A stretch of DNA of 64,000 nucleotides, from the IMG/VR virus record IMGVR_UViG_3300023179_000062, positions 1 to 64,000 of that record, one strand, 5' to 3'. The position numbers and the translations under genes are program-made. Shown one piece after another: positions 1 through 64,000 of the stretch; positions within the stretch are counted from its first letter, which is position 1, and every line of letters starts with the position of its first letter. The notes below the pieces were generated by a model. It made no database searches. It was not told the origin of the DNA and worked only from the letters and a program-made list of their open reading frames with translations. Source of the DNA: a virus.

Positions 1-333
1 TGATTTATGAAAGATATTTTTCCACTTAGTTATTTTTCCAGAATAACCTAGTTAATTCTAGCTTGTATAAACACCTAGTTTGTATAAAATTATAAATTCA
101 GCCCCTCCCACAATTTTTTTCAACTCAATTATTTTTCCCCATATCCATCAAATTTCTCAATTATGTTTTATTTCATTACTTTTTATTTCATTACTTTTTT
201 AATGTTTCTTTTCTCTTGCTTTTCTGGATGGACTATGCTGGGATTATGGCTACTCTTTTATCTTTGTGATTAGAGCTTGACATTATTTCTCCAAGGTGTA
301 ATATACCCCCTGAACAACCCCCTTGCAAACTAT

Positions 334-531
334 ATGAAACGCCCCGCCTTTACTGAAGCTCAAGAAGAAGCACTTGGAAATGCCATAATCAATCTCTTAG
401 GATTGAAATTTACTAAGGAGCACCCTGATCGTGTGAATACTTCAGGCGGAACTAAAACCGCGCTTGGACTAGGGCGAACCGTGATTTTTGAAATGGAAAA
501 GATTGAAGAAAAGAGTTTGACAACCCCTTGA
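334..531 (+). CDS. hypothetical early protein (65 aa)
   Basis: ATG at 334 preferred, because the TTG start at 277 in the ORF track is the -35 box of a promoter. Confidence 0.65.
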   Translation: MKRPAFTEAQEEALGNAIINLLGLKFTKEHPDRVNTSGGTKTALGLGRTVIFEMEKIEEKSLTTP

Positions 532-549
532 AATAGAGTATAGTATCCT

Positions 550-642
550 ATGACTTACAAACAAGCAAATGTTCTAATCTGTCTTATGGTGATTCCTTGC
601 ATTTACCAAATTTATCAAATTTACAAAATGGCAACTCCCTGA
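550..642 (+). CDS. 30-aa hydrophobic micro-protein (MTYKQANVLICLMVIPCIYQIYQIYKMATP)
   Basis: ATG 5 nt after TATAGT -10 box (539-544); single TM-like stretch. Confidence 0.5.
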   Translation: MTYKQANVLICLMVIPCIYQIYQIYKMATP

Positions 643-793
643 AAAGAGTATTTGACAACCCCCTGAAAAGGGTTATAGTAGGGGACTAGCTATCTAGACG
701 CTCCTACTAAAAAGAAAAAGAAAGACTTTGACAAAGGGCGAGAATGTGGTAACTTGTCCTAAGCAGTGAGAACGGAGAATCTCATAGAGCTAT

Positions 794-848
794 AATTCTA
801 AGGGAACCTAATCAAAATAATAAAAGAAGTGCAGGTTCCCTTAGAATT
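794..848. repeat. Inverted pair of 16-bp motif AATTCTAAGGGAACCT (794-809 +, 833-848 -)
   Basis: Perfect inverted repeat with 23-nt spacer; third copy at 2649-2664. Confidence 0.9.
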
Positions 849-894
849 TACCGGCTGGGAGTGCTTGTTAGCCGTCCTTCGGTGGTGTATGGGT

Positions 895-922
895 ATAATA
901 CACTATGGCTGGCCGTTGTCAA
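895..922 (-). promoter_or_regulatory. Minus-strand sigma70-type promoter
   Basis: Reverse complement reads TTGACA-acggccagccatagtg-TATTAT. Confidence 0.7.
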
Positions 923-1113
923 CAAAAACCTTTTCTATTTCATCTAGGGAAAAACGAATGATTTACCTACGTGTCTCAATAAGAGGTCTTATTGAGAATC
1001 GTGTGAGTTGGCCAAATCAGTTGTTGACTTAACTTATAAAACGGGTATAATGATGCCCCATGAAGAAATCAGTTGTTGACTAATACCAAACAATACACTA
1101 AACTAGCCGTCCT

Positions 1114-1350
1114 ATGAAAAACCTATTCGCCAAATCCCGCACTATCAAAGAACCGAAACCCTCTAAATGGAATTTCAAGCGCAAGCGTGAGCGCAATCTG
1201 CCAAGCGATTACGGCGGCAAGATTACCCGCGCTGCTGGTGGCTTGTATCGTTTCGGCCCCTTCACTGATACGCTTGAAACCCTCAAAGCCTATGCACGCA
1301 CTCTCAAGCTGGAATACCTGAAAATGGGTGCCGTTAGCATCAAACTTTAA
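1114..1350 (+). CDS. small basic hypothetical early protein
   Basis: 78-aa ORF just downstream of promoter 1076-1104; Lys/Arg-rich. Confidence 0.7.
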   Translation: MKNLFAKSRTIKEPKPSKWNFKRKRERNLPSDYGGKITRAAGGLYRFGPFTDTLETLKAYARTLKLEYLKMGAVSIKL

Positions 1351-1356
1351 TCTCAA

Positions 1357-1506
1357 TTGAATGTTTTTGAGAGACTTAATTTAACTTAAAGGTTCAAGCT
1401 TCGCACTAAGAAGAAAGCGGATTACTTGCCAGATATTAAAATAACAGTGTCTTAAACTGTCAATATAGGTGATTACATAGTCCTATAGTCTCTCAAAAGC
1501 ATTCAA
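1357..1506 (+). ncRNA. candidate ~150-nt multibranch structured RNA
   Basis: 20-bp closing stem (1357-1376 with 1487-1506, one U-G wobble) enclosing smaller hairpins (ACAGT/ACTGT, TATAGG/CCTATA); intergenic. Confidence 0.5.
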
Positions 1507-1627
1507 ATTCAAAATTTCTTCCTTGAAACATTCGGGTAAAAAGAGCTTGCAATCGTTTGGAAAGGTGGTAAGGTAAGAACGTTAAGTTAAGGTAACAAAT
1601 AACAAAATCAGTCGAGAATCAAAATCT

Positions 1628-1780
1628 ATGAAAACTGGCATCATTGAACGAATCAGCACGGCAACCAATAAGACAGAGCTTGATGCTCTGGTGACGGAAA
1701 TGGAAGGGTACAAGCATATTGCCCCTGCAACCTTGCGGCGTGGCTATCGCAAAGCAAATGCCATCCTGCGAACGTTCTAA
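1628..1780 (+). CDS. 50-aa hypothetical early protein (MKTGIIERIST...AILRTF)
   Basis: Clean ORF below the track's length cut-off; codon style like neighbours; followed by a hairpin. Confidence 0.6.
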   Translation: MKTGIIERISTATNKTELDALVTEMEGYKHIAPATLRRGYRKANAILRTF

Positions 1781-1807
1781 AACTTTCGGTGTTAGGTGTG
1801 TTGGGTA

Positions 1808-1856
1808 ACGTGGGGAGACTCTAAGGGGAAAGGTAGTACCTTTAGAGTCTCTACGT
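1808..1856 (+). terminator. stem-loop (terminator or RNA element)
   Basis: GAGACTCTAAGG...CCTTTAGAGTCTC inverted repeat downstream of ORF 1628-1780. Confidence 0.5.
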
Positions 1857-1881
1857 GTTCTCTAATTACAATAAAACCATA

Positions 1882-2019
1882 ATGTCTTTCATTTCATTCT
1901 GTCTAGCTCTTACAGCTATTCATATATTGATGCTAGTTTTTCGAGTATGTTCTAAGACTCAACTGGTGGCACAAGCCATTTTAATTTTAATTCTGTTTTT
2001 CTATTTGACAAATAATTGA
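1882..2019 (+). CDS. 45-aa hydrophobic micro-protein
   Basis: MSFISFCLALTAIHILMLVF...AILILILFFYLTNN; two hydrophobic stretches. Confidence 0.4.
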   Translation: MSFISFCLALTAIHILMLVFRVCSKTQLVAQAILILILFFYLTNN

Positions 2020-2072
2020 AATGGGGTATAATGTCGTCGTCAAGGAAACCTTAACTCCGATAGAAAATACCT

Positions 2073-2525
2073 ATGCAAAGCGTCCCGATTATTGAACAGT
2101 TGAGAATCGCAACCCGTAAAGGCAACCGCCTTGCTACTGCGATTGGTGCCATCCTCGGTACCGTTGTCCCCGTCATGGTATATGCTGTGACTCATCATCT
2201 GCCTAAACTCTCATTTATTGATCCAGCATTTTATGTGCTGGCAGTTATGGGAATCGGTGGGTGCTTCTTCTCCCTGAAGTCCGTGATTCAGTGGGGGCAG
2301 TTAGCATTTAATAATGATAAAGCGAAAGCGGTGTCATTTGCGGTGCTGCTAGAAGGCATGCTGGTGATGTCCGGCATGGTAAATGAGTTAGGCTGGTTAG
2401 GCTGGGCCGCACTGGCTTACCTTTGCATGATCAATGCTGTGTCAGCAGGATGCAGTATCGCCATGCAATCCAAGGAATGGACAAGCGAAAAGAGACGTTC
2501 CTTGCCAAAGAAAAGCAAGAAATAA
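2073..2525 (+). CDS. membrane protein, about 4 TM helices
   Basis: 150 aa with four hydrophobic segments; own promoter (2005-2032) and terminator. Confidence 0.8.
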   Translation: MQSVPIIEQLRIATRKGNRLATAIGAILGTVVPVMVYAVTHHLPKLSFIDPAFYVLAVMGIGGCFFSLKSVIQWGQLAFNNDKAKAVSFAVLLEGMLVMSGMVNELGWLGWAALAYLCMINAVSAGCSIAMQSKEWTSEKRRSLPKKSKK

Positions 2526-2537
2526 GGAATAAGAAAT

Positions 2538-2574
2538 AAAAGCGCCTAGTGGTTCATTCCACTAGGCGCTTTTT
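2538..2574 (+). terminator. Rho-independent terminator
   Basis: AGCGCCTAGTGG-ttcatt-CCACTAGGCGCT followed by a T run. Confidence 0.9.
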
Positions 2575-2648
2575 CATATTGACATTAGATCGAATTAGAT
2601 TAGAATAAGCGTACCAAGCAGCGGCACCCTTTGCACCTGTAGATGGTT

Positions 2649-2664
2649 AATTCTAAGGGAACCT
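2649..2664 (+). repeat. third copy of AATTCTAAGGGAACCT
   Basis: Identical to 794-809; 42 nt downstream of -10 box 2601-2606. Confidence 0.9.
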
Positions 2665-2808
2665 ACTCAGGCTCTCTCATATTTGCGACTCAAGAAAAAA
2701 CATTCGTAAAAGAATAAAAGAGCTTGTGCATTCTTCCCTGTATGGTATAATTCCGTTGTCAGCAACTCCGCTGGCACTCACCAAAAACAACGTTAGAATC
2801 CTACTCCT

Positions 2809-3978
2809 ATGTCACACGAAATCATCCAGCCTTATGATCGCACTCTCTCCACCGTCGGCAGTGAATGGCACGGCCTCGCAGAGCAAGTTGAAAAAATCAC
2901 CCCTGAACTCCTGAAAGAGCGCGGCATCTTCTTCCCCATCAAACAGGGAACCGTGCTTAACTCTCTCACTGATGGCGTGAGCTTCCCTGAAGCACTCGCT
3001 GCCGTTACTGCCGCAATCAATGCAGGCGATAATGAAGGCGCAAAACTCGCTCTCGATGCCTTGGGCCTTGCTCAAATCAGCACGCACAAAAACATCATTG
3101 CCGACTTGCGCGGTCTGCGTCCTGACCTTGAAACGGAAGAGTATGCTATGGGCCTTGTCCCTTTGCACGTCACGAAAAAATCCTACGAAGTGATTTCTAA
3201 TGAGCGCGTCTATCAGGTTATCTCTGAAGCGTTCAAAGATTGCCCCATCACTAGCGCGGGAACGCTCCAAGCTCTCCAAGTGTTTTTCATGTCTCTTGAT
3301 ATCGGTGACAATACTCGCAAGGGGCCGCGTGGTGAAACGTTCATGCAAAATCTGAACGCTCTCACCAGTCACAACGGCACGCTTGGAACGCGCTTCTATG
3401 ATTCCTGCGTTCGTATCGTTTGTATGAACACTGTCCGCGCTTCTCTCTCGTCCCGTGGCTTGCTTGATTTCGTGGTTTATCATACTAAGGGCGCTGATGC
3501 CGCTCTGTCTAAGGTTAGCAATGACCTTTCTGCCGTGATGAATGCTCGCAATGAATACTTCAACGGCTTGGAAATCCTCGACACCGTTTCTTGTGATGTG
3601 GCAACGGCTCGTAACTTGTTCCTTGCTTATACGGCACGCATGGCCGAAGAAAAGGGCGCGGATGTTTCCAAATTTGAAATTTCAACGCAAGTTTACAACC
3701 GCGCTGAAGAGATTGGTACGATGTTCGTTCGTGGCAAGGGCAACCGTGGCGCAAATCTCTATGATGCCTATAATGCCCTTACTGAATGTTTCACGCATGG
3801 AGTCGGCGCGGGTAAGACAGCCACGGCAGAAGATAAATTCACTGCTGGCTTGTTCGGAACCGCTGCCGATATCAAAGAGGGCTATCTGTCCTTCCTGCTT
3901 CAACCTGAAGACGTTCGGACAGCACTCAATGAACAAGGTGCCCGCTTGCTCGCCACCTATGCTCAACGCAAAGCATAA
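2809..3978 (+). CDS. DUF932/DUF945-like phage/plasmid protein
   Basis: Motifs WHGL, YEVISN, SHNG...VRIVCMNT, HT, NLYDAYNALTE resemble the DUF932 (TIGR03299-type) family. Confidence 0.8.
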   Translation: MSHEIIQPYDRTLSTVGSEWHGLAEQVEKITPELLKERGIFFPIKQGTVLNSLTDGVSFPEALAAVTAAINAGDNEGAKLALDALGLAQISTHKNIIADLRGLRPDLETEEYAMGLVPLHVTKKSYEVISNERVYQVISEAFKDCPITSAGTLQALQVFFMSLDIGDNTRKGPRGETFMQNLNALTSHNGTLGTRFYDSCVRIVCMNTVRASLSSRGLLDFVVYHTKGADAALSKVSNDLSAVMNARNEYFNGLEILDTVSCDVATARNLFLAYTARMAEEKGADVSKFEISTQVYNRAEEIGTMFVRGKGNRGANLYDAYNALTECFTHGVGAGKTATAEDKFTAGLFGTAADIKEGYLSFLLQPEDVRTALNEQGARLLATYAQRKA

Positions 3979-4007
3979 GCAAATGAGAGGCTAGTCAAAT
4001 GACCTAC

Positions 4008-4040
4008 GAGAGAGGGAGACAATCAAAGTCTCCCTCTCTC
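4008..4040 (+). terminator. stem-loop terminator
   Basis: GAGAGAGGGAGAC-aatcaaa-GTCTCCCTCTCTC (13-bp stem). Confidence 0.75.
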
Positions 4041-4083
4041 CATTTAGAGCTTGCATTCTTTTTCAAATAGCGTATTATTTTGT

Positions 4084-4233
4084 ATGATCTACTCCACCCT
4101 TTCTAACGGCCATCTTATCCCCTGCATGCTTCCTATCGGTTCTATGTACCAAACGCAATGGGGCATGCGTCAGGTTGTCGGACATGTACGCACTGCCCCG
4201 CCCTCCCCTTCTACTGAACCTTATGGCGTTTAG
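4084..4233 (+). CDS. 49-aa hypothetical protein
   Basis: ATG 5 nt after -10 box TATTAT (4073-4078); track start at 4051 is the -35 box. Confidence 0.45.
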   Translation: MIYSTLSNGHLIPCMLPIGSMYQTQWGMRQVVGHVRTAPPSPSTEPYGV

Positions 4234-4288
4234 TCTTTGACAGCTTGCCCTTGCTATGCTATACTGTCGTACACCCCGCACCCCTCCT

Positions 4289-4372
4289 ATGATCTACCTC
4301 GTCTCTTTCCCCGTTGCTCTTACGCTTTTTTTTCCGATTATGATTAAATTCCTTTCATTTGTGATTAATTAG
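4289..4372 (+). CDS. 27-aa hydrophobic micro-protein
   Basis: MIYLVSFPVALTLFFPIMIKFLSFVIN downstream of promoter 4237-4265. Confidence 0.35.
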   Translation: MIYLVSFPVALTLFFPIMIKFLSFVIN

Positions 4373-4379
4373 GTGTAAT

Positions 4380-4700
4380 TACCATAAAGTCGTGGAAAAT
4401 CGGGTATTTCCCCAAAACGGGGGCCACCCCCCTACCCCCGCAAATGCAAATTGATTTTTAATATTATGTATATTACAGTACGTGTCTAATTGATTTTTAA
4501 TATTACAGTAGTGTCTGATTGATTTATTACAATAAATCACATAAATCTCTACATGATAAAAATTTATTTTTTTTTTATTATGAAATTTTGATATTTTCTC
4601 ACACACATAGGGACTTTTTTTATTTTTTATAATTAGTGTGGAAAAAATTTCGGGTACTATATGAATCGGGGGGATATATTATATTATTAATATAAATAAA
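4380..4700. other. non-coding AT-rich region with direct repeats; candidate replication origin or genome junction
   Basis: GC hairpin 4418-4440; AATTGATTTTTAATATTA at 4449-4466 and 4488-4505; TATTACAGTA twice; poly-T tracts; C-rich to G-rich switch. Confidence 0.45.
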
Positions 4701-4705
4701 AAGAT

Positions 4706-5416
4706 ATGGGTTTTTCTAAATTTTTCAACGAGCATTTTATTAAGAAGCCGATAGATTACGATACATGGGATCGTCAATTATTAGATAAGGGATGGGAGCG
4801 GAAGGGTGAGGGATCATTTGGAATTGCTTATGTGCATCCTAATAAGGATTACATTTATAAAATCTTTCGGAATGATCCGGGGTATGATTTCTTTTTAAAG
4901 TTTGCATTACAAAATCAAAAGGACAAGAGTGTTGTTAAGTTGAAGCGGGTTGTTTTGAACAATGCGGCATCTCCTGATGAAAACTATTTGTCGAGTAAGT
5001 CTATTCCGAATGTTATCGTATTGGAGAAGCTTACCCCGTTGCGGGATAAAATCTCAAACTACGATTTGGTGTTTAATGCATCGTTCATAATAATGAAAAG
5101 TTTAGATCAAGTGTACAAAGATGGGATGACATATGAGCAAGCAATTGCGGCTCTCTTGGATTATGCAAAGAAACAATATGCATCGGCATATAAGAATATA
5201 ACTAATCGGAAGGATTATGCATTAAAGGTTTGGCGGCGGATGATTAATTTGCTTCGTTCTCCTATGATGTATAAGTTACCTATTTTCCGTACTATGTATA
5301 ATTTGTTTATATTTAGAAAAGAAAATGGGAGCGAGCGTTATTGGGATTTACACGATGGGAATTTGATGTATCGGGAATCCACCGGGGACATTGTATTAAC
5401 TGATCCGTTTGTTTAA
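4706..5416 (+). CDS. protein kinase-like fold protein (Ser/Thr or APH-like)
   Basis: Gly loop GEGSFGIAY, beta3 Lys (IYK), catalytic DLHDGNLM, DPF; TATAAATA upstream. Confidence 0.8.
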   Translation: MGFSKFFNEHFIKKPIDYDTWDRQLLDKGWERKGEGSFGIAYVHPNKDYIYKIFRNDPGYDFFLKFALQNQKDKSVVKLKRVVLNNAASPDENYLSSKSIPNVIVLEKLTPLRDKISNYDLVFNASFIIMKSLDQVYKDGMTYEQAIAALLDYAKKQYASAYKNITNRKDYALKVWRRMINLLRSPMMYKLPIFRTMYNLFIFRKENGSERYWDLHDGNLMYRESTGDIVLTDPFV

Positions 5417-5455
5417 TTAACTATTCTTATAAATATTGTATATATATATATATAT

Positions 5456-6649
5456 ATGAGATTTAAAGATTTTTTTCAAGAAATGTTCGTGCCTAATAAA
5501 TTATTATTGGAGGTGGATTGGTCTATGTGGCAAGATGTTAACAAAACTTGCATGAGTGCAGAACAGGTTGCAGAGATGTTGAATACTGAATTAAAAAGAG
5601 GTGAACATAATAGAACTGCAAAATCAAAAGATAATAAAAGTCCTAATAAAAATGATCCAAGATTCACCGCAAATACATTAGAAAGAAGTCGGGGAGAAAA
5701 TGGATTCATTGACGTAGAAAAATTTATTAAGGAAATTAATAAATTGCCTGCTACTATTTTTGATGTGGGGGAGAAATCTTCCCACACTATTACAGCGAAT
5801 ATTGTTACAGTGAATACTGGTATTCCTGCATTTCGTGCAATATTATGGGACGAGGAGCAAAAGGAATTTTTTGTAATCAACACTTGTCCGGCGGCATCAA
5901 AGTGCGCATCTTATTGTTATGCAATGCAAGGATATTACATAATCAATGACGGGAAAAATCTCAAGTTGGTTAATCGGTTACAGTTATTATTAAATGATCC
6001 TGTAGCATATGAGAAGCAAGCATATAGAGAATTGGAATCATATGCATGGCATGCAAAGCGCGACGGAAAAACTTTACAAATACGATGGAATGATGCAGGA
6101 GATTTCTTTAGTGACGTTTACATGGGAATTGCAGTAAAGTTACATAAAAAGTTAATTGCAGAAGGATATAATGTTAAAACCTATGCATATAGTAAACTTC
6201 ATAAAATGATTGAAATTGGAAAGTCTTTTGGATTTTCCATGAATTTTTCTACATCTGCAAGAAAAGCAGACGTTAATGCAATTGATTTTGCCACAACAAA
6301 GATTTCTGATATTATTCCAAAAGAAGTTTTCAAAGAGTTTTTCATCTCTAGTGGTAAAGGTTACAAGAAAGATAAAACAGGCAAAACATTATTCAGGAAT
6401 TCGTCTGATAAAGATGCATTCAAAGCCAAGGTTGTTGCATATTATAATAACCAATTACCTATTAAATTGGAAGAGCATCAAAAACAAATGGAAGGAAAAA
6501 TTAGTTTAAAATCATTAATATTCACGGATGAATTACCTTTAGAAGAAGGAGACACATTTAAATATAATGTAATCGTTTTACCGGGGGGAGATAGTGATAT
6601 TTCTGCCCAACGTACAGACGTACATTATACATTACTGTGCATGCATTAA
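5456..6649 (+). CDS. phage gp88-like, radical-SAM-related Fe-S protein
   Basis: TCPAASKCASYCYA Cys cluster, IRWNDAGDF and YAYSK motifs. Confidence 0.7.
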   Translation: MRFKDFFQEMFVPNKLLLEVDWSMWQDVNKTCMSAEQVAEMLNTELKRGEHNRTAKSKDNKSPNKNDPRFTANTLERSRGENGFIDVEKFIKEINKLPATIFDVGEKSSHTITANIVTVNTGIPAFRAILWDEEQKEFFVINTCPAASKCASYCYAMQGYYIINDGKNLKLVNRLQLLLNDPVAYEKQAYRELESYAWHAKRDGKTLQIRWNDAGDFFSDVYMGIAVKLHKKLIAEGYNVKTYAYSKLHKMIEIGKSFGFSMNFSTSARKADVNAIDFATTKISDIIPKEVFKEFFISSGKGYKKDKTGKTLFRNSSDKDAFKAKVVAYYNNQLPIKLEEHQKQMEGKISLKSLIFTDELPLEEGDTFKYNVIVLPGGDSDISAQRTDVHYTLLCMH

Positions 6650-6664
6650 TTTAGTTAATATTAA

Positions 6665-7462
6665 CTATTCCAATCTATTCCATAGAAGAACCTTATATAA
6701 TTCAGGGTCTTTTTGTTTAATAGTATTCAAATTTAATAATTCCCAATTACCATCATTTATTAAAACTATAAATGTTTTAAGTTTAGTTATTTCATTTGGG
6801 CCTAGAACCGTTTCGGCTCTTTCATATCCTGTTTTATCATTCATTCTATAGGATGGATAATCTCCGGTACCTTGATGGGTATCATAGTCGATACCTTTTC
6901 CGGTTTGTTGGCGATGTTTAATGGCATCACGTTTTTCATTTTCTGCGCCAAAATCCTCATACCATTTTACTGCATTAGGGTATTTAGGATATGCAATGGA
7001 TAAATATCCCGCATAATAATTTCCATAAACTTGATGGAGAATAGTTTGAAATGATCGTCCACGGGTTCCTCCGGTATCGGTTGCTTTAGAAAAGGTAATA
7101 GCATTTTTTGGTTGTTTTGCCCAATAGACGGTATCACCGGGAGATTTGGTATCGGTATCTTTTTGAAAAGGGTTTATTGTTTTATGTCCTCTGAATAAAA
7201 CCGGGGTGGATTCCGTCCCCAACTTCTCAGATAATTCATTTAAGTTTTTTGTATAAAAACCATACTTCCTAAATAAATCTTGTAGGCGAGTTTTTACAGA
7301 AGGTAGATCATGTAATTCCGAAGTATCTTGGGGTTGTTGTAACTCCTTGCTTCTACCTAAGTTATATGTTTTCCCGGTATAGTCTTGTAATTGATGGGCA
7401 TATCGAGGTTTACCCACAAATTGTGCCTCAGTTAATAAATTATACAATTCAGAAAATTTCAT
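6665..7462 (-). CDS. hypothetical protein, possible ADP-ribosyltransferase fold
   Basis: LFRG, VYWAKQPKNAITFS and AETVL arranged like ART motifs; leader MKFSELYNLLTEA. Confidence 0.45.
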   Translation of the reverse strand: MKFSELYNLLTEAQFVGKPRYAHQLQDYTGKTYNLGRSKELQQPQDTSELHDLPSVKTRLQDLFRKYGFYTKNLNELSEKLGTESTPVLFRGHKTINPFQKDTDTKSPGDTVYWAKQPKNAITFSKATDTGGTRGRSFQTILHQVYGNYYAGYLSIAYPKYPNAVKWYEDFGAENEKRDAIKHRQQTGKGIDYDTHQGTGDYPSYRMNDKTGYERAETVLGPNEITKLKTFIVLINDGNWELLNLNTIKQKDPELYKVLLWNRLE

Positions 7463-7466
7463 AGTG

Positions 7467-10400
7467 TTAATCTCCTGATCTTTTATAGAAGGATGGGGCT
7501 TTACCTAATCCTTTAATAGGGACATCGGTATCTCTCAAGGCTTGATCTTTATTAAGCATTCCTAGTTTTGCTTGAGCAAGTTTTTGACGATCTTCAAAGC
7601 GTTGTTGTTTAAGTTTCAGTGCTTCAGGAGAATGGTCTTTATGTCCCGTCATAAATTCTTCATGGGTATAGCACATAGGGGAATCGGCTTTACTTGAGTC
7701 ATAGTAGCTACTATCCATTTCGTATATATATTCTTCGGGATTTTGTCCCATGAATTTGAGAAGGTCCATGGTTGGTTTCACCAGATTATCTTGCCATCCA
7801 GTCCAATAGCTTATAATTTTGTTATGTGTCCACACACGCACTTCATATGCTCCTCTATCATGTTGTTTTTGTGCAATGTCATCTAGAGCAATATCACTCT
7901 TAATATCATTGATATCATCAGAAGGTTTTAACTCATGATCTTTTATACGACGTAAAGTACCCCGAAGATTTCCGTGTCCGGCTTTTTGTGGCGAAGAATC
8001 TTTTCTAAATACAAAGCTACCGGGAGTTCCATCTGTAAGCATTAATACGGTATAACTCTCTTCATTATTATTATAATGGATAGTTGTCTCTGGATCATTT
8101 CTATCTTTTATGTGGTCGGGGCTTTCGGTAAACATGTTTACGTTTTCTTTGATATCACCGTTTTGCACTAATGTTTTAATTTTAGCCATTAAAGTGTCAA
8201 GTGATTCTTTACCGAATACCTTTACCCATTCTTCCCTTGACAGACCCTTGGGTGTTCCCATAGGGGCTTCTTCTGTTACCCATTCACCGTTTACAAAATA
8301 TGCTAATTTAGTCTTATCAATATTTGCAGCCTCTATTAAATCATTCGTTTTACCGACATAGATAATCCATAACCATTTAGCATTGTCATTGAATTGTATA
8401 CCGGGAACCGCACTAGGATTTGTGAAGGGGCGGATTGCACGGGAAATTGCAAAGTTTTTGGTTAATGTACTTGATGATCCTTCTGTAGTCGTCTTTGTTT
8501 CTTCTTTCTCTTTATCCTCGCCCACATATTCTTTTATCTTCTCCTTTAATTCTGTCAAGGCGGCTTGACCGAACGTATTTGCCCAATCAATTCCTAACAT
8601 ACCCACATATTCCACATAGTCCTCTTCAGGCGTCTCATCAGTCCAGTCACCATTAACGAAATAAAATAATTTATCAATAGGTATCTTTGCTTTTTTAACT
8701 AAATCAGTTTCTATGCCTAAGTAGATAACCTTTAGATTTTTTGTCAAGCCATTGGCTGCAATATTTTTCATATGCATTGAAGAGCCAATGAAGGGACGCT
8801 GCGCACGACGAATGGCAAATGCTATCAATTCATCTTGTTCAGAAGGACTGAGAGTTTTTAGTTGGGGAGCAACAGTAGCAACGGGTGTTATTTGTTCCGG
8901 TTTAACAACAACGGCTGTTTTACCTAATTGAGTGAATGCATAATCTCCGAAGATTGAGCGCCATACGGGACTAGTAATTGCATATGAGGTATTGTGCCAT
9001 CCGATCATATGATCCTCATGATGTTTGATCCATGTAGAGTTCGTTGTATCATATAGAAATAATTTTTCTTCGGGAATCTTTGCCTTCTCGATTAATGGCC
9101 CCATGCCTACAGATATTAATAACCGTGATTGAATATGTGCATCCGTGGCAAGAAATGCTAGATTAGTACCTTTCAATTTACCATTATTGAAAAACGGTAC
9201 ATTTGCAATAGTCAATGCTTGTGTTACCAGATTATCATTTACCTTTGGTTTGGTTGTTCCTGTTAAATCACTTAGATCAGGGTCGGGTAATTTATTAGGT
9301 GTAGAGGTACTGTCGTTCTCTGCCAATACTTTAAAGAAGTCTTTAAAGCGGAATGATTCTCCATTGAGATAACGCTGTTGTACTCCCATAGCAGGTTTTG
9401 GTTTTACTCCCATTTGAATAAGGGCTTCTTTCTTTTCCTCAGGAGGAAGCCCATGAACCACTTTTTGCCAATCACTAGTATTAGTAGACTTTTTATTAAC
9501 TAAATCTTTTCTTTCGGGTTTATTTGTTAATGAAGCTAAACTGACGGGATCGGTGTTATCTAATTCCCATTGATATTCATTAGGATTACCTCCTATTAAT
9601 TTAATCATTTCGATTATTTTTGGTAAGTTATTTTTTACATATACAGACTTGTTCCAAAACGAAATATAATTATGTTCTGTCCAAATTCTACCTTGTATAC
9701 ATTCGGGTAGTTTTCGTAACATGAATTCTCTGTCGGTATCCGGTCCTGCATATGATAAAAGTTTAACAGATGGAGTACCATAAAAGGTTAACAGGGATTT
9801 CCGGTGTTTGTTACCATGAGTAAATGCGTCATCAATATATTCAAATAAACCGGAATGAAATACTTTATTACTATTGGTAAGACATATAAAATCTTGATGA
9901 ACAATAAAGGTTCGGGCATCGGGCATTCGCCATCCTAAACTTTCTTCTTCTATTCCATCAACAGGTTCTGCTAAAGGAAACCATGTCACTGAATGATCTG
10001 GAGATTCCTTAAAGAAGTCCTTGAAACTTTCCCCCATTGCATATCTTGCTTCTACACCTTTTGCGGCTTTCGGCTTTACACCCATTTGAATAAGGGCTTC
10101 TTTCTTTTCCTCAGGAGGAAGCCCATGAACTATATGGGAAGTATCTGCGGCTTTAATAGGTGTTTGAGTTGGAGCAAGTTTGAAGAATTGCGAATATTTC
10201 AAAAAGGTATCTTCATTATCCCTACCATTATAAAAATTATATTTCATCTTTGTAGGGTCTTTACCGTATAATTTAACTACTCGTTCGACAGTCTTTTTGT
10301 CCTCAGAAGAGAATGAATCTGCGGAATTCCAAAAAGATACAATATCATGTTGCATAGATATTCTACCTAAGAACCCATCATCAACTGCATCTAAGAATGT

Positions 10401-10715
10401 GCCGCGTCTAATATCGGCTACTCTTTTATTTTTTAGAAAATTTATAACATTTTCGGGGGCGACTCCTATTTGTCTATAATATGGTTCAGACCTTTTGAGG
10501 TCATCTTCGGTGCTTATTGAGTGAACCATGTCACTGTATTCAAGTTTAAAAATATTTTTCTTTGCTAGACATAGTAATTCCCAATGTGTTGCAACCTGAT
10601 TATCATAAAAATACATGATGAAATTCCCACAAAACCCAAAGGTAAGTGCGCTTTTATCGCCCATATATAAATCATCAGGGTCTTCGGTTAATAAAAAAAA
10701 GTCTTTGAATCTCAT
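7467..10715 (-). CDS. 1082-aa modular, polyprotein-like putative internal head protein
   Basis: Leader RFKDFF repeated internally; three GRI...ISFWN-type domains and three W..FG-type repeats. Confidence 0.75.
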   Translation of the reverse strand: MRFKDFFLLTEDPDDLYMGDKSALTFGFCGNFIMYFYDNQVATHWELLCLAKKNIFKLEYSDMVHSISTEDDLKRSEPYYRQIGVAPENVINFLKNKRVADIRRGTFLDAVDDGFLGRISMQHDIVSFWNSADSFSSEDKKTVERVVKLYGKDPTKMKYNFYNGRDNEDTFLKYSQFFKLAPTQTPIKAADTSHIVHGLPPEEKKEALIQMGVKPKAAKGVEARYAMGESFKDFFKESPDHSVTWFPLAEPVDGIEEESLGWRMPDARTFIVHQDFICLTNSNKVFHSGLFEYIDDAFTHGNKHRKSLLTFYGTPSVKLLSYAGPDTDREFMLRKLPECIQGRIWTEHNYISFWNKSVYVKNNLPKIIEMIKLIGGNPNEYQWELDNTDPVSLASLTNKPERKDLVNKKSTNTSDWQKVVHGLPPEEKKEALIQMGVKPKPAMGVQQRYLNGESFRFKDFFKVLAENDSTSTPNKLPDPDLSDLTGTTKPKVNDNLVTQALTIANVPFFNNGKLKGTNLAFLATDAHIQSRLLISVGMGPLIEKAKIPEEKLFLYDTTNSTWIKHHEDHMIGWHNTSYAITSPVWRSIFGDYAFTQLGKTAVVVKPEQITPVATVAPQLKTLSPSEQDELIAFAIRRAQRPFIGSSMHMKNIAANGLTKNLKVIYLGIETDLVKKAKIPIDKLFYFVNGDWTDETPEEDYVEYVGMLGIDWANTFGQAALTELKEKIKEYVGEDKEKEETKTTTEGSSSTLTKNFAISRAIRPFTNPSAVPGIQFNDNAKWLWIIYVGKTNDLIEAANIDKTKLAYFVNGEWVTEEAPMGTPKGLSREEWVKVFGKESLDTLMAKIKTLVQNGDIKENVNMFTESPDHIKDRNDPETTIHYNNNEESYTVLMLTDGTPGSFVFRKDSSPQKAGHGNLRGTLRRIKDHELKPSDDINDIKSDIALDDIAQKQHDRGAYEVRVWTHNKIISYWTGWQDNLVKPTMDLLKFMGQNPEEYIYEMDSSYYDSSKADSPMCYTHEEFMTGHKDHSPEALKLKQQRFEDRQKLAQAKLGMLNKDQALRDTDVPIKGLGKAPSFYKRSGD
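9409..10130. repeat. 50-bp perfect direct repeat (9409-9458 and 10081-10130)
   Basis: cccatttgaataagggcttctttcttttcctcaggaggaagcccatgaac, encoding VHGLPPEEKKEALIQMG. Confidence 0.95.
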
Positions 10716-10722
10716 ACGTTAA

Positions 10723-11256
10723 TTATTTATGCTGAACCATGAAACGGTAATTATGAAATTTCTTATTCTTTCCGTGAACTCGTCGCATTTCATCGGAACT
10801 ATGAATGTAACGATTTACTTTAGTTGATATTTCATAGATACTAAAAATAAAAGCATCCTTATATTGTTCATAGAGTTTGATCCAAAACCCCAATCCCGCA
10901 GGAGTCATTGTGGTGTCTGATAGAATATAAGAATATTTCTTCAGAAGATATTCCATATAAATTGCCCGTGCAAGACCTTTATATTTCGGATTTTGTTGAA
11001 TTAAGTTCTCTTCGATACCGGAACGTTTAAGATAAAACCCTACTTCCGCAGCAACCTCCTGATCATTATGAATAAAATATAAATCAGTATCACCGTTGTT
11101 CACTTCCCAAACATCATACTCAATATTATTCAATTTAACCTTTTCAACAAATCGTCCCATCTTTTTTATATGGGGAATCGTTTCCTCCATTTTCAAATCA
11201 ATGTCAACCCGTTGAGGCATCTCTAATAGTAATTTATAGAGAAAATCAAATTTCAT
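10723..11256 (-). CDS. putative GNAT-fold acetyltransferase-like protein
   Basis: PKYKGLARAIY...SD..MTPAGLGFWIKL resembles GNAT motifs A/B of phage proteins. Confidence 0.5.
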   Translation of the reverse strand: MKFDFLYKLLLEMPQRVDIDLKMEETIPHIKKMGRFVEKVKLNNIEYDVWEVNNGDTDLYFIHNDQEVAAEVGFYLKRSGIEENLIQQNPKYKGLARAIYMEYLLKKYSYILSDTTMTPAGLGFWIKLYEQYKDAFIFSIYEISTKVNRYIHSSDEMRRVHGKNKKFHNYRFMVQHK

Positions 11257-11259
11257 AAA

Positions 11260-11694
11260 TTATGGAGTAACAGTAGGAAGTCCTTGTGTGATTGCATTCG
11301 AGAGAGCTTGAAGGATAGGAACAAGATTTTCCACCGAAGCAATTTTATTAGTTACCGCAGTATTATAGTATGTCTTATAAAGAACAACTAATGCATTTGC
11401 TACATTTAATGCTTCAGGGGTTTGGAGTTCTTTAATCTTTGAAGATTTGATGGTTGCTGCTAATGTATCAGGTGAAAGGTCTTGACCAAGGGCAAAAGTA
11501 TTAATTACTGTCACCAAATCCTTAAGATATGGGATTGCTTTTGGTTGTTTTTGAACACCGATACTAACAGTAGGAGGAACAGTGACACTTATAATGACGG
11601 GTGCATTGGTTAAAATTGCTTGTGCTGTCGGAGTTTTACATCCAGTAAGAACTAAGCAAGAACCAAGTAATAAAGAGATAATTAAGTTTTTCAT
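11260..11694 (-). CDS. putative lipoprotein
   Basis: Signal peptide ending in lipobox LTGC. Confidence 0.7.
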   Translation of the reverse strand: MKNLIISLLLGSCLVLTGCKTPTAQAILTNAPVIISVTVPPTVSIGVQKQPKAIPYLKDLVTVINTFALGQDLSPDTLAATIKSSKIKELQTPEALNVANALVVLYKTYYNTAVTNKIASVENLVPILQALSNAITQGLPTVTP

Positions 11695-11704
11695 ATAATA
11701 GTAT

Positions 11705-13456
11705 TTACTCTTCTTGCATAGCCATCATCAACCCATCAATTTCTTTGAATATCTTGGTTTGTATTTTTTTGATGTTTCTTTTTACATTAAGCAAATTACT
11801 TATTATAGTGTACATGTCGTTCGGATCATCCATTGTAAATGATAATTCAACGTTTAGTACATCCCTTTCCCATGAACATGTCTGATTCTTTCTATTCATA
11901 ACATTATTCAATGTAGGTTCATAAAACATATAAAACAACAAACGTTTCTGGTTGTTGATTTGGTCAATAACCGTATCCAGATTTTCACTAAATTTGTTGG
12001 TATTGTTCCATGCCCGTTGGAAAGGGACTTCAAATGTAGTATTAATTCTTACAAAAATATAAGGATGAGCGTCTCTATTTACAGGTTGTGCATGAACTTT
12101 GAAACGGGGGCGAAGTCTGGATTGGTAAGAATTTAAAATATTGTTAACTTCGTCTTGCCACGAAACAACATGATTAGTCTTGTGTCGTATCGCTTTATAC
12201 TCGTTTTTTCCAAAGAAATTATTTAACAAATATTCAAGTGATTCGTCTGAATAATCTCCACCCACAAGAACTATATTATTTTGTGCATAGTTATATTCAG
12301 GAGGATTTTTGAAAATTGGTTGATGTTGTCGGACATAATCTAAAATATTTTCATAGATGTCAGGAGTGATATATCCATATTTTTGTTCAGATTGCAAAGT
12401 AGTGGGAACCGCAAAATCTTTTCCCGTTTCAATATCAACAAATCTACGTAAACGGATACGCCCTATAGGGGCGATACTGCCCGTATTTCTATCAGAATCA
12501 TGAAATATATCTTTGTCATTTAAGTTATTTCTAACTCTTTTCCCGTCAGAACCTTTTATTAAATACACAATTCCTCCGTCATTTTGGGCATCAGCAATTG
12601 CACACTTGGCATAAGTTCCGTCTTCAGAAGAGTACTTTCCTCCCCCTAGTCTGTGACAGGACGAGATACCTTTATGATCTGCCATGCGCAAAACATCAAT
12701 AGGATGGCGTGAAAATAACAAATAATAAAACATATTATTTTGGTCAATTGTCTGTTTCAATGCTCTTAAATGATTTATAGGTTGTACTTTTTCTTTCTTA
12801 ATATTATCAAGAATAACACGGATGGAATGGTAAACGCCGTTACCTAATGTGTTCAATGAATCATTAAATCCGCCACGGATAAATTCTACTCGAATATGAA
12901 TTATATCGTCTATTAATTTCTTTATAGTTTGTACATCCAATGGTTCATTTAATTTATAATTTTCTCTAGTATATGCATTGGCTTTAAGCGTCATGATCAT
13001 ACTTTTATCATGGGTATATAGTTCGTATGTATCTGCGGTGTTGTCATTTTCGAAATGAGGATGGTACGATGTTAGAAATTCTATTATGCGATCTAGTGGA
13101 TTATCTTTATATGCATGAATTTTATATCTTATAAAATTTTGAATAAGTTTATCTTTTATACCACTGACATCTATACGATTATATGCGTCCATCAATTCAA
13201 TCATCTTTTCTTTAAGGGCCGTGTTGATATTTTTACCATGTAATTGTCTATTAGGAAAATCGAAATCGGATAATGCCCATCCTAAATTTTCTGATGCTTT
13301 TTGAAATTTTGGATTAAATACCTTGACTAAGAAACGTTCCCCATGTCCGTTAAACAGGTCATTAAATGGGCGATCAGATACCTTATCCACCGCATCTTGG
13401 ATTTTATCAACAAAACTTTGCTGAGCTTCTAGAAATAATTTAAAGGAATCCGTCAT
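11705..13456 (-). CDS. hypothetical 583-aa protein
   Basis: Conserved-looking core SRHPIDVLRM...SSCH...PIGRIRLR; leader MTDSFKLFLEA. Confidence 0.7.
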   Translation of the reverse strand: MTDSFKLFLEAQQSFVDKIQDAVDKVSDRPFNDLFNGHGERFLVKVFNPKFQKASENLGWALSDFDFPNRQLHGKNINTALKEKMIELMDAYNRIDVSGIKDKLIQNFIRYKIHAYKDNPLDRIIEFLTSYHPHFENDNTADTYELYTHDKSMIMTLKANAYTRENYKLNEPLDVQTIKKLIDDIIHIRVEFIRGGFNDSLNTLGNGVYHSIRVILDNIKKEKVQPINHLRALKQTIDQNNMFYYLLFSRHPIDVLRMADHKGISSCHRLGGGKYSSEDGTYAKCAIADAQNDGGIVYLIKGSDGKRVRNNLNDKDIFHDSDRNTGSIAPIGRIRLRRFVDIETGKDFAVPTTLQSEQKYGYITPDIYENILDYVRQHQPIFKNPPEYNYAQNNIVLVGGDYSDESLEYLLNNFFGKNEYKAIRHKTNHVVSWQDEVNNILNSYQSRLRPRFKVHAQPVNRDAHPYIFVRINTTFEVPFQRAWNNTNKFSENLDTVIDQINNQKRLLFYMFYEPTLNNVMNRKNQTCSWERDVLNVELSFTMDDPNDMYTIISNLLNVKRNIKKIQTKIFKEIDGLMMAMQEE

Positions 13457-13812
13457 ATATTTTTCTGTATCAATTTTATGAACGATGGGGGAATATCCGC
13501 CCGTGATATAATTTCCAACATTTGTGGATCGGTGACAAGAGGAAAATTATCCGGTAGGGTAACGGATAACAAATGTAACAAATCATCTTCTGCAAAATTT
13601 TCCCGTAACCAGTTATTCACCGCTTCTTTCACATGCGCTAATGATTTAAATAATAAAACTCTAGGTGGTTCATTTGTCTGTTCGGTGTTATTACCTTGTT
13701 GGGCCAATATCCCCTGTTTCAAAATATAAGAAAGATCAGAATCTTTACATACATGATAGAAGGTTTTAGCGGTGGCTTGTTCCTGTAAAAGAAAAAAATC
13801 TTTGAATCTCAT
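13453..13812 (-). CDS. small ART-fold protein (Tpt1/KptA/DUF952/Arr-like)
   Basis: FYHV...ILKQGI...RVLLF...DIPPSFI pattern; leader MRFKDFFLLQE. Confidence 0.55.
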   Translation of the reverse strand: MRFKDFFLLQEQATAKTFYHVCKDSDLSYILKQGILAQQGNNTEQTNEPPRVLLFKSLAHVKEAVNNWLRENFAEDDLLHLLSVTLPDNFPLVTDPQMLEIISRADIPPSFIKLIQKNI

Positions 13813-13822
13813 ATAGCTTTAT

Positions 13823-16800
13823 TTATAATTCCTCTTTTTGTAAGTACTCATATATATCTTTCCACCCTTTTTCGCTTACATAATATTTAATATTAGGATT
13901 GGTTCCTATCATACCGTTGGAATACATTTTGGTGGCAGGTTTATAAGCATATAAATCTTTATGAGAGAACATCGGACATAGGTTTACAAGTTTAGCATGT
14001 ACCGAGCCTTGGGGTGAATCGCTTTTTGCCCCATTTCCTACACAATATAAAGTTACTGGTCCGTATATGGTTTTTGCATCTTTGATGATTTCCGTCATGT
14101 CATCCGCAATATCATAGAACATATCAAACTTTTTCTGTTTTTCATCGGCTTGTTGGCTTTTTATTATCTCCTTAACCTTTGGTACATTTTTCAAAGTTTC
14201 GGAAGGTCCGAACACTGATTCCCATTTAGATAGGAGCATATAATAATCCATTGATTCTGATGATCCATATTGCCCTGCTTCGAAATATGGATTTTGACCG
14301 GGATGGTATGCATGGATATCATAATATCCTGCTTTGTCTCCCTTGACGGATTGTAAAATAGTATATATGTTTGGGTCGCCTCCCTTACCTAACCATACCA
14401 TAGTAGCATTATTATGTGCAGGATCAATTTTGGTAGTTTCTGGCGATGCCCTATTCTTCATTGCCTCAAATAATTGAGGAGATTGATCCTTGTAAAATAT
14501 ATCTGGTGGGGGTTCGTTGAAAATCGCTTCCCATGTATGTGATGTAACATAGTACATATTTTTACTAACATTTCCCTTGGTATGATTTTCCCAATAGTCC
14601 GAAGATTTATAATATAGTTCATTAGATTTGATTCCTAATATATCACTTATATTAGGGCTTTCTTTTCCAAATCCGACAGGCACCATAAAATGGATGCCGT
14701 TCTTTTTCTGAATCTGGTACTCAGGTGTATTTGCAATTTGGCGTATATCAAGACGTTGTTTGTCCAATTTTTCTTTATATATGTTTAGTTCATCGACTAT
14801 CCCTTCGGGTAAAGGTCCGAAAATATGTTCCCAACTTTCTCTAGTTATATATAATTTATATTCTTCATACTCTACATGGCTAGACACTGATCGAGTATTA
14901 CCTTCTGCTGTATAAGTTGGGGTATCCAATATCAAGTCATAAAACACTACATTAGATGATCTACCTACATACATTAGATTTTTAGAACATAATAATGTAT
15001 TGTCAATGTTATCAATGCCTCGATTACGCAATTCATCCATAGATGAATTTTTGTCGAAAATATACTTAGATATTAGTGTATAGAAATATGTGGCATCCCC
15101 AAGTTTATCATTTTCTCGTAAAATTTTTGCTACTCCTAAAAATAATTCCTTCTTATCATTTACTATCCATCCTTGGAAATCTATATGTTTTAAATATAGT
15201 GTCCAATCTGTATCGCTCATATCTATAAATGGCTGTAAAGAACCTAACCGTGCTAAAACAAACTTTATTGCATCATGAACTTTACTTATATGTTGAGGGC
15301 GAGCATATGCTTCTAAACTATTCAAAACATTATATAGATTGTCTCCATCAATTAACAATTTTTTATCTAATTCTGTAGAATTCATTACTGTTCTGATAAA
15401 GGAAGTATTTGCTTGTATGCTCAGTTCCTTTTTAATTCTCTGATATAATTCTTCATGGGATAATGGAATCGCTGTTATCTCATTGGAATGTATTGCATGC
15501 ATAATAATTTCACGCTGTCTTACAGGAGAGATTTTATCCCATATAATATGATTAATGTCATCTATACCACCCCTTAATGCATATAATATATTAGAAGAAC
15601 TATATTTATTAAAGAATGTATCCGTGCTTAATTTTTTAATTACATCTATTGCATGTGGGTCAGTATTTAAAATATTTGCAAGTAGATCATTTTTTGTTTT
15701 ATTGTGAATTGCACTATAGGAATTGAACATGCTGCTATATATTAATTCAGTCCGTTGATTAGGAGATATACTATCCAATAAATTTTTAGAATTGATGAAT
15801 GTATCTGCGTATGATGAGAGTATAGCCTGATAATAGTAAGTGTTCTTTGAAAACTTTTTTAGAATTGCCTGTAGAGTTGACTTGGGCCATGTTTCAAATA
15901 TAGACGGTTGTTTATCTACGCTAGGGTCACAATTAAATAACTGTTGAAGATTATTATAAAAATCCGAAGTAACTTCTTCATCGTCTCCTATTATTGCCCG
16001 TTCAATGTCTTTCCATACTAATTCGGGGACTTTATGTGTTTTAACATATTCAGCAATAATTTGGACAGGGACTGGTTCTGTATTAAAATTACGTGCCAGA
16101 TTAACTACCATGTAATGGTTAGGGGTTTGTGAATCAGACATGGTATCTATCAGGTTCATCAACTTTAATGTGGATTCAATTTTGTCGGTGTAAGAGTTGT
16201 CGCCTCTCCCAAAAATATAACTAAGTTTATAAAAAAAACTTTTATTAAATGTGTTCTGGTTAAAATTTAAACAAAGGTTTAATAATACTATTGCATATTT
16301 TTGTAAACCATCAATAGCCTTCTGTGAGGTTGATTCGTCTATTTCAAATGAGTCAATACGTGATTGTAGATATTTTATAAAATTTTCTGGTACTGGGGGA
16401 TTTGTGCCTATACCATATCTAACTATATTTTTAAGTACAAGAGTAGTCAGAGTGTCTACAGAGAGTGATGCAAATTGATATTCGGGAATTCTATGTAACA
16501 TCTTATACGTTACGATGTTATTAATCACCATAGACACAAAAGCGGATTTCTTTTTAAGCATAGCATCTATAGCTTTAGCAGGGTATTTATCATTCCTAAG
16601 CGCCTCTCTAATATTTTGTTCGAGTTTATTGACAGAATGTTCACCGACCTCACTCCAGTTTTTGTTTTCAATTTTTTCAAGAACCTTGACAAATTTTTTA
16701 CCAAATACTACGCTTTGAGTTGGTTCGTTACTATGGATTGAACCTGATCCCGTATCATCAATAAAAATCGGGCATCCTATCTTTATCATTAGATTGGACC

Positions 16801-17386
16801 AATATGCACAGTGTTTACATTGTGATAGAAATTTTATCGAAGTGGAACCATCTGTTGATCTTTTATGTGTCTCCGTCATGGATATTTGTCTGACTACGGA
16901 CCATAATGTTTTAAATGGGGTCTGTTTATACATACAATCCAGTTGATCCAAAATCTTTTTAATATCTTCTAATGTATATGGAGTAACTTCAGTAATAGCT
17001 TTAATTTTATCCTCTAAATTTTCTTTTGAGAAATCGCTTGATCTGACCGCCTTATAACCATCGGCAGGTTCATATACATAGACCGTCGGGCGTTCTGCGG
17101 CAAATGGTAAAGATTTATGTTTAAAATTAGATTCCCACATGGGGGCAAGCACGTACCCATATATCCCTGTAGGGGTATCATATTGATTTCTTGGATTAAT
17201 CCCTACCCCCGGATCAAAGGTAGCTTTAACTTTTCCCGCGTTGTCATAATGAACAATATTATCTCGAAAAGATACCATCACATCTTTTCTATCTTTATAC
17301 TGTTCTAAAACTTCCACTACTGAACGGCGTGGAGTATCGCCTCGGCGGGCTTCTGAGAAGATGTTAAAAAAGGAACTGAAATTCAT
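13823..17386 (-). CDS. 1187-aa putative internal virion protein; possible N-terminal ART-like domain and C-terminal repeats
   Basis: GINP...TPTGIYGY and GSIHSNEPTQ motifs; helical middle; four W..[IV]F-type repeats; leader MNFSSFFNIFSEA. Confidence 0.65.
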   Translation of the reverse strand: MNFSSFFNIFSEARRGDTPRRSVVEVLEQYKDRKDVMVSFRDNIVHYDNAGKVKATFDPGVGINPRNQYDTPTGIYGYVLAPMWESNFKHKSLPFAAERPTVYVYEPADGYKAVRSSDFSKENLEDKIKAITEVTPYTLEDIKKILDQLDCMYKQTPFKTLWSVVRQISMTETHKRSTDGSTSIKFLSQCKHCAYWSNLMIKIGCPIFIDDTGSGSIHSNEPTQSVVFGKKFVKVLEKIENKNWSEVGEHSVNKLEQNIREALRNDKYPAKAIDAMLKKKSAFVSMVINNIVTYKMLHRIPEYQFASLSVDTLTTLVLKNIVRYGIGTNPPVPENFIKYLQSRIDSFEIDESTSQKAIDGLQKYAIVLLNLCLNFNQNTFNKSFFYKLSYIFGRGDNSYTDKIESTLKLMNLIDTMSDSQTPNHYMVVNLARNFNTEPVPVQIIAEYVKTHKVPELVWKDIERAIIGDDEEVTSDFYNNLQQLFNCDPSVDKQPSIFETWPKSTLQAILKKFSKNTYYYQAILSSYADTFINSKNLLDSISPNQRTELIYSSMFNSYSAIHNKTKNDLLANILNTDPHAIDVIKKLSTDTFFNKYSSSNILYALRGGIDDINHIIWDKISPVRQREIIMHAIHSNEITAIPLSHEELYQRIKKELSIQANTSFIRTVMNSTELDKKLLIDGDNLYNVLNSLEAYARPQHISKVHDAIKFVLARLGSLQPFIDMSDTDWTLYLKHIDFQGWIVNDKKELFLGVAKILRENDKLGDATYFYTLISKYIFDKNSSMDELRNRGIDNIDNTLLCSKNLMYVGRSSNVVFYDLILDTPTYTAEGNTRSVSSHVEYEEYKLYITRESWEHIFGPLPEGIVDELNIYKEKLDKQRLDIRQIANTPEYQIQKKNGIHFMVPVGFGKESPNISDILGIKSNELYYKSSDYWENHTKGNVSKNMYYVTSHTWEAIFNEPPPDIFYKDQSPQLFEAMKNRASPETTKIDPAHNNATMVWLGKGGDPNIYTILQSVKGDKAGYYDIHAYHPGQNPYFEAGQYGSSESMDYYMLLSKWESVFGPSETLKNVPKVKEIIKSQQADEKQKKFDMFYDIADDMTEIIKDAKTIYGPVTLYCVGNGAKSDSPQGSVHAKLVNLCPMFSHKDLYAYKPATKMYSNGMIGTNPNIKYYVSEKGWKDIYEYLQKEEL

Positions 17387-17399
17387 ATTTTTATTTAGA

Positions 17400-18383
17400 T
17401 TACATTTTAGGGAATAGGTGCTTCATACTGTAAAGTTTTTTCCAATAACTGTTAGTTCCTACAAAATATTTCACCACTTTACCAATACCCGGTAGTACCA
17501 TTATTAATCCACCATCAGAAGTATATCCTTCAAATTGTCCATCACTTATAGTTTGTTTTTCTAACATTTTCTTAAGAATAGCTCTCTCAATCATATTCGG
17601 GGCTTTAAATCCTCTTTTAATTAAAATATTTTTAATATCAAGTGATACCATTCCCCATAGAGGAACATTTGATTCGGATAATTCGAGCAATGCACGATAT
17701 TTGGATTTCATGCTTCCTGCTGTGGCTACAAATTTAACAAATCCACTCTGTTGAGGACGAACAGCCACATACCCTGACTCGTCTCCATAGAAATGCCAGT
17801 TTTGGGCTTTCTGAGTAAATTTATCTTTGGGCCATGCTTTTCCTGTAGAAGCCATATACTCTTTGTAGAAAATATCATATGCCTTATCCAAATCAAGATT
17901 AAGGATTCTCTCTTCTTTTAATAATTTTCGGCTCTCGGTGAGGTTCTTTCTTTGAAGAATTGGCACTAACCGTTCCATTCCGAAATGTAATTTTTCTGGA
18001 AAATCTTTAAGCGAGAACCATCTAACACTGCTCGTCTCTTTATCTAAGCGCGGTTTAAATTCATCAGGAACAATCCCGATAAAATTGTGGAAAGTGAATG
18101 CTCCTTTGCGATATATATCTAAAGTGTATAAAGAAACTTCTCCTGTATACCCTATTTCTTCATGTAATTCTCGGATGGCTGCTTGATTGGCAGTTTCTTT
18201 CCCGTCTATAGCACCACCAAACAAACCCCATGTGTTAGGTTGATCCACATAAGGAGAACGTAATCCTAACAAGAAACGTTGTGTTTTTTTACAAAATATT
18301 AAAACACCTGCTCCGCGTTTACCCCAAAAATTGGTAGGTTCTGTTGATTCAAGTATAAGTTTGGCTAATCTATCGAAAGTCAT
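17400..18383 (-). CDS. Nudix hydrolase fused to an unknown C-terminal domain
   Basis: Nudix box GAIDGKETANQAAIRELHEEIG. Confidence 0.9.
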   Translation of the reverse strand: MTFDRLAKLILESTEPTNFWGKRGAGVLIFCKKTQRFLLGLRSPYVDQPNTWGLFGGAIDGKETANQAAIRELHEEIGYTGEVSLYTLDIYRKGAFTFHNFIGIVPDEFKPRLDKETSSVRWFSLKDFPEKLHFGMERLVPILQRKNLTESRKLLKEERILNLDLDKAYDIFYKEYMASTGKAWPKDKFTQKAQNWHFYGDESGYVAVRPQQSGFVKFVATAGSMKSKYRALLELSESNVPLWGMVSLDIKNILIKRGFKAPNMIERAILKKMLEKQTISDGQFEGYTSDGGLIMVLPGIGKVVKYFVGTNSYWKKLYSMKHLFPKM

Positions 18384-18391
18384 CTAATTAT

Positions 18392-20242
18392 TTATGTATC
18401 TATTAGTTTTTCCGTTAGAACATAATTTAATACTTCTTCGATTACTCCCCCATCAGAATACCAGTCAGAGTATGAAGATAGCGCAGGAGACAAACTATTT
18501 CTATAATCATTATAATTAATAATTCCTTCAACCGGATTATTCTGTGGAGTTTGGTTCCATTCAAAGAAACAGAAATTTTCAATTCCTTTGTCCAATATTG
18601 GGGTAGCGGTTAAGGTTGATAATTTGAAAGTATCTTCGGTTTGGCGTTTGACATTTAAAAAGTTAAACACATCAGACCCTCGTTCCCTATAGAGTACTGT
18701 CTGCCCATCACTGATATTATCTGTTAAGGCTAATTGTTTTCCAAGATTACTTTTCTTATCAAACCCACATAAAGTACATACATTTTTATTACATGAATTT
18801 TGACAATTAACAAAATTGGTATTACATTTGCAACGAGTTCCTATTAGCTTCTGTAGTGGAATAGAAAAGAAGTTCATTAAACGTCTCAACTCTTCGGGGA
18901 AATCTAGGTTGAAATTGTCCATGCTTACATCAAATTGCTGAGAGAGGTTATATAAGGAATCAATAGTACATACATCAACATCTGAATGATCTGGTGTAAA
19001 GTTTTGAATCTTGTCATATATTAAACCTAATGAATCGCCTTCTCCTGCCACCGCAGATAGATACGAATTAAACGTAGGAAATTGTTCTATGTCAACATGG
19101 GAATATCTTTTAATTAGATTATAAATATTATCATCTTCGCCTTTTCTATAGAACTGATGGAAGTTATCAAATTTATAAATATTGAATGGATCGGATATAC
19201 CTGTTAGATGATATATCTTACCATCCACATTGAACACGCCGGATGCAGAAACAGTTAATTGGTAAGGATATTTACGAGTTTTAATGGTATGGGTTTCGTA
19301 CGGATTCTCCCCACATGCAATTTCTGGTGATATGATTTGGTCCGCAGGTAAAGCCGATGTAGGAAGAATAAAATTCTGAATAGCATATGGATATATTTTA
19401 CTAAGGAATGTTTCATATTTAGCATCCGGTATACCATTACATTCAGTATAATACTTAACTCCTGTTAAGTATCCAGACACATAATGTAATAATGTTGAAC
19501 AACTTATATTAGAATTAGCAATAGTTGTCATAAACGGTGTTTTATAATCTGTCCATTGCAGAGGTGGAAGCGGATTAATTCCATCACTGGTTATTTTAAT
19601 CATATTGGGAGCAATAGCTGATACCGTATGTCGTATTGCCGCATATGCGCGTGAATTTATGAGTATGTTTTTTTCGTTTTGTTTAAGAGTGAAGAATAAC
19701 CACGGCTTCCCCGGCATATCATCTTTATAAGAAATTGCGGATGATGCACTATAGCCCAATAAAATGTTGGCACTGATAACAGGTGAGCATGTAACCGATA
19801 TCTCCGATATCTTATTATCGTTTGCATCATAAAACCCCCAATTAGGTTTCAAATGTCCCCAAAACGAATCGTTATCCACGACAGGAGATGCCTTACTTCC
19901 GCTGGCATAAAGGAATACTGTAGCCGTGGGTTCTGTTGATGATATATTTAATGTTAATGTCTGTGGACAACTAGTAAATGCAGACAGCACATCATATGAC
20001 ACATTAATGGTATTCCGATATAACACATTAGGAAATGCAGATACTTGAAATGCAGATACTCTGTTACAATTAGTGACGAAGATATCATATATATTTGCCG
20101 CAGTATAGTAATGTTGATTAGTGTTGAGATTATCAATTACTCCGTCTCCCCAATTGACAATATATGATCCAGATAACCCCGAATATGATAGGGTGAATAT
20201 GGTGTCTAGGGTATAACCTGAAAGTGGAGAGATATTAATCAC
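18392..20242 (-). CDS. virion/baseplate structural protein (PKD-like N-terminus)
   Basis: VNWGDG...HYYT..Y.I PKD motif; DVDVCTIDSL; Cys-rich segment; near gp25 and gp6. Confidence 0.55.
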   Translation of the reverse strand: MINISPLSGYTLDTIFTLSYSGLSGSYIVNWGDGVIDNLNTNQHYYTAANIYDIFVTNCNRVSAFQVSAFPNVLYRNTINVSYDVLSAFTSCPQTLTLNISSTEPTATVFLYASGSKASPVVDNDSFWGHLKPNWGFYDANDNKISEISVTCSPVISANILLGYSASSAISYKDDMPGKPWLFFTLKQNEKNILINSRAYAAIRHTVSAIAPNMIKITSDGINPLPPLQWTDYKTPFMTTIANSNISCSTLLHYVSGYLTGVKYYTECNGIPDAKYETFLSKIYPYAIQNFILPTSALPADQIISPEIACGENPYETHTIKTRKYPYQLTVSASGVFNVDGKIYHLTGISDPFNIYKFDNFHQFYRKGEDDNIYNLIKRYSHVDIEQFPTFNSYLSAVAGEGDSLGLIYDKIQNFTPDHSDVDVCTIDSLYNLSQQFDVSMDNFNLDFPEELRRLMNFFSIPLQKLIGTRCKCNTNFVNCQNSCNKNVCTLCGFDKKSNLGKQLALTDNISDGQTVLYRERGSDVFNFLNVKRQTEDTFKLSTLTATPILDKGIENFCFFEWNQTPQNNPVEGIINYNDYRNSLSPALSSYSDWYSDGGVIEEVLNYVLTEKLIDT

Positions 20243-20246
20243 TCAT

Positions 20247-20567
20247 TTATTTATTAGAAAATATATGGGGATTTCGGTCTTTAAATTCTTTAATTTTCTG
20301 TGTAGCTGTTGCACTCATTAATATATCATGGGTGTGGATGTGTAAGAATTGTAAATATTCCTGCTTTAAGTCCATACTTCTTTGAAATGCATCACGAAGT
20401 CTTTGGGTGTACGTCTTACGCGGGAACATGTCTTGGTTTAGATGTAACTTGTACAGTTTAGTACATGATGCGCGTACTTTCCTATGTAAAGTATTGATCT
20501 TTTGTAATAGTTCAGTATCTCCATTTGAAGATTCTGTTATTAATGAATAAAGTTGCTCAAATTTCAT
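20247..20567 (-). CDS. small helical hypothetical protein
   Basis: Leader MKFEQLYSLITES. Confidence 0.65.
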   Translation of the reverse strand: MKFEQLYSLITESSNGDTELLQKINTLHRKVRASCTKLYKLHLNQDMFPRKTYTQRLRDAFQRSMDLKQEYLQFLHIHTHDILMSATATQKIKEFKDRNPHIFSNK

Positions 20568-20863
20568 AATTTTATAGCTTTCAGTACATCGTTGAAATCG
20601 AGATACATGCGTTTAATGTCAGGATAGTGTAGAATTGTATCCATATTACTATTCACAAAATTTTTATATTCCTTAGCAGATTGAGTAAGTATCTCGCTCA
20701 ATTTGGCGTTTTCTTCTGGACGAACTTCTTGATAATTACCAAGATTTATCTGTTTGTGTAAATTTATAATCTTAGACTGTAACTTCTTAATATCATTCGA
20801 TAGTGTAATTTCTCTATCGGAGAAAGCCTCATTTAATATCCTAACATAATCATTGAAAAACAT
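20564..20863 (-). CDS. small helical hypothetical protein
   Basis: Leader MFFNDYVRILNEA; TAAATA upstream. Confidence 0.65.
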   Translation of the reverse strand: MFFNDYVRILNEAFSDREITLSNDIKKLQSKIINLHKQINLGNYQEVRPEENAKLSEILTQSAKEYKNFVNSNMDTILHYPDIKRMYLDFNDVLKAIKL

Positions 20864-20867
20864 ATAG

Positions 20868-21338
20868 TTATTTATAAAAGAATATAAAATCCCCTGTATT
20901 TGTAAGCGATGTCTGAATTACCAGTTGTTTATTGTTTAAATTAGGAAGATTTACTATAATAGCCACAATATAAGCGCCTTTATCATAATCAGGAACGACT
21001 AGAATTTTCTCTACTGTAACACGGGGTTCAAACAATGCAATACCTTTATCTATGGTATTACCCAATGCGGTTGCTCCCATATCGGATACGGTTTGTCCAA
21101 TAAAATTTGACAAATCAATATTAAAAGAGGGGGTCAAATATCTTTTCTGTGTTAGAATATTTCTTATGGAGTTAAGAATAGCTGATTCGTCTGTATCACT
21201 TATAAGATCATTTCCTAACACTGTATCAGCATTTCTCGTATTGTCAGATACGCGGTTCAGTTGAAAATCTAATTTAAGATCACGGAAAGTTGTTGAACTA
21301 TTATTCTTTTTTCCTGAAAGATTACTAATGGTTATCAT
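20868..21338 (-). CDS. gp25: baseplate wedge subunit, gp25-like
   Basis: FRDLKLDF, AILNSIRNILT, PSF and FEPRV motifs. Confidence 0.85.
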   Translation of the reverse strand: MITISNLSGKKNNSSTTFRDLKLDFQLNRVSDNTRNADTVLGNDLISDTDESAILNSIRNILTQKRYLTPSFNIDLSNFIGQTVSDMGATALGNTIDKGIALFEPRVTVEKILVVPDYDKGAYIVAIIVNLPNLNNKQLVIQTSLTNTGDFIFFYK

Positions 21339-21365
21339 TTAATTATTTATATTATATGATAAATA

Positions 21366-21866
21366 ATGGATATGTCCAAATTTTTAGAACTTTATGAAAG
21401 TGTATTAGAGTCAGTTACACTCGGAACTATTCGCCCACAATCCGTAGTGGTTATTGATCCAGAGATGATCAAACACAAAGATATTGCAAATGATATTATT
21501 CAAAGAAAAGGTGTGAGTTACCTTGCACAGTTACAGAAACTTGCAAATGATAAAGCATTGTTATATGTGTCCGCATTAAAAACAGTTCGTCCAGTTAGTA
21601 ATGTTCATGCTGCTCTTCCAACCAGCAATGATTTCCAAGAAGCTGATGTTATCAATTATTCACCGGGGCTAAGCAGCACATGGCATGCACCCATGACCTT
21701 GCCGATATCTGTATTAAAGAGCATAGTTGAACCAGAGAATATTATGCAAATACCTGTCCCCGGTAAAGAAACCCCTCAAGGACAATCCACAGGTGATAAT
21801 TCGTACAATAACGGAACACAGCATCCTAATGTAGTAGGACAGAAGGAAAAAAGAAAAGGTAAGTAA
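21366..21866 (+). CDS. hypothetical protein
   Basis: Leader MSKFLELYESVLES; TAAATA upstream. Confidence 0.7.
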   Translation: MDMSKFLELYESVLESVTLGTIRPQSVVVIDPEMIKHKDIANDIIQRKGVSYLAQLQKLANDKALLYVSALKTVRPVSNVHAALPTSNDFQEADVINYSPGLSSTWHAPMTLPISVLKSIVEPENIMQIPVPGKETPQGQSTGDNSYNNGTQHPNVVGQKEKRKGK

Positions 21867-21890
21867 TCTAATTATAATGTAAATAATTAG

Positions 21891-23648
21891 ATGAATGATA
21901 ATTTTCCAGTTTCAAAGGACGCTTACTTAGCTTTCGATGGACTTTCTATTAGAGATAAAATACGTGAACGTCTAACCCAAACCGGAGTATTCTCCGATCA
22001 AAGTTTTGAAGGAAGCAATATATCTGCCATCAATGATGTAATATCAATGGTATTTTCGTTGTTACTATATAATTTAAATAAAACAAGTTCCAATGGAACC
22101 TTTTCAGAGACTACATTATATAAATCCATAAACGGCATCGTGAAGGCATTAAATTATAGTCCAATTGGCGCACAGACTGCATCAATTAACTACACCATGA
22201 ATGTTGATTCTCTAGACGCAGGGTTCTACACTATTCCTCGTTATTCATCAGTAGCATTGGGTGGAATAAAGTATTCATTTAATGATGACTTAGTTTTTAG
22301 TAAATTAATCAATGGTGTTAGGGAAGAAATTATTGATATAAACAATTCTAAAATTTTATATCAAGGTTCTTTTCAGGAATATCCTACTGTTATTTCGTCA
22401 GGAACTCCTAACGAGCTTATCTTCATAATTCCTGATAATACCGTCACAATTGATCATTTTAACATATTTGTTTATGTTAAGGAACCCAACGGAATTTGGA
22501 CCAAGTGGCAACGCACGTCCTCATTATATCTTCATAATTCTTCCGATCAAGTTTTTGAAGTTCGATACAATGAGAACAGACGATATGAATTAAAATTTGG
22601 CAACAACATCAATGGTAAACAATTACCAGAGAATAGCCAAGTGGGAATTTATTATTTAGCATCTGATGGGCCTAGCGGAGAAGTTGGTATAGGCGCGGTA
22701 ACTAATAAAAAAATAACAGTATTCAGTACTTCAAGAATAGACAGTATCTTATCAGACGGGCGGGTGGGCAACATATTGAATAATGGAGACATAAACACGG
22801 TATTGCTTAATAATTCGTCTCCTAGCACATATTACAGTGATCCAGAAACTGTTGAACAAATTAGACAAAATGCCCCAACTAATTACAGGTCGCAATATAG
22901 TTTAACAACTGCAAAATCATACGAAACTTTCATAAAAACAAACTTCGCAAATATATTACACGATGTTGCAGTTATGAATAATGATGAGTATTTAGATAGC
23001 TATATTAAATATTTTTATGATTTAGGTTTAACCAATCCTCAATTAGAATATAGATCATTATACAATCAAGTGAATTTTGCAGACGCTTGTAACTTCAACA
23101 ATATATATTGTTTCTGTGTCCCTAAGACACGAAACAATGTAAAATCATATATGATTTCTGAACAGAAATCATTAATTATCAATACTATTGATGAGCAAAA
23201 AGTCTTAACCGCCGAGGTAATTATAGCTGATCCGGTATATATGGCAGTTGATATTGCCGCATCTGCAACAGGACAACCACAAGTTACAGATATCAACAAC
23301 ACACAGATATTAGTTTATAAAGACCTAGTTACTCGTAAGAGTGATTCTACTATCGCATCCGAAGTTAATGACCTTATTATATCGTTCTTTAATAGAGTTA
23401 ATAATAATCTTGGACAACATATAAACGTGAATCAGTTGGTTACAGATATATTGGCAATTGAAGGTGTAGCACATATTGCAACACGCATAAACGATGCTAA
23501 TACTATTGTAGAGGGGCTACAATTATTAATGTGGAACCCTGCGTATCCATCATTTACTACATCATTCAGCACCAACATAACATTGGAAAAATTCCAATTT
23601 CCCTTCTTATATACTCCTTCTATGATATCTAGAATAACAGTTGTTTAA
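21891..23648 (+). CDS. gp6: baseplate wedge subunit, gp6-like
   Basis: FSDQSFEGSN, LNYSP, ELKFGN..NGK, ETVEQIRQNAP and T..SYE motifs. Confidence 0.9.
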   Translation: MNDNFPVSKDAYLAFDGLSIRDKIRERLTQTGVFSDQSFEGSNISAINDVISMVFSLLLYNLNKTSSNGTFSETTLYKSINGIVKALNYSPIGAQTASINYTMNVDSLDAGFYTIPRYSSVALGGIKYSFNDDLVFSKLINGVREEIIDINNSKILYQGSFQEYPTVISSGTPNELIFIIPDNTVTIDHFNIFVYVKEPNGIWTKWQRTSSLYLHNSSDQVFEVRYNENRRYELKFGNNINGKQLPENSQVGIYYLASDGPSGEVGIGAVTNKKITVFSTSRIDSILSDGRVGNILNNGDINTVLLNNSSPSTYYSDPETVEQIRQNAPTNYRSQYSLTTAKSYETFIKTNFANILHDVAVMNNDEYLDSYIKYFYDLGLTNPQLEYRSLYNQVNFADACNFNNIYCFCVPKTRNNVKSYMISEQKSLIINTIDEQKVLTAEVIIADPVYMAVDIAASATGQPQVTDINNTQILVYKDLVTRKSDSTIASEVNDLIISFFNRVNNNLGQHINVNQLVTDILAIEGVAHIATRINDANTIVEGLQLLMWNPAYPSFTTSFSTNITLEKFQFPFLYTPSMISRITVV

Positions 23649-23678
23649 CATACGGTGTATACATAATAAATAATCGTT

Positions 23679-26600
23679 ATGCCTTCTATTGTTCTCAGAA
23701 AGATTGCTCAGCCGCAACAAATCTCTTCCAGAGATATATTTAACACACCCACTCCTTTAAATTATAAAGATTGGTTGGCGCAGCACATTGCAGTAATCCC
23801 TAATGATGCGCAGAAACAATACGAACAATATTTGTTAACCTTTTATACAAAAAAGGAAGATCAGACAGTTGCTAAGGCGGCTAGTATCAAAAAAGACTAT
23901 CTTTCACTGATTGAAAAATTAACCACTATTTTCAAATATGATAAGGATTTCCAAAGGTATGCCAAGATAGATTTATCATCTAACACAGAATTAAAGATTG
24001 CTATACCGTTCTATGCCAAGAAACTTAAAGAGATTGCAGTGTATTATATTAATCATAGAGATAATATCAAACAGAGTAAATTACACTATGCATCCGTTGG
24101 TTCGGAAGTAGGGGTTGAACGTTTTCTATATAAAAACCTGTTAAATTTATTCACTAAAAAACCTTTCTCTGCCGGAGGATTGTATTCTACTGATAATGTG
24201 GATTTATCTGCGGTGTCACCATTCTTTAAAATTCAAATAGAAGAATTATATGATACAACTAATTATTCCAAAGAGAATGTATTAGACATAAACCCTCTAT
24301 TATGTGTGTTAGATGGTTACGTCTCCAACATTTGTACCCAATTCAATGATATCACTACAGATAACAATAATGCTCCATTAGAATCTATTTTTTTATGTGA
24401 TACTGACAATCCTGATAGCAATGATCTTATTCGTCAGAGTTGGGAAAAATATTTAGGAACTGATTTATATTACATGTCGGGTGGCGGTTCAGTGTTTAAT
24501 AGCGCAGAAGTGTCACTAGCTTTACAAAACGGTAACAACTTCTTCTACTGGTTCAGTGGGGAAAATGCTGATGAAATTCCCGAAGGGCGGTATAATGATA
24601 TCGCATTATCTGCGTTAGATTGGTCAGGGGCCACAGGAGCAAGTCATTTCTCTGCCGCTGATATAGTGTTTGTAAACTACGGCAATCTAAAGACAGAGGC
24701 TGCATGGTTGATGTCTGCGGCTAAGTACACCTACGACACTGAAATGGTGGCAACTATTTCAAATAAAAGAGAATTTAAGTTTCCTTACCCCGGTATCGGA
24801 CTAAGTGCCGAAGGCGGCGTGTGGACAGGTAGATTAATAATTGATAATTACGAAGAGGATAAACGATTCTTCCCTAATGAAATTAGCTATCAGAATAACC
24901 AAAAAGAAATAGAAAAATTATACTGGAGTTCTACAGTAACGAATTCCGCTGTCCAACCAACTAATATTCAAACATTATCTTTGGAACAATGTGGTGCATA
25001 TGCGTCTAATAAATTCAAAACGGCTGACAAACTATATATTCGACGCCCGATTGGAGAGCTTACAAATAATGACCAAAATCCTAATGGAGTTTTTACAGGT
25101 GATATTAATATCGCATGGTTATACAAATTCAATCAGACACAAATACCTGTTAACGTAGGTGATACTAATATATATTATCCGCTAACTTCGTTCGATAACT
25201 TGGATGATTTGTATTATGAGTATGAAAGCGGTGATGATATTCCTCTTTCGGCTATTCCTGTAAATGAGTCGTTCTCAGGGGCGATTGCAGGAGATGATGT
25301 TTTAACAGGTGATATGCTTATTAAATTGAAGGCTCCATGTGGACCTGAAATAGAAGCGGCATGGCTAAAAGGTGTTCCGTTGAGATTCTCACAAAATATC
25401 TATTTAAACAATTATACCTGTGGTGAAAATCAATTAACTCAATACTATACCCAATGGAACTATATCAGCGGAACAACCCAACCGGGAATAGCATTCAGAA
25501 CAGATCAAGGCGAATATGTTCGATTTGTTTGGTCAGGTGGTGATATTGACATCAACAATGTTAAAGGATTCACAGGATTTATACATGATCCGTCATGTGA
25601 ATATACACAGTTAAATCATGACAGTTCTATTCTCGATGTCAACTTTTTATCGGTAGATGATACTGAACGATATGAACGTTGGAAAAAATGTAGCTGTAAA
25701 TCAGTTAACTATTCTCCGTTAGGACATCAAGGAGAACATCTACGTATTAGAAAAGTAACGCCCGATTTCATTGTTCCTGATACTCAGCCAGATAAAGCAT
25801 TTAATTTAGTGGATTGGAGAGGTAATGACGGTAAGGCATATACCGAATCTACTGATCTTATCAGATTCCGCCCCGATCATCTAATGGAAAAAGATATTGG
25901 ATGGAATAAAGGTCGATGGGTTCGACCTTCTAATATACCATTTATATTAGAAACAGGTAAAAGTTATATCTATTACAGAACAAATCTGGATAGCTGTAAC
26001 TACTCATTGCCGCCATTTATAATAAATCAAGGCTATTCCACTTCTACCATAAAAACCGACACATGTGATATCATTAATAGTGTTCCTTCTTGGTATAAAG
26101 CTGTCAAGAATAGTAAAGGGGAATGGATAGATACTGGTATTTTGAGTGATATGGTGCTAGATTCTGGATCATTCTTCACATACGTTCATAGAAATTCCTA
26201 TGTGATCGCTAAGCAAAAACTACTTTATAACGGTGCAGATGTTACCCCTATAAGTGGGGATTATATCACCGTATTCAAGGATGACACCAATATCACATAT
26301 GAGAAAATCATATTCTCTTCTCCTGCTGTAAATTTCTTAATTAAGATACCTCTTTTAAATAATAGTGCATATTGGGCAAAGGCAGAATATGGTGATAAAG
26401 AAAAACCTGTTCAGAAAACCACTGATGATAATCGTAATGTTAGCGAATATCTACAATTGTCACAGCCGCTACCAAGCAACATAGTATTAACCGAACAAAA
26501 CGTTATACGTTACGAATTAAGCGAATGTAATCAATGTTTCATATGGAAACAACCAATAACTTTACAAGTATCTAATTCTGAGATGCGTTGGAATAAAATC

Positions 26601-27515
26601 AGTATAGATGATTGTGTGTACTCTGATGTGTTGAACTATCTACATGAACGTGCGGATAAATTCTGTAACTCATACACCCCGCAATGCTATTCAGAGTGTC
26701 AAGAATTTAGTATTTGTGGTTGCGGTGATTTCTGTGAAACTTCTAAAACGGGAGTAACTGCCACGGGCATTCCTGCTGATATTATACTCAACACTGAACT
26801 ATCTGGTATACCAGTGTTTATCAACTATTTCGCAAGAAATCAATTCAATTTAAAATTTGATGTTACGGATTTAACTGCGGGGTCAATTCATCATCAACCA
26901 CTTTCTGGATTATTAACAAAAGCTGCAAAACCATGGAATAATTTATTGAATGATAAAACGGCCAATTTCCTTTATAAACAAATAGATGATAACTTATTAA
27001 CTAATCGACAGTTGGGACTCATGGTGCCACAAAGATTAGGATTAGGAAAATATGAATTAGCCAATGCACTACATCCTGAACAGGTGGCAGTGAACGGTAT
27101 AAGTGCTATACGTTTAAACAGATTCGATCATCCATTAGAACCCGAACAGATTGATTCTAGAAAATACAAAAATAATATAGGTGTTCCATTAGTAAATGGA
27201 AAACAAACGTATCATCCTTATACCATAGGAGCAAACGATTTAACCGATATATCGAACGATCTATTAGATTGGCAAACTGATATTTTCGGTAATCAGTATT
27301 ATTTGGTTTCAAAAAAATCTAACTCATTGACATCTATAGGCAGTCTATCTGTGAAATCACCAGACGGAATATTATATGATGGGACAAAATATCTTTCTGC
27401 AATTTTCGACAAATATAAAGCTATAACCTTCGATGGCGCTATAGAGGGAATCATTTCAACTGAGGATGGTTATGGTATAACTACTGAGGATGGTTTCATA
27501 ATATTGATAGGATAA
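23679..27515 (+). CDS. large baseplate/virion structural protein (gp7-like position)
   Basis: 1278 aa directly after gp6; IPFYAKKLKEI motif; Cys-rich patches. Confidence 0.55.
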   Translation: MPSIVLRKIAQPQQISSRDIFNTPTPLNYKDWLAQHIAVIPNDAQKQYEQYLLTFYTKKEDQTVAKAASIKKDYLSLIEKLTTIFKYDKDFQRYAKIDLSSNTELKIAIPFYAKKLKEIAVYYINHRDNIKQSKLHYASVGSEVGVERFLYKNLLNLFTKKPFSAGGLYSTDNVDLSAVSPFFKIQIEELYDTTNYSKENVLDINPLLCVLDGYVSNICTQFNDITTDNNNAPLESIFLCDTDNPDSNDLIRQSWEKYLGTDLYYMSGGGSVFNSAEVSLALQNGNNFFYWFSGENADEIPEGRYNDIALSALDWSGATGASHFSAADIVFVNYGNLKTEAAWLMSAAKYTYDTEMVATISNKREFKFPYPGIGLSAEGGVWTGRLIIDNYEEDKRFFPNEISYQNNQKEIEKLYWSSTVTNSAVQPTNIQTLSLEQCGAYASNKFKTADKLYIRRPIGELTNNDQNPNGVFTGDINIAWLYKFNQTQIPVNVGDTNIYYPLTSFDNLDDLYYEYESGDDIPLSAIPVNESFSGAIAGDDVLTGDMLIKLKAPCGPEIEAAWLKGVPLRFSQNIYLNNYTCGENQLTQYYTQWNYISGTTQPGIAFRTDQGEYVRFVWSGGDIDINNVKGFTGFIHDPSCEYTQLNHDSSILDVNFLSVDDTERYERWKKCSCKSVNYSPLGHQGEHLRIRKVTPDFIVPDTQPDKAFNLVDWRGNDGKAYTESTDLIRFRPDHLMEKDIGWNKGRWVRPSNIPFILETGKSYIYYRTNLDSCNYSLPPFIINQGYSTSTIKTDTCDIINSVPSWYKAVKNSKGEWIDTGILSDMVLDSGSFFTYVHRNSYVIAKQKLLYNGADVTPISGDYITVFKDDTNITYEKIIFSSPAVNFLIKIPLLNNSAYWAKAEYGDKEKPVQKTTDDNRNVSEYLQLSQPLPSNIVLTEQNVIRYELSECNQCFIWKQPITLQVSNSEMRWNKISIDDCVYSDVLNYLHERADKFCNSYTPQCYSECQEFSICGCGDFCETSKTGVTATGIPADIILNTELSGIPVFINYFARNQFNLKFDVTDLTAGSIHHQPLSGLLTKAAKPWNNLLNDKTANFLYKQIDDNLLTNRQLGLMVPQRLGLGKYELANALHPEQVAVNGISAIRLNRFDHPLEPEQIDSRKYKNNIGVPLVNGKQTYHPYTIGANDLTDISNDLLDWQTDIFGNQYYLVSKKSNSLTSIGSLSVKSPDGILYDGTKYLSAIFDKYKAITFDGAIEGIISTEDGYGITTEDGFIILIG

Positions 27516-27525
27516 GTAAGCTAAT

Positions 27526-28218
27526 ATGTACAATTTATATTCCGCATTATCTAGTACCAGTCTTAATTATGGGATAACCCTTTTAAAGGTATTTTATGAT
27601 ACCTTGATGGTGGGTGTTAAGTGTAAAGATAGTGGCATTAATAATTCATATTATGGGCATGTGTTATTTGACAAGATCAATTATGACTATTCGGAATACC
27701 CGTTACAATCTAACAAATCTATCGTGTTAAATCTTGGATTAATAAATTCTGACATTGTACAGTTTACCGGAAATCAAATTGTTGACACTTATTTTGATCA
27801 GAACAATAAAACAGTAACATTATTCACCATATCCTCATTAGAAACTTCATTTGTACCAAAGATTTACAAATATAATATTAATAATCATGATATTGCCATG
27901 CAATATCCTGTAGAGAATGAACTTCCTACATGGTTAGATTCGTCATTAGGTACACTGACTACTGCGCACCCTCCTTGTTTGTCGATAACAGATGATGTAG
28001 CCGATATACTTATTACCACTATCACGGACGAATTTAAAGTGTTGAATCTGTTGACATTTAATCTCGTAACTACCCCCAAATTAATAAATTATTCCAAATA
28101 TAGCGTTGCATTGGACGATTCTAGTGTTATTAAGAAAATTCAAAGAGTTGATAATGAAATACAATTTTATTCCTCATATGATCAAAACATCACGCCGTTT
28201 AAAATAGTGGATAAATAA
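27526..28218 (+). CDS. hypothetical virion protein
   Basis: 230-aa beta-rich ORF in baseplate cluster. Confidence 0.6.
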   Translation: MYNLYSALSSTSLNYGITLLKVFYDTLMVGVKCKDSGINNSYYGHVLFDKINYDYSEYPLQSNKSIVLNLGLINSDIVQFTGNQIVDTYFDQNNKTVTLFTISSLETSFVPKIYKYNINNHDIAMQYPVENELPTWLDSSLGTLTTAHPPCLSITDDVADILITTITDEFKVLNLLTFNLVTTPKLINYSKYSVALDDSSVIKKIQRVDNEIQFYSSYDQNITPFKIVDK

Positions 28219-28222
28219 ATAT

Positions 28223-30988
28223 GTGATCTTATCCGCGATAAACATAGAACCCCTTTCTGCTAGTATCTCTCCGTTAGTTATATCTTATATACATAACGGC
28301 AGAAATATCACGTTACCTGTGTCAGCGGATAATTTTTTAGGGGGGACACTATCATCTTATAACTGTTTACGTAAGGTAAAGGATATCGAGATAACCAATA
28401 ACAGTATATCGTTTCTAACCGACACTATAGCATTGTCGTCACTGTTTTATGACAATTATAACAGACAACCCCAAAAATTAAATACCTATTTCTTTAGAGA
28501 ATTAAATGATTTGGACGATTTTAATGTGAATCTTCGATCATCATATAATGTGCGAGGTAATTATTTAGTCACTTGCCCGCTGTCTTCTGAGTTGGTATTT
28601 AATATAGTACCTATGAAAAACTCAATGAATATCAATGAGGAGAAAGGATGGTTTTCTAATTTCCGTGATTATAAATCTTTAAGTTTTAGTAAAACATGTG
28701 GGGCAGATAGTAATGATTTGTTTGCAGAATATAAAACCAGTTACGTTCCTAAGAATATTGAACCTGATAATGAGGCAGTCTTTAATATAGTTGGTAAGGG
28801 AATAAACATAGCGATTAGTGCATTGGGATTGGTAGAATCTGGTGCCATAGGAGGCTCTCAGCCGCTTGATTCAGATATTATATATCTAGACCGCCTTAAC
28901 TCTGTGAAGTCGCCAAATATAGCTAATTTTAACGGCACGCCCCTGTGCCTATGGTTATCGGGAAGTTCTGTATTACAGGGCTTTCCTAAACAGTGGATGG
29001 AGCGATGGTACGATGCTAATAATATAACCCAAGGAAATGCTCTTGTCAGCAGAGTCAACTATTCACCCTTTAGTCCGGTAGTAGATATTCCATCCTCTAT
29101 GTCTATAAAAGACGGGGATACCATCACTATTAATAGATTGGGACCAAAAAGAAATTTAGAGTTTATTGATTATTTCGCATCAACTCAGAAATGTTGTATA
29201 TCGGCATGGGGGCAAACTTTTAAAGATGAACTCAATGGAATACATGGGTTTGTGGAAGGATTATATCCTCATCATACATCTGAGCTTATATTAGATGGTC
29301 GTATCCATGCCCACATACCACCTGTAGATAATTTATTAAAGGAATATGATTTTACTACCTCGTTTTGGGCATATAAGGATGATTGGATGTATGGGCCTGA
29401 TAGCCAAATTTTTGGGAATTTTTCCAATTTCGAAGGCTACAGTGTCAACTATAACACCGGAGGTACTACCAGTTTACTAACATTCCCAACCAATGTTGGT
29501 ATAGTTTATGGATTTAATCCGAAAGGTTATAAGATATTTGAAAAGAATCTTGTTAAGAGTGCGGGATTAGTTGCACCATATATATCCCTTATTACCACAG
29601 ATTTCTTCGGCGCACGATGGATATTTGACAGTGCTAACCGCAAGCTCATCAAACTAGAATCTGACGACTTGCTTAAAGAGGTTATCACCTTACCATCTAA
29701 TGCAGTTATTAAATCCATAAAGATAAACAAATTGAATCAATTGGTTATGTTGGATAGTAAAAACCACACTATCACAACATTTGATCAGACGGGTTCGCTT
29801 GTTTCTACAAATTTCATATCTCCAAATTTCAATAATTTTGAAATTGATGGTAACAACACGCTTAAAACGTCTATTGCAGATAGTATGCACTGTGATAACA
29901 ATAATAACATTTACAAGACTATCGGCAGTAATATCTATAAAAACGATAAGACATATTTCCATGTTGGAAAAGAAATCAATGCTATTAAATTTGATTTATC
30001 AAATAATATGTGGATATTGTTTGATAGAAGCAGAATAATGAAGCTTTCGCCTGATAAGAAACTATTATTTAATATAGAGTTACCTCTAACATATAAGGAG
30101 ACATCCTTTGAGATGAACTTTGTGAAAGATGTCATCGGTTCAACTGAACAGGATATTTTATGGATAGTGTTCAATAATAATAGAAGTATACTTCAAATGA
30201 ATTCAAATGGGGAAATCATAAAAAGATTAAATCTAAATGATGTAGTAAATCTGAATAAATGTAATCCGTTTTTCTTAACTACTAGAGGAGATTTTACCGA
30301 TTTTGATATCAGACGTAAATTTGAAAAAGCGGACAACGGTAATATATCAACCGCAAATCCGGCCTTTTCTGTCAAGATGAATCTTAAATGTGGGGATAAT
30401 AAAGAGTTATTACAGATGTTCTATCCCGTTAAAAATCTACGTGGTTGGGTACATTTCTCCTTAGTTCATAAAATAGAAGACAATGCCACCAGTATTAGTT
30501 TATATATTAATGGAATTAAACGGTTATCAAAAACATTTAATGGTAGCAGAGGCACATCAAATATAAAAATGGTTAATTTTGGAACAAAGGTTTCTCCTTT
30601 TATTATAGGAGGTACTAGTGGAAAACTAGGAGCGAATAAATTAGAACGATCTATTGAGAATGAATATCTTTTAGGGCGATTCGATGATTTACGCATTCAT
30701 CATAGTTGTTTAAACAACTATGAGATATTATCATTAGCTAACAACAAACATTACAGCAATTGGAATGATTTAATTTTCCATATGCCTACAGATAAAAACA
30801 CTTGTATGGAGAATATTAAATTTTTCCATATGAATAGACCTCCCGGCCACAAATCAAATAAATTCAATTTAATTATTGAAGGATTTGATGATGTAGACAC
30901 GCAGGCAAATATCGAACATTACATTCTCGCCAATATAGATAGTCTAAAACCTGTCAATACTATTCTTAATAAAATTATTTTTAAATAA
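28223..30988 (+). CDS. virion protein with LamG/ConA-like and beta-propeller-like domains
   Basis: FTTSFW, WVHFSL...LYING...IGG...GRFDDLRIH LamG motifs. Confidence 0.65.
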   Translation: MILSAINIEPLSASISPLVISYIHNGRNITLPVSADNFLGGTLSSYNCLRKVKDIEITNNSISFLTDTIALSSLFYDNYNRQPQKLNTYFFRELNDLDDFNVNLRSSYNVRGNYLVTCPLSSELVFNIVPMKNSMNINEEKGWFSNFRDYKSLSFSKTCGADSNDLFAEYKTSYVPKNIEPDNEAVFNIVGKGINIAISALGLVESGAIGGSQPLDSDIIYLDRLNSVKSPNIANFNGTPLCLWLSGSSVLQGFPKQWMERWYDANNITQGNALVSRVNYSPFSPVVDIPSSMSIKDGDTITINRLGPKRNLEFIDYFASTQKCCISAWGQTFKDELNGIHGFVEGLYPHHTSELILDGRIHAHIPPVDNLLKEYDFTTSFWAYKDDWMYGPDSQIFGNFSNFEGYSVNYNTGGTTSLLTFPTNVGIVYGFNPKGYKIFEKNLVKSAGLVAPYISLITTDFFGARWIFDSANRKLIKLESDDLLKEVITLPSNAVIKSIKINKLNQLVMLDSKNHTITTFDQTGSLVSTNFISPNFNNFEIDGNNTLKTSIADSMHCDNNNNIYKTIGSNIYKNDKTYFHVGKEINAIKFDLSNNMWILFDRSRIMKLSPDKKLLFNIELPLTYKETSFEMNFVKDVIGSTEQDILWIVFNNNRSILQMNSNGEIIKRLNLNDVVNLNKCNPFFLTTRGDFTDFDIRRKFEKADNGNISTANPAFSVKMNLKCGDNKELLQMFYPVKNLRGWVHFSLVHKIEDNATSISLYINGIKRLSKTFNGSRGTSNIKMVNFGTKVSPFIIGGTSGKLGANKLERSIENEYLLGRFDDLRIHHSCLNNYEILSLANNKHYSNWNDLIFHMPTDKNTCMENIKFFHMNRPPGHKSNKFNLIIEGFDDVDTQANIEHYILANIDSLKPVNTILNKIIFK

Positions 30989-31029
30989 TTATAAATTGAT
31001 TGAATATATTATTTTCATAAATATCTATC

Positions 31030-33279
31030 ATGAACACTGTTGACAGAACAATATCCAGCTTACCCTATGTAAAATCACTATTTGGGGATAATGAGATTCA
31101 AAAAATTAATGATAAATATAACATTTTTAATGGTCCCGGTGTAACAAAAGATAAACAGGTTCAACGACTATCCATTACTAATCAGTTTGATAATCAGATG
31201 GAATATACCACTAATGGCGGGCGTGTTCCTAATCTGTTCTATCATCAATTGATGAGCGGAATTAGTTCCGAAAACAAAAAGCGTCGTATAATTGATTTCA
31301 GAAGCATGTCCCAATACCCAAAAGTAGAAAATGCGGTGAGAGAAATATGTAACGAAATGTTTGAAAGGGATGATAAAGGGGAAACATTTAAATGCCGTCT
31401 CCGTGGAGATTACAATGATGAGGTTCGTTCCTTAATTGAGAAAGAATTCCAGAAATTTCTGAATATTTATAAATTCGAAGAAAAGGGGTGGCAATATGCT
31501 CGCGACTGGATTACAGAAGGTGAACTTTTCTTTGAAAATATTGTGTCGGCTAAACAGACTGAATTAGGTATTATAGGTACAACACGAATTGCCGCAGAAC
31601 GTATTGATCCTCTTTATTACGATCTTGATAATGAACTTATTGATTGTTTCATCATGAGAACTAAAGAACATGATGACTATCCGTATCAATGGGGTAAATT
31701 TACTGCACAAAGCTCAATTAGTTCTGGCAGACAACATCAACCGATGTTTTTAAATGACAAACAGATAACCTACATTAGTAATGATCAGTGGGAAACTACT
31801 GGTAAAAAATTCCGTATTCCTATTCTTGCACATGCACAAGGACCATATAGACAGTTGAGTCTTATCGAAGATGCAACTGTTATCTATATGTTAGTTCGCG
31901 CTCCTGAAAGATTGGTGTTTAATATTGATACAGGGAATCTTCCTGCCGCACAAGCAGAGAAATATATGAAACGAATGATGGCAAGTTTCTGGTCAAAGAA
32001 AACAGTTGGACAGGATGGTAGAATAGAAAACGTTTATGACCCACAGGGGATGTTAGAAAATTATTGGTTCCCTAAAGGACGTGATGGTTCAGGCTCCACA
32101 GTAGAAAGCGTTGGTGGTGGCAAACAATCCGCCGATAATCTTGACACATTGAACTATTTCGTTCAATGTTTATATACTGCATTACATGTACCTCTTGGTC
32201 GTTTAAATTCTGAAACAGCATTCAGTGATGGGGAAAACATCACTAGAGAAGAATTGCGTTTTGCAGAATTCATCATAACTATTCAGAAACTATGGGCAAG
32301 TGCTATTAAGAAAACTTTCATAGTTCATTTAAAACTTAGAGGTAGACAACTTCTGGAACAGGCGAAGAAATATAAAGTAAATGATATTAAAGTTCCTAAT
32401 AAGAACGATCCCAATGCTAAAGAAACATTGAAAGTTACAAATATTTTCAAAGATAATTTCAATAATAAATGTTGGGATTATTATGATATTTTATCGGAAA
32501 CTATAACAGATAAAATACAGGCTACTAAGAAATCGTTAGAGGAAGACCGCGAAAAATTATATGCTCGATCATTATTAATTAATGAAGAGTTGTTTGAGTT
32601 GGATACACAGTTAATCACTGAATCTGATAATTTGTTAGTTAATAAAATTGAAGATAGCAAAGCTCGTTTAATCACTGAGTCAGAAACATCAGCAAAAACT
32701 TTAGAATTCATAGATGGAAAAATTAAAGAAATCGAAGATGAAGGTGTAAGTTGGTGGGAACAATACGATATTCAGGAAGAGGATATTGATGTTAAAATGA
32801 ATGAACCTACACAGTTCTTCCAAATTAGAGAGCAACAAATTTTCCAACAAAAATTAGACAACTACACCAATATTGCATCACAAGATTTCATCAGTGCTAC
32901 CTTTGCACAGAAGATGTGGTTTGGTATGAGCGATGAAGAGATATTAGCTAATAGATCATTGATGCAAAAAGATGCAGCATTTAGATGGGAATTAGCACAG
33001 ATCGAAGCAAATGGTCCCGATTTCAGAGAAAAAGCACTACAGGAAATGGAAGACACTCTTGCAGGTGGAGACGATATGGGTGGATTAGATGGTGGAGGTG
33101 GTTTACCATCCGGTGGTGGCGGAGGCGGTCTTCCAACTGGTGGTGGTGGCGGAGACACTAGTTTACCAGCATTCGGAGCACCCCCTGAAGGTGATGTATC
33201 CCAAGGTGGAGAATCCTCGCCACAAGCAGATACAGGCGGAGAAAAAACAGCGGCCCCGCCGCCACCACCACCTAAGTAA
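31030..33279 (+). CDS. gp20: portal vertex protein with ~135-aa insertion
   Basis: RQLSLIEDATVIY...RAPERLVFNIDTGNLP, MLENYWFP, LHVPLGRL and ITREELRF motifs. Confidence 0.95.
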   Translation: MNTVDRTISSLPYVKSLFGDNEIQKINDKYNIFNGPGVTKDKQVQRLSITNQFDNQMEYTTNGGRVPNLFYHQLMSGISSENKKRRIIDFRSMSQYPKVENAVREICNEMFERDDKGETFKCRLRGDYNDEVRSLIEKEFQKFLNIYKFEEKGWQYARDWITEGELFFENIVSAKQTELGIIGTTRIAAERIDPLYYDLDNELIDCFIMRTKEHDDYPYQWGKFTAQSSISSGRQHQPMFLNDKQITYISNDQWETTGKKFRIPILAHAQGPYRQLSLIEDATVIYMLVRAPERLVFNIDTGNLPAAQAEKYMKRMMASFWSKKTVGQDGRIENVYDPQGMLENYWFPKGRDGSGSTVESVGGGKQSADNLDTLNYFVQCLYTALHVPLGRLNSETAFSDGENITREELRFAEFIITIQKLWASAIKKTFIVHLKLRGRQLLEQAKKYKVNDIKVPNKNDPNAKETLKVTNIFKDNFNNKCWDYYDILSETITDKIQATKKSLEEDREKLYARSLLINEELFELDTQLITESDNLLVNKIEDSKARLITESETSAKTLEFIDGKIKEIEDEGVSWWEQYDIQEEDIDVKMNEPTQFFQIREQQIFQQKLDNYTNIASQDFISATFAQKMWFGMSDEEILANRSLMQKDAAFRWELAQIEANGPDFREKALQEMEDTLAGGDDMGGLDGGGGLPSGGGGGGLPTGGGGGDTSLPAFGAPPEGDVSQGGESSPQADTGGEKTAAPPPPPPK

Positions 33280-33299
33280 ATTATGAATAAATAGTAGTA

Positions 33300-35393
33300 A
33301 TGAATAATATAGTTCCAGATGGTTTTGGTAGTACTTTCCTAAGTCCGATAATTAATAATTATGCGGACTTAGTATATAGATGTAAGTCCTTGCTTGGATT
33401 TCCTATTCAAAATGATGAATTAACCGATGCCCAATGGGCGGTTATTATTGATGAGGCAATTGAAAATTATACAACTTGGGGCGGCGGTTCCAAGGAAGAG
33501 TATCTCATTTTCTGTGCAAACATGTATAAGCAAGGATGTGGTGTCAAGTTAGATGATCTAATCTCTGTAGGATGTAATAGTCAATATTGTAACGTCACAA
33601 CAGTTGTTTCTGCGGTTACTTCATTGGTTACAACTTATGATTTAATTGATACTAAATCTGCCTTTCTATCTGTTACTCCATTTTCTTATCCATCATTTGT
33701 AGATAATACAAATCCTTATAGCATTGCTTATAGTGGTGTAAGTGGTCAATACATGTACTTGTATTTCGATCCTAAGAATCCATGGAATGCTAACACAGTT
33801 TGTAACTTAGATTGTGTTCAGCTTAATCCAATCAATTCTCAGTGGTTTCAACTTAGTGGAAATCCGTCATTATCGGCATTGACTTTTGATTTTGTTAATG
33901 ATGCAACTCTATCACCGTTGGCATCAGCCGTTTCTGCGATTCCCGGTTATTCCTTAGACTCTATCCCGTTATCAGCAATGGGGAATCTATTATCAATTAT
34001 CCCTACATCTTATTATGATGTTGCATCATTCTATCCATCAAACATTCCATTTGGTCCTCCTTTAGAAGCATGTTTAGAAATTGGTGGGGGTAGTGGTTAC
34101 ATTTTCCCTAAATGTAATACTCGTCTCATAAATGCATGTTCGGCACTATCTTCCCAATACAATATTTCACCTGCATATGATTATGTGCTTGCAACTGAGA
34201 CTATTTCCGCTGTAACAGTTCAAACGAGTTCTGTTGATTTTCCTACCATATCTGCGTATTTCGATTTGTTCTGTAGCGATTGTAACTGTAACTGTGCAGC
34301 TATTTCATCAATTAATTGGTCAACTTCCGCAGTAGATTTCTTACTGTTCAGAAATGTTATCAGTGGTAGCGATGGTGTTATTTGGGATTTATCTGCTACT
34401 GACATCAGTAAAGCTACCCATGTTAAGCTTAATAATGTGCCTATCTGTGCGGGCGGTGATTCTATTCCTTTGAACTCTAATAACGGAATTTATAGTAATT
34501 TCACTCTATGTAATTCGGCCCTTAGTACTAATGGTAAGATGTACCTTGAAAGTGTTCAATTCTTAAAAGATTTCAAACCAGATACAAATGCCTTATATGA
34601 TACTCATTGCGGATGGAATAATAATGGATTCACTTTGAATTATTACATTAGTGCTAATTCCGACTGTATCCGTCATACTCCTGATAAAATTCCAGTTGAT
34701 ATTTCTTTTTATAAGAAAACCCAATCTACCGAAGTTGGTGAAGTTTCGTCATATTACAGCTATAATTATGATTACGGCCTTAATCGTAAACGTAAGATTT
34801 ATGGTGTTTTCAGTTTAGATAATGCCAACAACACCGGAAGTTATGGTGGTTATGGTTCTGATTTACTTTTCAATTTTGATTATGCGCTTCTAGCTTCTAC
34901 CTTCGGATACAATCTACAAGGATCAAGAATAACCGCTGGTGGTGGATATGATCTTGTCACATATCATTTAGCTCGTTCTTTCGTAGAACAGAGCAAGAAA
35001 ATGCTTCGTTATATTTCTTATCAATGGGATGAAAGAACTCAATATTTGAAAATGACTCCCGAACCTCCACTAAGTCAACAAAATGGTGGTACTTGTTGCA
35101 GTTCTAGTGTCATTGGTGCTTACAATAACCAATGTTATCTTATTGGTGTATATGTTGAAGCGCCTGTTCAAGAGTTACTTTCTACCTATTTCGTTAGAGA
35201 ATATACCCTTGCAAGAGCAAAACAAGTTATTGGAAATATTCGTTCCAAATATGGTGCTGTTACCCTTTATGGTGGTGCAACTTTGGATGGCGCAACCCTA
35301 GTTCAGGATGGTACTGGTCGCATTGAAACTCTTATGAAAGAATTAAGAAACGAATCGTATTATACCGCGCCCGCCAGTTTTTATATTCATTGA
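33300..35393 (+). CDS. gp13: neck protein, gp13-like, with ~400-aa insertion
   Basis: N-terminal LG.P...ELTD.Q...IDEAIE; C-terminal VREYTLARAKQVIG...KY..VTLYGGATLDG. Confidence 0.85.
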   Translation: MNNIVPDGFGSTFLSPIINNYADLVYRCKSLLGFPIQNDELTDAQWAVIIDEAIENYTTWGGGSKEEYLIFCANMYKQGCGVKLDDLISVGCNSQYCNVTTVVSAVTSLVTTYDLIDTKSAFLSVTPFSYPSFVDNTNPYSIAYSGVSGQYMYLYFDPKNPWNANTVCNLDCVQLNPINSQWFQLSGNPSLSALTFDFVNDATLSPLASAVSAIPGYSLDSIPLSAMGNLLSIIPTSYYDVASFYPSNIPFGPPLEACLEIGGGSGYIFPKCNTRLINACSALSSQYNISPAYDYVLATETISAVTVQTSSVDFPTISAYFDLFCSDCNCNCAAISSINWSTSAVDFLLFRNVISGSDGVIWDLSATDISKATHVKLNNVPICAGGDSIPLNSNNGIYSNFTLCNSALSTNGKMYLESVQFLKDFKPDTNALYDTHCGWNNNGFTLNYYISANSDCIRHTPDKIPVDISFYKKTQSTEVGEVSSYYSYNYDYGLNRKRKIYGVFSLDNANNTGSYGGYGSDLLFNFDYALLASTFGYNLQGSRITAGGGYDLVTYHLARSFVEQSKKMLRYISYQWDERTQYLKMTPEPPLSQQNGGTCCSSSVIGAYNNQCYLIGVYVEAPVQELLSTYFVREYTLARAKQVIGNIRSKYGAVTLYGGATLDGATLVQDGTGRIETLMKELRNESYYTAPASFYIH

Positions 35394-35460
35394 CCCCTCC
35401 TTCCTTTTTTATTGGACGTAGTAAATTATTATTTTTAATAATAAAATTATAAATACACAT

Positions 35461-35760
35461 ATGACTCCAGAGTTTGATAAATTTATTCAAGAGATATTAA
35501 CAGAGGCTAAACGATGTCAAGGCCCATCTCTTCGCCAATTAAGTGATAAAGCAAGGTACCGTTTCATGGCATGTCGGGAAAATCCATACTCGCCGGGGTA
35601 CAAAAGAATTTATTGGGGACATAAGGATGGGTCATTTGATTATACAAAATGTTTACGAAATCCTAGACCGGGAACAAGTGCCTATGAAGAATGTAAGGAT
35701 ATACAACGTGCTCGGCTCAAAAGATTGAAAAGATTACGTAGATTAAAAAATAGAAAATAA
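35461..35760 (+). CDS. small basic protein, putative internal head protein
   Basis: Leader MTPEFDKFIQEILTEA; very basic; TATAAATA upstream. Confidence 0.65.
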   Translation: MTPEFDKFIQEILTEAKRCQGPSLRQLSDKARYRFMACRENPYSPGYKRIYWGHKDGSFDYTKCLRNPRPGTSAYEECKDIQRARLKRLKRLRRLKNRK

Positions 35761-35877
35761 AATATGAATTTCTTAGAATTATTAATGTGTGAAGAGGATG
35801 ATGCCGGAATAATGGTTATGCCAGATATTAATCAATTTCATGATGATGCCATATATATTACAGATTTTAGTAAATCA

Positions 35878-36513
35878 TTAAATCTCTACCAACCGGACGA
35901 TTGTACCATAGAATCCTAAAACCTTCCCGTCAATTGATTTATGGGCAACAGCGGTTGTTCTAACTCTGAATCTTTTTTTAGTATTATGGTTCATAACAGT
36001 GTATTCCGCTTCATATGGAATATCAAGCGCAATGCTCTCGTTCCATTGTTTCCATACATATGCACGATCATCGCCTAACACACCTGATAACCATCCACTA
36101 CCTAGACAGTCTTCAAAGGTAAGACCGAACATATCACATAATGCTTTATTAACCCATGTACATTCTCCATTTGGAGCACATTCGTATGCACCTGTGGTGA
36201 TTAAATTATTAGCAATCATTTTGGAGCGTAACTCTGCTAAAGACACTGCATCATTAATTCTATTAATTTGATCTTTTATAGATTTTCCTCCATTTTTAGA
36301 GAATTCATTTTTTAATGAATTTATAATAGGTAAAACTTCTTCGTTTAAGGTTTTACATATCGCTGCTTGCTCGTCCACATGATTTTTTGTAAAATCTAGT
36401 ATTTTCCGTATAGGTGTAATTATTAGTTTCCAGCCACCCCATAGAACACCTATTAAAGTGACAAGCCCCACTAAAATCTCTATTGCTGCTTGTAAAATTA
36501 ATAATGTTTCCAT
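35878..36513 (-). CDS. N-terminal TM helix plus PAS domain protein
   Basis: TM at aa 4-31; PAS motif NGECTWVNKALCDMFG...LG.GW...DD...YEAEY...DGKVLGFYG. Confidence 0.8.
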   Translation of the reverse strand: METLLILQAAIEILVGLVTLIGVLWGGWKLIITPIRKILDFTKNHVDEQAAICKTLNEEVLPIINSLKNEFSKNGGKSIKDQINRINDAVSLAELRSKMIANNLITTGAYECAPNGECTWVNKALCDMFGLTFEDCLGSGWLSGVLGDDRAYVWKQWNESIALDIPYEAEYTVMNHNTKKRFRVRTTAVAHKSIDGKVLGFYGTIVRLVEI

Positions 36514-36549
36514 GTATAATTTATTTATAAATACACGATAAACATATGA

Positions 36550-36738
36550 TTATTCTTCGTATTTTTTAATTATGTTAGCAACCATTTCCAGAGTCTCTTT
36601 CAAAATATCTGCGTCCTGTAATGTTATAGTTAATGGACTTTTATTTAAAATATTTACTAAATGGCTCCAATGCGCAAGTAATTGATTTTTTGATATAGGC
36701 GTCGATGTATTAGGAAGATTATCCATGATATTATTCAA
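36550..36738 (-). CDS. hypothetical protein
   Basis: 62-aa ORF at the end of the fibre gene run. Confidence 0.5.
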   Translation of the reverse strand: MNNIMDNLPNTSTPISKNQLLAHWSHLVNILNKSPLTITLQDADILKETLEMVANIIKKYEE

Positions 36739-37045
36739 TATTTATTGTGCCTGTATCATCAATGCTATAATTTATAGTAGGTGTAAAATCTTCTGAAGAT
36801 ATTGCAGTAGGGTCCAGCATAGTTATAGCTTGTAACAATAGAGTAAAACGATTAAATGCTAGTTGACCATTTGTTCCCAACTCTTTTGCTATTTCTTGAG
36901 GTGTTACTCGATCATTTTTCCAAAATAATTCAAAGGCGGTTGTCGCTTTTTGAACTAACTCTGTTACAATAGAAGTATTTAATTGTTGCATAGTTTCCAA
37001 TGCTTCTTGTGCGGGTGTCAGTCTTGGAGGAGTGAATAGTATCAT
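36731..37045 (-). CDS. hypothetical protein (possible fibre assembly factor)
   Basis: 104 aa downstream of fibre genes; TAAATA upstream. Confidence 0.55.
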   Translation of the reverse strand: MILFTPPRLTPAQEALETMQQLNTSIVTELVQKATTAFELFWKNDRVTPQEIAKELGTNGQLAFNRFTLLLQAITMLDPTAISSEDFTPTINYSIDDTGTINIE

Positions 37046-37069
37046 AATAATATTTATTGTATTAAATAA

Positions 37070-37957
37070 TTAATTACAAACCCAATTAGTCCCATTATAA
37101 AATACTGGAGTGATTATTGCTCCCCCACCCACCACCGCTACCAAATAAGAAGGAGCTAGAGCATCGGTAACAAAGGCGGTATCACCTCGAGTACCTGTAG
37201 GTAAGGTTTCTACAGTATAGCCTTTTAATCTGGCTGTGGAACTATATATTACGGGATAATTAAATGTGGTATTCCCCGTGGTTCCGTCGATTGATACACG
37301 AGAAGTATTGTTAGTTATTAATTGTAAATCTCTATAGTTTCCTCCTCCGCTTCCTGCCTGTGTACCCACTTGAAATATGTTGGATGTCCATGCTAACACG
37401 CCAGTCTCGTAGTTGGTACTTGATGTCCATGTATTATATATTCGCACTGTTTGAGCATTGGTGGTAGTTTGTCCCCTAATTTCTAATGTATTTGCAATAT
37501 ATCCAGACAACCCGGTACTAGATACCCCCCGCCAATGCAACACCCATGAATCCCATATCTGCACACCGCCACCATTGCCGGTGGTGACGCTGGGGTGTAC
37601 TAGTAATATGCCGTCTCCTAGTTGATCCCCGCCATTATCACCATATCCATAAACTGTACGAATAGCTGCCTTGCCTGTAGTATCTAAACTATAAATTGAA
37701 GTACCGGTGGTGTTTTTATAATCAACTATGTTGCCTGCAAAAGATGTAGGTGTAACTGATCCAAAAATAGTACCAGATGCATGCCATGAAGTAGGTGCTG
37801 CAACATTTCTAGGTTTAAAATAGAAATGAGGAGTGTTGGTGGTTGTGCTACCTCTGGTGTAAGGCAAACCTGTTAATAAACATGCAGGTGTATTTGCTCC
37901 ACTATCAAAATCATTGATAGGGAAAGTCGTAAAAGGTGTATGGAACAAATGAGTCAT
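37070..37957 (-). CDS. tail fibre/spike-like protein
   Basis: Thr/Gly-rich; C-terminal YTVETLP...GDTAFVTDA...VFYNGTNW motif typical of fibre tips. Confidence 0.7.
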   Translation of the reverse strand: MTHLFHTPFTTFPINDFDSGANTPACLLTGLPYTRGSTTTNTPHFYFKPRNVAAPTSWHASGTIFGSVTPTSFAGNIVDYKNTTGTSIYSLDTTGKAAIRTVYGYGDNGGDQLGDGILLVHPSVTTGNGGGVQIWDSWVLHWRGVSSTGLSGYIANTLEIRGQTTTNAQTVRIYNTWTSSTNYETGVLAWTSNIFQVGTQAGSGGGNYRDLQLITNNTSRVSIDGTTGNTTFNYPVIYSSTARLKGYTVETLPTGTRGDTAFVTDALAPSYLVAVVGGGAIITPVFYNGTNWVCN

Positions 37958-38373
37958 TAGTATTTTCCGCCAATTATAGTTACATAGTATCCTGCTGCTA
38001 CTGTTGTCCCTATAGTTACATTTAATTTATAACCCGGTGGTAAAGCAAAATTTAATATAATCTCTTGGTTAGTTAATTGAGCAACTTCTGAATTAGTGGT
38101 TGCGGGTAATGTTATGTCTTCATATAAAATATTATTTGCGGCTGTTGCATTGGTGCCACCATTATTGATAAAAACACGCGCAACTGTTGCAACATTAGTT
38201 CCTGCTGCACGGAAACGAATTTTCTGAACATATCCCCCATTTGTTGCATCTGCTGTGAATGCTGTTAACACTGTTCCTGTTCCATCCTTTGCAGTGTTTG
38301 CTGTTGTGATTGCTGTTGTTCCCCATTGAATATCTGGAGATAATGTATAAATTGGATTGGTATTTGCAGCCAT
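37957..38373 (-). CDS. virion structural protein (fibre-associated)
   Basis: MAANTNPIY...ANTAKDGTG...GGKY beta-sandwich-like sequence. Confidence 0.65.
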   Translation of the reverse strand: MAANTNPIYTLSPDIQWGTTAITTANTAKDGTGTVLTAFTADATNGGYVQKIRFRAAGTNVATVARVFINNGGTNATAANNILYEDITLPATTNSEVAQLTNQEIILNFALPPGYKLNVTIGTTVAAGYYVTIIGGKY

Positions 38374-38393
38374 AGTATATTACTATTTATCTC

Positions 38394-40628
38394 TTAATAT
38401 GTCATTGCTGTATTGACCATAGCCAATATTTTTCCCATTGATACTCCTTGCCATGTAGTTGCACTGTTAGATCGAACAGTAGTATATACATTATTCCAAT
38501 TAGCACTTAATGTATTAACATTAGAATAAACACTTGAATTGTTAGCAGATTGTGTATTAGTTGAGGTATATACTGAATTATTATTTGCACTTTGAGTGGA
38601 AAATGATGTGTAGGTGTTTTGCCAACTAGCTGTCAATGATTTAACATCAGTTCCCTGATAATTCCATTGAACGGCTGAATTAGTATTAACAGTGGAATAA
38701 ACCGACATATTATTCGCACTATTAGAATTGGTATTAGAATAAACTGAATTCCAGTTAGCACTATTAGAATTTACTGTAGTAAAATTACTTAGATTATTTG
38801 CACTCTGTGTATTTAGAGTGGTGTATGATGAATTTACATTATCTACAACAGTGGTTAAACCACTAATCTTTGATTGATTTATATTTGCAGCAGAGGCAAC
38901 ATCTACGTCAACTAAAAGAGAAGCAGGTGTTTGTGTAACCCCGTCAACAACTTTTACTAACCCTGTTCCTCCGACAAAAGGTATAGTAGAGTGTAAATGT
39001 GATGGAGTGGAATCCCCAAATGCCAATGTTACAGTTTTATTATTGGCAGTTGCTTTTGCTCCAATTTCTACATATATTCTATCAGATAATGATACAGTTT
39101 TCTGTGGAACTAAACACGACATTGACTGCTGAATAAATATTCCATTATTAGTTAATACTGCATCATTGGATGTGGAAAGTAAAACAGGCGCATTTATTCC
39201 ATCATAAGTATAAACTATTACCTGTAATACGGTTGGATTATTAGTATTGGCATTGGAATATCCCCATACATTAAAATCCCAAATACCACCGGGTATAGTA
39301 GTAGTGTTCGGGTCTAACGCATCTGTTACAAAACCGGCAATCAATGTATAATTGAGTTGTGAAACAACTCCACTTGTATATATTGTTTGAGCACTTAATC
39401 CTAAACTTCCTAATTGCTTTGCAGTTAAGGGAAGATTGGTTGTGGGTGATTGTGCTAATATGGCTTGATTGAAATAATATATTTTTCCCCCTCCTGATCC
39501 ACCAGTCCCCGAGGCCCATGTTGCAGAATTAGTATTAACTGTGGTATATACAGAAACATTATTTGCACTATTACTATTAGTAGTGGAATATACTGATAAA
39601 TTATTAGCCGATTGAGTGCTAAAATTAGTAAAAGTATTTTGCCAATTACCTGTAAGAGATTTGATATCCGTTCCTTGATAATTCCAATTTGATGCGGAAT
39701 TACTATTAACAGTTGTGTAAACTGATGCATTATTGGCAGATTGTGTATTAAAAGAACTATATACATTATTCCATTTATTACTGTCGCCACCTGTAACAGT
39801 AATAACCCCATTAACATCTAATTTTGTGGTAGGAGTTATTGTGCCAATACCAACATTACCAATATTTTCTGTTAATATTAAATTTGTATTAGGATTAATT
39901 GTAATATTATTGCCTGCCCCTATGCCAAAATCTCCATAGGAATTTCCTATATTCGCAGAATCTATATTAAAATATAAAGGGTCGTTATTAATTCCTATAC
40001 TGCCAGTCAATTTGCCACCACTTAAAGGAAGATATGTTGAATCGGTAAATTCCTTTGTTACAAGCGTGGCAGAAGCACTATTCCATGAAGAAAATGCATC
40101 GTTCCAATTAGCAGAATTTGTATATACTTCTGTGAGAACAGATGAATCTATTCCTACTCCAGTTAGGGTTGCCCCGTTCCAATCAAGCATAACATCTCCA
40201 TTAGCATTATGTAATATACGCGCATTGGGATCAATGCTATTAATATTACTGCTATCTAAAATATTAGAACCTGATAAAAATGATAAAGGAGAACCTAGCG
40301 GAAGTGTTCGAACGGTTGATCCGTCTTGTTCATAATTAGTTAACCGACCTGCTTGATAATTTAATTCATAGTCAAGTGAACAGCGCAAGGAAATACCTTT
40401 ATTTCCGCCAGTAAATTGATCAGTAGTTCCTTGAACCAATCTTGATCCATTTTGAAATGATATGGCGGCACTCTCAGACATAGTTCCACCTGATAAAGGA
40501 AGATACCCGTTTTGAATATTATCTATTGTGGCACTAATTAAATTAAAATTACTTTGAACATCTGTTGATATAGATGTTCCAAATTTTCGATTTAATTCTG
40601 CTTGAAGATTTTGTTGTTCAGGTGTCAT
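38394..40628 (-). CDS. tail fibre protein with S-A-N-W repeats
   Basis: YLPLSGG twice, GNVGIGT..P..KLDVNG, multiple NSANWNSVY-type repeats. Confidence 0.75.
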   Translation of the reverse strand: MTPEQQNLQAELNRKFGTSISTDVQSNFNLISATIDNIQNGYLPLSGGTMSESAAISFQNGSRLVQGTTDQFTGGNKGISLRCSLDYELNYQAGRLTNYEQDGSTVRTLPLGSPLSFLSGSNILDSSNINSIDPNARILHNANGDVMLDWNGATLTGVGIDSSVLTEVYTNSANWNDAFSSWNSASATLVTKEFTDSTYLPLSGGKLTGSIGINNDPLYFNIDSANIGNSYGDFGIGAGNNITINPNTNLILTENIGNVGIGTITPTTKLDVNGVITVTGGDSNKWNNVYSSFNTQSANNASVYTTVNSNSASNWNYQGTDIKSLTGNWQNTFTNFSTQSANNLSVYSTTNSNSANNVSVYTTVNTNSATWASGTGGSGGGKIYYFNQAILAQSPTTNLPLTAKQLGSLGLSAQTIYTSGVVSQLNYTLIAGFVTDALDPNTTTIPGGIWDFNVWGYSNANTNNPTVLQVIVYTYDGINAPVLLSTSNDAVLTNNGIFIQQSMSCLVPQKTVSLSDRIYVEIGAKATANNKTVTLAFGDSTPSHLHSTIPFVGGTGLVKVVDGVTQTPASLLVDVDVASAANINQSKISGLTTVVDNVNSSYTTLNTQSANNLSNFTTVNSNSANWNSVYSNTNSNSANNMSVYSTVNTNSAVQWNYQGTDVKSLTASWQNTYTSFSTQSANNNSVYTSTNTQSANNSSVYSNVNTLSANWNNVYTTVRSNSATTWQGVSMGKILAMVNTAMTY

Positions 40629-40646
40629 TATCTAATTATTTAATAT

Positions 40647-41564
40647 TTAATCTCGGTCTTCCCAATTTCCTACATAATTAAGGGCAACCCATTTATAAGG
40701 AACGGGTATATTCCAGTTAACCGTAGCTATTCCTTGATCGGTTTTGGTTAATGATTCGGGATCAACCACATCAATATATTCTCCATTAATAAATGTGCCT
40801 GATACATTACTAAGAAGAGTGAAATAGTCTGATATATGATATACAAAATTGCCCAATGCACTACTTGTTCGCCCCATGACAGTATCACCTAAATTAAAAA
40901 TACCATTCCATGCATATACCCACATTTGCACTTCATTCACGGGTAACACCATTAATTCTAAATAATTACCAACATCACTTGCATAACAAGAATATTGTGC
41001 CATTTGTCGTCCTATACGAAAACACCATGTACCTGTATCATCTGCGATATTAGGATATACAGAGAATCTAGTAGTTGATTCGGGTCTAGTCGAAAGAAAT
41101 TTAAAAACTCCTTGTCCTAGACATGCAGATAATGGAGGTAAACGGAAATTTATACTACTCCAATATGGGGTGGATTGGTCGGTTATAATTAATCCTGCCT
41201 GTTCTACTGTAAGAGGAACTTGATACCATCCTGATACAACAGCAGAAGAAATAAAGATACTATTCATCCATGATGCTGAATGAGTTTGAACAATAGTGGT
41301 CGTGTCGTTATTACCGCCTCCCCATCCAGCAGATAGAGAACTTACTGTATTATAATTACTATCATAATTAATAATTTTAGCATCTGTAAGACTTTCATCA
41401 TTTAAAAATATATTAGTGGCGCTTAAATCGCCTGTGAGGGTTCCACCAGTCAGCGGCAGATAATTAACCAATAAATTACCCACTACTTGGTTAAAATCTG
41501 TAATATCTTTAACCGTATGGGTATGGGAAATCTTTTTGGTTACTATTTGCTGAGAACAACTCAT
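40647..41564 (-). CDS. fibre-related virion protein
   Basis: HTHTVKDITDF and YLPLTGGTLTG fibre motifs. Confidence 0.65.
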   Translation of the reverse strand: MSCSQQIVTKKISHTHTVKDITDFNQVVGNLLVNYLPLTGGTLTGDLSATNIFLNDESLTDAKIINYDSNYNTVSSLSAGWGGGNNDTTTIVQTHSASWMNSIFISSAVVSGWYQVPLTVEQAGLIITDQSTPYWSSINFRLPPLSACLGQGVFKFLSTRPESTTRFSVYPNIADDTGTWCFRIGRQMAQYSCYASDVGNYLELMVLPVNEVQMWVYAWNGIFNLGDTVMGRTSSALGNFVYHISDYFTLLSNVSGTFINGEYIDVVDPESLTKTDQGIATVNWNIPVPYKWVALNYVGNWEDRD

Positions 41565-41572
41565 AGTTTTAT

Positions 41573-42838
41573 TTATTGTAAATCAGTTACCGTGATTTCT
41601 CCCAACTGCATTAACTCTCTAATCTGTTCAAGAATAGCTTCTCGATTTATGCCTTCAGGCTCATAATAGATAATATCTTCTGTATCGCTTATAAGAGTTG
41701 GGGCGTTTAGATCACTGGTTATGATTAATCCATTTAAATATGGAAATTGTTCTACGCACCAATTATAGTGTTCGGGCAGATTTATTGGGTAAGGATTTTC
41801 TGAGCGGCTACATCTATTCGCATCTTTGGTAAGTCTGCTCCATCCGCAATCTGTTACTGCAATGATATCTGTAAATCCTATAACCTTTGCAGCAGGTAAA
41901 TCAAATGATAACTTCTGTGGTGAGAATATTGAATATTCAGAAATGGGATAACCATTGAAAACTGATCCATCAGGGGCATTATATGCAGACATTGGATACA
42001 TCGACGAGTCGCTTCCGCTTACAAATAAACTAGTAACTCTCTCAAATCCGCCACCTTCTACTGTAATAGTAGGAGTATCAGTAGTTTTGAAATAATATTT
42101 ATCAATATAGCGCAATTGTGGTACTCCTGATATAGAATAGGATTCAGTAACATTATCAGCAGTATTAGATGATAATTTATCATAATCACATGATAGCATA
42201 TCAGTAATGACTATATCATCATATATAAAGCATATAGGTTTTACTGGTTCTAATTCAGTTCTAAATAGCCATGTTTTTATGACCATATTAAGTGTTGCAC
42301 TTAATCTATAAGATTTATCATTAGGTAAATCTCCACCCACTGTTGGATATTCAATCGCAACTTGTCCATCCCAATTAACTTCCACATTTAATTTTTTACC
42401 TGTTTTTGGTTCTTTTAGTGAATAAACTAAATATGGATTAATAAATAAAGCGATATTTTGGATAATTTGATCCATATCCTGTTGATATTTGCTAAGGATA
42501 TTCAATTGAACATTAATATTCCAAGGTATAGGACGAATATTAATGTATCCTCCTTTTGGATTTTGATAAACGATGTCTTGAATTTTATTTTTATTACGTG
42601 CATCGTCCCGGCCCATACCTGTCATTGTCATACCTATAATAGGAAATTTGATAGTATCTGGCTGTCCTTTAATATCTTGTAAAATACGAGTTTTTGGACC
42701 ATAAACAAAATTAACCTTAATTCTATCGGTCATTTTTTCGTTCATGTCTTCATAACGACGAATCTCTATATCGTCTAAAGCAGACTCAAGCATCTTCAAA
42801 TTTTTGGTAATTTCGAAATTATAGTTATATTCGTTCAC
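41573..42838 (-). CDS. gp15: tail terminator/sheath stabiliser, gp15-like, with C-terminal extension
   Basis: IKV.FVYGPK, FPII, RD..R, PIPWNI...L.I..KYQ.DMDQI motifs. Confidence 0.85.
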   Translation of the reverse strand: MNEYNYNFEITKNLKMLESALDDIEIRRYEDMNEKMTDRIKVNFVYGPKTRILQDIKGQPDTIKFPIIGMTMTGMGRDDARNKNKIQDIVYQNPKGGYINIRPIPWNINVQLNILSKYQQDMDQIIQNIALFINPYLVYSLKEPKTGKKLNVEVNWDGQVAIEYPTVGGDLPNDKSYRLSATLNMVIKTWLFRTELEPVKPICFIYDDIVITDMLSCDYDKLSSNTADNVTESYSISGVPQLRYIDKYYFKTTDTPTITVEGGGFERVTSLFVSGSDSSMYPMSAYNAPDGSVFNGYPISEYSIFSPQKLSFDLPAAKVIGFTDIIAVTDCGWSRLTKDANRCSRSENPYPINLPEHYNWCVEQFPYLNGLIITSDLNAPTLISDTEDIIYYEPEGINREAILEQIRELMQLGEITVTDLQ

Positions 42839-42865
42839 AGTAATACTATTTATGTAAATAATATT

Positions 42866-43651
42866 ATGTCTTACGGTAATCCTAACTTTTCATTCAACCC
42901 GAAAATGGGTTATTCCTTTGACCCTTCGGGGAATAATAAGAGTGCGGAAAATAGTAATCCCGTTCCTGTAACAGATAATTTATATGTTCCGAAATGCGGA
43001 AACAACTTTATCGAAAATAACCATAAACAACAATATCAGGAATATGTGAATAACTATGGACAAACCGTATCGTATCAGCCTGTAAAGTATAATTTCAATA
43101 CACATAACTTCCTTTATGGAGAAGACCCTACATCAGGATATTTCTATGCGCGTAAGGTAAAGGCAATCATTGACTTTAATTCATATACTACATTCTTGAC
43201 TAAATTTGGTATTATGTCAGATGCTGATATTACCATTTATATTCCTATTTCAGAATTTTCCCGTGCATGGGGTTCTCCTCAAGGAGAAACATATCCACTT
43301 GCAGGCGATTTATTCATGATAGATGATTCTGCATGTGATAGACCATTAGGACAATCTCCTATGGTATTTGAAGTCACAGATAAAGACGACAAGATTAAAC
43401 CCGTGGATTTCATGGGTAAACATTATGTTTGGAGATTGACTGCTAAGCGTTTCGACTACAGCTACGAACCAAATGCTCCTCTCGAAAGATTCCTATCCGA
43501 AAATACATCGGATTCCAAGGAATATGGAAGATTGCCGGGTGGTGCAAATCCACCTGATCTTTCAGGGAAAGACTATGATGTGGATGATTTTGCTAATAAA
43601 GAGTTTAAATTACCAGATAAAGAACAATCAGTGTATGGAAAGTACTTATAA
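42866..43651 (+). CDS. gp14: neck protein, gp14-like
   Basis: YGQ.V.Y.P, LYGEDP, LTKFGI, P..GDL, FEV and F.YS.E motifs. Confidence 0.85.
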   Translation: MSYGNPNFSFNPKMGYSFDPSGNNKSAENSNPVPVTDNLYVPKCGNNFIENNHKQQYQEYVNNYGQTVSYQPVKYNFNTHNFLYGEDPTSGYFYARKVKAIIDFNSYTTFLTKFGIMSDADITIYIPISEFSRAWGSPQGETYPLAGDLFMIDDSACDRPLGQSPMVFEVTDKDDKIKPVDFMGKHYVWRLTAKRFDYSYEPNAPLERFLSENTSDSKEYGRLPGGANPPDLSGKDYDVDDFANKEFKLPDKEQSVYGKYL

Positions 43652-43668
43652 ATGTGATATATTAGTAT

Positions 43669-44427
43669 ATGGGTAGAATAAAATGGACTGATGAAATGTT
43701 ACATTCTGATGCATTAAAATATAAACATAGAAGTGATTGGCAGAAGAATTCCAGTGGTTATCAAATTGCTGATCGTAGAAATTTATTAGATAGTTGCTGT
43801 CAACATATGGTGCCTAAAATAAATTGTTACACCCATAATATCGGTGTGATATATGCATTTATGTTTGATGATAAAACCATATATATTGGACTGTCAGTTT
43901 CGCTACAGAAAAGATATAACTATCATTTAAGAGAAGGAATAGTTAATAAAAAAATTAATACATCTATACCTTATAAATTTATAATTTTGGAACAAAATAT
44001 CCCTAATCAAATGCTATCAGAGAAAGAAATATTTTATATAGACAAATTTAAAAATGATGGATGGAATTTATTAAATATTGCTAAGGGTGGAAGTAGAGGT
44101 GGTACTTATATTAAAATTAAAAATGAAGAATTGATGAAATCTGCTTCAAAATATTCTTCAAGAACAGAATGGGCAAGACAGGAACATAAATTATATAATG
44201 TGGCGGTTCATAGAAAATTAGTAGATAAATGTTGTGAACATATGACTGTTATTAAACGATCTTGGAATATTTCTGATGCAATTAATGAAGCACAAAAATA
44301 TTCAACTATTTCTGAATGGCAAAAAAATAATAAGTCATCTTACAATTTTTTATATAGAAAACCGGAAATGATGGATGCCATTGCACATATGAATAGACAT
44401 TATATTAGAAAAACTAATACTATATAA
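43669..44427 (+). mobile_element. free-standing GIY-YIG homing endonuclease
   Basis: VIYAF...IYIGLS...RYNYH...E...LLN catalytic motifs flanked by A.KY...EW helical repeats. Confidence 0.85.
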
Positions 44428-44441
44428 TAAATAATCATTAT

Positions 44442-45122
44442 ATGCAAATCGCTCGTAAATTAATAGTAGAATCACCTAATTATGATCTTGTTTTCGAAAA
44501 AGTACAAGAAAATAGGGATTCTGATAAAAGGTACTTCATTACGGGACAGTATGTAATGATGAATCGCGGTAACAAAAATCGCCGTATTTATGAGGAAGAT
44601 GAAATGGTTCCTGCCGTTGATACCTATATTAAAGAATATGTTCTTGAAAACCGTGGGGGTGGAGAACTTAATCACTCTGACAAGCCAGATGTGGACTTGA
44701 CAAAGTTAGCAGATAAAATCGTTCATCTTGAACGTGATAAACATGACTCAGATTATTATCTTGGGCGTTCTTTAGTACTATCAACCCCATCCGGTAAAAT
44801 CCTTGAATCATTGATTCATGATGGTGTAAAGTTTGGTAAGTCAACTAAATGCTTAGGTCAAATTTCTGAAAGCACTGACGGTTTCAATCGTGTTAAAATG
44901 CCTATTCTCGTCTTAGTTGATAACGTATTTGATCCTTCCGTTTCCACTGCATTCGTAAATGGAATCTGTGAAAATAGAGAATATATCATTGGAAATGATG
45001 GCAAGATTGCCCGTGCATATGAAGCATTAGATGCAAGTCTTTCCAAATATCCTTCCAAGCACTCGGATGAAATCCGTGCCTATATCTTTGAAAACCTTCA
45101 GAAATTCCTTGCAAAAATTTAA
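44442..45122 (+). CDS. gp21: prohead core protease
   Basis: NKNRRIY, GELNHSD, LSTPSGKI, G.ST..LG and D.V.DPS motifs. Confidence 0.9.
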   Translation: MQIARKLIVESPNYDLVFEKVQENRDSDKRYFITGQYVMMNRGNKNRRIYEEDEMVPAVDTYIKEYVLENRGGGELNHSDKPDVDLTKLADKIVHLERDKHDSDYYLGRSLVLSTPSGKILESLIHDGVKFGKSTKCLGQISESTDGFNRVKMPILVLVDNVFDPSVSTAFVNGICENREYIIGNDGKIARAYEALDASLSKYPSKHSDEIRAYIFENLQKFLAKI

Positions 45123-45127
45123 TTAAT

Positions 45128-45415
45128 ATGAACACTCATTCTGAATTAGAATTAATATATGAAAATATGCTCACCCCGATAGGAGCATTAAGTATTACTC
45201 AACAGCAACAACCTGTACAAGTTACAGAAATTGAAGAAGAGATGTCGGAAGCCGACGAAGTGAAAATTGCTAAACAAATACTTAAACAAGTAGATCAATT
45301 GGATATGGCGGCAAGTGAAGCAGCAGTTAAAACATATCGCCGCAAATTAGAATCTATTGCTGATGCTATCAGAGATTTAACTAGTTTGTTAATTCAGGGA
45401 CACCCCGGCGTATGA
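45128..45415 (+). CDS. hypothetical acidic protein (prohead core-associated?)
   Basis: Leader LELIYENML; directly after gp21. Confidence 0.6.
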   Translation: MNTHSELELIYENMLTPIGALSITQQQQPVQVTEIEEEMSEADEVKIAKQILKQVDQLDMAASEAAVKTYRRKLESIADAIRDLTSLLIQGHPGV

Positions 45416-45621
45416 CACAAAAATTTGATAAATTTGTAAACGATTTAATTTCTAAATATGGTGAAAAAGAAGTATATTCGGGTATAGATGTTGAAAAAGA
45501 ACACAAAGATATTACGCATGGAGATAAGCTAAAAACAGCTAAAATAGCTGCTGTACATTTAAAAGAAAGACCTGATTACTACAAAAAACTTAAAAAATAC
45601 GTAGAATCTAATAGCAATTAG
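45412..45621 (+). CDS. DUF5661-like small protein
   Basis: GIDVEKEH...AKIA..HLKERPDYYKKL motif. Confidence 0.7.
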   Translation: MTQKFDKFVNDLISKYGEKEVYSGIDVEKEHKDITHGDKLKTAKIAAVHLKERPDYYKKLKKYVESNSN

Positions 45622-46019
45622 CAATTCCATTTTCTTAAGCTTTTATTGATGCGGCTATCTGGATCATTTGCAGTTTTAGCAGAAGTTAATTTAGATTTCA
45701 TGCCTTTCATACGTGAGCAAAAAGATTTTCGACGTTTTGCAGATTTACTCCCTTTTTTCAATTTAGAGGGTTCAGTAGTTACTGCTGTTTGTAATTTAGA
45801 ACCGGGATGTTCCCTTTTATATGACTCCACCCCTTTTTTATTAAGACCGCCTTCGGGATTTTTCCCTTCTTTTCGTTGCCATGCAGGGGTTGAACTTTCT
45901 TGGACAGGCACACAATTTGGTACTGTTCTTTTCCCCTTCTTTTTCATTCCTACTTTCTTGTAGCCTTTCCAACAGGATTCTAAGATAGAAGTTACATATT
46001 CGTCAAATTGTTCGGTCAT
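45618..46019 (-). CDS. basic two-module protein (CWKGY...PNCV plus DUF6321-like AWQRKEGK...RRKSFC.RM)
   Basis: Both motifs are familiar from T4-like cyanophage proteins; leader FDEYVTSILES. Confidence 0.75.
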   Translation of the reverse strand: MTEQFDEYVTSILESCWKGYKKVGMKKKGKRTVPNCVPVQESSTPAWQRKEGKNPEGGLNKKGVESYKREHPGSKLQTAVTTEPSKLKKGSKSAKRRKSFCSRMKGMKSKLTSAKTANDPDSRINKSLRKWNC

Positions 46020-46024
46020 GTATA

Positions 46025-46225
46025 TTATTTACATTTTTTTATATTATATGTGTTGTTGTAATGAATTTTGATTTGATTAGTAAGAAAATGCATGATTCGT
46101 CCTTCATTTTCTAATGCAACAGTCCATACATCATTCTCATGCATTCCATTTTCTTTTATATATAGTACATAACCTTGCCCCATTGGAGTGACTACAGGAA
46201 TAGGGTCTTTTGGTTCAAATATCAT
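46025..46225 (-). CDS. hypothetical protein
   Basis: 66 aa; IPVVTPMG.G...ND.W.V motif. Confidence 0.6.
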   Translation of the reverse strand: MIFEPKDPIPVVTPMGQGYVLYIKENGMHENDVWTVALENEGRIMHFLTNQIKIHYNNTYNIKKCK

Positions 46226-46280
46226 TTATCTGAATATAAAAATGCCAGTATGAAGTTGGAGTGAATCAGATGAAGATGAT

Positions 46281-46730
46281 TTAATATCTTGATGTTCCCC
46301 GCATCCACGAAGGGATATCTGTCGTTTTTGGCATCGGAGTAGATTGTTGTTTCGGACCTTGACTTGACGTATTAGGTTGATTGGGCATTGCGGTATTACT
46401 TCCAGTGGGTGTGGATGGTTGATTAGATGTAGCTAAAAATTGTGGAAATTTCTGTTGAATCTGATTAAGAAGATTTTTACTTATTTGTGCAGTGAAATTT
46501 CTAGGAGAGAGCTTACTAACTGAACCGCTTGTATTTATAACTGAACCGTCTTGTGTATATGGTAGATATTCGGATTGAATACTGGGGTCCATATTATTAT
46601 AGGTATTAGCATCTGTTATTTTTCTAGCATTACCATTCGCATCAAATGACATATATCCTATGGCTTGTGGAGAAGATTTATTATATAATGCTTCAACTAT
46701 ACATTCTAATTTATTATTATTATATGTCAT
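46281..46730 (-). CDS. hypothetical protein with low-complexity tail
   Basis: 149 aa; TATAAATA upstream. Confidence 0.6.
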   Translation of the reverse strand: MTYNNNKLECIVEALYNKSSPQAIGYMSFDANGNARKITDANTYNNMDPSIQSEYLPYTQDGSVINTSGSVSKLSPRNFTAQISKNLLNQIQQKFPQFLATSNQPSTPTGSNTAMPNQPNTSSQGPKQQSTPMPKTTDIPSWMRGTSRY

Positions 46731-46758
46731 ATAATATATTTATAGATTAATTCAAATT

Positions 46759-46947
46759 TTATAGGTCTTCATAACTATATGAGGTATAATCCATTTCATC
46801 ATATACATCCTTATGACCTTGACATGCATGTAGCCAAGTCCAAGAATCTCCGTCACCCTCATCACCAACTACTTTAACATCTCCCCAACAAGGTTTTTCC
46901 TCAGTTGAAAGATAGTTATATGTGCAATCTGATCCAGTAGCTTCCAT
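46759..46947 (-). CDS. hypothetical protein
   Basis: 62 aa, Cys/His-containing, downstream of RNA ligase. Confidence 0.5.
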   Translation of the reverse strand: MEATGSDCTYNYLSTEEKPCWGDVKVVGDEGDGDSWTWLHACQGHKDVYDEMDYTSYSYEDL

Positions 46948-46972
46948 ATTATCTACTTATTGGGGTATTTAC

Positions 46973-48307
46973 TTATTCAAGTAATATTACATTTTCGTCG
47001 TCAAGTTGTTCCGATTCTTGTAGATTAAAACGGAAAGATTTTAATTTATAAACTTCCCATTCATTAGGTTTATCATTTCGAACAATTATTCCTTCTGCTG
47101 GAGTATGTGGAACTTTGGTACAGAAACGACAATCTTTTTCAAGATAATCATTCATTAATAATTGTAATAAATCATCATGCCAATGATCATCCCTTAAAAG
47201 CTTATATAATAATCCTGCCTTTCCTTGATAATGCAGTAGAGGAGTTTTAATATTAAATTTATTACAATAATCTACTACTTGAGAATGTGATAATTCAAAG
47301 ACATCGCCTACCGAATTAGTGAAGGTCATACGATAAACAATACATTCTAATTTACCTTCTTCGCAACCATAATCATAATTCTTCTGGATCATCGAACCTG
47401 TTGGAGTATATCCTACGATTTCTCCATAGAAACTATATCCCGGTTTTAATGAAGGATATAATCTTTCCGAAGCAATTTTCCACACATCTGAATCATAATA
47501 ATGGTTGTTCTCTTTATCATCATTTAATGTTGAATTTTTAATAACACTTCTGGAACTATAAAGCATACCATATTCCGTTTCATTTATATTAGCACCAAAG
47601 AATTTACCAATTCTATCAATTAATGATAGTTTCTTTTTAACCAAAACATTAGATACTACAAAAGAAGTTCCGTGATATTTTTCAGTAATAATGATATTAT
47701 CATCAAAATTAATTTTTGAAATACATCTTTTTAGATGTTCCGTTGAAGGATGGAAATGGAACTGGTTATCGACCAATTTAGAAGCATATCTTTTCACGTT
47801 TCCGCGAGTCTTCTTAGAAGAAGCAAGACCACTATTTTCAAGTCCTTTTGCGATATATTTCTTACATAGTTGATGTCCACAGATAGTATCAAAGTCTATG
47901 CCTGCATAGTCTGTTGAACTATCTTCAATCATGACAGGGTTATCCAGTACTACTTCACAGAACAATTCAAGAGCAGATACTGGTACAATATACCCTTCGC
48001 TCTTTGAACCACGGAGACGTAATGCACGCACACGACCATGATATTCGAAGAAACCTTTTGCGGTCTTATCTTTGTTCAATTCTGGTTCACGATATGAGTT
48101 ATGGAACTTGAGAAATTCATTGCTGATTGCACATTCCAATGGGAAATAGCAATATAATCCCGGTTCCGCATCAATACCTGTGATAACATTGTTCCCGAAA
48201 AGAGATACCATCTTAAGCTTATTTGCATTAGGGTGGGGTCTGAATTCAGCTATATTAACTATAGATGCTAGATAATTTGCGTTATGATCTGTTGATTTTG
48301 TAAACAT
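46973..48307 (-). CDS. RNA ligase (DRB0094/Rnl2-like) with N-terminal OB-like domain
   Basis: HPNANKL, RLRG..SEG, motif I TEKYHGTS, YGEIVG, EGIIVR, KLKS. Confidence 0.85.
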   Translation of the reverse strand: MFTKSTDHNANYLASIVNIAEFRPHPNANKLKMVSLFGNNVITGIDAEPGLYCYFPLECAISNEFLKFHNSYREPELNKDKTAKGFFEYHGRVRALRLRGSKSEGYIVPVSALELFCEVVLDNPVMIEDSSTDYAGIDFDTICGHQLCKKYIAKGLENSGLASSKKTRGNVKRYASKLVDNQFHFHPSTEHLKRCISKINFDDNIIITEKYHGTSFVVSNVLVKKKLSLIDRIGKFFGANINETEYGMLYSSRSVIKNSTLNDDKENNHYYDSDVWKIASERLYPSLKPGYSFYGEIVGYTPTGSMIQKNYDYGCEEGKLECIVYRMTFTNSVGDVFELSHSQVVDYCNKFNIKTPLLHYQGKAGLLYKLLRDDHWHDDLLQLLMNDYLEKDCRFCTKVPHTPAEGIIVRNDKPNEWEVYKLKSFRFNLQESEQLDDENVILLE

Positions 48308-48312
48308 ATGTC

Positions 48313-48340
48313 ATTATACTATATTTTAAGTCGTTGTCAA
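48313..48340 (-). promoter_or_regulatory. sigma70-type promoter of RNA ligase
   Basis: TTGACA-16 nt-TATAAT, then ATG 5 nt later. Confidence 0.85.
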
Positions 48341-48967
48341 TTACCATTCTTGTTCGTATCCATAAAACTCTTTATCTTCTTCATATTCGGGGGTATAGGC
48401 TCCATTATATTTTTTAGATGATTGTGGAGATAATGAATGCCATCCATATGTCTTTTTAGGTGATTGTAAGGATACCCCGTGCCAGCCTTGAAGCTCTTTA
48501 TTAATTTCATCATAATCTGTAAGAACATCATATTCTTCAGAGGATGCATCATCATTTGCATCATAGATTGCCTCCATAAGTTTTTCTCTAGCACGTTTAG
48601 TATGATCAGGAATAACTGTTTGGTCTTCCGCAAACAAAGCAATGCCTTCTTTATTTTTCATGAAACTTCTTGCGCCCTTCTTAACAACACGACCATGTTT
48701 TTGCCATGCGTCAAAAGTTCGAAAAAAAGTATAAACATAAAAATATTCAATTACCCAAGTAGGCAATTTACTTTTAGTATCAGCTAAAAGATCATCAAAT
48801 AATCGTTTAGCACGGGCTTTATGTCCTGTTTCGATTTTGTTATAAACTAATCGAATTTTACCAAATTCTTCAATATTAGTTACCCCATAATAATTGTTAT
48901 AATTATGCCAGCAATACCATAGCGTAGCTTGCTCGTCTCCAATGCGTTCTTTTATTGTTTTATTCAT
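48341..48967 (-). CDS. hypothetical protein with ArdC-N-like motif
   Basis: FRTFDAWQKHGRVVKKGARS resembles the TFxQWxxxGxxVKKGE motif; acidic C-terminus. Confidence 0.55.
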   Translation of the reverse strand: MNKTIKERIGDEQATLWYCWHNYNNYYGVTNIEEFGKIRLVYNKIETGHKARAKRLFDDLLADTKSKLPTWVIEYFYVYTFFRTFDAWQKHGRVVKKGARSFMKNKEGIALFAEDQTVIPDHTKRAREKLMEAIYDANDDASSEEYDVLTDYDEINKELQGWHGVSLQSPKKTYGWHSLSPQSSKKYNGAYTPEYEEDKEFYGYEQEW

Positions 48968-48968
48968 A

Positions 48969-49463
48969 TTAAAATTTTCTCCTTTTATCTATAACTTTGA
49001 CTGGTTCTGGATTAAATGATAGATAATATTCTTTCATTAACTTGAACAATGTAGTGTTTGGAACGGCGATTCTTCTACCGTCTCCTGTCCATTCATATCC
49101 CAATAATTCCATACAGAATTGTGCTACAGCGGCTGAACGAGACTTTCCTGCGCGACAGTTAACAAACACATGTTTATTTTTATGTGCTAAGATGAAATCT
49201 ACGATAGTTTTTGCGTCTTTTTCATTAGGAGGATATAAGAAAATTTCTTTATCATCCCCTCCTATAGCTGGTACTGGAACAGTTAAATCCCAAAAATTGA
49301 TATGCAGGTTAGGCAGATCATCTAAAAATGGATTTCTAACTGCATCGTAAGACATATGAGCATGACCCGGTTCACCTATGGCAATCCAAATGGCTTTATC
49401 AGGATCGACATAAGTTGACCAATCTCTCATGGTTCTTCGAGGAAAATTAACTACCGTTGTCAT
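48969..49463 (-). CDS. Cys-based (PTP/dual-specificity) phosphatase
   Basis: VNCRAGKSRSAA CX5R P-loop; sigma70-like promoter upstream. Confidence 0.85.
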   Translation of the reverse strand: MTTVVNFPRRTMRDWSTYVDPDKAIWIAIGEPGHAHMSYDAVRNPFLDDLPNLHINFWDLTVPVPAIGGDDKEIFLYPPNEKDAKTIVDFILAHKNKHVFVNCRAGKSRSAAVAQFCMELLGYEWTGDGRRIAVPNTTLFKLMKEYYLSFNPEPVKVIDKRRKF

Positions 49464-49538
49464 GATATTAGCATAACATATTATCCAAAGTTAAGCAAAT
49501 TATTGTTTTATTTAAAACAAATCAATAAATATTAAATT

Positions 49539-49706
49539 ATGACTAGCGAAGCCCAATCACATATTCAGAAGTTTCTATATAATTTATCTATGGAGAATTA
49601 TTCAGATGCAGATAAAAATCTTAACAATCTTGTAAAACAGAAGGTAGATCGAAGATTTAATGATGCAACGGAGAAGGTTAAGAGTGATTTAACGAAGATA
49701 AAATAA
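49539..49706 (+). CDS. 55-aa helical protein, probable prohead core component (gp67/gp68-like position)
   Basis: ORF MTSEAQSHIQ...LTKIK with TAAATA upstream, directly before the scaffold gene. Confidence 0.55.
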   Translation: MTSEAQSHIQKFLYNLSMENYSDADKNLNNLVKQKVDRRFNDATEKVKSDLTKIK

Positions 49707-49741
49707 TAGAAAATATAACTATTTCAATAAATAATCCTTAT

Positions 49742-50650
49742 ATGTTAAATGAATTACAACCTATTTTTGAGCAGATTGATAAAAATCTCTTTAATGAAGA
49801 CACCATGCAGAAGATTGCATCAATCGTTGAATCTAAAGTCAACGAAAAAGTTGAGTCCCGTGTAACCCTTGAAGTTGAATCTGCTAAACAGATACAGGAA
49901 GAAGATTACACTAACAAGATGCAACACCTTGTAAAAGTTATCAAAGAAAATATTGATAAAGACCATTTAGCTAAAATTAAATTTGTAGTTGAAAAAATCA
50001 ACACAGATCATATGGACAAGCTTATTAAGCTTAAAGAAAACTATGAAAACCTCTTAAAGAAAACTGCCGTGGAGCACAAGATGCAATTGGTAGAAGGCGT
50101 TGATGCGTTTTTGGAAAAGTATATTGACAAGAATCTTCCTTCCCAAGTAATAGAAGAAGCTGCAAAAAATACTCACGTTTCAAATCTTCTAAATGAAGCC
50201 CGTAAGGTTCTTGCAGTTGATCCTACTTTTGTTAAAGATAATATTAAAGAAGCCATCGTGGATGGTAAGAAACAAGTGGATCGTCTCATTCGTGAAAATG
50301 CTGAATTGAAACAAGCAAAAGCATCCGAAGAAACTTCAAGATTCCTTGCAGAGAAGACCGCAAATCTTCCTCTAAATACAGCAAAATTTGTACGTAGTCG
50401 TTTAGCAAATAAACCACTAAAAGTAGTTAAAGAAAACTTTGACTACGTTGTTGAAATGTTTTCGGTTCAAGAAAAGAAAAATAAAGTTTCTTTAGTGAAT
50501 GAAAACAAACAACCTATTTCTAACGTTGATCGGTCTAAAATTTCCGGTGATGCAACAACAATAATTGAAAGTACTGAAAAGAGACAACCCCTATCTTCTG
50601 CAAATCCGCTAGAAGATATGTATATGGGCATCCTTAATTCACGAAATTAA
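49742..50650 (+). CDS. gp22: prohead core scaffold protein
   Basis: Coiled-coil, LVEGVDAFLE motif, immediately upstream of gp23. Confidence 0.8.
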   Translation: MLNELQPIFEQIDKNLFNEDTMQKIASIVESKVNEKVESRVTLEVESAKQIQEEDYTNKMQHLVKVIKENIDKDHLAKIKFVVEKINTDHMDKLIKLKENYENLLKKTAVEHKMQLVEGVDAFLEKYIDKNLPSQVIEEAAKNTHVSNLLNEARKVLAVDPTFVKDNIKEAIVDGKKQVDRLIRENAELKQAKASEETSRFLAEKTANLPLNTAKFVRSRLANKPLKVVKENFDYVVEMFSVQEKKNKVSLVNENKQPISNVDRSKISGDATTIIESTEKRQPLSSANPLEDMYMGILNSRN

Positions 50651-50675
50651 TAGATAAACACTAAATATAAAATAT

Positions 50676-52232
50676 ATGGTAAATCCATCATCACAATACG
50701 TAGACAGTGCCCCAGCCTTTATCAACAAGGATCGTGGGCGTTCCCTAATCAATAAATGGAGTAAAATACTCGAATTCACTGACAGCCAAACCGCGCCAAT
50801 CGTGGGCTATCAAAAACAATTGGCAACATCAATCATTCTTGAGAACCAAGAAAACTACCTCAAACAACAAGGTTTCCTACGTCCTAACGTGATTCAGGAA
50901 AACGGTATGATCGCAGGTGGAGCATTTGCTTCAACTCCGTTCGGTGGTGGTACCGCTGGTACTGCACCAACCGTTAACGGTCAATACGGTAATGCTTTGG
51001 GTGCTTCCGATTGGTATGCTCCCGGTGATGCACGTCTTCCTAAGACTCTCATTCCTATGATCCGTCGTACTTTCCCTGAGTTAATCACTCATGAAATCGT
51101 CGGTGTTCAGCCAATGAGCGGTCCAGTAGGTCTTGCTTTCGCACTTCGTTATCAATATGACCAATCTGCTCTTGCATGTAGTCCATATGACGACAAGAAT
51201 TGTACATCCCCTAACTCTAAGTGGAATCCTAACGGTCAACCATTTAACACCAACCATTTAGGTTCCGGTGAAGCTGGTTATCAAAAGTTATACACCGCAC
51301 ATACAGGTATCACCGCTGCTGGTCTATCAGGTAATTCTGATTTCTCCATCCCAGCTATTGATTCTGGTGTTGCTCAACTTCTTAGTCACTTTGAAGCAAG
51401 CAGCAATATTCCTACTATGTCTCTTAAGATCGAAAAGACTGCTGTTGAAGCAGGTACTCGTAAGCTTGGAACTAGCTGGTCTATGGAACTTGAACAAGAC
51501 TTGATGAACATGAATGGTATCGACATTGATGCTGAAATGACAAACGCGATGAGCTATGAAATTCAGGCAGAAATCGACCGTGAAATGGTTATCCGTATGA
51601 TCCAAGTTGCCCTCAATGCAGGTCAAGGTACAGGTTATTCCGTCTGGAAGCCACAGCTTGCCGATGCTCGCTGGTTCGGTGAAAGAGGCGTAGACTTCTA
51701 TGCTAAGATCGTTGTGGAAGCTAACAGAATGGCTATTCGTAATCGTCGTGGTCCAGCTAACTTCATCGTTGCTACTCCGAAGGTTTGCACCATTCTTCAG
51801 TTGCTCCCTGAATTCCGTCCGTTTGAAGTAAGTTCCAACATCCAAGTTCACCCAAATGGTGTCGCTCGCGTTGGTTCCCTTGCAGGACAGTTCAACATCT
51901 ATCGTGACACTCGTTCCGAAGCGCAGTATCTTGCAGGTGTTCGTGCAACTTCTATTGAATATGCACTTCTAGGTTACAAAGGTTCTGAATTCTATGACAC
52001 AGGTATCGTGTATTGCCCATACATCCCTGTTCTTGTTCAGAGAACAATTAGCCCTCACACCATGACACCAAATGTCGGTATGATGACTCGTTACGGTGTT
52101 ATTGACTCTCTATGGGGTGCTTCAAACTTCTATCACATCATCATTGTGAAAGATATTGATCGCAATCACTATAGCTCAAGCTTAACTCCAACCTCTGCTG
52201 CAACTCTTCCAGTCTATTCAGTTTCTAACTAA
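50676..52232 (+). CDS. gp23: major capsid protein
   Basis: KW..IL, ILENQ, GVQPMSGPVGL.FALR, ELEQDL, EIDRE, YCPYIP and MTRYG motifs. Confidence 0.97.
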   Translation: MVNPSSQYVDSAPAFINKDRGRSLINKWSKILEFTDSQTAPIVGYQKQLATSIILENQENYLKQQGFLRPNVIQENGMIAGGAFASTPFGGGTAGTAPTVNGQYGNALGASDWYAPGDARLPKTLIPMIRRTFPELITHEIVGVQPMSGPVGLAFALRYQYDQSALACSPYDDKNCTSPNSKWNPNGQPFNTNHLGSGEAGYQKLYTAHTGITAAGLSGNSDFSIPAIDSGVAQLLSHFEASSNIPTMSLKIEKTAVEAGTRKLGTSWSMELEQDLMNMNGIDIDAEMTNAMSYEIQAEIDREMVIRMIQVALNAGQGTGYSVWKPQLADARWFGERGVDFYAKIVVEANRMAIRNRRGPANFIVATPKVCTILQLLPEFRPFEVSSNIQVHPNGVARVGSLAGQFNIYRDTRSEAQYLAGVRATSIEYALLGYKGSEFYDTGIVYCPYIPVLVQRTISPHTMTPNVGMMTRYGVIDSLWGASNFYHIIIVKDIDRNHYSSSLTPTSAATLPVYSVSN

Positions 52233-52260
52233 TAGCTAAAGAAGAAAAGAAAAATCCACG

Positions 52261-52291
52261 AAAACCCGCTCAATTGAGCGGGTTTTCTTTT
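52261..52291 (+). terminator. bidirectional Rho-independent terminator after gp23
   Basis: AAAACCCGCTC-aatt-GAGCGGGTTTT. Confidence 0.9.
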
Positions 52292-52828
52292 TTACCCGTG
52301 ATTGATTTTAAAATAATGTTTATTTTTAGCAAGTGTAATAGATGCTGCCACGGTATCAGATAATTGATCATAAATTCTATCATCAATTGCAAGATTATTT
52401 TTTTCGGCGGCATCGGCTCTCCACATAATATCAAGATATGTCATTCTATAGGCATCATTTGGACGACCATATACCACTTTACTTCTATCTCTGGCTATCC
52501 AATATCCATGTTCCCAATTAGTGGTTAGTCCAATTAGTTCTCTTGTTCTAGGAATCCAAAACATGATACAATCAGCAATTTTCAATCCAGCAAATTCCCA
52601 TTCAGGAATATCATACCGATATTGATCCGATTCAAACTTACTAGTAAATTCAGGAACAACAAGTGTTCCATCAAATCCTTGACGTTCAAATTCTTCAATA
52701 GCAGCAAATCGCCATGAAGTTAAGTGGGTTTGATTACCTCTTACAGTTGGTCCCGCAAGAAAAACAATAGGTTTATCAAGGTATTGTTCAAATTCTGTTT
52801 CAGGAGTTTCATATCTAAGTACATTCAT
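52292..52828 (-). CDS. nucleoside 2-deoxyribosyltransferase-like protein
   Basis: VFLAGP...SWR...EWE..GL..AD.IMFW.PR...TTNWEHG. Confidence 0.8.
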   Translation of the reverse strand: MNVLRYETPETEFEQYLDKPIVFLAGPTVRGNQTHLTSWRFAAIEEFERQGFDGTLVVPEFTSKFESDQYRYDIPEWEFAGLKIADCIMFWIPRTRELIGLTTNWEHGYWIARDRSKVVYGRPNDAYRMTYLDIMWRADAAEKNNLAIDDRIYDQLSDTVAASITLAKNKHYFKINHG

Positions 52829-52831
52829 AAT

Positions 52832-53017
52832 TTAATAAGTGTCAATAATTTCTTTAGCTTCTTGTTCTGTCATTCCTAACGAGATTAACCATTTAATCTC
52901 TTCTTCATATGTCATTGGTGATGGACGCGGAGTAGGGTATGAGATACAAATGAGCCATAAAATGGGTATCCCTAATGCTAGTATGCCGAATAAACTTCCT
53001 ATTATAATATGCCACAT
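52832..53017 (-). CDS. small membrane protein
   Basis: N-terminal TM helix; co-oriented with neighbours. Confidence 0.6.
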   Translation of the reverse strand: MWHIIIGSLFGILALGIPILWLICISYPTPRPSPMTYEEEIKWLISLGMTEQEAKEIIDTY

Positions 53018-53020
53018 AAG

Positions 53021-53584
53021 TTAATAAGGGAAAACATGTTTATCATAGTGTTTTTCACATGCGGTTCTACAAAAATCAATTTCATCTTCTGAAACGGGTC
53101 TAAAATGCCATGCATCAACTCCAACGTTAATCATATTCTTCTGAACTTTCCATAATCCATGTATATGTCCGGTTAATGAAAATTCCTTATTGATGCATTT
53201 GGTAGGATAGTGGTTTAGATAATATTCTCTACCTTTAATTTCGATGGTTCTGTCTTCTACAATTTCATGAAAAATCTTGGACAAATAATCTATTTTATCA
53301 TCATCATAATTGCCTTTAATGAGAGTTAATTTGGAATCTGGGTACATTTTAAAGAAATTATCTCTAAAGTAGATATCCAGTCTATAAGTCTCTTCGGTGA
53401 GAGAATATACTACATCTCCTAAATGGTATAGCTCGTCTCCATTGTGGAATATATCAGAGAATTTATCTAAAATATGATACCTCTGCTCATATGTAGAGGG
53501 AAATGGTCTATAGAATAGATTTGGTTTCCCGTTTACTCCTATTCTATCTTCATTTAAGTGCCAATCACTTGTAAAATATCTCAT
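53021..53584 (-). CDS. calcineurin-like metallophosphoesterase
   Basis: TSDWH, HLGD, GNYD, HYP, GHIH and NVGVD motifs; TTGACA-17-TAACAT promoter upstream. Confidence 0.9.
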   Translation of the reverse strand: MRYFTSDWHLNEDRIGVNGKPNLFYRPFPSTYEQRYHILDKFSDIFHNGDELYHLGDVVYSLTEETYRLDIYFRDNFFKMYPDSKLTLIKGNYDDDKIDYLSKIFHEIVEDRTIEIKGREYYLNHYPTKCINKEFSLTGHIHGLWKVQKNMINVGVDAWHFRPVSEDEIDFCRTACEKHYDKHVFPY

Positions 53585-53625
53585 GTGGGTATGTTACCAC
53601 ATACATATAGGCGTGTCAACGTATA

Positions 53626-54507
53626 TTACATGACATATATACTACCTATTGACGAACCTAATAATGCATCAATGTCATTATTAATATCATTTTCAGAATT
53701 AGATAATATATCATCTAATTCTTCCGTTAATTCTGGTGTCATTTGTTTTGCCACAGGTCCGCTAGGTTTCCCCCATGCATGAGATATTGGTAATATTCTA
53801 GGGAAATTTCTATTCAAGCTTATTTTTCCTGTGATTATATATTGTGCAATTAATTCAAATGTAAATTCGGCATCATTTCGTATATTCTTATCTCTAGCAG
53901 ATTTGAATGTTCCTAAAGCATGCGCTAATTCATTTCGTAATTTACGATCATCTGTTTCAAATCCTCCATAATCACCATAAGATGATATTCTCTTTTTTAG
54001 AGATTGTTTATTATATATGGTACGTGCAATAGTCAATAATAATCTATTAATAGTATCTATTAATTCTTTATAATGATGAGTTGTGCCATTGAATCTTTTA
54101 TGACTGGTGTGTGTTCTAGCAAGTGCATGTCCTAATCTATGAGCTATTGTCCATGCAGTCATTGGCATCTTTTCGTCACCTTTATTATTCACAAAAATAA
54201 TTGTAATTTTATTAGGGTCATTTTGAATGTTTAATTTTAAATTATCTCTGACAAAATCTGGAGATACTCTGCCCAATTCCCCACTTTTATTACCTTCCGA
54301 GGAGCGTAGAAAATACAAGTCAAAATCGAAAGCCGTTTTCTCCCACTTCTTTTTAATTTTTTCTAAACCTTTAGGATTTTTTAAAATATTTATAGAGGCT
54401 TTGTCATATCCATATTTTTTAGCACTGTCTCCCCAATCACCTTTTAACTCAATATTATCTATTGAGTCTTCTTTGATTAATAGTTGATATAATTGATGTA
54501 ATGTCAT
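53626..54507 (-). CDS. hypothetical protein with HExxH-like (HRLGH) motif
   Basis: MTAWTIAHRLGHA...E..FEL.AQY; leader MTLHQLYQLLIKED. Confidence 0.6.
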   Translation of the reverse strand: MTLHQLYQLLIKEDSIDNIELKGDWGDSAKKYGYDKASINILKNPKGLEKIKKKWEKTAFDFDLYFLRSSEGNKSGELGRVSPDFVRDNLKLNIQNDPNKITIIFVNNKGDEKMPMTAWTIAHRLGHALARTHTSHKRFNGTTHHYKELIDTINRLLLTIARTIYNKQSLKKRISSYGDYGGFETDDRKLRNELAHALGTFKSARDKNIRNDAEFTFELIAQYIITGKISLNRNFPRILPISHAWGKPSGPVAKQMTPELTEELDDILSNSENDINNDIDALLGSSIGSIYVM

Positions 54508-54515
54508 AACATTAT

Positions 54516-55049
54516 TTACACATCTATAACTATACCGTTTGCTTCTTTAATCTTCTGTTCAGCTTTCTTCTTATCTTCATCTGATCCGAATAAACTATTA
54601 AAAATAGATTCTCTGGTAGCAATAATGAATGTGTTATTCTGAGGATTAGCTGCACCATTGGTTAACTCAGGTGTAACCATTTTATTATTAATACTCTTTT
54701 CCTTAAGATCAAGATCACGGGTTTTAAGTTCTTTATTCTGATCCATTTTTCTCTTTTCGATGACAACTCCAACCATATTCTTAATTAATTCAGATTGGCT
54801 TTTTACTACAGCCGCATGCGCCTCAATATATTCAGATGTCCCTACTTGGTTCACTAAATCTTTAGTCTGTTCCATAACTTCAGCATTTGAGTCAATTGTT
54901 TGACGTAATTTATTCATCAAGTAATTATATGTCTCATCATCAGTTAAATTTTCAACTGGTGTTGCCTTAACTTCATTGTTTACTTGTTTGGCAGTGCTTA
55001 GAGAATTAAGCACATCGTCTAAGTCTGGTTGATTAGATGCATCTATCAT
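54516..55049 (-). CDS. gp16: terminase small subunit, gp16-like
   Basis: Helical core and C-terminal NNTFIIATRE resemble the gp16 NNxxFVGSTxEL motif. Confidence 0.6.
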   Translation of the reverse strand: MIDASNQPDLDDVLNSLSTAKQVNNEVKATPVENLTDDETYNYLMNKLRQTIDSNAEVMEQTKDLVNQVGTSEYIEAHAAVVKSQSELIKNMVGVVIEKRKMDQNKELKTRDLDLKEKSINNKMVTPELTNGAANPQNNTFIIATRESIFNSLFGSDEDKKKAEQKIKEANGIVIDV

Positions 55050-55097
55050 AAGTACTATTTAATTTATTATAATAATAAATCAATGTAAATACTATGT

Positions 55098-55361
55098 ATG
55101 GAATCTCCGCAACTAGAAAATCTGTACGAATCAATATTGAACACCTCTCTTCCAAAACCCGAAGAAATTATAGGACGTTTTATAGCAAAGGCTCATGGGG
55201 GATTATCATCTTCTCTTACTAGTCTGCAACAAGTACAGGATCAGTTGAAGCGTTTAGAAAATTCTGAGGTTTTGCAACAAGCAATCACTCAGTATATATC
55301 TGACATCAAAGCAGTACAAGATAATGTTAATAGTCATTTTGCTAGATATTTTCATAATTAA
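55098..55361 (+). CDS. small coiled-coil protein
   Basis: Leader LENLYESIL; TAAATA upstream. Confidence 0.6.
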   Translation: MESPQLENLYESILNTSLPKPEEIIGRFIAKAHGGLSSSLTSLQQVQDQLKRLENSEVLQQAITQYISDIKAVQDNVNSHFARYFHN

Positions 55362-55377
55362 TAATAAAAAATAACAA

Positions 55378-55410
55378 TAAAAAAGGCGGGGATTTCTCCC
55401 CGCCTTTTTT
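55378..55410. terminator. bidirectional terminator
   Basis: AAAAAAGGCGGGGA-tttc-TCCCCGCCTTTTTT between convergent genes. Confidence 0.9.
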
Positions 55411-55420
55411 GTTTAATTTA

Positions 55421-58400
55421 TTAGAATATCTCGTTAAGAGTTACTCCGGTTCTGTTGATTACAAGGTCTGCAATGATCATCTTGATAGTGCGTGTTGGTT
55501 GCACATACACGGCTACTCTCATTAATCCTTGGTCGATACTTTCCGCAGTATTATTGCGTTCATCAACTACGATATCATATCCATATAAACCTGCATTATC
55601 TTTCATGAAGTTAAGAATAGGACTGAGTTTATTCTTAACTCTTGTGCGAGTAATGATGGTGTTAGGTTGTCCGATAAACTCATACAAGTTATCTTGTAGA
55701 GAATTAGCTAACCATAGAAGACCTCTACGAATATAGTTTTCTTGTAATGCGCTTGGTTCTTTTTGAAGAGTCAAGGTATTATATACGAGATAACCAGTAT
55801 TAGGGAACTTAAGAATTGGGTTAATTCCAAGTTTAGTGATCAAGTCCATTTCACGTTGATTTGGATTGATAGCTAAATCTACAACATTTGCAAGTGCTCC
55901 GTTCTTAGCACCTAATGCGGCAGTCCATGGGTATTGATTCTGATCGTTTCGTGCATAGAGTGCTGCTTTATAGGCAGAAGGGCCGAACCATGCATAAGAG
56001 TCAGTGTTCATAGAATATCCTTTAATCCAGTTAGCATGGCTTTCTGAATAGTTGGAATCGGTTCCTGCAAAAAGGTTACGAAGGGGTGCCCAAATATTTC
56101 TGCTGAATGATGCATACTTTTCAGTAGGTTGTCCAGTAGAAGATTCAAGAATTAAACCTTTTTGACGGTTAGCCACTTTATAATCTTTACCATTTACGAA
56201 GATTTGACGAAGAGGGTCTTGAATATGTAAGTGTCCTACTCCACCATTTGCTTTACGAGTAAAGCGAGCAAAGGAATCGAAGATATTATATATTGTAGTC
56301 CATGCATCAATGATAGGAGAGTTCATCGAAGTACCATCATAAGGTGATAGAGAATCGGTGTCTACGAAATAAGAATCGTCATAGTTGTAACAGATACTTG
56401 TATTTGTGATACAGTTATCGTTTGATACACTTGCGCGAGTTGCCCATATAGTAGAAAGTCCGTTATCAATTGTGATATCAATTGGGTATTGGAGAGGATT
56501 TTCAACATTCACTAAAGCTCTTTCAAGTTTAGCAGGAAGATTACCTATATCTTTCTTCTGGCACATAGTATAGAGAGAATCTCTACAATAGCCATTATAA
56601 GCACCTACACCGTATAGGTTATCACCGTATGCAGCAAGTTGTGCCTCTGCATCGAAGTTATCAAATACCCCTCCGGTTTGTTCGCGGAACATTCTAACTG
56701 TTTTCTGTGGAACACCTTTAGAATCTGCCCAGCAATTGTTATTGGAGAGATATGGGTTAATCATAACTTTCAAATAATTGCTATTTGAAACGGATTTTTC
56801 AAGGAAGTATGAGCGAGGAGGACCACCGTATGAATCATTTACTTTTCTGTCTGCATTGAGAGAACCAGTAAACTGTTCAACTTTAATCTGATCAAGTTTA
56901 TTGATAGTTTCAGTCAATTGTGTTGGACGTAGTTTGAATAGAGTTACTGTAAGAGAATCATTATAATTCTTGCTGCTGAAATCTATACCGCCACCGTTTT
57001 CGACTATTTCGGAAATTGATCCAGCCGCACCATTAAAGGTTTGACTAGTGTGGAAATTCCAACGTTCGGATGGAACATGAATCCAATTACCAGATACACC
57101 GGGACATACTTCTTGATAGTAACCTGCAACACTTGTGATGGAGTTGAAATCAGTAGAAGGATTTACATTTAGATTGTCATTTATGGCAAGATAGAATCCG
57201 CTAAAATCTTCAAGTTGGGCTGTTTTTGCAGTATTTACTACCACGATACCTGCACGAACATCATTATTGATGATATCCAAGCTTGGGGATGCATTTTCAT
57301 ATGCACCGCATTTCCAATTGAATTGTTCATTTTGAAGTAGGGTATATTCAGTTGCATTAAGTGTTTTACTGATAGGTTCACCTAAAACATAGAAGTTTGC
57401 ATCGTTTAACTGTGCATCACCTGCTACAGGATAGAAGTTATACTTATCAGCTTCAGGAACTTGTAGATTTAATGCGGTTATTGTGCTGCACGACAAACCT
57501 GCATCAACAGGCACACCACAGAAGGAGATTAAGAAATCAAGAGTGGTAGCATCTTTTGCAGATGTAGCAACCGTAATATTTGTTCCGGTTGTTATTGCAG
57601 AAAGGATAGAAACAGTTGTTTTATAAGTTCCTGCAACATCCGAATTAGCATTGAAATATTTCAATACAGGATTATTTGCAATGGAATATGTACCGAAAAC
57701 ATCACCTGCACTCACATATAAACCAGTCAAAGTTTGACCAGAAAGTAAACCAGAATTAACATTATAAGTTCTTGCAAAGCTAGCATCTGTTAAATCAACA
57801 ATAAGACGTTTACCGTCATTTGATAGATGTGATTGATCTTCGTCTTTAGACACATAGATAGAGTCGAGAGAGAAAGCAGTAACAACCGAATAGGTAGTAT
57901 CCAATCCATTAACTGTAGGACGAAGTTGGAAAACCTTTAAATCTTCAGGAACGCTATCGCTATCAACTACGAATTTGAAACCAGTAATGATCGAATTGTA
58001 TTGAACTGGATGATCGTGGATATATAGCTTCCCTGCTTCTTCGTTGGAAGAATTGAGGGGGCAATTTAAATTGGCAGAACCATAGCAGATAGACGGACTT
58101 ACAAAGTAAGAACTATATAACCATGGGAATTTGACACGGCATGAAGCTTCGTCGATGGAACGGAAATAATCACATGGGCTAACCTCTACAGCAGATACCC
58201 CGATAACAGGGAAAATAAGAGTGTTTACAGAATCAGAGTATCCAAGACCTGCACCGGAACCATATGGCATACGGGTAAAGAGGACGGATGCATCAGAAGT
58301 GTTTAGAAGTTGACTAATTGCATTATATGTATATTTTTCAGCGGATGTTTGAGGCAACCCAAAAAGTTGTTCAAATTCGGCTACCGATGATACTGATGTG

Positions 58401-58540
58401 GGTTCATCAGAAATACCTTGTGATGCGAAACCTGCAAAGAAAACATTAGTTCCTGCGCGAGTGACAGTTGATCCAGATACGTCAATTTCTCTGATAGCGA
58501 CTCCCGGTGAATTTAAAATAGTATTAAGACTTGATGCCAT
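55421..58540 (-). CDS. gp18: tail sheath protein (enlarged)
   Basis: SPGV.IREID, FG.P, PW.A..G...G, INPI, RRGLL, F.G.PN...TR, VDERNNT and QPTRT motifs. Confidence 0.95.
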   Translation of the reverse strand: MASSLNTILNSPGVAIREIDVSGSTVTRAGTNVFFAGFASQGISDEPTSVSSVAEFEQLFGLPQTSAEKYTYNAISQLLNTSDASVLFTRMPYGSGAGLGYSDSVNTLIFPVIGVSAVEVSPCDYFRSIDEASCRVKFPWLYSSYFVSPSICYGSANLNCPLNSSNEEAGKLYIHDHPVQYNSIITGFKFVVDSDSVPEDLKVFQLRPTVNGLDTTYSVVTAFSLDSIYVSKDEDQSHLSNDGKRLIVDLTDASFARTYNVNSGLLSGQTLTGLYVSAGDVFGTYSIANNPVLKYFNANSDVAGTYKTTVSILSAITTGTNITVATSAKDATTLDFLISFCGVPVDAGLSCSTITALNLQVPEADKYNFYPVAGDAQLNDANFYVLGEPISKTLNATEYTLLQNEQFNWKCGAYENASPSLDIINNDVRAGIVVVNTAKTAQLEDFSGFYLAINDNLNVNPSTDFNSITSVAGYYQEVCPGVSGNWIHVPSERWNFHTSQTFNGAAGSISEIVENGGGIDFSSKNYNDSLTVTLFKLRPTQLTETINKLDQIKVEQFTGSLNADRKVNDSYGGPPRSYFLEKSVSNSNYLKVMINPYLSNNNCWADSKGVPQKTVRMFREQTGGVFDNFDAEAQLAAYGDNLYGVGAYNGYCRDSLYTMCQKKDIGNLPAKLERALVNVENPLQYPIDITIDNGLSTIWATRASVSNDNCITNTSICYNYDDSYFVDTDSLSPYDGTSMNSPIIDAWTTIYNIFDSFARFTRKANGGVGHLHIQDPLRQIFVNGKDYKVANRQKGLILESSTGQPTEKYASFSRNIWAPLRNLFAGTDSNYSESHANWIKGYSMNTDSYAWFGPSAYKAALYARNDQNQYPWTAALGAKNGALANVVDLAINPNQREMDLITKLGINPILKFPNTGYLVYNTLTLQKEPSALQENYIRRGLLWLANSLQDNLYEFIGQPNTIITRTRVKNKLSPILNFMKDNAGLYGYDIVVDERNNTAESIDQGLMRVAVYVQPTRTIKMIIADLVINRTGVTLNEIF

Positions 58541-58581
58541 ATATCATACTATTTATAATATTCCAAAAAAATCCTTATTTA

Positions 58582-59193
58582 TTAAACAAGTTTCATACTT
58601 AGCTGACTAAAATCAAAAGTAAAGGTGGATTCTGTCTCGGATGCATCACGGGTACTGACATTTATTCCGCCTATACCTGTAATAAATGCATCATAATATA
58701 TAAACTCTGCTACAGGAGCACCATATTCCGCTAAAGGAAATATTGAAATATTGGTTGAGTATGTTTTAATTCTATTTTCTGATAGTCCTTCCAATGCACC
58801 ATTTTGAATATCTAACCATTTCCATAAAATGTAATAATTATCATAATTATTATCTACTGTAAAATTACATACAATTGAGGGATAAGATGGACGACTGTTT
58901 CCAGAAAATTTAAAAGTTTGTCCCCCAAATGATGTTTCTATTTTATTAACAGAAATGTCAGGAATAACCGATCCCCATACGGAGAACCTTAATCTCTCTA
59001 GATTTCCCCCATGACATAATCTGTTTTCTTTTTGAACTAAGGGTTTTAGTGCGGGCGGCATATCCATCACCAATAGAAACTTATCCTTTCTGGATACATT
59101 GAGGACGCTCTGTTGATCAGTATAATATGATTGATTAACTGGTTCAGTAGGACAGTTATCTTCCAACACAGGAGCATTTGGTCTATTATTCAT
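58582..59193 (-). CDS. tail tube-fold protein (gp3 tail completion or gp19-like)
   Basis: V.IPDIS...G...Y......FTVD..Y.NY..L.KW...F..AF.T..G motifs. Confidence 0.75.
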   Translation of the reverse strand: MNNRPNAPVLEDNCPTEPVNQSYYTDQQSVLNVSRKDKFLLVMDMPPALKPLVQKENRLCHGGNLERLRFSVWGSVIPDISVNKIETSFGGQTFKFSGNSRPSYPSIVCNFTVDNNYDNYYILWKWLDIQNGALEGLSENRIKTYSTNISIFPLAEYGAPVAEFIYYDAFITGIGGINVSTRDASETESTFTFDFSQLSMKLV

Positions 59194-59202
59194 AATTATT
59201 AT

Positions 59203-60168
59203 TTATCTAGTGTATAATTCTAACTGTTCTATTACTGTGTTATAATATGAGTCAAATGAATCACCTATTACCCCTTTATGTTGATAATATTTCGGCATAC
59301 TGTCAATATCCATCTGTCGAACTTGTTGAGTTGCTGCGCTTTTAGATACTGTTTGTTCCTCTTCTAATCCTGAAACATCGCCTTTTTCCATATCATTAAG
59401 AGTGATAGAATATCGTTTACCTGTATATGTGGATATATTGTAACTGGTTATTCCTGCACGTTCGTCTGCATCATCATCGTACATATGCCCTTCTTGCTCC
59501 AGTGCATCGTTTATACCCCTTGCCACGTTTCTGAGAGTGATGGAATTTAATTTATGAACTTCTATATTAGTACCATGCACACGAATCCAGTTCCAATTTT
59601 TGATAGCATATTCGCGGGCATCTACTGTTGATCCATATGCAGTTAGCACTAAATCACTGGCTTTAGTCTCTGACATTTTACAGAACGTAACAAGATATTT
59701 GATTATGGCATTAGCGGGGTCATTTTCTATATCTCCCCATTCATCTCCTATCTCATCTCCTATCTCACTTATGATATTGTTTTCATGAAATTCATCTAGA
59801 TTAAAAAATGAAGCAACTTCTGCACCACATTGTTGAATAACATATGCTTCATGGTTCATATCCCCTACGTCCCCGTCCGCATATTGAGCATTACCGCTCT
59901 CATCGAACCAATACTCACCTTTAATAGGAAGTTCTTCTACTTCAGGAGTTTCGGGTGTTTCTTCGGTAGGTTCTTCTGCGGCGAATATTCTATCTTTATT
60001 TGCTTTAATGATTCGTTCAACCATATCAATATCGAACGATTTACCTCCTAATTGCGGAACACCTTTTTCATCTGTTAAAGTATAGGAACCATCATCGTTC
60101 TTTTTCTTGAAAAGAGGAACTATATTTTCTATTATAGTATGCAGGTAACTGTCGAAATATGAAGTCAT
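59203..60168 (-). CDS. hypothetical acidic protein, putative internal head protein
   Basis: Start re-called to MTSYFDSYLHTIIEN (TAAATA 5 nt upstream; removes overlap with gp17); leader motif repeated at C-terminus. Confidence 0.7.
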   Translation of the reverse strand: MTSYFDSYLHTIIENIVPLFKKKNDDGSYTLTDEKGVPQLGGKSFDIDMVERIIKANKDRIFAAEEPTEETPETPEVEELPIKGEYWFDESGNAQYADGDVGDMNHEAYVIQQCGAEVASFFNLDEFHENNIISEIGDEIGDEWGDIENDPANAIIKYLVTFCKMSETKASDLVLTAYGSTVDAREYAIKNWNWIRVHGTNIEVHKLNSITLRNVARGINDALEQEGHMYDDDADERAGITSYNISTYTGKRYSITLNDMEKGDVSGLEEEQTVSKSAATQQVRQMDIDSMPKYYQHKGVIGDSFDSYYNTVIEQLELYTR

Positions 60169-60179
60169 AGGAGTATTTA

Positions 60180-61886
60180 TTAAACGAATGTCCACCCGTT
60201 GCCTGCGTATTTAGTCATATCATGTTCTTTATAATTGAAAATACCTTTACCCATTTGGAATATAACTGGTGCGGGTGCTCCCCCTGTACATGCATAATTA
60301 GTATTACCGTCTCCCTGATTATAAAATGATATATTTGCTAATTCTTGATTAGGGTCTGCTATTCTAACAGGTTTACCTGTCTCATCATATTCAAGTACTT
60401 CTAAATATTTCTCAGCTATATCCTTCTCTAATATAATTAATGCCCATATAAGAGACATAATTCTGTCGTCATGATGTCCTTTTTTTGCTCCCCATGTTTT
60501 ATTTTCTTTACGAACAAAGGTTTCAAATTCTTTAACAGTTGACATATCATATATTTTAACAGATTCTAGGTGTTCGATGAAATATTTCATATTCATAATA
60601 CCTGTATATTTGGAATTTTGATGACAGAAAATACCGAGATTTTGATATACTCCGCGTGTATCATTTTTCATAGAATAGTGTATAATGTTCTCATATCTAT
60701 GAACTTCTGACAGTGCATCTACTACTTGTCCCCCTTCTTTATTACGTTCTATACATAAAAACGGACGACCCCATGATCGTGCAATCTGGTTCAATTTTTC
60801 TGCAAAGATATATGGTTGTAACCTATTCGATGCAAAGGTAGCACAATGTCTAATATCAGTTGGATCAGTTATATCTATAATCTGTGCAACCGAATAATCT
60901 TGTCCAACCCCTTCAGCAGCATCAACTCCAATTGAGTATACTCTATTAGCTTCTGGTTCTCTCCATACCTGATAATCTCCAAAATCATAAGTGAAATCCG
61001 CAGGACGACACATATTTTTTAGACGCTCAATAACCTCTAAATTCAATGCAGAAGTTCCATCTTCTAAGAAATGAAGGTCAAATTCTTGATTCCACATTGA
61101 CATATCATATGATATTGCTTCTAACTGTTCCTTTTTCCATGCATCATCGCGCCCCGGTATCTGATGCCAATATATTTTAACACATTCCCAATTAGATTTT
61201 TTCTTCTCAGCATTTGAGAAAATATCATAAAATTTATTTTCAGTTCCTTTAGGGGTCGAAACTATGACTAGTTTAGATTTTCTAGACGACGAAAGCGTAG
61301 GAATAATGGATTTAAAGAAGTCATCGGCAATTTCCTTACGTACGTGGGCAAACTCGTCAACAAATAACGTATTTACTGACTTTCCTCGAATAGCATCCGC
61401 AGAAGTAGTTGATACAAATATTTTAGAACCATTAGTTAATCGAAGTTGTTCTTTAGTGAAGTCTGATACGCCTGCTTTAATATAGTTAGGAATTTCTTCA
61501 TATGCTAACTTAATACGTTCTAGAATTTCCTTTGCTTGGTCTTCCTTATTAGCAAGAATTGCTACAGTATGATCTTCTGTGAATAGAGCATACCATAGGC
61601 ATACCACGGTCATTAGGGTGGATTTTCCTACCTGTCGGGATGCACATATAACAGTTCTTCTATTTTGAATAATTTTGAGAATAGCTTCTTTTTGGGGTTC
61701 ATATAACTTTATTTTCTGCCTACCTTCATCTAAATTTACAATATAGAAAAAGTTCTCTGCAAAGTATATAACATCGTCCTTGCATCTACGTAGTTCTTCA
61801 ATCTGTTCGGGGGTGTATTCAATTTCTACAGATATAGGAAGGTTTTCATTATTATTTAAAAACTTATCTGATTTCTTCTTAGCCAT
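60180..61886 (-). CDS. gp17: terminase large subunit
   Basis: LYEPQ, SRQVGKST Walker A, FVDEFA Walker B, STPKG, GVD.AEG.GQDYS and HDD motifs. Confidence 0.97.
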   Translation of the reverse strand: MAKKKSDKFLNNNENLPISVEIEYTPEQIEELRRCKDDVIYFAENFFYIVNLDEGRQKIKLYEPQKEAILKIIQNRRTVICASRQVGKSTLMTVVCLWYALFTEDHTVAILANKEDQAKEILERIKLAYEEIPNYIKAGVSDFTKEQLRLTNGSKIFVSTTSADAIRGKSVNTLFVDEFAHVRKEIADDFFKSIIPTLSSSRKSKLVIVSTPKGTENKFYDIFSNAEKKKSNWECVKIYWHQIPGRDDAWKKEQLEAISYDMSMWNQEFDLHFLEDGTSALNLEVIERLKNMCRPADFTYDFGDYQVWREPEANRVYSIGVDAAEGVGQDYSVAQIIDITDPTDIRHCATFASNRLQPYIFAEKLNQIARSWGRPFLCIERNKEGGQVVDALSEVHRYENIIHYSMKNDTRGVYQNLGIFCHQNSKYTGIMNMKYFIEHLESVKIYDMSTVKEFETFVRKENKTWGAKKGHHDDRIMSLIWALIILEKDIAEKYLEVLEYDETGKPVRIADPNQELANISFYNQGDGNTNYACTGGAPAPVIFQMGKGIFNYKEHDMTKYAGNGWTFV

Positions 61887-61949
61887 TACAATATTTATAT
61901 GTTAATATTAAAATAGAAAAATCAAACGTTTACAATAAATAATGTTTAT

Positions 61950-62723
61950 ATGGAAAACAATCTAGACCTAGTAAACATTTATGAGAATCATTATCTTAAG
62001 CCACAATCTTCTGCTGTGATTGTTGAGAAGAAAGAAGAAGCTAAGGAAGATGAGACTACTGATGCAGCCGCTGCACCTACTGTTTCTGCTACCAAGAAGA
62101 AAAAGAAGCCTTTCGATGCAGGTGCATGTTATAATGAGAAAAATTCATTCGACAACCTTTTCAATACCTTTATGGAAGAATTTGACTCTGGTGAAAATTC
62201 TTTTGATGACGACTCTAGCGACGATTCCTTTGAATTTGATGCAGGAGAAGATGACGGAATGGGTGGCGATGACGACCAAACTTTCACTCTCTCCGAACTT
62301 AAATCAATGACCCTTCAAGAAATTTGTGATCTTCTCTCTGGTGCAGGCACATCAGACGACGGAATGGGTGACGATTTCAGCTTTGATGATGGAGACGACT
62401 CAGTTCCTACTGAATCCTATGGTCAAATGGGCAACGGTAAGCACCTCGGCAATACTCAGACCCGTGATGGTAAGCCAAGCAAGCAAGCAGCTACTACTCG
62501 CGTAAAGGGTAATGGTGATGCAGATTTCTCTAAAAATGAAACAGGTTTTGCTCCTGAAGACACTGAAGGTTCCGAAGGTGGGCATCACGGTAATACCCAA
62601 ACCCGCGACGGCAAGCCAAGTAAGCAGCCATCAACCAGTCATGTAAATTCCAATGGAAATGCTAAAGTGGGTCAATCCCAACGCACAGGCTACGGTAAAA
62701 AAGAAGGTCAGAGATTATTCTAA
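61950..62723 (+). CDS. acidic, disordered protein with duplicated HxGNTQTRDGKPSKQ (prohead core-like)
   Basis: Asp/Glu-rich; leader LVNIYEN; internal repeat. Confidence 0.7.
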   Translation: MENNLDLVNIYENHYLKPQSSAVIVEKKEEAKEDETTDAAAAPTVSATKKKKKPFDAGACYNEKNSFDNLFNTFMEEFDSGENSFDDDSSDDSFEFDAGEDDGMGGDDDQTFTLSELKSMTLQEICDLLSGAGTSDDGMGDDFSFDDGDDSVPTESYGQMGNGKHLGNTQTRDGKPSKQAATTRVKGNGDADFSKNETGFAPEDTEGSEGGHHGNTQTRDGKPSKQPSTSHVNSNGNAKVGQSQRTGYGKKEGQRLF

Positions 62724-62744
62724 TACTGAAAAATAATTAAAACG

Positions 62745-62775
62745 AAAAAAGCGACATGTAAATTGTCGCTTTTTT
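62745..62775 (+). terminator. Rho-independent terminator
   Basis: AAAAAAGCGACA-tgtaaat-TGTCGCTTTTTT. Confidence 0.85.
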
Positions 62776-62799
62776 CATTTTCAATCCATAAATAAAATT

Positions 62800-63447
62800 A
62801 TGCTTTATTATGTCCCCGTCACTGTTTCAAAGACCACCTGTATAGGTAATAGTTTATCAACTATCAATATAGGGTTCACTGCGCTTGATAATAATTTACA
62901 AGCACTATCTGCATGGACCGTGAGTAGTATAAACTTTTTAAGTGCTACTATGATTTCAGTGAGTTCGACGTTACAGAATAGAATAGAGTTTTTAAGCTCT
63001 ACTATGATTGCAGTTAGCTCTAATTTACAGGCACAGGTGAACTATCTTAGTTCCACCATGATTTCGGTTAGCTCTAATCTACAGGGACAGGTAAACTTTC
63101 TAAGTTCTGGTTTGAATTATTTAAGTGCTAATATAGTGAATACTCCCGGCACACTTACGCATGCACCATCTGGTGCAATATCATGGGATGTTGCTTCAGT
63201 CGGCAGAAACGCCAATCTTATACTATCATCTAACTGTTTCATGAGAAACCCTACTAATATTGTAGCAGGACAACAAGGGAATATATCTATAATGTCTAGT
63301 GGAACTAGTGGTTATTCTATCACTTCCTTTGGTAGTAACTGGCGCTTCTCTGGTAGTACATCTATGAACGTAGCCGCAAGTGGTAGAAACCTAATCAGGT
63401 ACTACTATGACGGTACTATGATACTCAGTCAGATGCTTCAGTATTAA
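62800..63447 (+). CDS. fibre/fibritin-like virion protein with 18-aa repeats
   Basis: CIGNSL.TIN..F..LD start; [VI]N[FY]LSSTMISVSSNLQ repeated 3-4 times; beta-rich tip. Confidence 0.7.
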   Translation: MLYYVPVTVSKTTCIGNSLSTINIGFTALDNNLQALSAWTVSSINFLSATMISVSSTLQNRIEFLSSTMIAVSSNLQAQVNYLSSTMISVSSNLQGQVNFLSSGLNYLSANIVNTPGTLTHAPSGAISWDVASVGRNANLILSSNCFMRNPTNIVAGQQGNISIMSSGTSGYSITSFGSNWRFSGSTSMNVAASGRNLIRYYYDGTMILSQMLQY

Positions 63448-63778
63448 GGTGATCGTCTTTATGACGCTCAATATACTTTTTAGCGGCTTCGTATGAAGAT
63501 GTGATAAGACCGTCAATGCTTATATTTTTTGCGGCGACATCTTTACCATTATAATGTATATTCGTTAACACTATAGGATTAGTAACTATGCGATAATGTT
63601 CTTCTGCATATTCTACTAAGATAAAACAATTTTCTGAAATAGGTGTATTATTCGGTCCCATAGTTAGATATCTGGACTCGAAAATCTCTCTACGCTTCTC
63701 ATCATACATAGAGATGAACATGATTTTATCATCATCTCTATACACTATGCCATTTATGATAGGTTTTTTTGTTGACAT
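63425..63778 (-). CDS. hypothetical protein
   Basis: 117-aa ORF. Confidence 0.55.
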   Translation of the reverse strand: MSTKKPIINGIVYRDDDKIMFISMYDEKRREIFESRYLTMGPNNTPISENCFILVEYAEEHYRIVTNPIVLTNIHYNGKDVAAKNISIDGLITSSYEAAKKYIERHKDDHLNTEASD

Positions 63779-64000
63779 TATTAGGAAGTTTTGCGATTGA
63801 TGCGATTAGCTTCTACACTGCGTAATAATCTTTCAGCATCTACATATTTTTTCACACATTTATTACAAATTTGGTATTGTTTATTTGTAGTCAGATAGCA
63901 CGTATAAAACCTTCCGTGACATTTAGAGCAGGAATTGGCTGGTTTAGTTTTTAACGGAATTTGAAAAGGATCAGTTAGTTCTGTAGGAGAATCATATATC

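What the first reader, a model, noticed from the sequence alone, without database searches (positions are those of the whole stretch)
728..922. Convergent promoter-variable-AATTCTAAGGGAACCT units: candidate small-RNA family (units 1 and 2)
Seen: a + strand sigma70 promoter (728-755) and a - strand promoter (922-895) face each other. Each is followed by 38-46 nt of unique, hairpin-forming, non-coding sequence and then the identical 16-mer (794-809 +; 848-833 -). The same architecture recurs at 2579-2664. Inference: these are early small RNAs with a variable 5' part and a constant 3' handle (guide-like RNA, solitary-repeat RNA anti-CRISPR mimic, or replication primer RNA), or promoters with a shared downstream protein-binding or roadblock site.
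Basis: partly seen in the sequence, partly recalled or inferred. Interest (0 to 1): 0.72.

Follow-up and report, generated by a model that had tools for sequence, protein, structure and literature searches.

The report
Orphan AbiF-antitoxin-like small RNAs in phage
Three strongly promoted, ORF-less units at the start of this large T4-like phage contig encode a conserved folded small RNA whose invariant 16-base loop is identical to that of the RNA sitting in the antitoxin position of an AbiF abortive-infection toxin in gut prophages, so they are most likely RNA decoys that disarm that bacterial defence.

Summary
The exact 16-mer lies at 794-809(+), 833-848(-) and 2649-2664(+). Each copy is 38-46 nt downstream of a sigma70-type -10 box.

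The interpretation needs changing. The "variable" part is not a guide. It is a conserved fold (P1, A-A/G, P2 hairpin, a 4-nt 3' bulge, P1') with compensatory changes in all 7 pairs tested. At least 18 units in 9 or more viral contigs share it.

A shorter form of the same RNA has the same loop and a rho-independent terminator. In temperate-phage contigs it lies 15 nt upstream of an Abi_2/AbiF gene, with no room for a second promoter. This is the layout of the published AbiF/RCd22 (AbiFr) type III toxin-antitoxin system.

An AbiF homologue at 56% identity carries a diverged copy of the RNA. More distant homologues carry related leaders. The T4-like contigs, including one complete 172-kb genome, have no Abi_2 gene. 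There the RNAs lie in early regions beside ArdC and DUF932 genes.

Best reading (about 0.5): orphan AbiF-antitoxin mimics expressed early to block abortive infection. Rfam 15 does not recognise them, so they are not members of RF03085. No expression or binding data could be obtained.

Verdict: a new variant of a known kind.

The parts
728..755 (+). Promoter of unit 1: -35 TTGACA 728-733, 16-nt spacer ending in TGG (extended -10), -10 TAACTT 750-755
   Evidence: Read. Not called by the scanner because the -10 hexamer is weak. Conserved in G004.
762..810 (+). Unit 1 RNA: P1 762-764/789-791, junction AG 765-766, P2 767-771/780-784, 3' bulge UAGA 785-788, 16-mer 794-809, A810 as candidate partner of U785
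   Evidence: Parse; R1 model E 3.9e-9; fold. The G002 orthologue has a fully compensated P2 (CAAU/AUUG in place of UGAGA/UCUCA).
794..848 (.). Perfect 16-bp inverted repeat formed by the 16-mers of units 1 and 2, with a 23-nt A/U-rich spacer. Possible shared 3'-end-forming hairpin for the two convergent transcripts.
   Evidence: It gives only a sub-threshold Rfam hairpin match (Plastid-psbJ-5, 31.8 bits against a gathering score of 53.1), judged to be chance.
832..883 (-). Unit 2 RNA: P1 883-880/853-850, junction AA 879-878, P2 877-875/860-858, 3' bulge CAGC 857-854, 16-mer 848-833, G832 as candidate partner of C857
   Evidence: R1 E 8.5e-15. Orthologues in G004 and in G006/L058.
895..922 (-). 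Promoter of unit 2: TTGACA-16-TATTAT
   Evidence: 11/12.
2579..2606 (+). Promoter of unit 3: TTGACA-16-TAGAAT, directly after the bidirectional terminator at 2538-2573
2613..2665 (+). Unit 3 RNA: P1 ACCA/UGGU, junction AG, P2 CAG(C)GG...CCUG, 3' bulge UAGA, 16-mer 2649-2664, A2665
   Evidence: R1 E 1.2e-13. The G004 orthologue shows two compensatory pairs in P2 (CAG/CUG to CGA/UCG).
2809..3978 (+). DUF932 gene downstream of unit 3, preceded by a further promoter-like site near 2726-2755. This is context (a leading-region type gene), not part of the RNA.
   Evidence: Pfam PF06067 E 1.4e-18; phrog_1221.

Best explanation
Each unit is a small-RNA gene transcribed by host RNA polymerase from an early sigma70-type promoter.

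The fold. The RNA starts at or a few nt before helix P1. It folds into P1, a 2-nt 5' junction (AA or AG), a variable P2 hairpin, a 4-nt 3' bulge (CAGC or UAGA) and P1'. The invariant stretch AAUUCUAAG(G/U)GAAC follows as a loop. A short helix probably closes this loop: the first bulge bases (C/U)AG pair with CU(G/A) at the loop's end.

Where else the loop occurs. The same loop, closed by a 7-bp version of that helix and followed by a terminator, forms the leader RNA immediately upstream of an AbiF (Abi_2, HEPN RNase) abortive-infection gene in temperate phages of gut Erysipelotrichaceae-type hosts. In the published AbiF systems the RNA at that position binds and neutralises the toxin.

Inference. 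The T4-like phage has no AbiF gene. It most likely makes these RNAs early in infection as antitoxin mimics. They would keep a host- or prophage-encoded AbiF-type RNase inhibited when the host's own antitoxin RNA runs out, so preventing abortive infection. The three paralogous units would raise the dose or cover variant toxins.

Shown: the copies, the promoters, the fold with covariation, the family, and the genomic association. Inferred: transcription, the 3' ends, binding to AbiF, and the anti-defence effect.
For: Fold:
- On 18 units, 97% of cells are paired and 7 of 7 pairs change on both sides. Slid controls give 21-41% paired.
- The parse fits 18 of 26 units, against 2 of 123 chance matches.
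- Junction AA goes with bulge CAGC and AG goes with UAGA.
- The first bulge base against the base after the 16-mer gives C-G 10, U-A 9 (10 after hand correction of L049), U-G 1 and C-A 4 (3 after that correction).

Family and copy number:
- The R1 model finds 3 units in G000, 2 in G001, 4 in complete G003, 1 in G005 and 2 in G006.

Link to AbiF:
- In L052/L206 and L208, the promoter, the RNA with the same 16-mer (U variant) and a terminator end about 15 nt before an Abi_2 gene (PF07751, E 1e-30).
- A 56%-identical AbiF (L209) carries a diverged copy of the RNA with 3 changes in the 16-mer.
- AbiF homologues at 38-53% identity in Bacilli genomes have related leaders, with loops such as CCAAGGGAAC and CUGAGGGAA and a closing helix GUAG/CUAC.
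- The near-identical Holdemanella protein matches the solved AbiF-RNA complex 8VZ6 (E 1.9e-11).

Literature:
- RCd22 neutralises AbiF in cis and in trans by direct binding, in a promoter-RNA-terminator-abiF layout (bioRxiv 10.1101/2025.04.15.648962).
- AbiFr is described as a type III antitoxin (PMC12737573).
- The RF03085 consensus has the same topology as P1-AA-P2-CAGC-P1': outer stem, 1 nt, inner hairpin, 6-nt 3' bulge. The RCd22 linker reads UUGAAGGAACC.

Orphan status:
- No Abi_2 gene was found in G000, G001, G003, G005 or G006.
- Orphan cassettes also occur in temperate contigs. L068/L070 are followed by a NYN gene, L076 by a PemK-like gene and L069 by a recombinase. A 98%-identical PemK locus (L202) lacks the whole cassette.

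Context:
- Units lie upstream of ArdC and DUF932 genes, which are plasmid leading-region type anti-restriction genes.

Precedents:
- An RF03085 abiF sRNA is annotated in the T4-like cyanophage S-CREM1 (PMC9964418).
- Pseudo-ToxI in phage TE suppresses the ToxN toxin (PMC5086642).
Against: - There are no transcript data and no binding data.
- The host of the T4-like phages is unknown. No host genome was found that carries an AbiF gene with this loop.
- The cognate AbiF-linked copies are few (3-4 contigs) and come from Firmicutes-type temperate phages. The major capsid protein of the T4-like phage is only 31% identical to those of cyanophages.
- Rfam's abiF model does not score the units at all.
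- The T4-like form has a 5' domain that the AbiF-linked form lacks, so homology rests mainly on the 16-mer and its closing helix.
- Most T4-like units have no clear terminator. A U-rich run follows 8 of 24, against about 4 expected (p about 0.015).
- The same cassette also stands in front of NYN and PemK genes. It could therefore be a general regulatory leader rather than an AbiF-specific antitoxin.
Confidence: 0.5

Rival explanations
1. Cis-acting leader. The fold and the 16-mer form a 5'-UTR element that controls or protects the downstream cargo genes (DUF932, ArdC, toxins). It would work by attenuation, processive antitermination or mRNA stabilisation, with no role in trans.
For: - Units lie upstream of, and co-oriented with, DUF932 in the window, G002, G004, L049 and G006, and with ArdC and DUF932 in G003.
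- In L052 and L076 the downstream gene has no promoter of its own.
- RCd22 also acts in cis by premature termination.
Against: - Units 1 and 2 converge on each other and lead into no gene.
- A separate promoter often lies between the unit and the gene: near 2726-2755 in the window, and likewise in G003 units a and b.
- Only 5 of 72 DUF932 loci in IMG/VR have a unit within 2.5 kb.
- The PemK gene occurs at 98% identity without the cassette.
- Several temperate-phage copies are followed by no same-strand ORF.
Confidence: 0.2
2. Trans-acting base-pairing sRNA. The exposed 16-nt loop contains a YUNR-like CUAA. It would pair with a conserved host or phage RNA carrying GUUC(C/A)CUUAGAAUU and so regulate or sequester it.
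For: - The loop is invariant and single-stranded, and is presented on a helix.
- The temperate-phage form has classical sRNA architecture: a 5' stem-loop and a terminator.
- The loop is conserved across very different phages.
Against: - No complementary site exists in the window other than the partner unit.
- No target was identified.
- The loop sequence changes together with the AbiF protein clade (L209). This fits protein recognition better than pairing with a universal RNA.
Confidence: 0.12
3. CRISPR-related RNA. The units would be a solitary-repeat mimic (Racr-like) or a guide with a constant handle.
For: The layout superficially resembles published RNA anti-CRISPRs (known to me from memory, not tested here): a promoter-driven, ORF-less unit with a constant segment in an early anti-defence region.
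Against: - None of the 120 listed genome hits to the 16-mer shows multiple copies as an array would. All but one are single chance matches.
- The non-constant part is a conserved fold, not a spacer.
- The constant part is linked to AbiF genes, not to cas genes.
Confidence: 0.04
4. DNA-level element. The 16-mer would be a protein-binding, roadblock or recombination site, and the neighbouring promoters would be incidental.
For: Units 1 and 2 form an inverted pair of sites. The sequence is exactly conserved.
Against: - Compensatory changes in P1 and P2 on one strand only make sense for a transcript.
- The strand is always fixed relative to the promoter.
- The temperate-phage form has a terminator 25-30 nt downstream.
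Confidence: 0.04

Closest known systems
AbiF/AbiFr (RCd22) type III toxin-antitoxin system; abiF RNA motif RF03085
   Same: - A promoter, a short structured RNA and a terminator lie immediately upstream of an Abi_2/HEPN toxin in prophages (L052, L208 and L209, compared with RCd22).
- The topology matches: outer stem, short 5' junction, inner hairpin and a single-stranded 3' bulge.
- A purine-rich AAGG(G)AAC stretch follows the motif.
- The toxin is homologous to the solved AbiF structure 8VZ6.
   Different: - The Rfam model RF03085 does not score the units even in a 65-nt search.
- The invariant 16-nt loop is not part of RF03085.
- Each RNA carries one motif, where RCd22 carries two.
- In the window and other T4-like contigs there is no abiF gene at all.
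Pseudo-ToxI of Pectobacterium phage TE (a phage-borne mimic of a type III antitoxin RNA)
   Same: A lytic phage carries an RNA resembling the antitoxin of an abortive-infection type III system and uses it to suppress the toxin (PMC5086642).
   Different: - ToxI units are 36-nt tandem repeats processed by ToxN. Here each unit is a single copy with its own promoter.
- The toxin family differs: HEPN AbiF here, Kid/MazF-fold ToxN there.
- The function is inferred here, not shown.
abiF sRNA annotated in T4-like cyanophage S-CREM1
   Same: An AbiF-type RNA motif sits in a lytic T4-like phage (PMC9964418).
   Different: - The S-CREM1 RNA is a canonical RF03085 match (51.6 bits).
- The units here are an unmodelled variant, present in 2-4 copies per genome within ArdC/DUF932 early regions.
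PeSL promoter/stem-loop cassettes of T4-type phages
   Same: Short conserved cassettes with near-consensus early promoters in hyperplastic regions of T4-like genomes (PMC4122927).
   Different: - In PeSLs the stem-loop (a terminator) lies upstream of the promoter, and the element ends in a Shine-Dalgarno sequence and a start codon.
- Here the structure lies downstream of the promoter, no ORF follows, and the loop is invariant across unrelated phages.
RNA anti-CRISPRs (Racr, solitary repeat units)
   Same: The concept is the same: phage-encoded, promoter-driven RNA mimics of a defence system's own RNA component (from my own knowledge, not tested here).
   Different: No similarity to any CRISPR repeat was found. 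The mimicked partner appears to be a toxin-antitoxin RNA.

Membership tests
abiF RNA motif (Rfam RF03085) | Scores at or above the gathering threshold (37 bits) of the Rfam covariance model | tested here: not met
   No RF03085 match at gathering score in the window. None at E<=10 in 600-2800, in 2606-2670 alone, or in the AbiF-linked copies. The same tool does find RF03085 in phage CD2301 at 26.6 and 19.5 bits.
abiF RNA motif (Rfam RF03085) | Outer stem, 1-nt 5' junction, inner hairpin and single-stranded 3' bulge | tested here: met
   P1 / AA or AG / P2 / CAGC or UAGA / P1' is supported by covariation. The RF03085 consensus structure is seen. This is a resemblance of topology only.
AbiF/AbiFr type III toxin-antitoxin locus | The RNA is encoded immediately upstream of an Abi_2/AbiF gene, separated from it by a terminator, with no second promoter | tested here: not met
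   Not met for the window: no Abi_2 gene in G000 or in four other T4-like records. Met for the short form of the same RNA in L052/L206, L208 and L209.
AbiF/AbiFr type III toxin-antitoxin locus | The RNA binds the toxin and neutralises its RNase activity | not testable with these tools
   The complex predictor takes proteins only. This needs co-expression, a gel shift or RNA-protein modelling.
ToxI-type type III antitoxins | Tandem array of near-identical 34-45-nt repeats processed by the toxin | tested here: not met
   Units are single, each with its own promoter. The only tandem case, L073, has two full promoter-plus-unit copies 157 nt apart.
Solitary CRISPR repeat / RNA anti-CRISPR | Sequence matches the repeat of a CRISPR array in host genomes | tested here: inconclusive
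   All 120 listed genome matches are single sites and none is an array.
PeSL cassette | Stem-loop upstream of the early promoter; element ends with a Shine-Dalgarno sequence and the start codon of the next gene | tested here: not met
   Here the structure lies downstream of the promoter and no ORF follows.
Bacterial sigma70-type promoter | TTGACA and TATAAT-like hexamers 16-18 nt apart | tested here: met
   922-895 and 2579-2606 score 11/12. 728-755 has a perfect -35, a weak -10 and an extended TG. Promoters are present at most other units.

The most novel reading that the evidence does not exclude
A previously unmodelled RNA family acts as a portable, protein-free anti-abortive-infection device. 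Both lytic T4-like phages (2-4 early-expressed paralogues per genome) and temperate phages carry orphan copies of the AbiF antitoxin RNA to neutralise HEPN RNase toxins of their hosts or of resident prophages. Because Cas13 is reported to descend from AbiF/AbiFr, such RNAs might also show how phages interfere with HEPN effectors through their RNA partner.
Probability: 0.4. Interest if true: 0.8.

Novelty: new variant of a known kind. Interest (0 to 1): 0.62.

Why it matters
RNA-only counter-defence is known from very few cases: pseudo-ToxI and the RNA anti-CRISPRs. AbiF/Abi_2 is described as widespread in Bacillota and Pseudomonadota (abstract of bioRxiv 10.1101/2025.04.15.648962) and as the proposed ancestor of Cas13 (PMC12737573).

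If these units neutralise AbiF, three things follow:
- They would be the first family of naturally occurring anti-AbiF RNAs.
- They would give a simple sequence signature, the 16-nt loop plus its fold, for finding anti-defence islands in uncultured large phages.
- They would offer small, easily tested inhibitors of a HEPN RNase.

The work also adds a structured RNA family with clear covariation that Rfam 15 lacks. It further shows that the leaders of one AbiF clade differ from RF03085.

Tried and rejected
- Rfam: nothing at gathering score in the window. Lenient searches on small stretches gave only chance hairpin matches.
- tRNA/tmRNA scan: none found.
- Cultured phages and plasmids: BLAST of the window's first 6 kb against INPHARED phages, and of a temperate-phage unit against phages and against PLSDB plasmids, gave no match.
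- Metagenome pattern scan: my pattern fixed the spacing too tightly and returned only 4 chance hits.
- Sequencing runs: no RNA holder was listed.
Upstream regions of AbiF homologues were therefore taken from the genome search instead.
- Literature search for the 16-mer as text: no paper.
- Supplementary tables of the type III TA survey: not held.
- PeSL cassettes: considered and rejected because their stem-loop lies upstream of the promoter.
- Ideas considered from memory and dropped because they could not be tested or did not fit: rrn/lambda boxA-boxB nut-like site, RfaH ops element, 16S helix 45 mimic, tetraloop receptor, Cas12a handle, and ToxI sequence similarity.
- Similarity between the unit downstream regions and the AbiF-linked terminator region: weak (best p about 0.007, uncorrected).
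- A U-run after the 16-mer: only modestly enriched.
- Obligate-leader-of-DUF932 idea: rejected, since only 5 of 72 DUF932 loci have a unit. No RF03085 was found near 20 other DUF932 loci.
- A second constant motif near other DUF932 genes (AAGGTGACAAGGGGC): it lies upstream of promoters and often inside coding sequence, so it is unrelated.

Full report
**What is there**

The window is the first 64 kb of an 85.5-kb IMG/VR viral contig with about 34% GC. Its major capsid protein is only 31% identical to those of T4-like cyanophages.

The first 4.3 kb differ from the rest. GC is 40-50%. The stretch holds many near-consensus sigma70 promoters, tiny ORFs and a DUF932 gene.

The 16-mer AATTCTAAGGGAACCT occurs exactly at 794-809 (+), 833-848 (-) and 2649-2664 (+). 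Promoters at 922-895 (-) and 2579-2606 (+) score 11/12. The promoter at 728-755 (+) has a perfect -35, a weak -10 (TAACTT) and an extended -10 TG. The -10 boxes end 38, 46 and 42 nt before the 16-mer.

**It is a family**

Exact-match scans of IMG/VR found the same layout in unrelated large viral contigs. The layout is a TTGAC-type promoter, then about 30-47 nt, then the 16-mer or a variant with one or two changes.

- G001 has 2 copies.
- G002 has 3.
- G003, a complete 172-kb genome, has 4 copies, all on one strand within 11 kb.
- G004 is a close relative of the window.
- G005, G006/L058, L049 and L073 also carry units.
- One contig binned with a Saccharibacteria MAG (L131) carries one.

Chance occurrences of the 16-mer in bacterial genomes and in coding regions of viruses lack this layout.

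**The 'variable' part is a conserved fold**

Eighteen units parse as follows:
- P1, 3-4 bp;
- A followed by A or G;
- a P2 hairpin of variable length;
- (C/U)A(G/A)(C/A);
- P1';
- 1-2 nt;
- the 16-mer.

On the MAFFT alignment A1, 97% of cells are paired and all 7 pairs show changes on both sides. When the partners are slid by 1-3 columns, only 21-41% are paired.

I selected the units with a rule that demands pairing, so I applied the same rule to controls. It fits 18 of 26 candidate units, 2 of 123 chance 16-mer sites and 0.27% of shuffles.

Orthologous units show clean compensation. P2 of unit 3 is CAG/CUG in the window and CGA/UCG in G004. P2 of unit 1 is UGAGA/UCUCA in the window and CAAU/AUUG in G002.

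Junction AA goes with bulge CAGC, and AG goes with UAGA. The first bulge base also tends to pair with the base that follows the 16-mer: C-G 10, U-A 9-10, U-G 1, C-A 3-4. This suggests a short helix, (C/U)AG with CU(G/A), that closes the 16-mer into a loop and makes a pseudoknot with P1. The units are related to one another, so this last point is only suggestive.

A covariance model (R1) finds 3, 2, 4, 1 and 2 units in G000, G001, G003, G005 and G006.

**A short form, and its neighbours**

A second group of contigs is 30-45 kb long, with XRE-type repressors and integrases. There the promoter is followed within a few nt by UAGCGGUAGAG, then AAUUCUAAGUGAACCU, a small hairpin and a rho-independent terminator. 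In this form the closing helix is 7 bp (GCGGUAG with CUAC(N)YGC) around a 16-nt loop.

The next gene on the same strand varies:
- In L052/L206 and L208 it is an Abi_2 (AbiD/AbiF) gene starting about 15 nt after the terminator.
- In L076 it is a PemK/MazF-like gene about 30 nt after the terminator.
- In L068/L070 it is a NYN-domain gene 190 nt downstream.
- In L069 it is the recombinase.

A PemK locus 98% identical to L076 lacks the whole promoter-RNA-terminator cassette (L202). That association is therefore incidental.

The AbiF association is deeper. A 56%-identical AbiF (L209) carries a diverged copy of the RNA, CAGCGGUAGAG-AAUCCUAAGCGGACCU, followed by a terminator. AbiF homologues at 38-53% identity have promoter-RNA-terminator leaders whose apical parts read CCAAGGGAAC, UUCUGAGGGAA or CUCUAAGGAG. 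These came from IMG/VR and from 33 of 401 sampled Bacilli genomes. Some have a GUAG/CUAC closing helix.

The closest named protein is from Holdemanella biformis. It matches the solved AbiF-RNA complex 8VZ6.

**What is known about this layout**

In Clostridioides difficile, the ncRNA RCd22 lies between a SigA promoter and a terminator directly upstream of abiF. It contains two abiF motifs (RF03085). It neutralises the toxin in cis and in trans by direct binding (bioRxiv 10.1101/2025.04.15.648962).

A review describes AbiF as a type III toxin and AbiFr as its antitoxin. Bases of a single-stranded bulge block the RNase site. The same review proposes AbiF as the ancestor of Cas13 (PMC12737573).

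In phage CD2301 the Rfam model shows the RF03085 consensus: outer stem, A, inner hairpin, CAAAUC bulge, outer stem. The linker between its two motifs reads UUGAAGGAACC.

The T4-like units thus combine an RF03085-like topology with the loop of the L052-type AbiF leader. They are nevertheless not members of RF03085. The model gives no score on them even in a 65-nt search, nor on the AbiF-linked short form.

**Orphan status and context in the T4-like phages**

No Abi_2 gene is present in G000, G001, complete G003, G005 or G006.

Units lie upstream of, and co-oriented with, DUF932 in the window, G002, G004, L049 and G006. In G003 they lie upstream of ArdC and DUF932. These genes are typical of plasmid leading regions and anti-restriction islands (from my own knowledge).

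The unit is not an obligate leader of DUF932. Only 5 of 72 DUF932 loci in IMG/VR have one within 2.5 kb. A further promoter often separates the unit from the gene. Units 1 and 2 face each other and lead into no gene.

**Most likely mechanism**

The units are early-expressed small RNAs that mimic the AbiF antitoxin RNA. They would keep a host- or prophage-encoded AbiF-type RNase inhibited during infection.

There are two precedents. Phage TE suppresses ToxN with a pseudo-ToxI RNA (PMC5086642). The T4-like cyanophage S-CREM1 carries an RF03085 abiF sRNA (PMC9964418).

The following steps are inferred, not shown:
- that the units are transcribed;
- where the RNAs end (a U-rich run follows 8 of 24 units against about 4 expected; the 16-bp inverted repeat of units 1 and 2 may serve both transcripts);
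- that they bind AbiF;
- that the unknown host has a matching AbiF.

I put this reading at about 0.5. The rivals are a purely cis-acting leader (0.2), a base-pairing sRNA with an unknown target (0.12), a CRISPR-repeat mimic or guide (0.04) and a DNA site (0.04).

**Limits**

- No RNA run was listed for this sequence.
- The genome-wide pattern scan was cut at 120 rows.
- My metagenome scan was wasted on a pattern that was too strict.
- E-values from R1 are rough because its calibration was shortened.

**Verdict**

This is a real, conserved structured RNA family that Rfam 15 does not hold. It is best filed as a new variant of the AbiF-antitoxin kind, occurring here as orphan copies with a probable anti-defence role.

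Noticed in passing
window 1-4300: This stretch has 40-50% GC against about 34% in the rest of the contig. It is packed with near-consensus sigma70 promoters (277, 517, 652, 1024, 2005, 2579, 4237), very short ORFs and a DUF932 gene. It looks like an acquired early or anti-defence island at the contig end.
   Followed up: partly
L070:3148-3272 (+): A DUF3800-I RNA (RF02969, 53.8 bits, above the gathering score of 44.2) lies next to the integrase of a temperate-phage contig that also carries an orphan unit.
   Followed up: no
L260, L264, L270 and about 10 further DUF932-bearing viral contigs: A different constant motif, AAGGTGACAAGGGGC, recurs upstream of a U-run and a TTGACA promoter near DUF932 homologues. 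This resembles a PeSL-like terminator/promoter cassette or a protein site. It is unrelated to the 16-mer, and many other matches in IMG/VR lie in coding sequence.
   Followed up: partly
L058:4528-4621 (G006): A convergent pair of units is separated by 62 nt. The spacer consists largely of CTTAGG/CCTAAG palindromes that form two 6-bp hairpins. This is a second kind of spacer between facing units.
   Followed up: no
L226-L255 (Bacilli genomes) and L209-L217 (viral contigs): Abi_2/AbiF homologues very often have a promoter, a 60-90-nt structured RNA and a rho-independent terminator directly upstream. Rfam's RF03085 model did not call any of those tested (L209, L210, L211, L213, L222). The described abiF motif may therefore cover only part of the AbiF leader diversity.
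   Followed up: partly
L073:1715-1931 (-), 204-kb viral contig: Two units stand in tandem 157 nt apart, each with its own promoter. This is the only tandem arrangement seen.
   Followed up: no
L131:3659-3705 (contig binned as Candidatus Saccharibacteria MAG): A full unit (promoter, P1/P2 fold, exact 16-mer, U-run) lies on a 24-kb contig assigned to a CPR bacterium. The contig is either a mis-binned phage or a prophage. It is the only family member among the 120 genome hits listed.
   Followed up: no
window 2538-2573: A strong bidirectional terminator-like hairpin (15 pairs) ends the 150-aa membrane-protein gene (2073-2525) immediately before the promoter of unit 3.
   Followed up: no

Follow-up and report, generated by a model that had tools for sequence, protein, structure and literature searches.

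Leader-bearing genes in the window

The window, meaning the whole 64-kb stretch analyzed here, is part of an 85-kb contig from an uncultured, freshwater, T4-like phage seen in lake and freshwater metagenomes only. The contig is a fragment of a phage genome of roughly 220-260 kb, and its major capsid protein (MCP) shares only 31% identity with the MCPs of cultured T4-like phages. We counted 21 proteins in the window (a lower bound, hence at least 21 in 64 kb) and 24 in the contig (24% of the contig) that start with a leader of 9-15 residues, in which positions i and i+3/4 are aromatic or hydrophobic and which terminates in [L/I/F]-x-E. The first-pass annotation had proposed about 20 unrelated proteins with a common leader, and this description holds, as BLASTP among the mature parts of the 24 proteins found no mutual similarity (all E > 0.1). 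In the sequences below, a slash marks the end of the leader.

Positions 4706-21866, which adjoin baseplate genes on the opposite strand, had been described as a cargo block. Twelve candidate cargo genes do lie there, but so do genes for a lipoprotein (11260-11694), for a structural-looking protein of 616 aa (18392-20242) and for a wedge protein resembling gp25 (20868-21338). The region of this main block is plastic across relatives.

Cargo 1 (4706..5416, + strand; MGFSKFFNE/H) is a protein-kinase-like enzyme matching PHROG 15752 (T7 0.7-type kinase) at 7e-10, with GxGxxG, K52, D214-x-H-x-x-N219 and D233 invariant. Its AF2 model has a pLDDT of 79, with residues 1-14 below 50, and every top Foldseek match is a kinase-like fold. 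Cargo 2 (5456..6649, +; MRFKDFFQE/M) is a GP88-family protein (Pfam PF17338, 1.3e-18), and cargo 9 (17400..18383, -; MTFDRLAKLILE/S) combines a Nudix hydrolase (Pfam NUDIX, 6.9e-17) with a C-terminal domain; the kinase, gp88-like and Nudix labels given earlier to these three genes are thus upheld. The counterpart of cargo 9 residues 147-317 in the relative G004 is a separate protein with a leader of its own (51% identity), and the internal leader remnant of cargo 9 is degenerate.

Other labels did not survive. Cargo 5 (177 aa; 10723..11256, -; MKFDFLYKLLLE/M), previously called GNAT-like, has no GNAT match; its orthologs in G002 and L004-L006 retain the leader MKFNELITLLE/M. The sole match of cargo 6 (583 aa; 11705..13456, -; MTDSFKLFLE/A) is a weak C-terminal GNAT hit below the cut-off (E 0.022). 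Nothing supports an ADP-ribosyltransferase (ART) label for cargo 7 (119 aa; 13453..13812, -; MRFKDFFLLQE/Q). Weak Atlas leads to ART fall instead on cargo 3 (265 aa; 6665..7462, -; MKFSELYNLLTE/A), which matches nothing in Pfam or PHROG and for which ART-PolyVal is such a lead (0.88), and on cargo 8 (1187 aa, 135 kDa; 13823..17386, -; MNFSSFFNIFSE/ARRGDTP). Since both the HExxH motif and Cys clusters are missing from all leader proteins, the metalloprotease-like and Fe-S labels are likewise unsupported. The block also holds cargo 10 (106 aa, basic, pI 9.9; 20247..20567, -; MKFEQLYSLITE/S), cargo 11 (99 aa; 20564..20863, -; MFFNDYVRILNE/A) and cargo 12 (164 aa; 21372..21866, +; MSKFLELYE/S), and cargo 4 is discussed separately below.

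Outside the block are two small, basic proteins resembling internal proteins (IPs), one at 35461..35760 (+; 10 kDa, pI 10.6; type-2 leader MTPEFDKFIQEILTE/A) and one, a DUF6321 protein, at 45618..46019 (-; 13 kDa, pI 10.4; type-2 leader MTEQFDEYVTSILE/S), together with a weaker candidate of 51 aa at 35764..35919 (+; MNFLELLMCE/E). Further leaders were found on a 293-aa protein (53626..54507, -; MTLHQLYQLLIKE/D), an 87-aa protein (55098..55361, +; class-B leader MESPQLENLYE/S), a 321-aa acidic protein with orthologs (59203..60168, -; type-2 leader MTSYFDSYLHTIIE/N) and a 257-aa acidic protein (61950..62723, +; class-B leader MENNLDLVNIYE/N). Two candidate cargo proteins on the contig are of 120-135 kDa, and four small ones are strongly basic. 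The N-termini quoted in the first-pass annotation lie where it had placed them, except that the start at 21366 was moved to 21372 and the one at 60168 (MTSYFDSYLHTIIE) was refined; each revised start is set by the TAAATA box that precedes it by 5-6 nt (5 nt for 59203..60168).

Leader form and enrichment, and the late promoters of leader genes

The typical leader has F3 and [F/L/Y]6-7, followed by [L/I] at P3 and by E at P1, and falls into three classes on the contig. A strict motif, M.F..[FLY][FY].{1,5}E, was scored at 97 N-termini and occurred at 8 of them, against 0.04 expected from internal positions. It was present at 0 of 427 internal Met and in 1 of 361 spurious ORFs, and its mean count after shuffling of the N-termini was 0.03. 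The enrichment was repeated in related contigs, four of which contain the strict motif. When the three motif classes defined on the study contig were scored in related contigs (expectation at most 0.1 each), G003 had four type 1 and three type 2 leaders, G004 three of each, and G001 three of type 2.

All leader genes have TAAATA 5-9 nt upstream of the ATG (7 nt in the case of cargo 1) or lie directly behind such a gene, in agreement with the late expression assumed for them earlier. The head and tail genes have the same late-promoter arrangement, and there are 37 cases of the box-to-ATG pattern where 14.9 +/- 3.8 would be expected. The absence of a Shine-Dalgarno sequence at genes with 5-9 nt between promoter box and ATG raises the question of whether the leader is a by-product of leaderless translation, in which an mRNA start near the ATG would select A/U-rich, unstructured first codons and therefore similar first peptides. 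Residues whose codons are A/U-rich (F, K, N, Y, I, L) are indeed common in the leader. However, about 30 structural late genes, as well as the early genes, share this geometry and have no leader. As had been noted in the first pass, it is absent from tail, baseplate and neck proteins (we checked sheath, tube, baseplate wedge and neck, besides MCP, portal and TerL) and from the sigma70-type early enzymes, despite their identical promoter-to-ATG spacing. Furthermore, conserved leader residues are encoded by different synonymous codons (TTT/TTC, GAA/GAG, five Leu codons), the motif is lost on shuffling, and the leader also stands at internal polyprotein junctions, where there is no initiation. 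We consider this explanation very improbable.

The leader is portable. Its type is swapped between orthologs, as the GP88 ortholog in G004 and one homolog of the SPD module described below bear the other type (type 2 in the GP88 case). Homologs of cargo 8 have a conserved mature N-terminus behind leaders of unequal length (MKILSE/ and MNFFKYFYNLFWE/); leader length thus varies, the mature N-terminus behind it is fixed, and the leader end is always Glu. The three copies of MRFKDFF and the plasticity of the region between relatives could suggest functionless remnants of duplication or recombination, hitch-hiking at cassette boundaries. Against this, the similarity stops at the leader, the copies diverge at synonymous sites (the cargo 7 codons differ from those of the other two), F3 and E9 are invariant in kinase orthologs at about 29% identity, and the pattern persists across 244 clusters of the SPD-module family. 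Such an origin is the most remote of the explanations considered.

A polyprotein-like array with leaders at its junctions

Cargo 4 (7467..10715, -) is a 1082-aa, polyprotein-like protein with no Pfam domain, in which one unannotated module is repeated in tandem alongside one other region (A, 1-228; B, 229-454; C, 455-858; D, 859-1082). A leader-like peptide stands at every module junction: the first two of the protein are MRFKDFFLLTE/DPD and GESFKDFFKE/SPDH, and the last two GESFRFKDFFKVLAE/ND and NVNMFTE/SPDH. In G003, each module has a gene and a leader of its own. The unannotated module family comprises 244 clusters at 50% identity, and the start of the module nearly always follows [L/I]-x-E. 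Its N-terminal peptides end in E in 117 of 120 cases and have L or I at P3 in 100 of 120, while L, I, V or F occupies P3 at 102 of 108 internal junctions. The modules are probably freed by the same gp21-family protease that would process the leaders, although the SPD module may, in part, have [L/I]-x-E-[S/N/D]-P-D for structural reasons and not as a cleavage site.

In AF2 models of two different cargo proteins, the leader has a pLDDT below 50 and the domain behind it is predicted with high confidence (pLDDT 86.6 for module B of cargo 4). Leader residues 3-8 form a short helix detached from the domain. Such a helix might serve in membrane or partner binding, degradation or secretion, with no link to the head or its protease. 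We regard this as unlikely, because it leaves unexplained the near-invariant Glu with L/I two residues before it (a gp21 site), the strict tie to late head-type promoters, the constant Glu end of leaders of variable length, and the match to the experimentally mapped architecture of the T4 capsid-targeting sequence (CTS) (PMC9026906).

Protease, scaffold and capsid protein

The prohead protease of the gp21 family was located correctly in the first pass, at 44442..45122 (+; Pfam Peptidase_S77, 1.6e-18; PHROG 207, 2.8e-35). It aligns with PDB 5JBL at 2e-7, and the catalytic His and Ser (His85 and Ser140 equivalents) are intact. The MCP gene (50676..52232, +; PHROG 138, 1.8e-79) is preceded by a gene at 49742..50650 (+) that has no family match and is assigned as scaffolding protein (gp22 position) from its place before the MCP gene. 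The scaffold N-terminus, MLNELQPIFE/QIDKNLFNE/D, has the same [L/I]-x-E-type sites and resembles a class-B leader, and the MCP propeptide has KILE33, IILE56 and VIQE74; the MCP was aligned with T4 gp23, in whose propeptide LLE, IFE and LTE65/ occur. These sites parallel those in T4 gp23 and gp22.

Directly behind the protease, a 95-aa acidic protein (45128..45415, +; class-B leader MNTHSELELIYE/N) is kept in all relatives, where its leader has the form L-x-x-I-Y-E. It is followed by a 69-aa DUF5661 protein (45412..45621, +; Pfam PF18905, 2.2e-11) with the type-2-like start MTQKFDKFVNDLIS, in which the Glu is missing at the usual position. The two occupy the positions of T4 genes 67 and 68 and are probably prohead-core components rather than effectors, the former in a gp67/68-like position. 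In T4, gp22, gp67 and gp68 are degraded or expelled during head maturation. The leader proteins could be core-targeted and yet be mostly assembly or scaffold parts lost at maturation, not injected effectors, as the class-B-like N-terminus of the scaffold and the several acidic leader proteins also suggest. Some of the acidic proteins may well be such parts and not retained cargo. As an account of the whole set, this has a low chance of being right: a kinase-like enzyme that retains its catalytic residues, a Nudix hydrolase and small basic IP-like proteins are not scaffold-like. Moreover, cargo content is strongly divergent among relatives that share about 73% MCP identity, a turnover that fits accessory arms-race genes and not assembly parts.

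A probable T4-type capsid-targeting system of unusual scale

The reading we favor, and hold to be reasonably likely, is that the leaders are T4-type CTSs which direct cargo into the head and are cut after Glu by the gp21-type protease. The cargo proteins would be made late, alongside the head proteins; the short N-terminal helix, aromatic or hydrophobic at positions i and i+3/4, would bind the prohead scaffolding core; the gp21-family serine protease would cleave behind the leader Glu ([L/I/F]-x-E); and the mature protein would remain alongside the DNA within the head and, presumably, enter the next host by ejection. A portable leader removed in this way fits all in silico tests, and the first-pass interpretation as a whole is partly supported. 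Core binding, cleavage and head retention are inferred, and so are injection and the effector roles proposed in the first-pass annotation.

That annotation had also spoken of a candidate new system. It is not one, since the T4 CTS/gp21 principle is known (PMC3012670, PMC9026906): the diverse internal proteins of T4 have the CTS alone in common (PMC3012670), and the CTS may be a general loading route for varied proteins in T4-like phages (PMC9026906). What goes beyond the T4 precedent is the scale and the polyprotein form. With the same tag on more than 20 unrelated late proteins, the head probably takes up an unusually large amount of protein. The set of candidate cargo is very large, turns over fast between relatives, and spans small basic IP-like proteins, a kinase-like enzyme, a Nudix hydrolase and the polyprotein.

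The T4 system likewise places a 10-20-residue N-terminal propeptide on otherwise unrelated late proteins, with aromatic targeting residues at i and i+3, cleavage after [L/I]-x-E and an S77 protease; it also has small basic cargo plus an enzyme, and fast cargo turnover between relatives. The four strongly basic small proteins recall T4 internal proteins, and T4 alt, too, adjoins baseplate genes on the opposite strand (PMC5512222). In the T4 CTS, residues 4 and 7 (Y, F) serve targeting and residues 8 and 10 (I, E) processing (PMC9026906). The leaders in the T4 record are MKTYQEFIAE/A (IPII/III), MKTFKEF..ITE/A (IPI), MELITELFDE/D (Alt) and MAKINELLRE/S (gp24). The likeness is qualitative and not statistically significant, because a PSSM from the contig leaders does not single out the T4 CTS, ranking the IPII/III leaders at about 17 of 269 T4 ORFs, which is not high. 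T4 differs in having about 7-8 leader proteins in its whole genome (here, at least 21 in 64 kb), one leader class instead of three, and IPII/IPIII leader DNA identical at 30 of 30 positions, whereas the copies here are non-identical at the DNA level. Cargo here reaches 135 kDa and includes one polyprotein with internal leaders.

In phiKZ-like giants (phiKZ, 201phi2-1, SPN3US), a gp21-related protease cuts 8-19 head proteins, including ejection or inner-body proteins, after Glu at a short motif; the propeptides are inferred to be prohead-targeting, and the host receives a large mass of ejected protein (PMC5694885, PMC7411985). Cleavage after Glu at a short motif, predicted from sequence in our phage, is common to both, but the giant-phage propeptides are mostly of 80-270 residues ending in S/A/G-x-E, against 9-15 and L/I-x-E here, and the head module here has the gene content and gene order of a T4-like phage. 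The polyvalent proteins of phages and conjugative elements are very large, late-encoded and predicted to be packaged, co-delivered with DNA and cut into active pieces, with an arms-race-shaped repertoire (Iyer et al. 2017, PMC5512222). Our large proteins resemble them in being late-encoded and predicted to be packaged and cut. However, polyvalent proteins bring together known domains of disparate kinds (ART-PolyVal, MuF, zincin peptidase, methylase and others) and depend on MuF or their own peptidases (PMC5512222), unlike the 1082-aa protein, an array of one module with CTS-like junctions and no Pfam domain.

Cargo 1 shares with the T7 gp0.7 kinase its PHROG, a kinase-like fold and motifs. T7 gp0.7 is a host-takeover kinase made early from injected DNA. 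In contrast, cargo 1 combines a late promoter with a leader, and would therefore arrive pre-made, as T4 Alt does. Finally, G005, a complete but more distant relative, has the same head genes, yet only about 6-8 leader-like proteins.

Leader peptides on unrelated late proteins

The N-termini quoted in the first-pass annotation, which had proposed that many unrelated late proteins share one amphipathic start, are all present in the sequence. The enrichment on which that proposal depended also stood, as the strict motif M.F..[FLY][FY].{1,5}E opens 8 of 97 N-termini, compared with 0.04 expected from positions inside these proteins, and is not a composition effect. The same motif occurs at none of 427 internal Met residues and in 1 of 361 spurious ORFs. 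An artefact of A/T bias was rejected, since shuffling residues 2 to 20 of each N-terminus gave a mean of 0.03 against the 8 found. Paralogy, by which a common start would simply reflect common descent, was also rejected because the mature parts of the leader proteins show no BLASTP similarity to one another. An artefact of initiation is contradicted by the varied synonymous codons that encode the conserved leader residues and by the repetition of the leader inside one protein, where no initiation happens.

Three leader classes were distinguished: type 1 (M-[K/R/N]-F-x-x-[F/L]-[F/Y]-...-[L/I]-x-E), type 2 (M-T-x-x-F-D-x-[F/Y]-V-x-x-I-[I/L]-x-E), and class B (...L-x-x-[I/L]-Y-E). These patterns were written from this contig and then counted in related viral contigs, against an expectation of at most 0.1. 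The counts for type 1, type 2, and class B were 4, 3, and 2 in G003; 3, 3, and 1 in G004; and 0, 3, and 2 in G001. In G005, a complete but distant relative, the patterns are nearly missing and only about 6 to 8 looser candidates were seen.

Once the starts at 21372 and 60168 had been corrected by their promoter box, 21 leader proteins were counted in the window and 24 in the contig. Together they comprise 6,762 residues, 24% of the contig, and fill 83% of the block 4706-21866. Their leaders are 9 to 15 residues long, with either F3 and [F/L/Y]6-7 or F5 and [F/Y]8, and [L/I/F/Y/T/M]-x-E closes 23 of the 24. A right-aligned 8-column leader PSSM was tried and dropped, as it gave modest separation in the relatives and did not place the T4 internal protein (IP) leaders at the top; specificity was much higher with regular expressions anchored at Met.

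Three weaker candidates with a late box were kept outside these totals (here and below, an arrow marks the predicted cut after Glu). They lie at 46281-46730 on the minus strand (MTYNNNKLECIVE↓A), at 49539-49706 on the plus strand, directly upstream of the scaffold gene (MTSEAQSHIQKFLYNLSME↓N), and at contig positions 72112-72573 on the minus strand (MFSILIYE↓Q).

Genome context and late expression

The contig measures 85,486 bp at 34.8% G+C, the window being its first 64 kb. PHROG and Pfam scans revealed a T4-type morphogenetic module, with gp25-like (20868-21338) and gp6-like (21891-23648) baseplate wedge proteins, the portal (31030-33279), neck and sheath-stabiliser proteins, tail sheath, tail tube, large terminase, and the major capsid protein (MCP; 50676-52232). 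The prohead protease at 44442-45122 was assigned by Pfam (Peptidase_S77), and the gene in the scaffold position (49742-50650) has no family annotation. The MCP is at most 31% identical to those of the cultured phages in the collection, and the IMG/VR relatives form a clade with MCPs 53 to 99% identical. CheckV estimates the completeness of the clade's 82- to 90-kb contigs at about one-third and classes a 221-kb relative as a complete genome, which gives a genome size of roughly 220 to 260 kb, about a third of it visible in the contig. Metagenomes of lakes and fresh water, produced in at least four studies, contain near-identical DNA.

Two stretches stand apart from this organization. The head module probably carries a homing-endonuclease-type insertion: a 252-aa ORF on the plus strand (43669-44427), flanked by the gp14-like neck gene and the gene for the prohead protease, matches the endonuclease-like phrog_20046 at 5.7e-40, as well as the endonuclease phrog_1111, and has no late box. 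The first 4.3 kb of the window are unlike the rest of the contig, with 48% G+C at 2 to 4 kb, no TAAATA boxes, short ORFs, and a 389-aa ORF at 2809-3978.

In nearly every late gene, NTAAATA ends 5 to 9 nt 5' of the ATG, with no Shine-Dalgarno sequence. In the window, a T4-late-promoter-like box with an ATG so placed was counted 37 times, versus 14.9 ± 3.8 times in shuffles. Each leader gene has a late box or is translationally coupled to a gene having one, and the MCP, portal, scaffold, and protease genes have the same TAAATA-to-ATG spacing. Read from these promoters, the leader genes would be expressed late, together with the prohead proteins. The shared geometry also bears on whether the motif could be a by-product of leaderless translation, a reading that was rejected because structural genes with the same promoter arrangement lack the leader.

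Early-type boxes, across 4690-62802 and in the contig beyond, likewise stand 5 to 9 nt from start codons without a Shine-Dalgarno sequence, as in TTGACA-N17-TATAAT followed after 5 nt by the ATG of the RNA ligase at 48307. If the spacing follows the rule known from T4, transcripts from these promoters would be leaderless. AGGAG is present before some operon-internal genes, for instance before 7462.

Evidence for a proposed capsid-targeting role

In T4, the ten-residue capsid targeting sequence (CTS) MKTYQEFIAE is sufficient for packaging, with residues 4 and 7 serving targeting and residues 8 and 10 serving processing (PMC9026906, PMC8442874). The T4 record gives the leaders of IPII and IPIII as MKTYQEFIAE↓A, IPI as MKTFKEF...ITE↓A, Alt as MELITELFDE↓D, and gp24 as MAKINELLRE↓S; gp23 is cut after LTE65. 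T4-type propeptides are short, about 10 to 20 aa. As in the T4 CTS, the leaders described here have two parts, an aromatic or hydrophobic pair at i and i+3/4 followed by [L/I/F]-x-E. At the level of sequence similarity, an FKEF core is shared with IPI, and a PSSM built from the window leaders places T4 IPII and IPIII about 17th among 269 T4 ORFs; as it does not single out the T4 leaders, the resemblance to the T4 CTS is architectural, not statistical.

The processing machinery is consistent with this resemblance. The protease at 44442-45122 matches Peptidase_S77 (PF03420, 1.6e-18) and aligns to the structure of the T4 prohead protease gp21 (5JBL) at 2e-7, keeping the equivalents of His85 and Ser140. 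Propeptide sites in the MCP (KILE33, IILE56, VIQE74) parallel LLE, IFE, and LTE65 of T4 gp23, and the scaffold product starts MLNELQPIFE↓QIDKNLFNE↓D, resembling T4 gp22.

Structural and evolutionary observations point in the same direction. AlphaFold2 models of two unrelated cargo proteins have confident domains (mean pLDDT of 86.6 and 79.3), pLDDT below 50 at residues 1 to 10 and 1 to 14, and a short detached helix at residues 3 to 8 in both, so that the leader is predicted to be an appendage to a folded domain. Among kinase orthologs about 29% identical, the F3 and E9 columns are invariant, although the leader length shifts by five residues. The GP88-family ortholog in G004 has a type 2 leader in place of type 1, and among homologs of the 1187-aa protein, the leader is 6, 12, or 13 residues long and the mature N-terminus that follows is the same (ARR...). 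Four small leader proteins (10 to 16 kDa) are strongly basic, with pI values of 9.9 to 10.8, as are the T4 internal proteins. Moreover, the main leader block adjoins the baseplate wedge genes on the opposite strand, and T4 alt likewise lies beside baseplate genes 48 and 54 (PMC5512222). On balance, it seems probable that the leaders act by a T4-type CTS mechanism, for which packaging, cleavage, and injection are predicted.

Identity of the putative cargo proteins

The activities that the first-pass annotation had assigned to the cargo held to different degrees. The kinase label (4706-5416) holds, with a PHROG match to T7 0.7 at 7e-10 and invariant catalytic motifs (G34/G36/G39 of the Gly-rich loop, the catalytic K52, D214 and N219 of the D-x-x-x-x-N catalytic loop, and the metal-binding D233). 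All top Foldseek matches are kinase-like folds, among them APH(2''), CK2, PknB, and AceK at probabilities of 0.96 to 1.0, with TM-scores of only about 0.3. Sequence and model together place this protein in the protein-kinase-like superfamily as a predicted member. One cargo is, as labeled, a Nudix hydrolase (17400-18383, minus strand). It is a fusion: residues 147 to 317 share 51% identity with a 176-aa protein of G004 (59283-59813) that stands alone and has a leader, and the former leader inside the fusion persists only as the decayed remnant NLTESRKLLKEE.

Other labels fared less well. The GNAT assignment has no family hit, and neither do the metalloprotease and Fe-S assignments, the leader proteins having no HExxH motif or Cys cluster. 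For the ADP-ribosyltransferase (ART) label, no Pfam or PHROG match was found in 6665-7462, 13453-13812, or 13823-17386; what is left of it are ART-PolyVal Atlas leads for 6665-7462 and 13823-17386, whose scores of 0.88 and 0.80, respectively, are below the threshold of 0.9. The 1082-aa and 1187-aa proteins gave no Pfam domain and no phmmer match in the PDB. Finally, the acidic, conserved 95-aa product of 45128-45415 and the DUF5661 protein (45412-45621) occupy the position of T4 genes 67 and 68, next to the protease, and a part in the prohead core is likelier for them than an effector role.

The cargo block also includes a late-promoter gene with no leader (11260-11694, minus strand), which encodes a 144-aa lipoprotein with a signal peptide and the lipobox LTGC; superinfection exclusion and a spanin-like function are possibilities.

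A leader-delimited polyprotein and the SPD-module family

In the 1082-aa protein encoded by 7467-10715, one module of about 225 residues, the SPD module, occurs as three homologous copies (A, B, and D), and the central region, C, is different. A leader-like peptide stands before each part: MRFKDFFLLTE↓DPD, GESFKDFFKE↓SPDH, GESFRFKDFFKVLAE↓ND, and NVNMFTE↓SPDH. In G003, neighbouring but distinct genes encode the modules, and each of these genes has a leader of its own.

A profile of the SPD module retrieved 244 clusters (50% identity) among 1.84 billion representatives, from stand-alone proteins of 215 to 250 residues through to arrays of up to eight copies. Junction statistics were taken from the best 150 of these matches. 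In 120 of these 150, an N-terminal peptide, mostly of 10 to 12 residues, directly precedes [S/N/D/T]-P-D; Glu occupies P1 in 117 of the 120, and 100 have Leu or Ile at P3. At internal junctions, L, I, V, or F occupies P3 in 102 of 108, and the aromatic i, i+3, i+4 pattern is kept in one-third, versus 7% of random 16-mers. One family member has a type 2 leader. Part of the [L/I]-x-E-S-P-D conservation might have a structural origin in the module.

The AlphaFold2 model of the module is confident. Foldseek found nothing in the PDB at E ≤ 0.001, and the best Z of 5.0 in a wide VIA-align comparison is inside the noise. No Pfam match was obtained in 68 members, no match to module B in a word-index homolog search, and no copy in cultured phage genomes by tblastn; loci related to three SPD-module proteins (A2, P0038, and P0032) were not found in IMG/VR. 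Invariant or near-invariant positions, taking the copy at 9348-10031 on the minus strand as an example, are P11, H59, R115, W117, S124, and W126.

Comparison with known systems

The first-pass annotation had presented the leader-bearing set as a candidate new system, a claim that goes too far, as the principle is already stated in T4 reviews. The internal proteins of T-even phages are a diverse defence-countering set with only the CTS in common (PMC3012670), and the CTS may be the way in which T4-like phages load varied proteins (PMC9026906). In phiKZ-like phages, many ejection proteins are also processed after Glu, with long propeptides (PMC5694885). However, those propeptides span about 80 to 270 aa and end in S/A/G-x-E, whereas here they have 9 to 15 residues with L, I, or F at P3. 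Polyvalent proteins (Iyer 2017; PMC5512222) are conceptually related and differ in their domains and anchors. They combine at least two disparate known effector domains, often with MuF or a zincin peptidase; in contrast, the 1082-aa and 1187-aa proteins have neither a Pfam domain nor HExxH, and the ART-PolyVal leads are weak.

What is new is the scale of the cargo set, the three interchangeable leader classes, the very large cargo, and a kinase that would arrive pre-made, together with the polyprotein divided up by leaders and the large, unannotated family of its module. A more inclusive reading can be offered only tentatively as a whole. It would see an uncultured freshwater T4-like jumbo clade using the CTS as a general loading code, with three interchangeable leader classes and more than 20 fast-changing cargo proteins, some of them made as polyproteins whose modules are bounded by complete internal leaders and cut apart in the head by the prohead protease. 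The SPD module would in that case be a widespread and so far unrecognised class of head-delivered phage effectors.

Should the leaders function as they do in T4, they would serve as a tag from which the proteins carried in the head and delivered before phage gene expression can be read out. First-strike takeover and anti-defence proteins, which otherwise go unseen in phage genomes from metagenomes, would thereby be exposed. The set would then be the largest known for a T4-type head, including a kinase made in advance, a Nudix enzyme, and a new module family of global distribution. It would also be a natural case of a maturation protease cutting cargo polyproteins, and would broaden the rule set for engineered protein packaging in T4-type capsids.

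T4 itself has a further CTS-like N-terminus, located in the early primase region. Gene 61.1 (NC_000866, 18966-19130) encodes gp61.1, an early hypothetical protein of 54 aa that starts MKTFKEFIKE↓D, the same start as the IPI leader (MKTFKEF...).

What the first reader, a model, noticed from the sequence alone, without database searches (positions are those of the whole stretch)
7467..10715. 1082-aa polyprotein-like gene with internal copies of the leader at module junctions
Seen: the N-terminal MRFKDFFLLTE-DPD recurs internally as GE-SFKDFFKE-SPDH (~10035-9993), GE-SFRFKDFFKVLAE (~9363-9315) and NMFTE-SPDH (~8137-8111). Three modules beginning E-[DS]-P-D share a GRI...ISFWN / VRVW...ISYW core, so they are paralogous domains. 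Inference: several cargo genes were fused head-to-tail, and gp21 cleavage at the internal Glu sites releases 3-4 separate proteins inside the prohead, a polyprotein strategy unusual for dsDNA phages.
Basis: partly seen in the sequence, partly recalled or inferred. Interest (0 to 1): 0.82.

Follow-up and report, generated by a model that had tools for sequence, protein, structure and literature searches.

The report
Phage cargo polyprotein with reiterated leaders
A very divergent T4-like phage encodes a 123-kDa protein made of four cargo modules joined end to end, each preceded by a copy of the short leader that about a fifth of its genes carry; the phage's head protease probably cuts it into separate proteins, but this has not been shown.

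Summary
ORF 7467-10715(-) encodes 1082 aa with this layout: leader, A1, leader, A2, leader, B (three ~105-aa repeats), vestigial leader, A3. A1, A2 and A3 are paralogues.

The contig is a divergent T4-like phage with gp23 and a gp21-type S77 protease. About 20% of its ORFs start with the same leader, M-x-F-K-D-F-F...h-x-E.

What is new here:
- An exhaustive search found 96 cluster representatives of the A module. About 27 are stand-alone ~220-aa proteins that start with the leader; others are arrays of 2-7 modules.
- Of 142 module starts, 133 have Glu just before x-P-D and none has Asp. P3 is always hydrophobic (82% L/I), which matches the T4 gp21 site.
- In relatives, an A module is joined through the junction leader to homologues of genes that stand alone, with a leader, in this genome.
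- A second lineage (a 297-kb contig) has a different genome-wide leader, and its A-polyprotein junction copies that one.
- AlphaFold2 gives well-folded modules on flexible linkers, and all four proposed sites lie in the linkers.

The head-to-tail fusion of leader-bearing cargo genes is well supported. Cleavage and packaging are inferred, at about 0.6. The A and B folds have no known relative. No paper describing this was found. Other notes from this scan had already recorded the shared leaders on this genome.

The parts
7467..10715 (-). Whole ORF: 1082 aa, 123.4 kDa, with the layout leader-A1-leader-A2-leader-B-(leader)-A3
   Evidence: No Pfam or PHROG hit.
10724..10730 (-). T4-late-promoter-like ATAAATA box ending 8 nt before the ATG. 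It overlaps the stop codon of the upstream gene. There is no such box inside the ORF.
10683..10715 (-). Leader L0, residues 1-11, MRFKDFFLLTE. Proposed cut after E11.
   Evidence: pLDDT is below 50.
10029..10682 (-). Module A1, residues 12-229. It starts DPD, has the GRI...SFWN core, and ends ...RYAMGE.
10005..10028 (-). Junction leader L1, residues 230-237, SFKDFFKE. Proposed cut after E237 and possibly after E229.
9357..10004 (-). Module A2, residues 238-453. It starts SPDH, has the GRIW...ISFWN core, and ends ...RYLNGE.
   Evidence: AF2 model pLDDT 86.
9318..9356 (-). Junction leader L2, residues 454-466, SFRFKDFFKVLAE. Proposed cut after E466.
   Evidence: Best internal leader-PSSM hit in the genome. 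Low pLDDT.
8139..9317 (-). Module B, residues 467-859: three ~105-aa repeats at nt 8916-9239, 8517-8843 and 8160-8468.
   Evidence: Relatives have 3 (P0003) and 5 (P0004) copies.
8124..8138 (-). Vestigial junction leader L3, residues 860-864, NMFTE. Homologues keep the full form, ESFK[QHS]FF....E. Proposed cut after E864.
7470..8123 (-). Module A3, residues 865-1082: a divergent A paralogue (VRVW...ISYW) with its own C-terminal tail ending ...RSGD.
44442..45122 (+). gp21-type prohead protease (Peptidase_S77), the proposed processing enzyme.
   Evidence: Pfam 4.9e-20. phrog_207 2.8e-35. Aligns to T4 gp21, PDB 5jbl.
10723..11256 (-). Stand-alone leader-bearing gene (MKFDFLYKLLLE|MPQ). Its homologue is fused behind an A module in relative P0058.
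   Evidence: E 6e-36
11705..13456 (-). Stand-alone leader-bearing gene (MTDSFKLFLE|AQQ). Its homologues are fused behind A modules in P0009, P0019 and P0076.
   Evidence: E 4e-78 to 4e-122
53626..54507 (-). Stand-alone leader-bearing gene (MTLHQLYQLLIKE|DS). Its homologue is fused behind three A modules in P0011.
   Evidence: E 3e-66

Best explanation
The ORF is a natural polyprotein of head-packaged cargo in a divergent T4-like, probably jumbo, phage.

Shown:
- It is a head-to-tail fusion of modules: three paralogous ~220-aa 'A' domains and one module of three ~105-aa repeats.
- Each module is preceded by a copy, in one case vestigial, of the leader that about a fifth of this genome's genes carry at their N-terminus.
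- The same modules, and other cargo genes, occur split or fused in relatives, always joined at the leader.

Inferred:
- The leader works like the T4 capsid targeting sequence. It takes the precursor into the scaffolding core of the prohead.
- The gp21-type protease then cuts after the Glu of each h-x-E (E11, E237, E466, E864).
- This would release A1 (~25 kDa), A2 (~25 kDa), B (~44 kDa) and A3 (~25 kDa) in equal amounts.
- These products would later be ejected into the host with the DNA.
- A second cut after the conserved G-E just upstream of each junction leader may excise the leader as a short peptide. This is less certain.

The biochemical function of the modules is unknown.
For: Phage type and enzyme. 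The contig has gp23 (Pfam 7e-88), TerL and a tail sheath. It has an S77 prohead protease at 44442-45122.

Leader. 19 of 96 ORF N-termini match the leader pattern, against 12 of 460 internal-Met control windows. In length, position and terminal h-x-E the leader resembles the T4 CTS, which is 10-19 aa. In the T4 CTS, residues 4 and 7 serve targeting and residues 8 and 10 serve processing (PMC9026906).

Internal copies. The best internal PSSM hit in the proteome lies in this ORF. All homologues (P0003-P0009, P0011, P0041) carry G-E-S-F-K-x-F-F...h-x-E at every junction despite 25-44% overall identity.

Family. There are 96 cluster representatives. About 27 are stand-alone proteins that begin with the leader, and 42 have 2-7 modules. 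At 139 module starts (67 N-terminal, 72 internal) P3 is L 78, I 36, V 12, F 9, Y 2, M 2. P1 is Glu in 133 of 142 and never Asp. In T4, Asp at that position blocks processing (PMC9026906).

Split and fused forms. P0058, P0076, P0019, P0009, P0011 and P0081 join an A module to homologues of this genome's separate leader-bearing genes. The alignments start at residues 2-7 of the separate gene for five of the six, and at residue 34 for the weak P0081 match. So the junction leader corresponds to the N-terminal leader. IMG/VR contigs show both adjacent separate A genes and fused arrays.

Second lineage. The 297-kb contig G001 has a different N-terminal leader, L-[KR]-x-[LIV]-[LIV]-x-E. It occurs 10 times within the first 15 residues of 390 ORFs, against 9 times in about 88,000 internal positions. 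One of those 9 internal hits is the junction of its own A-polyprotein.

Structure. In the full-length AF2 model pTM is 0.32, modules score pLDDT 75-93, and all four sites lie in segments below 50. In the single-module model the leader is disordered.

One transcript. A late-promoter-like box lies before the ATG and none lies inside the ORF.

Size is no barrier. T4 packages IPIII fusions to beta-galactosidase (PMC9026906).
Against: - There are no proteomic, expression or virion data. The phage is uncultured, and no cultured phage carries the family.
- h-x-E alone is not specific. The ORF has 21 such motifs, 10 of them in low-confidence segments.
- The invariant E-x-P-D could be a structural or functional feature of the A domain rather than a cleavage signal.
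- Some stand-alone members have only 4-6 residues before the Glu (MLNE|DPD, MKLNE|SPD). That is too short for a T4-like CTS, so the leader may not be what targets this family.
- The upstream G-E site lacks a hydrophobic P3 in most homologues, and it is G-D in P0039 and P0052.
- Only 4 of 10 other contigs with the family show an S77 protease. One contig estimated 88% complete shows neither S77 nor gp23. Most of these contigs are fragments.
- A permutation test for within-protein covariation of leaders was not significant, p about 0.16.
Confidence: 0.6

Rival explanations
1. The protein is a packaged multi-domain cargo that is not cut internally. Only the N-terminal leader, if any, is removed. 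The junction leaders survive as flexible linkers, or as extra binding sites that raise affinity for the scaffolding core.
For: - Polyvalent phage proteins can be delivered uncut. The N4 virion RNA polymerase is one example (PMC5512222).
- T4 packages IPIII-foreign-protein fusions (PMC9026906).
- h-x-E motifs are common in the ORF.
- The junctions are predicted disordered, as any linker would be.
Against: - Linkers do not usually keep an invariant Glu, never Asp, with a hydrophobic P3 across 72 internal junctions in lineages whose linkers are otherwise unrelated.
- The same cargo pairs occur freely split or fused. That is easier to accept if the mature products are the same.
- At the third junction of this ORF the leader has decayed, yet F-T-E|SPD is kept.
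Confidence: 0.25
2. The shared leader has nothing to do with the head. It could reflect a constraint on the 5' coding region of mRNAs that start a few bases after the promoter. It could also be a signal for another location or partner. On this reading the ORF is an ordinary cytoplasmic multi-domain protein.
For: - Late-promoter-like boxes lie 5-10 nt before most start codons and no Shine-Dalgarno motif is evident (scan notes e1-6077210 and e1-6077199; seen for 12 genes).
- The leader codons are very AT-rich.
- The G001 polyprotein does not sit among obvious virion genes.
Against: - The internal copies have no start codon in register and no promoter box, so an mRNA-level signal cannot explain them.
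- They are kept at the protein level through synonymous changes.
- The leader ends in the gp21-type site.
- The leader-bearing gene cluster lies beside baseplate genes, as noted for T4 Alt-family genes (PMC5512222).
Confidence: 0.1
3. The modules are made separately by internal translation starts, for example at the Met of A-M-G-E-S.
For: A Met lies 3-4 residues before several junction leaders (RYAMGES, FKMGES).
Against: - That Met is not conserved; other junctions read YLNGES, YLQGES or HKES.
- No promoter box or ribosome-binding motif precedes it.
Confidence: 0.03

Closest known systems
T4 internal proteins (IPI, IPII, IPIII, Alt) with a capsid targeting sequence, processed by gp21
   Same: - A short N-terminal leader ends in a hydrophobic-x-Glu site.
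- The leader is shared by unrelated, fast-evolving cargo genes in one genome.
- A gp21-type S77 protease and gp23 are present.
- The genes are late and lie beside baseplate genes.
- The gene set varies between relatives.
   Different: - Here the leader is also repeated inside one long ORF, at every module boundary.
- About 20% of ORFs carry the leader, against a handful in T4.
- There is no sequence similarity to the T4 IPs or Alt.
- Packaging and cleavage are unproven.
Polyvalent proteins of phages and conjugative elements (Iyer et al. 2017, PMC5512222)
   Same: - Several independent domains sit in one polypeptide.
- Architectures vary between relatives.
- The proteins are predicted to be delivered with the DNA.
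- Processing into separate products has been proposed.
   Different: - None of the catalogued domains (MuF, ART, MPTase and others) was detected.
- No embedded peptidase was found.
- Release would depend on the separate prohead protease acting at reiterated leader sites.
Prohead-protease substrates of giant phages (phiKZ gp175, 201phi2-1, SPN3US gp245)
   Same: - Cleavage is after Glu in a short motif.
- Many head and ejection proteins are cut.
- The substrates include paralogous families.
   Different: In SPN3US, 13 of the 14 mapped sites remove N-terminal propeptides and the 14th removes the protease's own C-terminal propeptide (PMC10052503). Here several mature products would come from one chain.
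Engineered T4 expression-packaging-processing fusions (Hong and Black 1993; Mullaney and Black 1996, as reviewed in PMC9026906)
   Same: A CTS or IPIII fused to another protein carries it into the head, where gp21 processes it.
   Different: Those constructs are man-made. This ORF would be a natural multi-cargo version found across a whole metagenomic family.

Membership tests
T4-type CTS-bearing internal head proteins | N-terminal propeptide of about 10-20 residues ending in L/I-x-E | tested here: met
   MRFKDFFLLTE|DPD. P3 is L/I in 82% and hydrophobic in 100% of 139 family module starts.
T4-type CTS-bearing internal head proteins | The same leader is carried by several otherwise unrelated proteins of the genome | tested here: met
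   19 of 96 N-termini match, against 12 of 460 internal-Met control windows. The PSSM ranking agrees.
T4-type CTS-bearing internal head proteins | The genome encodes a gp21-type (S77) prohead protease and a gp23-type capsid | tested here: met
T4-type CTS-bearing internal head proteins | The protein is present in the head and its leader is removed by the protease | not testable with these tools
   The phage is uncultured. No cultured relative was found.
T4-type CTS-bearing internal head proteins | Sequence homology to T4 IPI, IPII, IPIII or Alt | tested here: not met
   No Pfam or PHROG hit. The class is defined by function rather than homology, so this carries little weight.
Polyvalent proteins (PMC5512222) | Two or more independent domains in one phage polypeptide, with architectures that vary between relatives | tested here: met
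Polyvalent proteins (PMC5512222) | Contains domains of the described catalogue (MuF, ART, MPTase, kinases and others) | tested here: inconclusive
   Pfam finds nothing in P0001, P0003, P0004 or P0006. Fold searches give no clear match.
Polyvalent proteins (PMC5512222) | An embedded peptidase for self-processing | tested here: inconclusive
   No peptidase domain was detected by Pfam or by fold search. A novel peptidase cannot be excluded.

The most novel reading that the evidence does not exclude
A widespread, undescribed family of metagenomic, mostly large T4-like phages builds its injected protein arsenal from cassettes of the form leader + cargo. These cassettes can be strung into polyproteins of 2-7 modules. 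The prohead protease cuts them at reiterated copies of the lineage's own capsid-targeting leader. Split and fused gene forms would then be functionally interchangeable and would convert freely during evolution. This would be a natural counterpart of viral polyprotein processing inside a dsDNA phage head.
Probability: 0.5. Interest if true: 0.75.

Novelty: new variant of a known kind. Interest (0 to 1): 0.68.

Why it matters
If the cuts occur, this is a polyprotein strategy for loading several injected proteins into a dsDNA phage head in fixed proportions. It would reuse the T4 capsid-targeting and protease system. I found no description of this in the literature.

It would explain how cargo genes can shuffle, fuse and split at a common leader without loss of function.

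It would give a sequence rule, leader plus h-x-E, for predicting the injected proteome of uncultured T4-like phages.

It also defines two new domain families (A and B) with no known fold or function. These are candidate host-takeover or anti-defence effectors.

The natural multi-cargo design is also relevant to T4-based protein delivery in laboratory strains.

Tried and rejected
- **Family libraries.** Pfam and PHROG scans of the ORF and its long homologues found nothing.
- **Cultured phages.** tblastn of P0001, P0021 and P0018 against 50,697 phage records found no match.
- **Fold searches of the A-module model.** Foldseek against the PDB and BFVD gave no hit at E <= 1e-3. The VIA-align wide search gave a best Z of 4.9, below the level that means anything. 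Foldseek on the full-length model gave nothing. The ESM Atlas gave no usable hit. The weak gelsolin-like and Stay-Green rows were not taken as relatives.
- **Stand-alone A3.** A word-based search for A3-type proteins of similar length found none.
- **B repeats.** BLAST does not detect them. An HMM built from the three units does.
- **Leader covariation.** A permutation test with right-anchored, ungapped scoring gave p about 0.16. It is inconclusive, and leader lengths vary, which weakens the test.
- **Related loci.** The search for related loci failed with alignment A1 because no stretch was conserved enough. It found nothing with P0053 or P0018. A degenerate DNA pattern for GR.W-x5-.SFWN worked instead.
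- I could not look at the gene context of P0004, or of the stand-alone proteins known only from the protein collections.
- **Internal initiation and internal promoters.** Both were considered and rejected.
- **Recent DNA duplication of the leader.** Rejected because the copies differ in synonymous codons.
Full report
**1. What the window is.** The window is the first 64 kb of an 85.5-kb IMG/VR viral contig, estimated 33% complete. It is a T4-like myophage, but very distant from cultured ones.
- Its major capsid protein matches Pfam Gp23 at 7e-88, yet is only 31% identical to the nearest cultured phages, which are cyanophages.
- It encodes a T4-type large terminase and a tail sheath, a baseplate wedge protein, and a head maturation protease at 44442-45122. 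The protease scores Peptidase_S77 4.9e-20 and phrog_207 2.8e-35, and aligns to T4 gp21, PDB 5jbl.
- Close relatives of the target protein lie on contigs of 262-274 kb, so the phage is probably a jumbo phage.

ORF 7467-10715(-) encodes 1082 aa, 123.4 kDa. The N-terminal MRFKDFFLLTE|DPD recurs in three places:
- GE-SFKDFFKE|SPDH at residues 228-241;
- GE-SFRFKDFFKVLAE|NDST at residues 452-466;
- in reduced form, NMFTE|SPDH at residues 860-868.

The three modules that start x-P-D are paralogues. M1 vs M2 gives E 6e-23 and M2 vs M4 gives E 1.6e-7. A family HMM hits residues 1-230, 229-454 and 854-1058. The segment between the second and third junctions is a different kind of module, three ~105-aa repeats at residues 493-600, 625-733 and 750-852.

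The recurrence is not chance. I trained a PSSM on 11 other N-terminal leaders of this genome and scanned 26,289 positions. The best internal hit in the whole proteome is residue 456 of this ORF, at 16.6 bits. The best internal hit in any other protein scores 10.9, and residue 230 scores 8.8. The copies differ by synonymous codons, so they are maintained at the protein level and are not recent DNA repeats.

**3. The leader is genome-wide.** Nineteen of 96 ORFs begin with the pattern M-x-F-x-x-[FLY]-[FY]...h-x-E. Only 12 of 460 internal-Met control windows match it. Carriers include a NUDIX hydrolase, a GP88-family protein and many unknowns. Most sit in a cluster beside the baseplate genes. Each has a T4-late-promoter-like ATAAATA box a few bases before its ATG. 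Other first-stage notes of this scan had already recorded the shared leaders and the promoter boxes. I re-derived both here.

**4. Homologues.** Full-length relatives of 658-1758 aa all carry G-E-S-F-K-x-F-F...h-x-E at every module boundary. Their module sets differ.

An exhaustive phmmer search with module A2 against 1.84 billion cluster representatives found 96 proteins.
- About 27 are stand-alone ~220-aa proteins that begin with the leader followed by E|[SDN]-P-D. Many of them end in G-D.
- 42 have two to seven A modules.

Across 139 module starts (67 N-terminal, 72 internal), P3 is L 78, I 36, V 12, F 9, Y 2, M 2. Of 142 module starts, 133 have Glu at P1 and none has Asp. This matches the T4 gp21 site. 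In the T4 CTS, residues 8 and 10 (P3 and P1) govern processing, and Asp at position 10 blocks it (PMC9026906).

**5. Split and fused forms interchange at the leader.**
- P0058 joins an A module to a homologue of ORF 10723-11256 (E 6e-36).
- P0076, P0019 and P0009 join A modules to homologues of ORF 11705-13456 (E 1e-99, 4e-122 and 4e-78).
- P0011 joins three A modules to a homologue of ORF 53626-54507 (E 3e-66).
- P0081 joins, weakly, to a homologue of ORF 4706-5416.

In five of the six cases the alignment starts at residues 2-7 of the separate gene; for the weak P0081 match it starts at residue 34. So the junction leader corresponds to the N-terminal leader, and Met1 of the separate gene corresponds to the residue after G-E. 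For example...RYLRGE-STFKNFFNLFLE|MPQRID in the fused form lines up with M-KFDFLYKLLLE|MPQRVD in the separate gene.

A DNA-pattern scan of IMG/VR gave 44 loci. They show both fused arrays and adjacent separate A genes.

**6. A second lineage repeats the pattern with another leader.** G001 is a 297-kb contig estimated 100% complete, and it has an S77 protease. Its motif L-[KR]-x-[LIV]-[LIV]-x-E occurs 10 times in the first 15 residues of 390 ORFs. It occurs only 9 times in about 88,000 internal positions. One of those nine is the junction of its own two-module A protein...GHIKLKDLINE|DPD. So the junction follows the local leader, as expected if both are read by lineage-specific head machinery. 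This rests on a pattern I defined by eye and should be repeated on more genomes.

**7. Structure.** The A2 module modelled with 33 sequences gives pLDDT 86. Its core, residues 30-170, scores above 93, and its leader is disordered. The full-length model has pTM 0.32. Its modules score pLDDT 75-93, separated by segments below 50. Those segments contain all four proposed sites: E11, E237, E466 and E864. This is a beads-on-a-string picture and does not support one interdependent fold.

No fold relative was found for any part, so the function of the modules is unknown. Conserved polar positions in A (His, two Arg, Trp-Asn, His) suggest a binding or catalytic site.

**8. Mechanism.**
- Shown: the fusion architecture, the reiterated leaders, the interchange of split and fused forms, the protease gene, and a single late-type promoter with none inside the ORF.
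- Inferred: the leader targets the precursor to the prohead core, as the T4 CTS does. The protease cuts after each h-x-E. Four products of about 25, 25, 44 and 25 kDa are released in equal numbers and later ejected.
- Less certain: a further cut after the conserved G-E would give fused modules the same kind of acidic G-[DE] C-terminus that stand-alone members have (20 proteins end in GD). But this site usually lacks a hydrophobic P3, and it is G-D in two homologues.

**9. Weak points.**
- There is no experimental evidence of packaging or cleavage.
- h-x-E occurs 21 times in the ORF.
- E-x-P-D could be a feature of the domain itself.
- Some stand-alone members have only 4-6 residues before the Glu, so the long leader is not always needed.
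- An S77 protease was seen in only 4 of 10 other contigs, most of them fragments.

**10. Comparison with what is known and verdict.** The system works like T4 internal proteins with a CTS. It resembles 'polyvalent proteins' in being a variable multi-domain delivered protein (PMC5512222). In SPN3US, 13 of the 14 mapped cleavage sites remove N-terminal propeptides and the 14th removes the protease's own C-terminal propeptide (PMC10052503), and T4's CTS fusions are man-made (PMC9026906). I found no description of a natural polyprotein with reiterated CTS-like leaders.

I rate it a new variant of a known kind.

Noticed in passing
window 13823-17386 (-): This 1187-aa leader-bearing neighbour (MNFSSFFNIFSE|ARR) has C-terminal repeats of the form YY....W..[IV]F. 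They give a marginal match to the B-repeat HMM (full-sequence E 0.0087, three weak hits). It may be a distant relative of module B. The gene is absent from the syntenic locus L003.
   Followed up: partly
window 17400-18383 (-) and 5456-6649 (+): Two leader-bearing genes have recognisable domains: NUDIX (6.9e-17) and GP88 (1.3e-18). So the putative cargo set includes enzymes.
   Followed up: partly
window 1-4500: This stretch has higher GC (0.48 at 2001-4000, against about 0.34 elsewhere). It holds a DUF932 protein at 2809-3978 and a membrane-like 150-aa ORF. The same pair lies beside the cargo cluster in L003, so it belongs to the phage and is not host flank.
   Followed up: partly
window 11260-11694 (-): A 144-aa ORF with a lipoprotein-type signal (…LLLGSCLVLTGC) sits inside the leader-bearing cargo cluster. 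It is conserved in L003. It has no leader.
   Followed up: no
G001 (L048-L063), 50931 ORF residue ~301 and 100469 ORF residue ~38: In the 297-kb contig, two further internal copies of that genome's own leader occur, …MKKEQLKNLIRE… and …MIKLKDILAE…. They could be another fusion protein and a miscalled start.
   Followed up: no
L016 7340-8637: Two adjacent A genes appear to be a split form. The upstream protein ends in a junction remnant (…GESFRSWLYKHEQK, then stop). The next gene starts with only MIINE|NPN. This looks like a fission inside a former junction leader.
   Followed up: partly
P0003 residues ~680-1150, P0004 ~465-830, P0006 ~470-658: Relatives carry further cargo modules behind junction leaders. 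One is a ~370-aa module shared by P0003 and P0004. Another is a C-terminal module in P0006 that starts …SSCIVVDVQP, which recalls isochorismatase-like hydrolases by eye only. Pfam finds nothing in either.
   Followed up: no
window 50676-52232 (+): The gp23 homologue has a candidate maturation site, V-I-Q-E|N-G, near residue 72. It lies upstream of the conserved MIRRTFPELI segment. The T4 gp23 site is L-T-E|A at residue 65 (alignment).
   Followed up: partly
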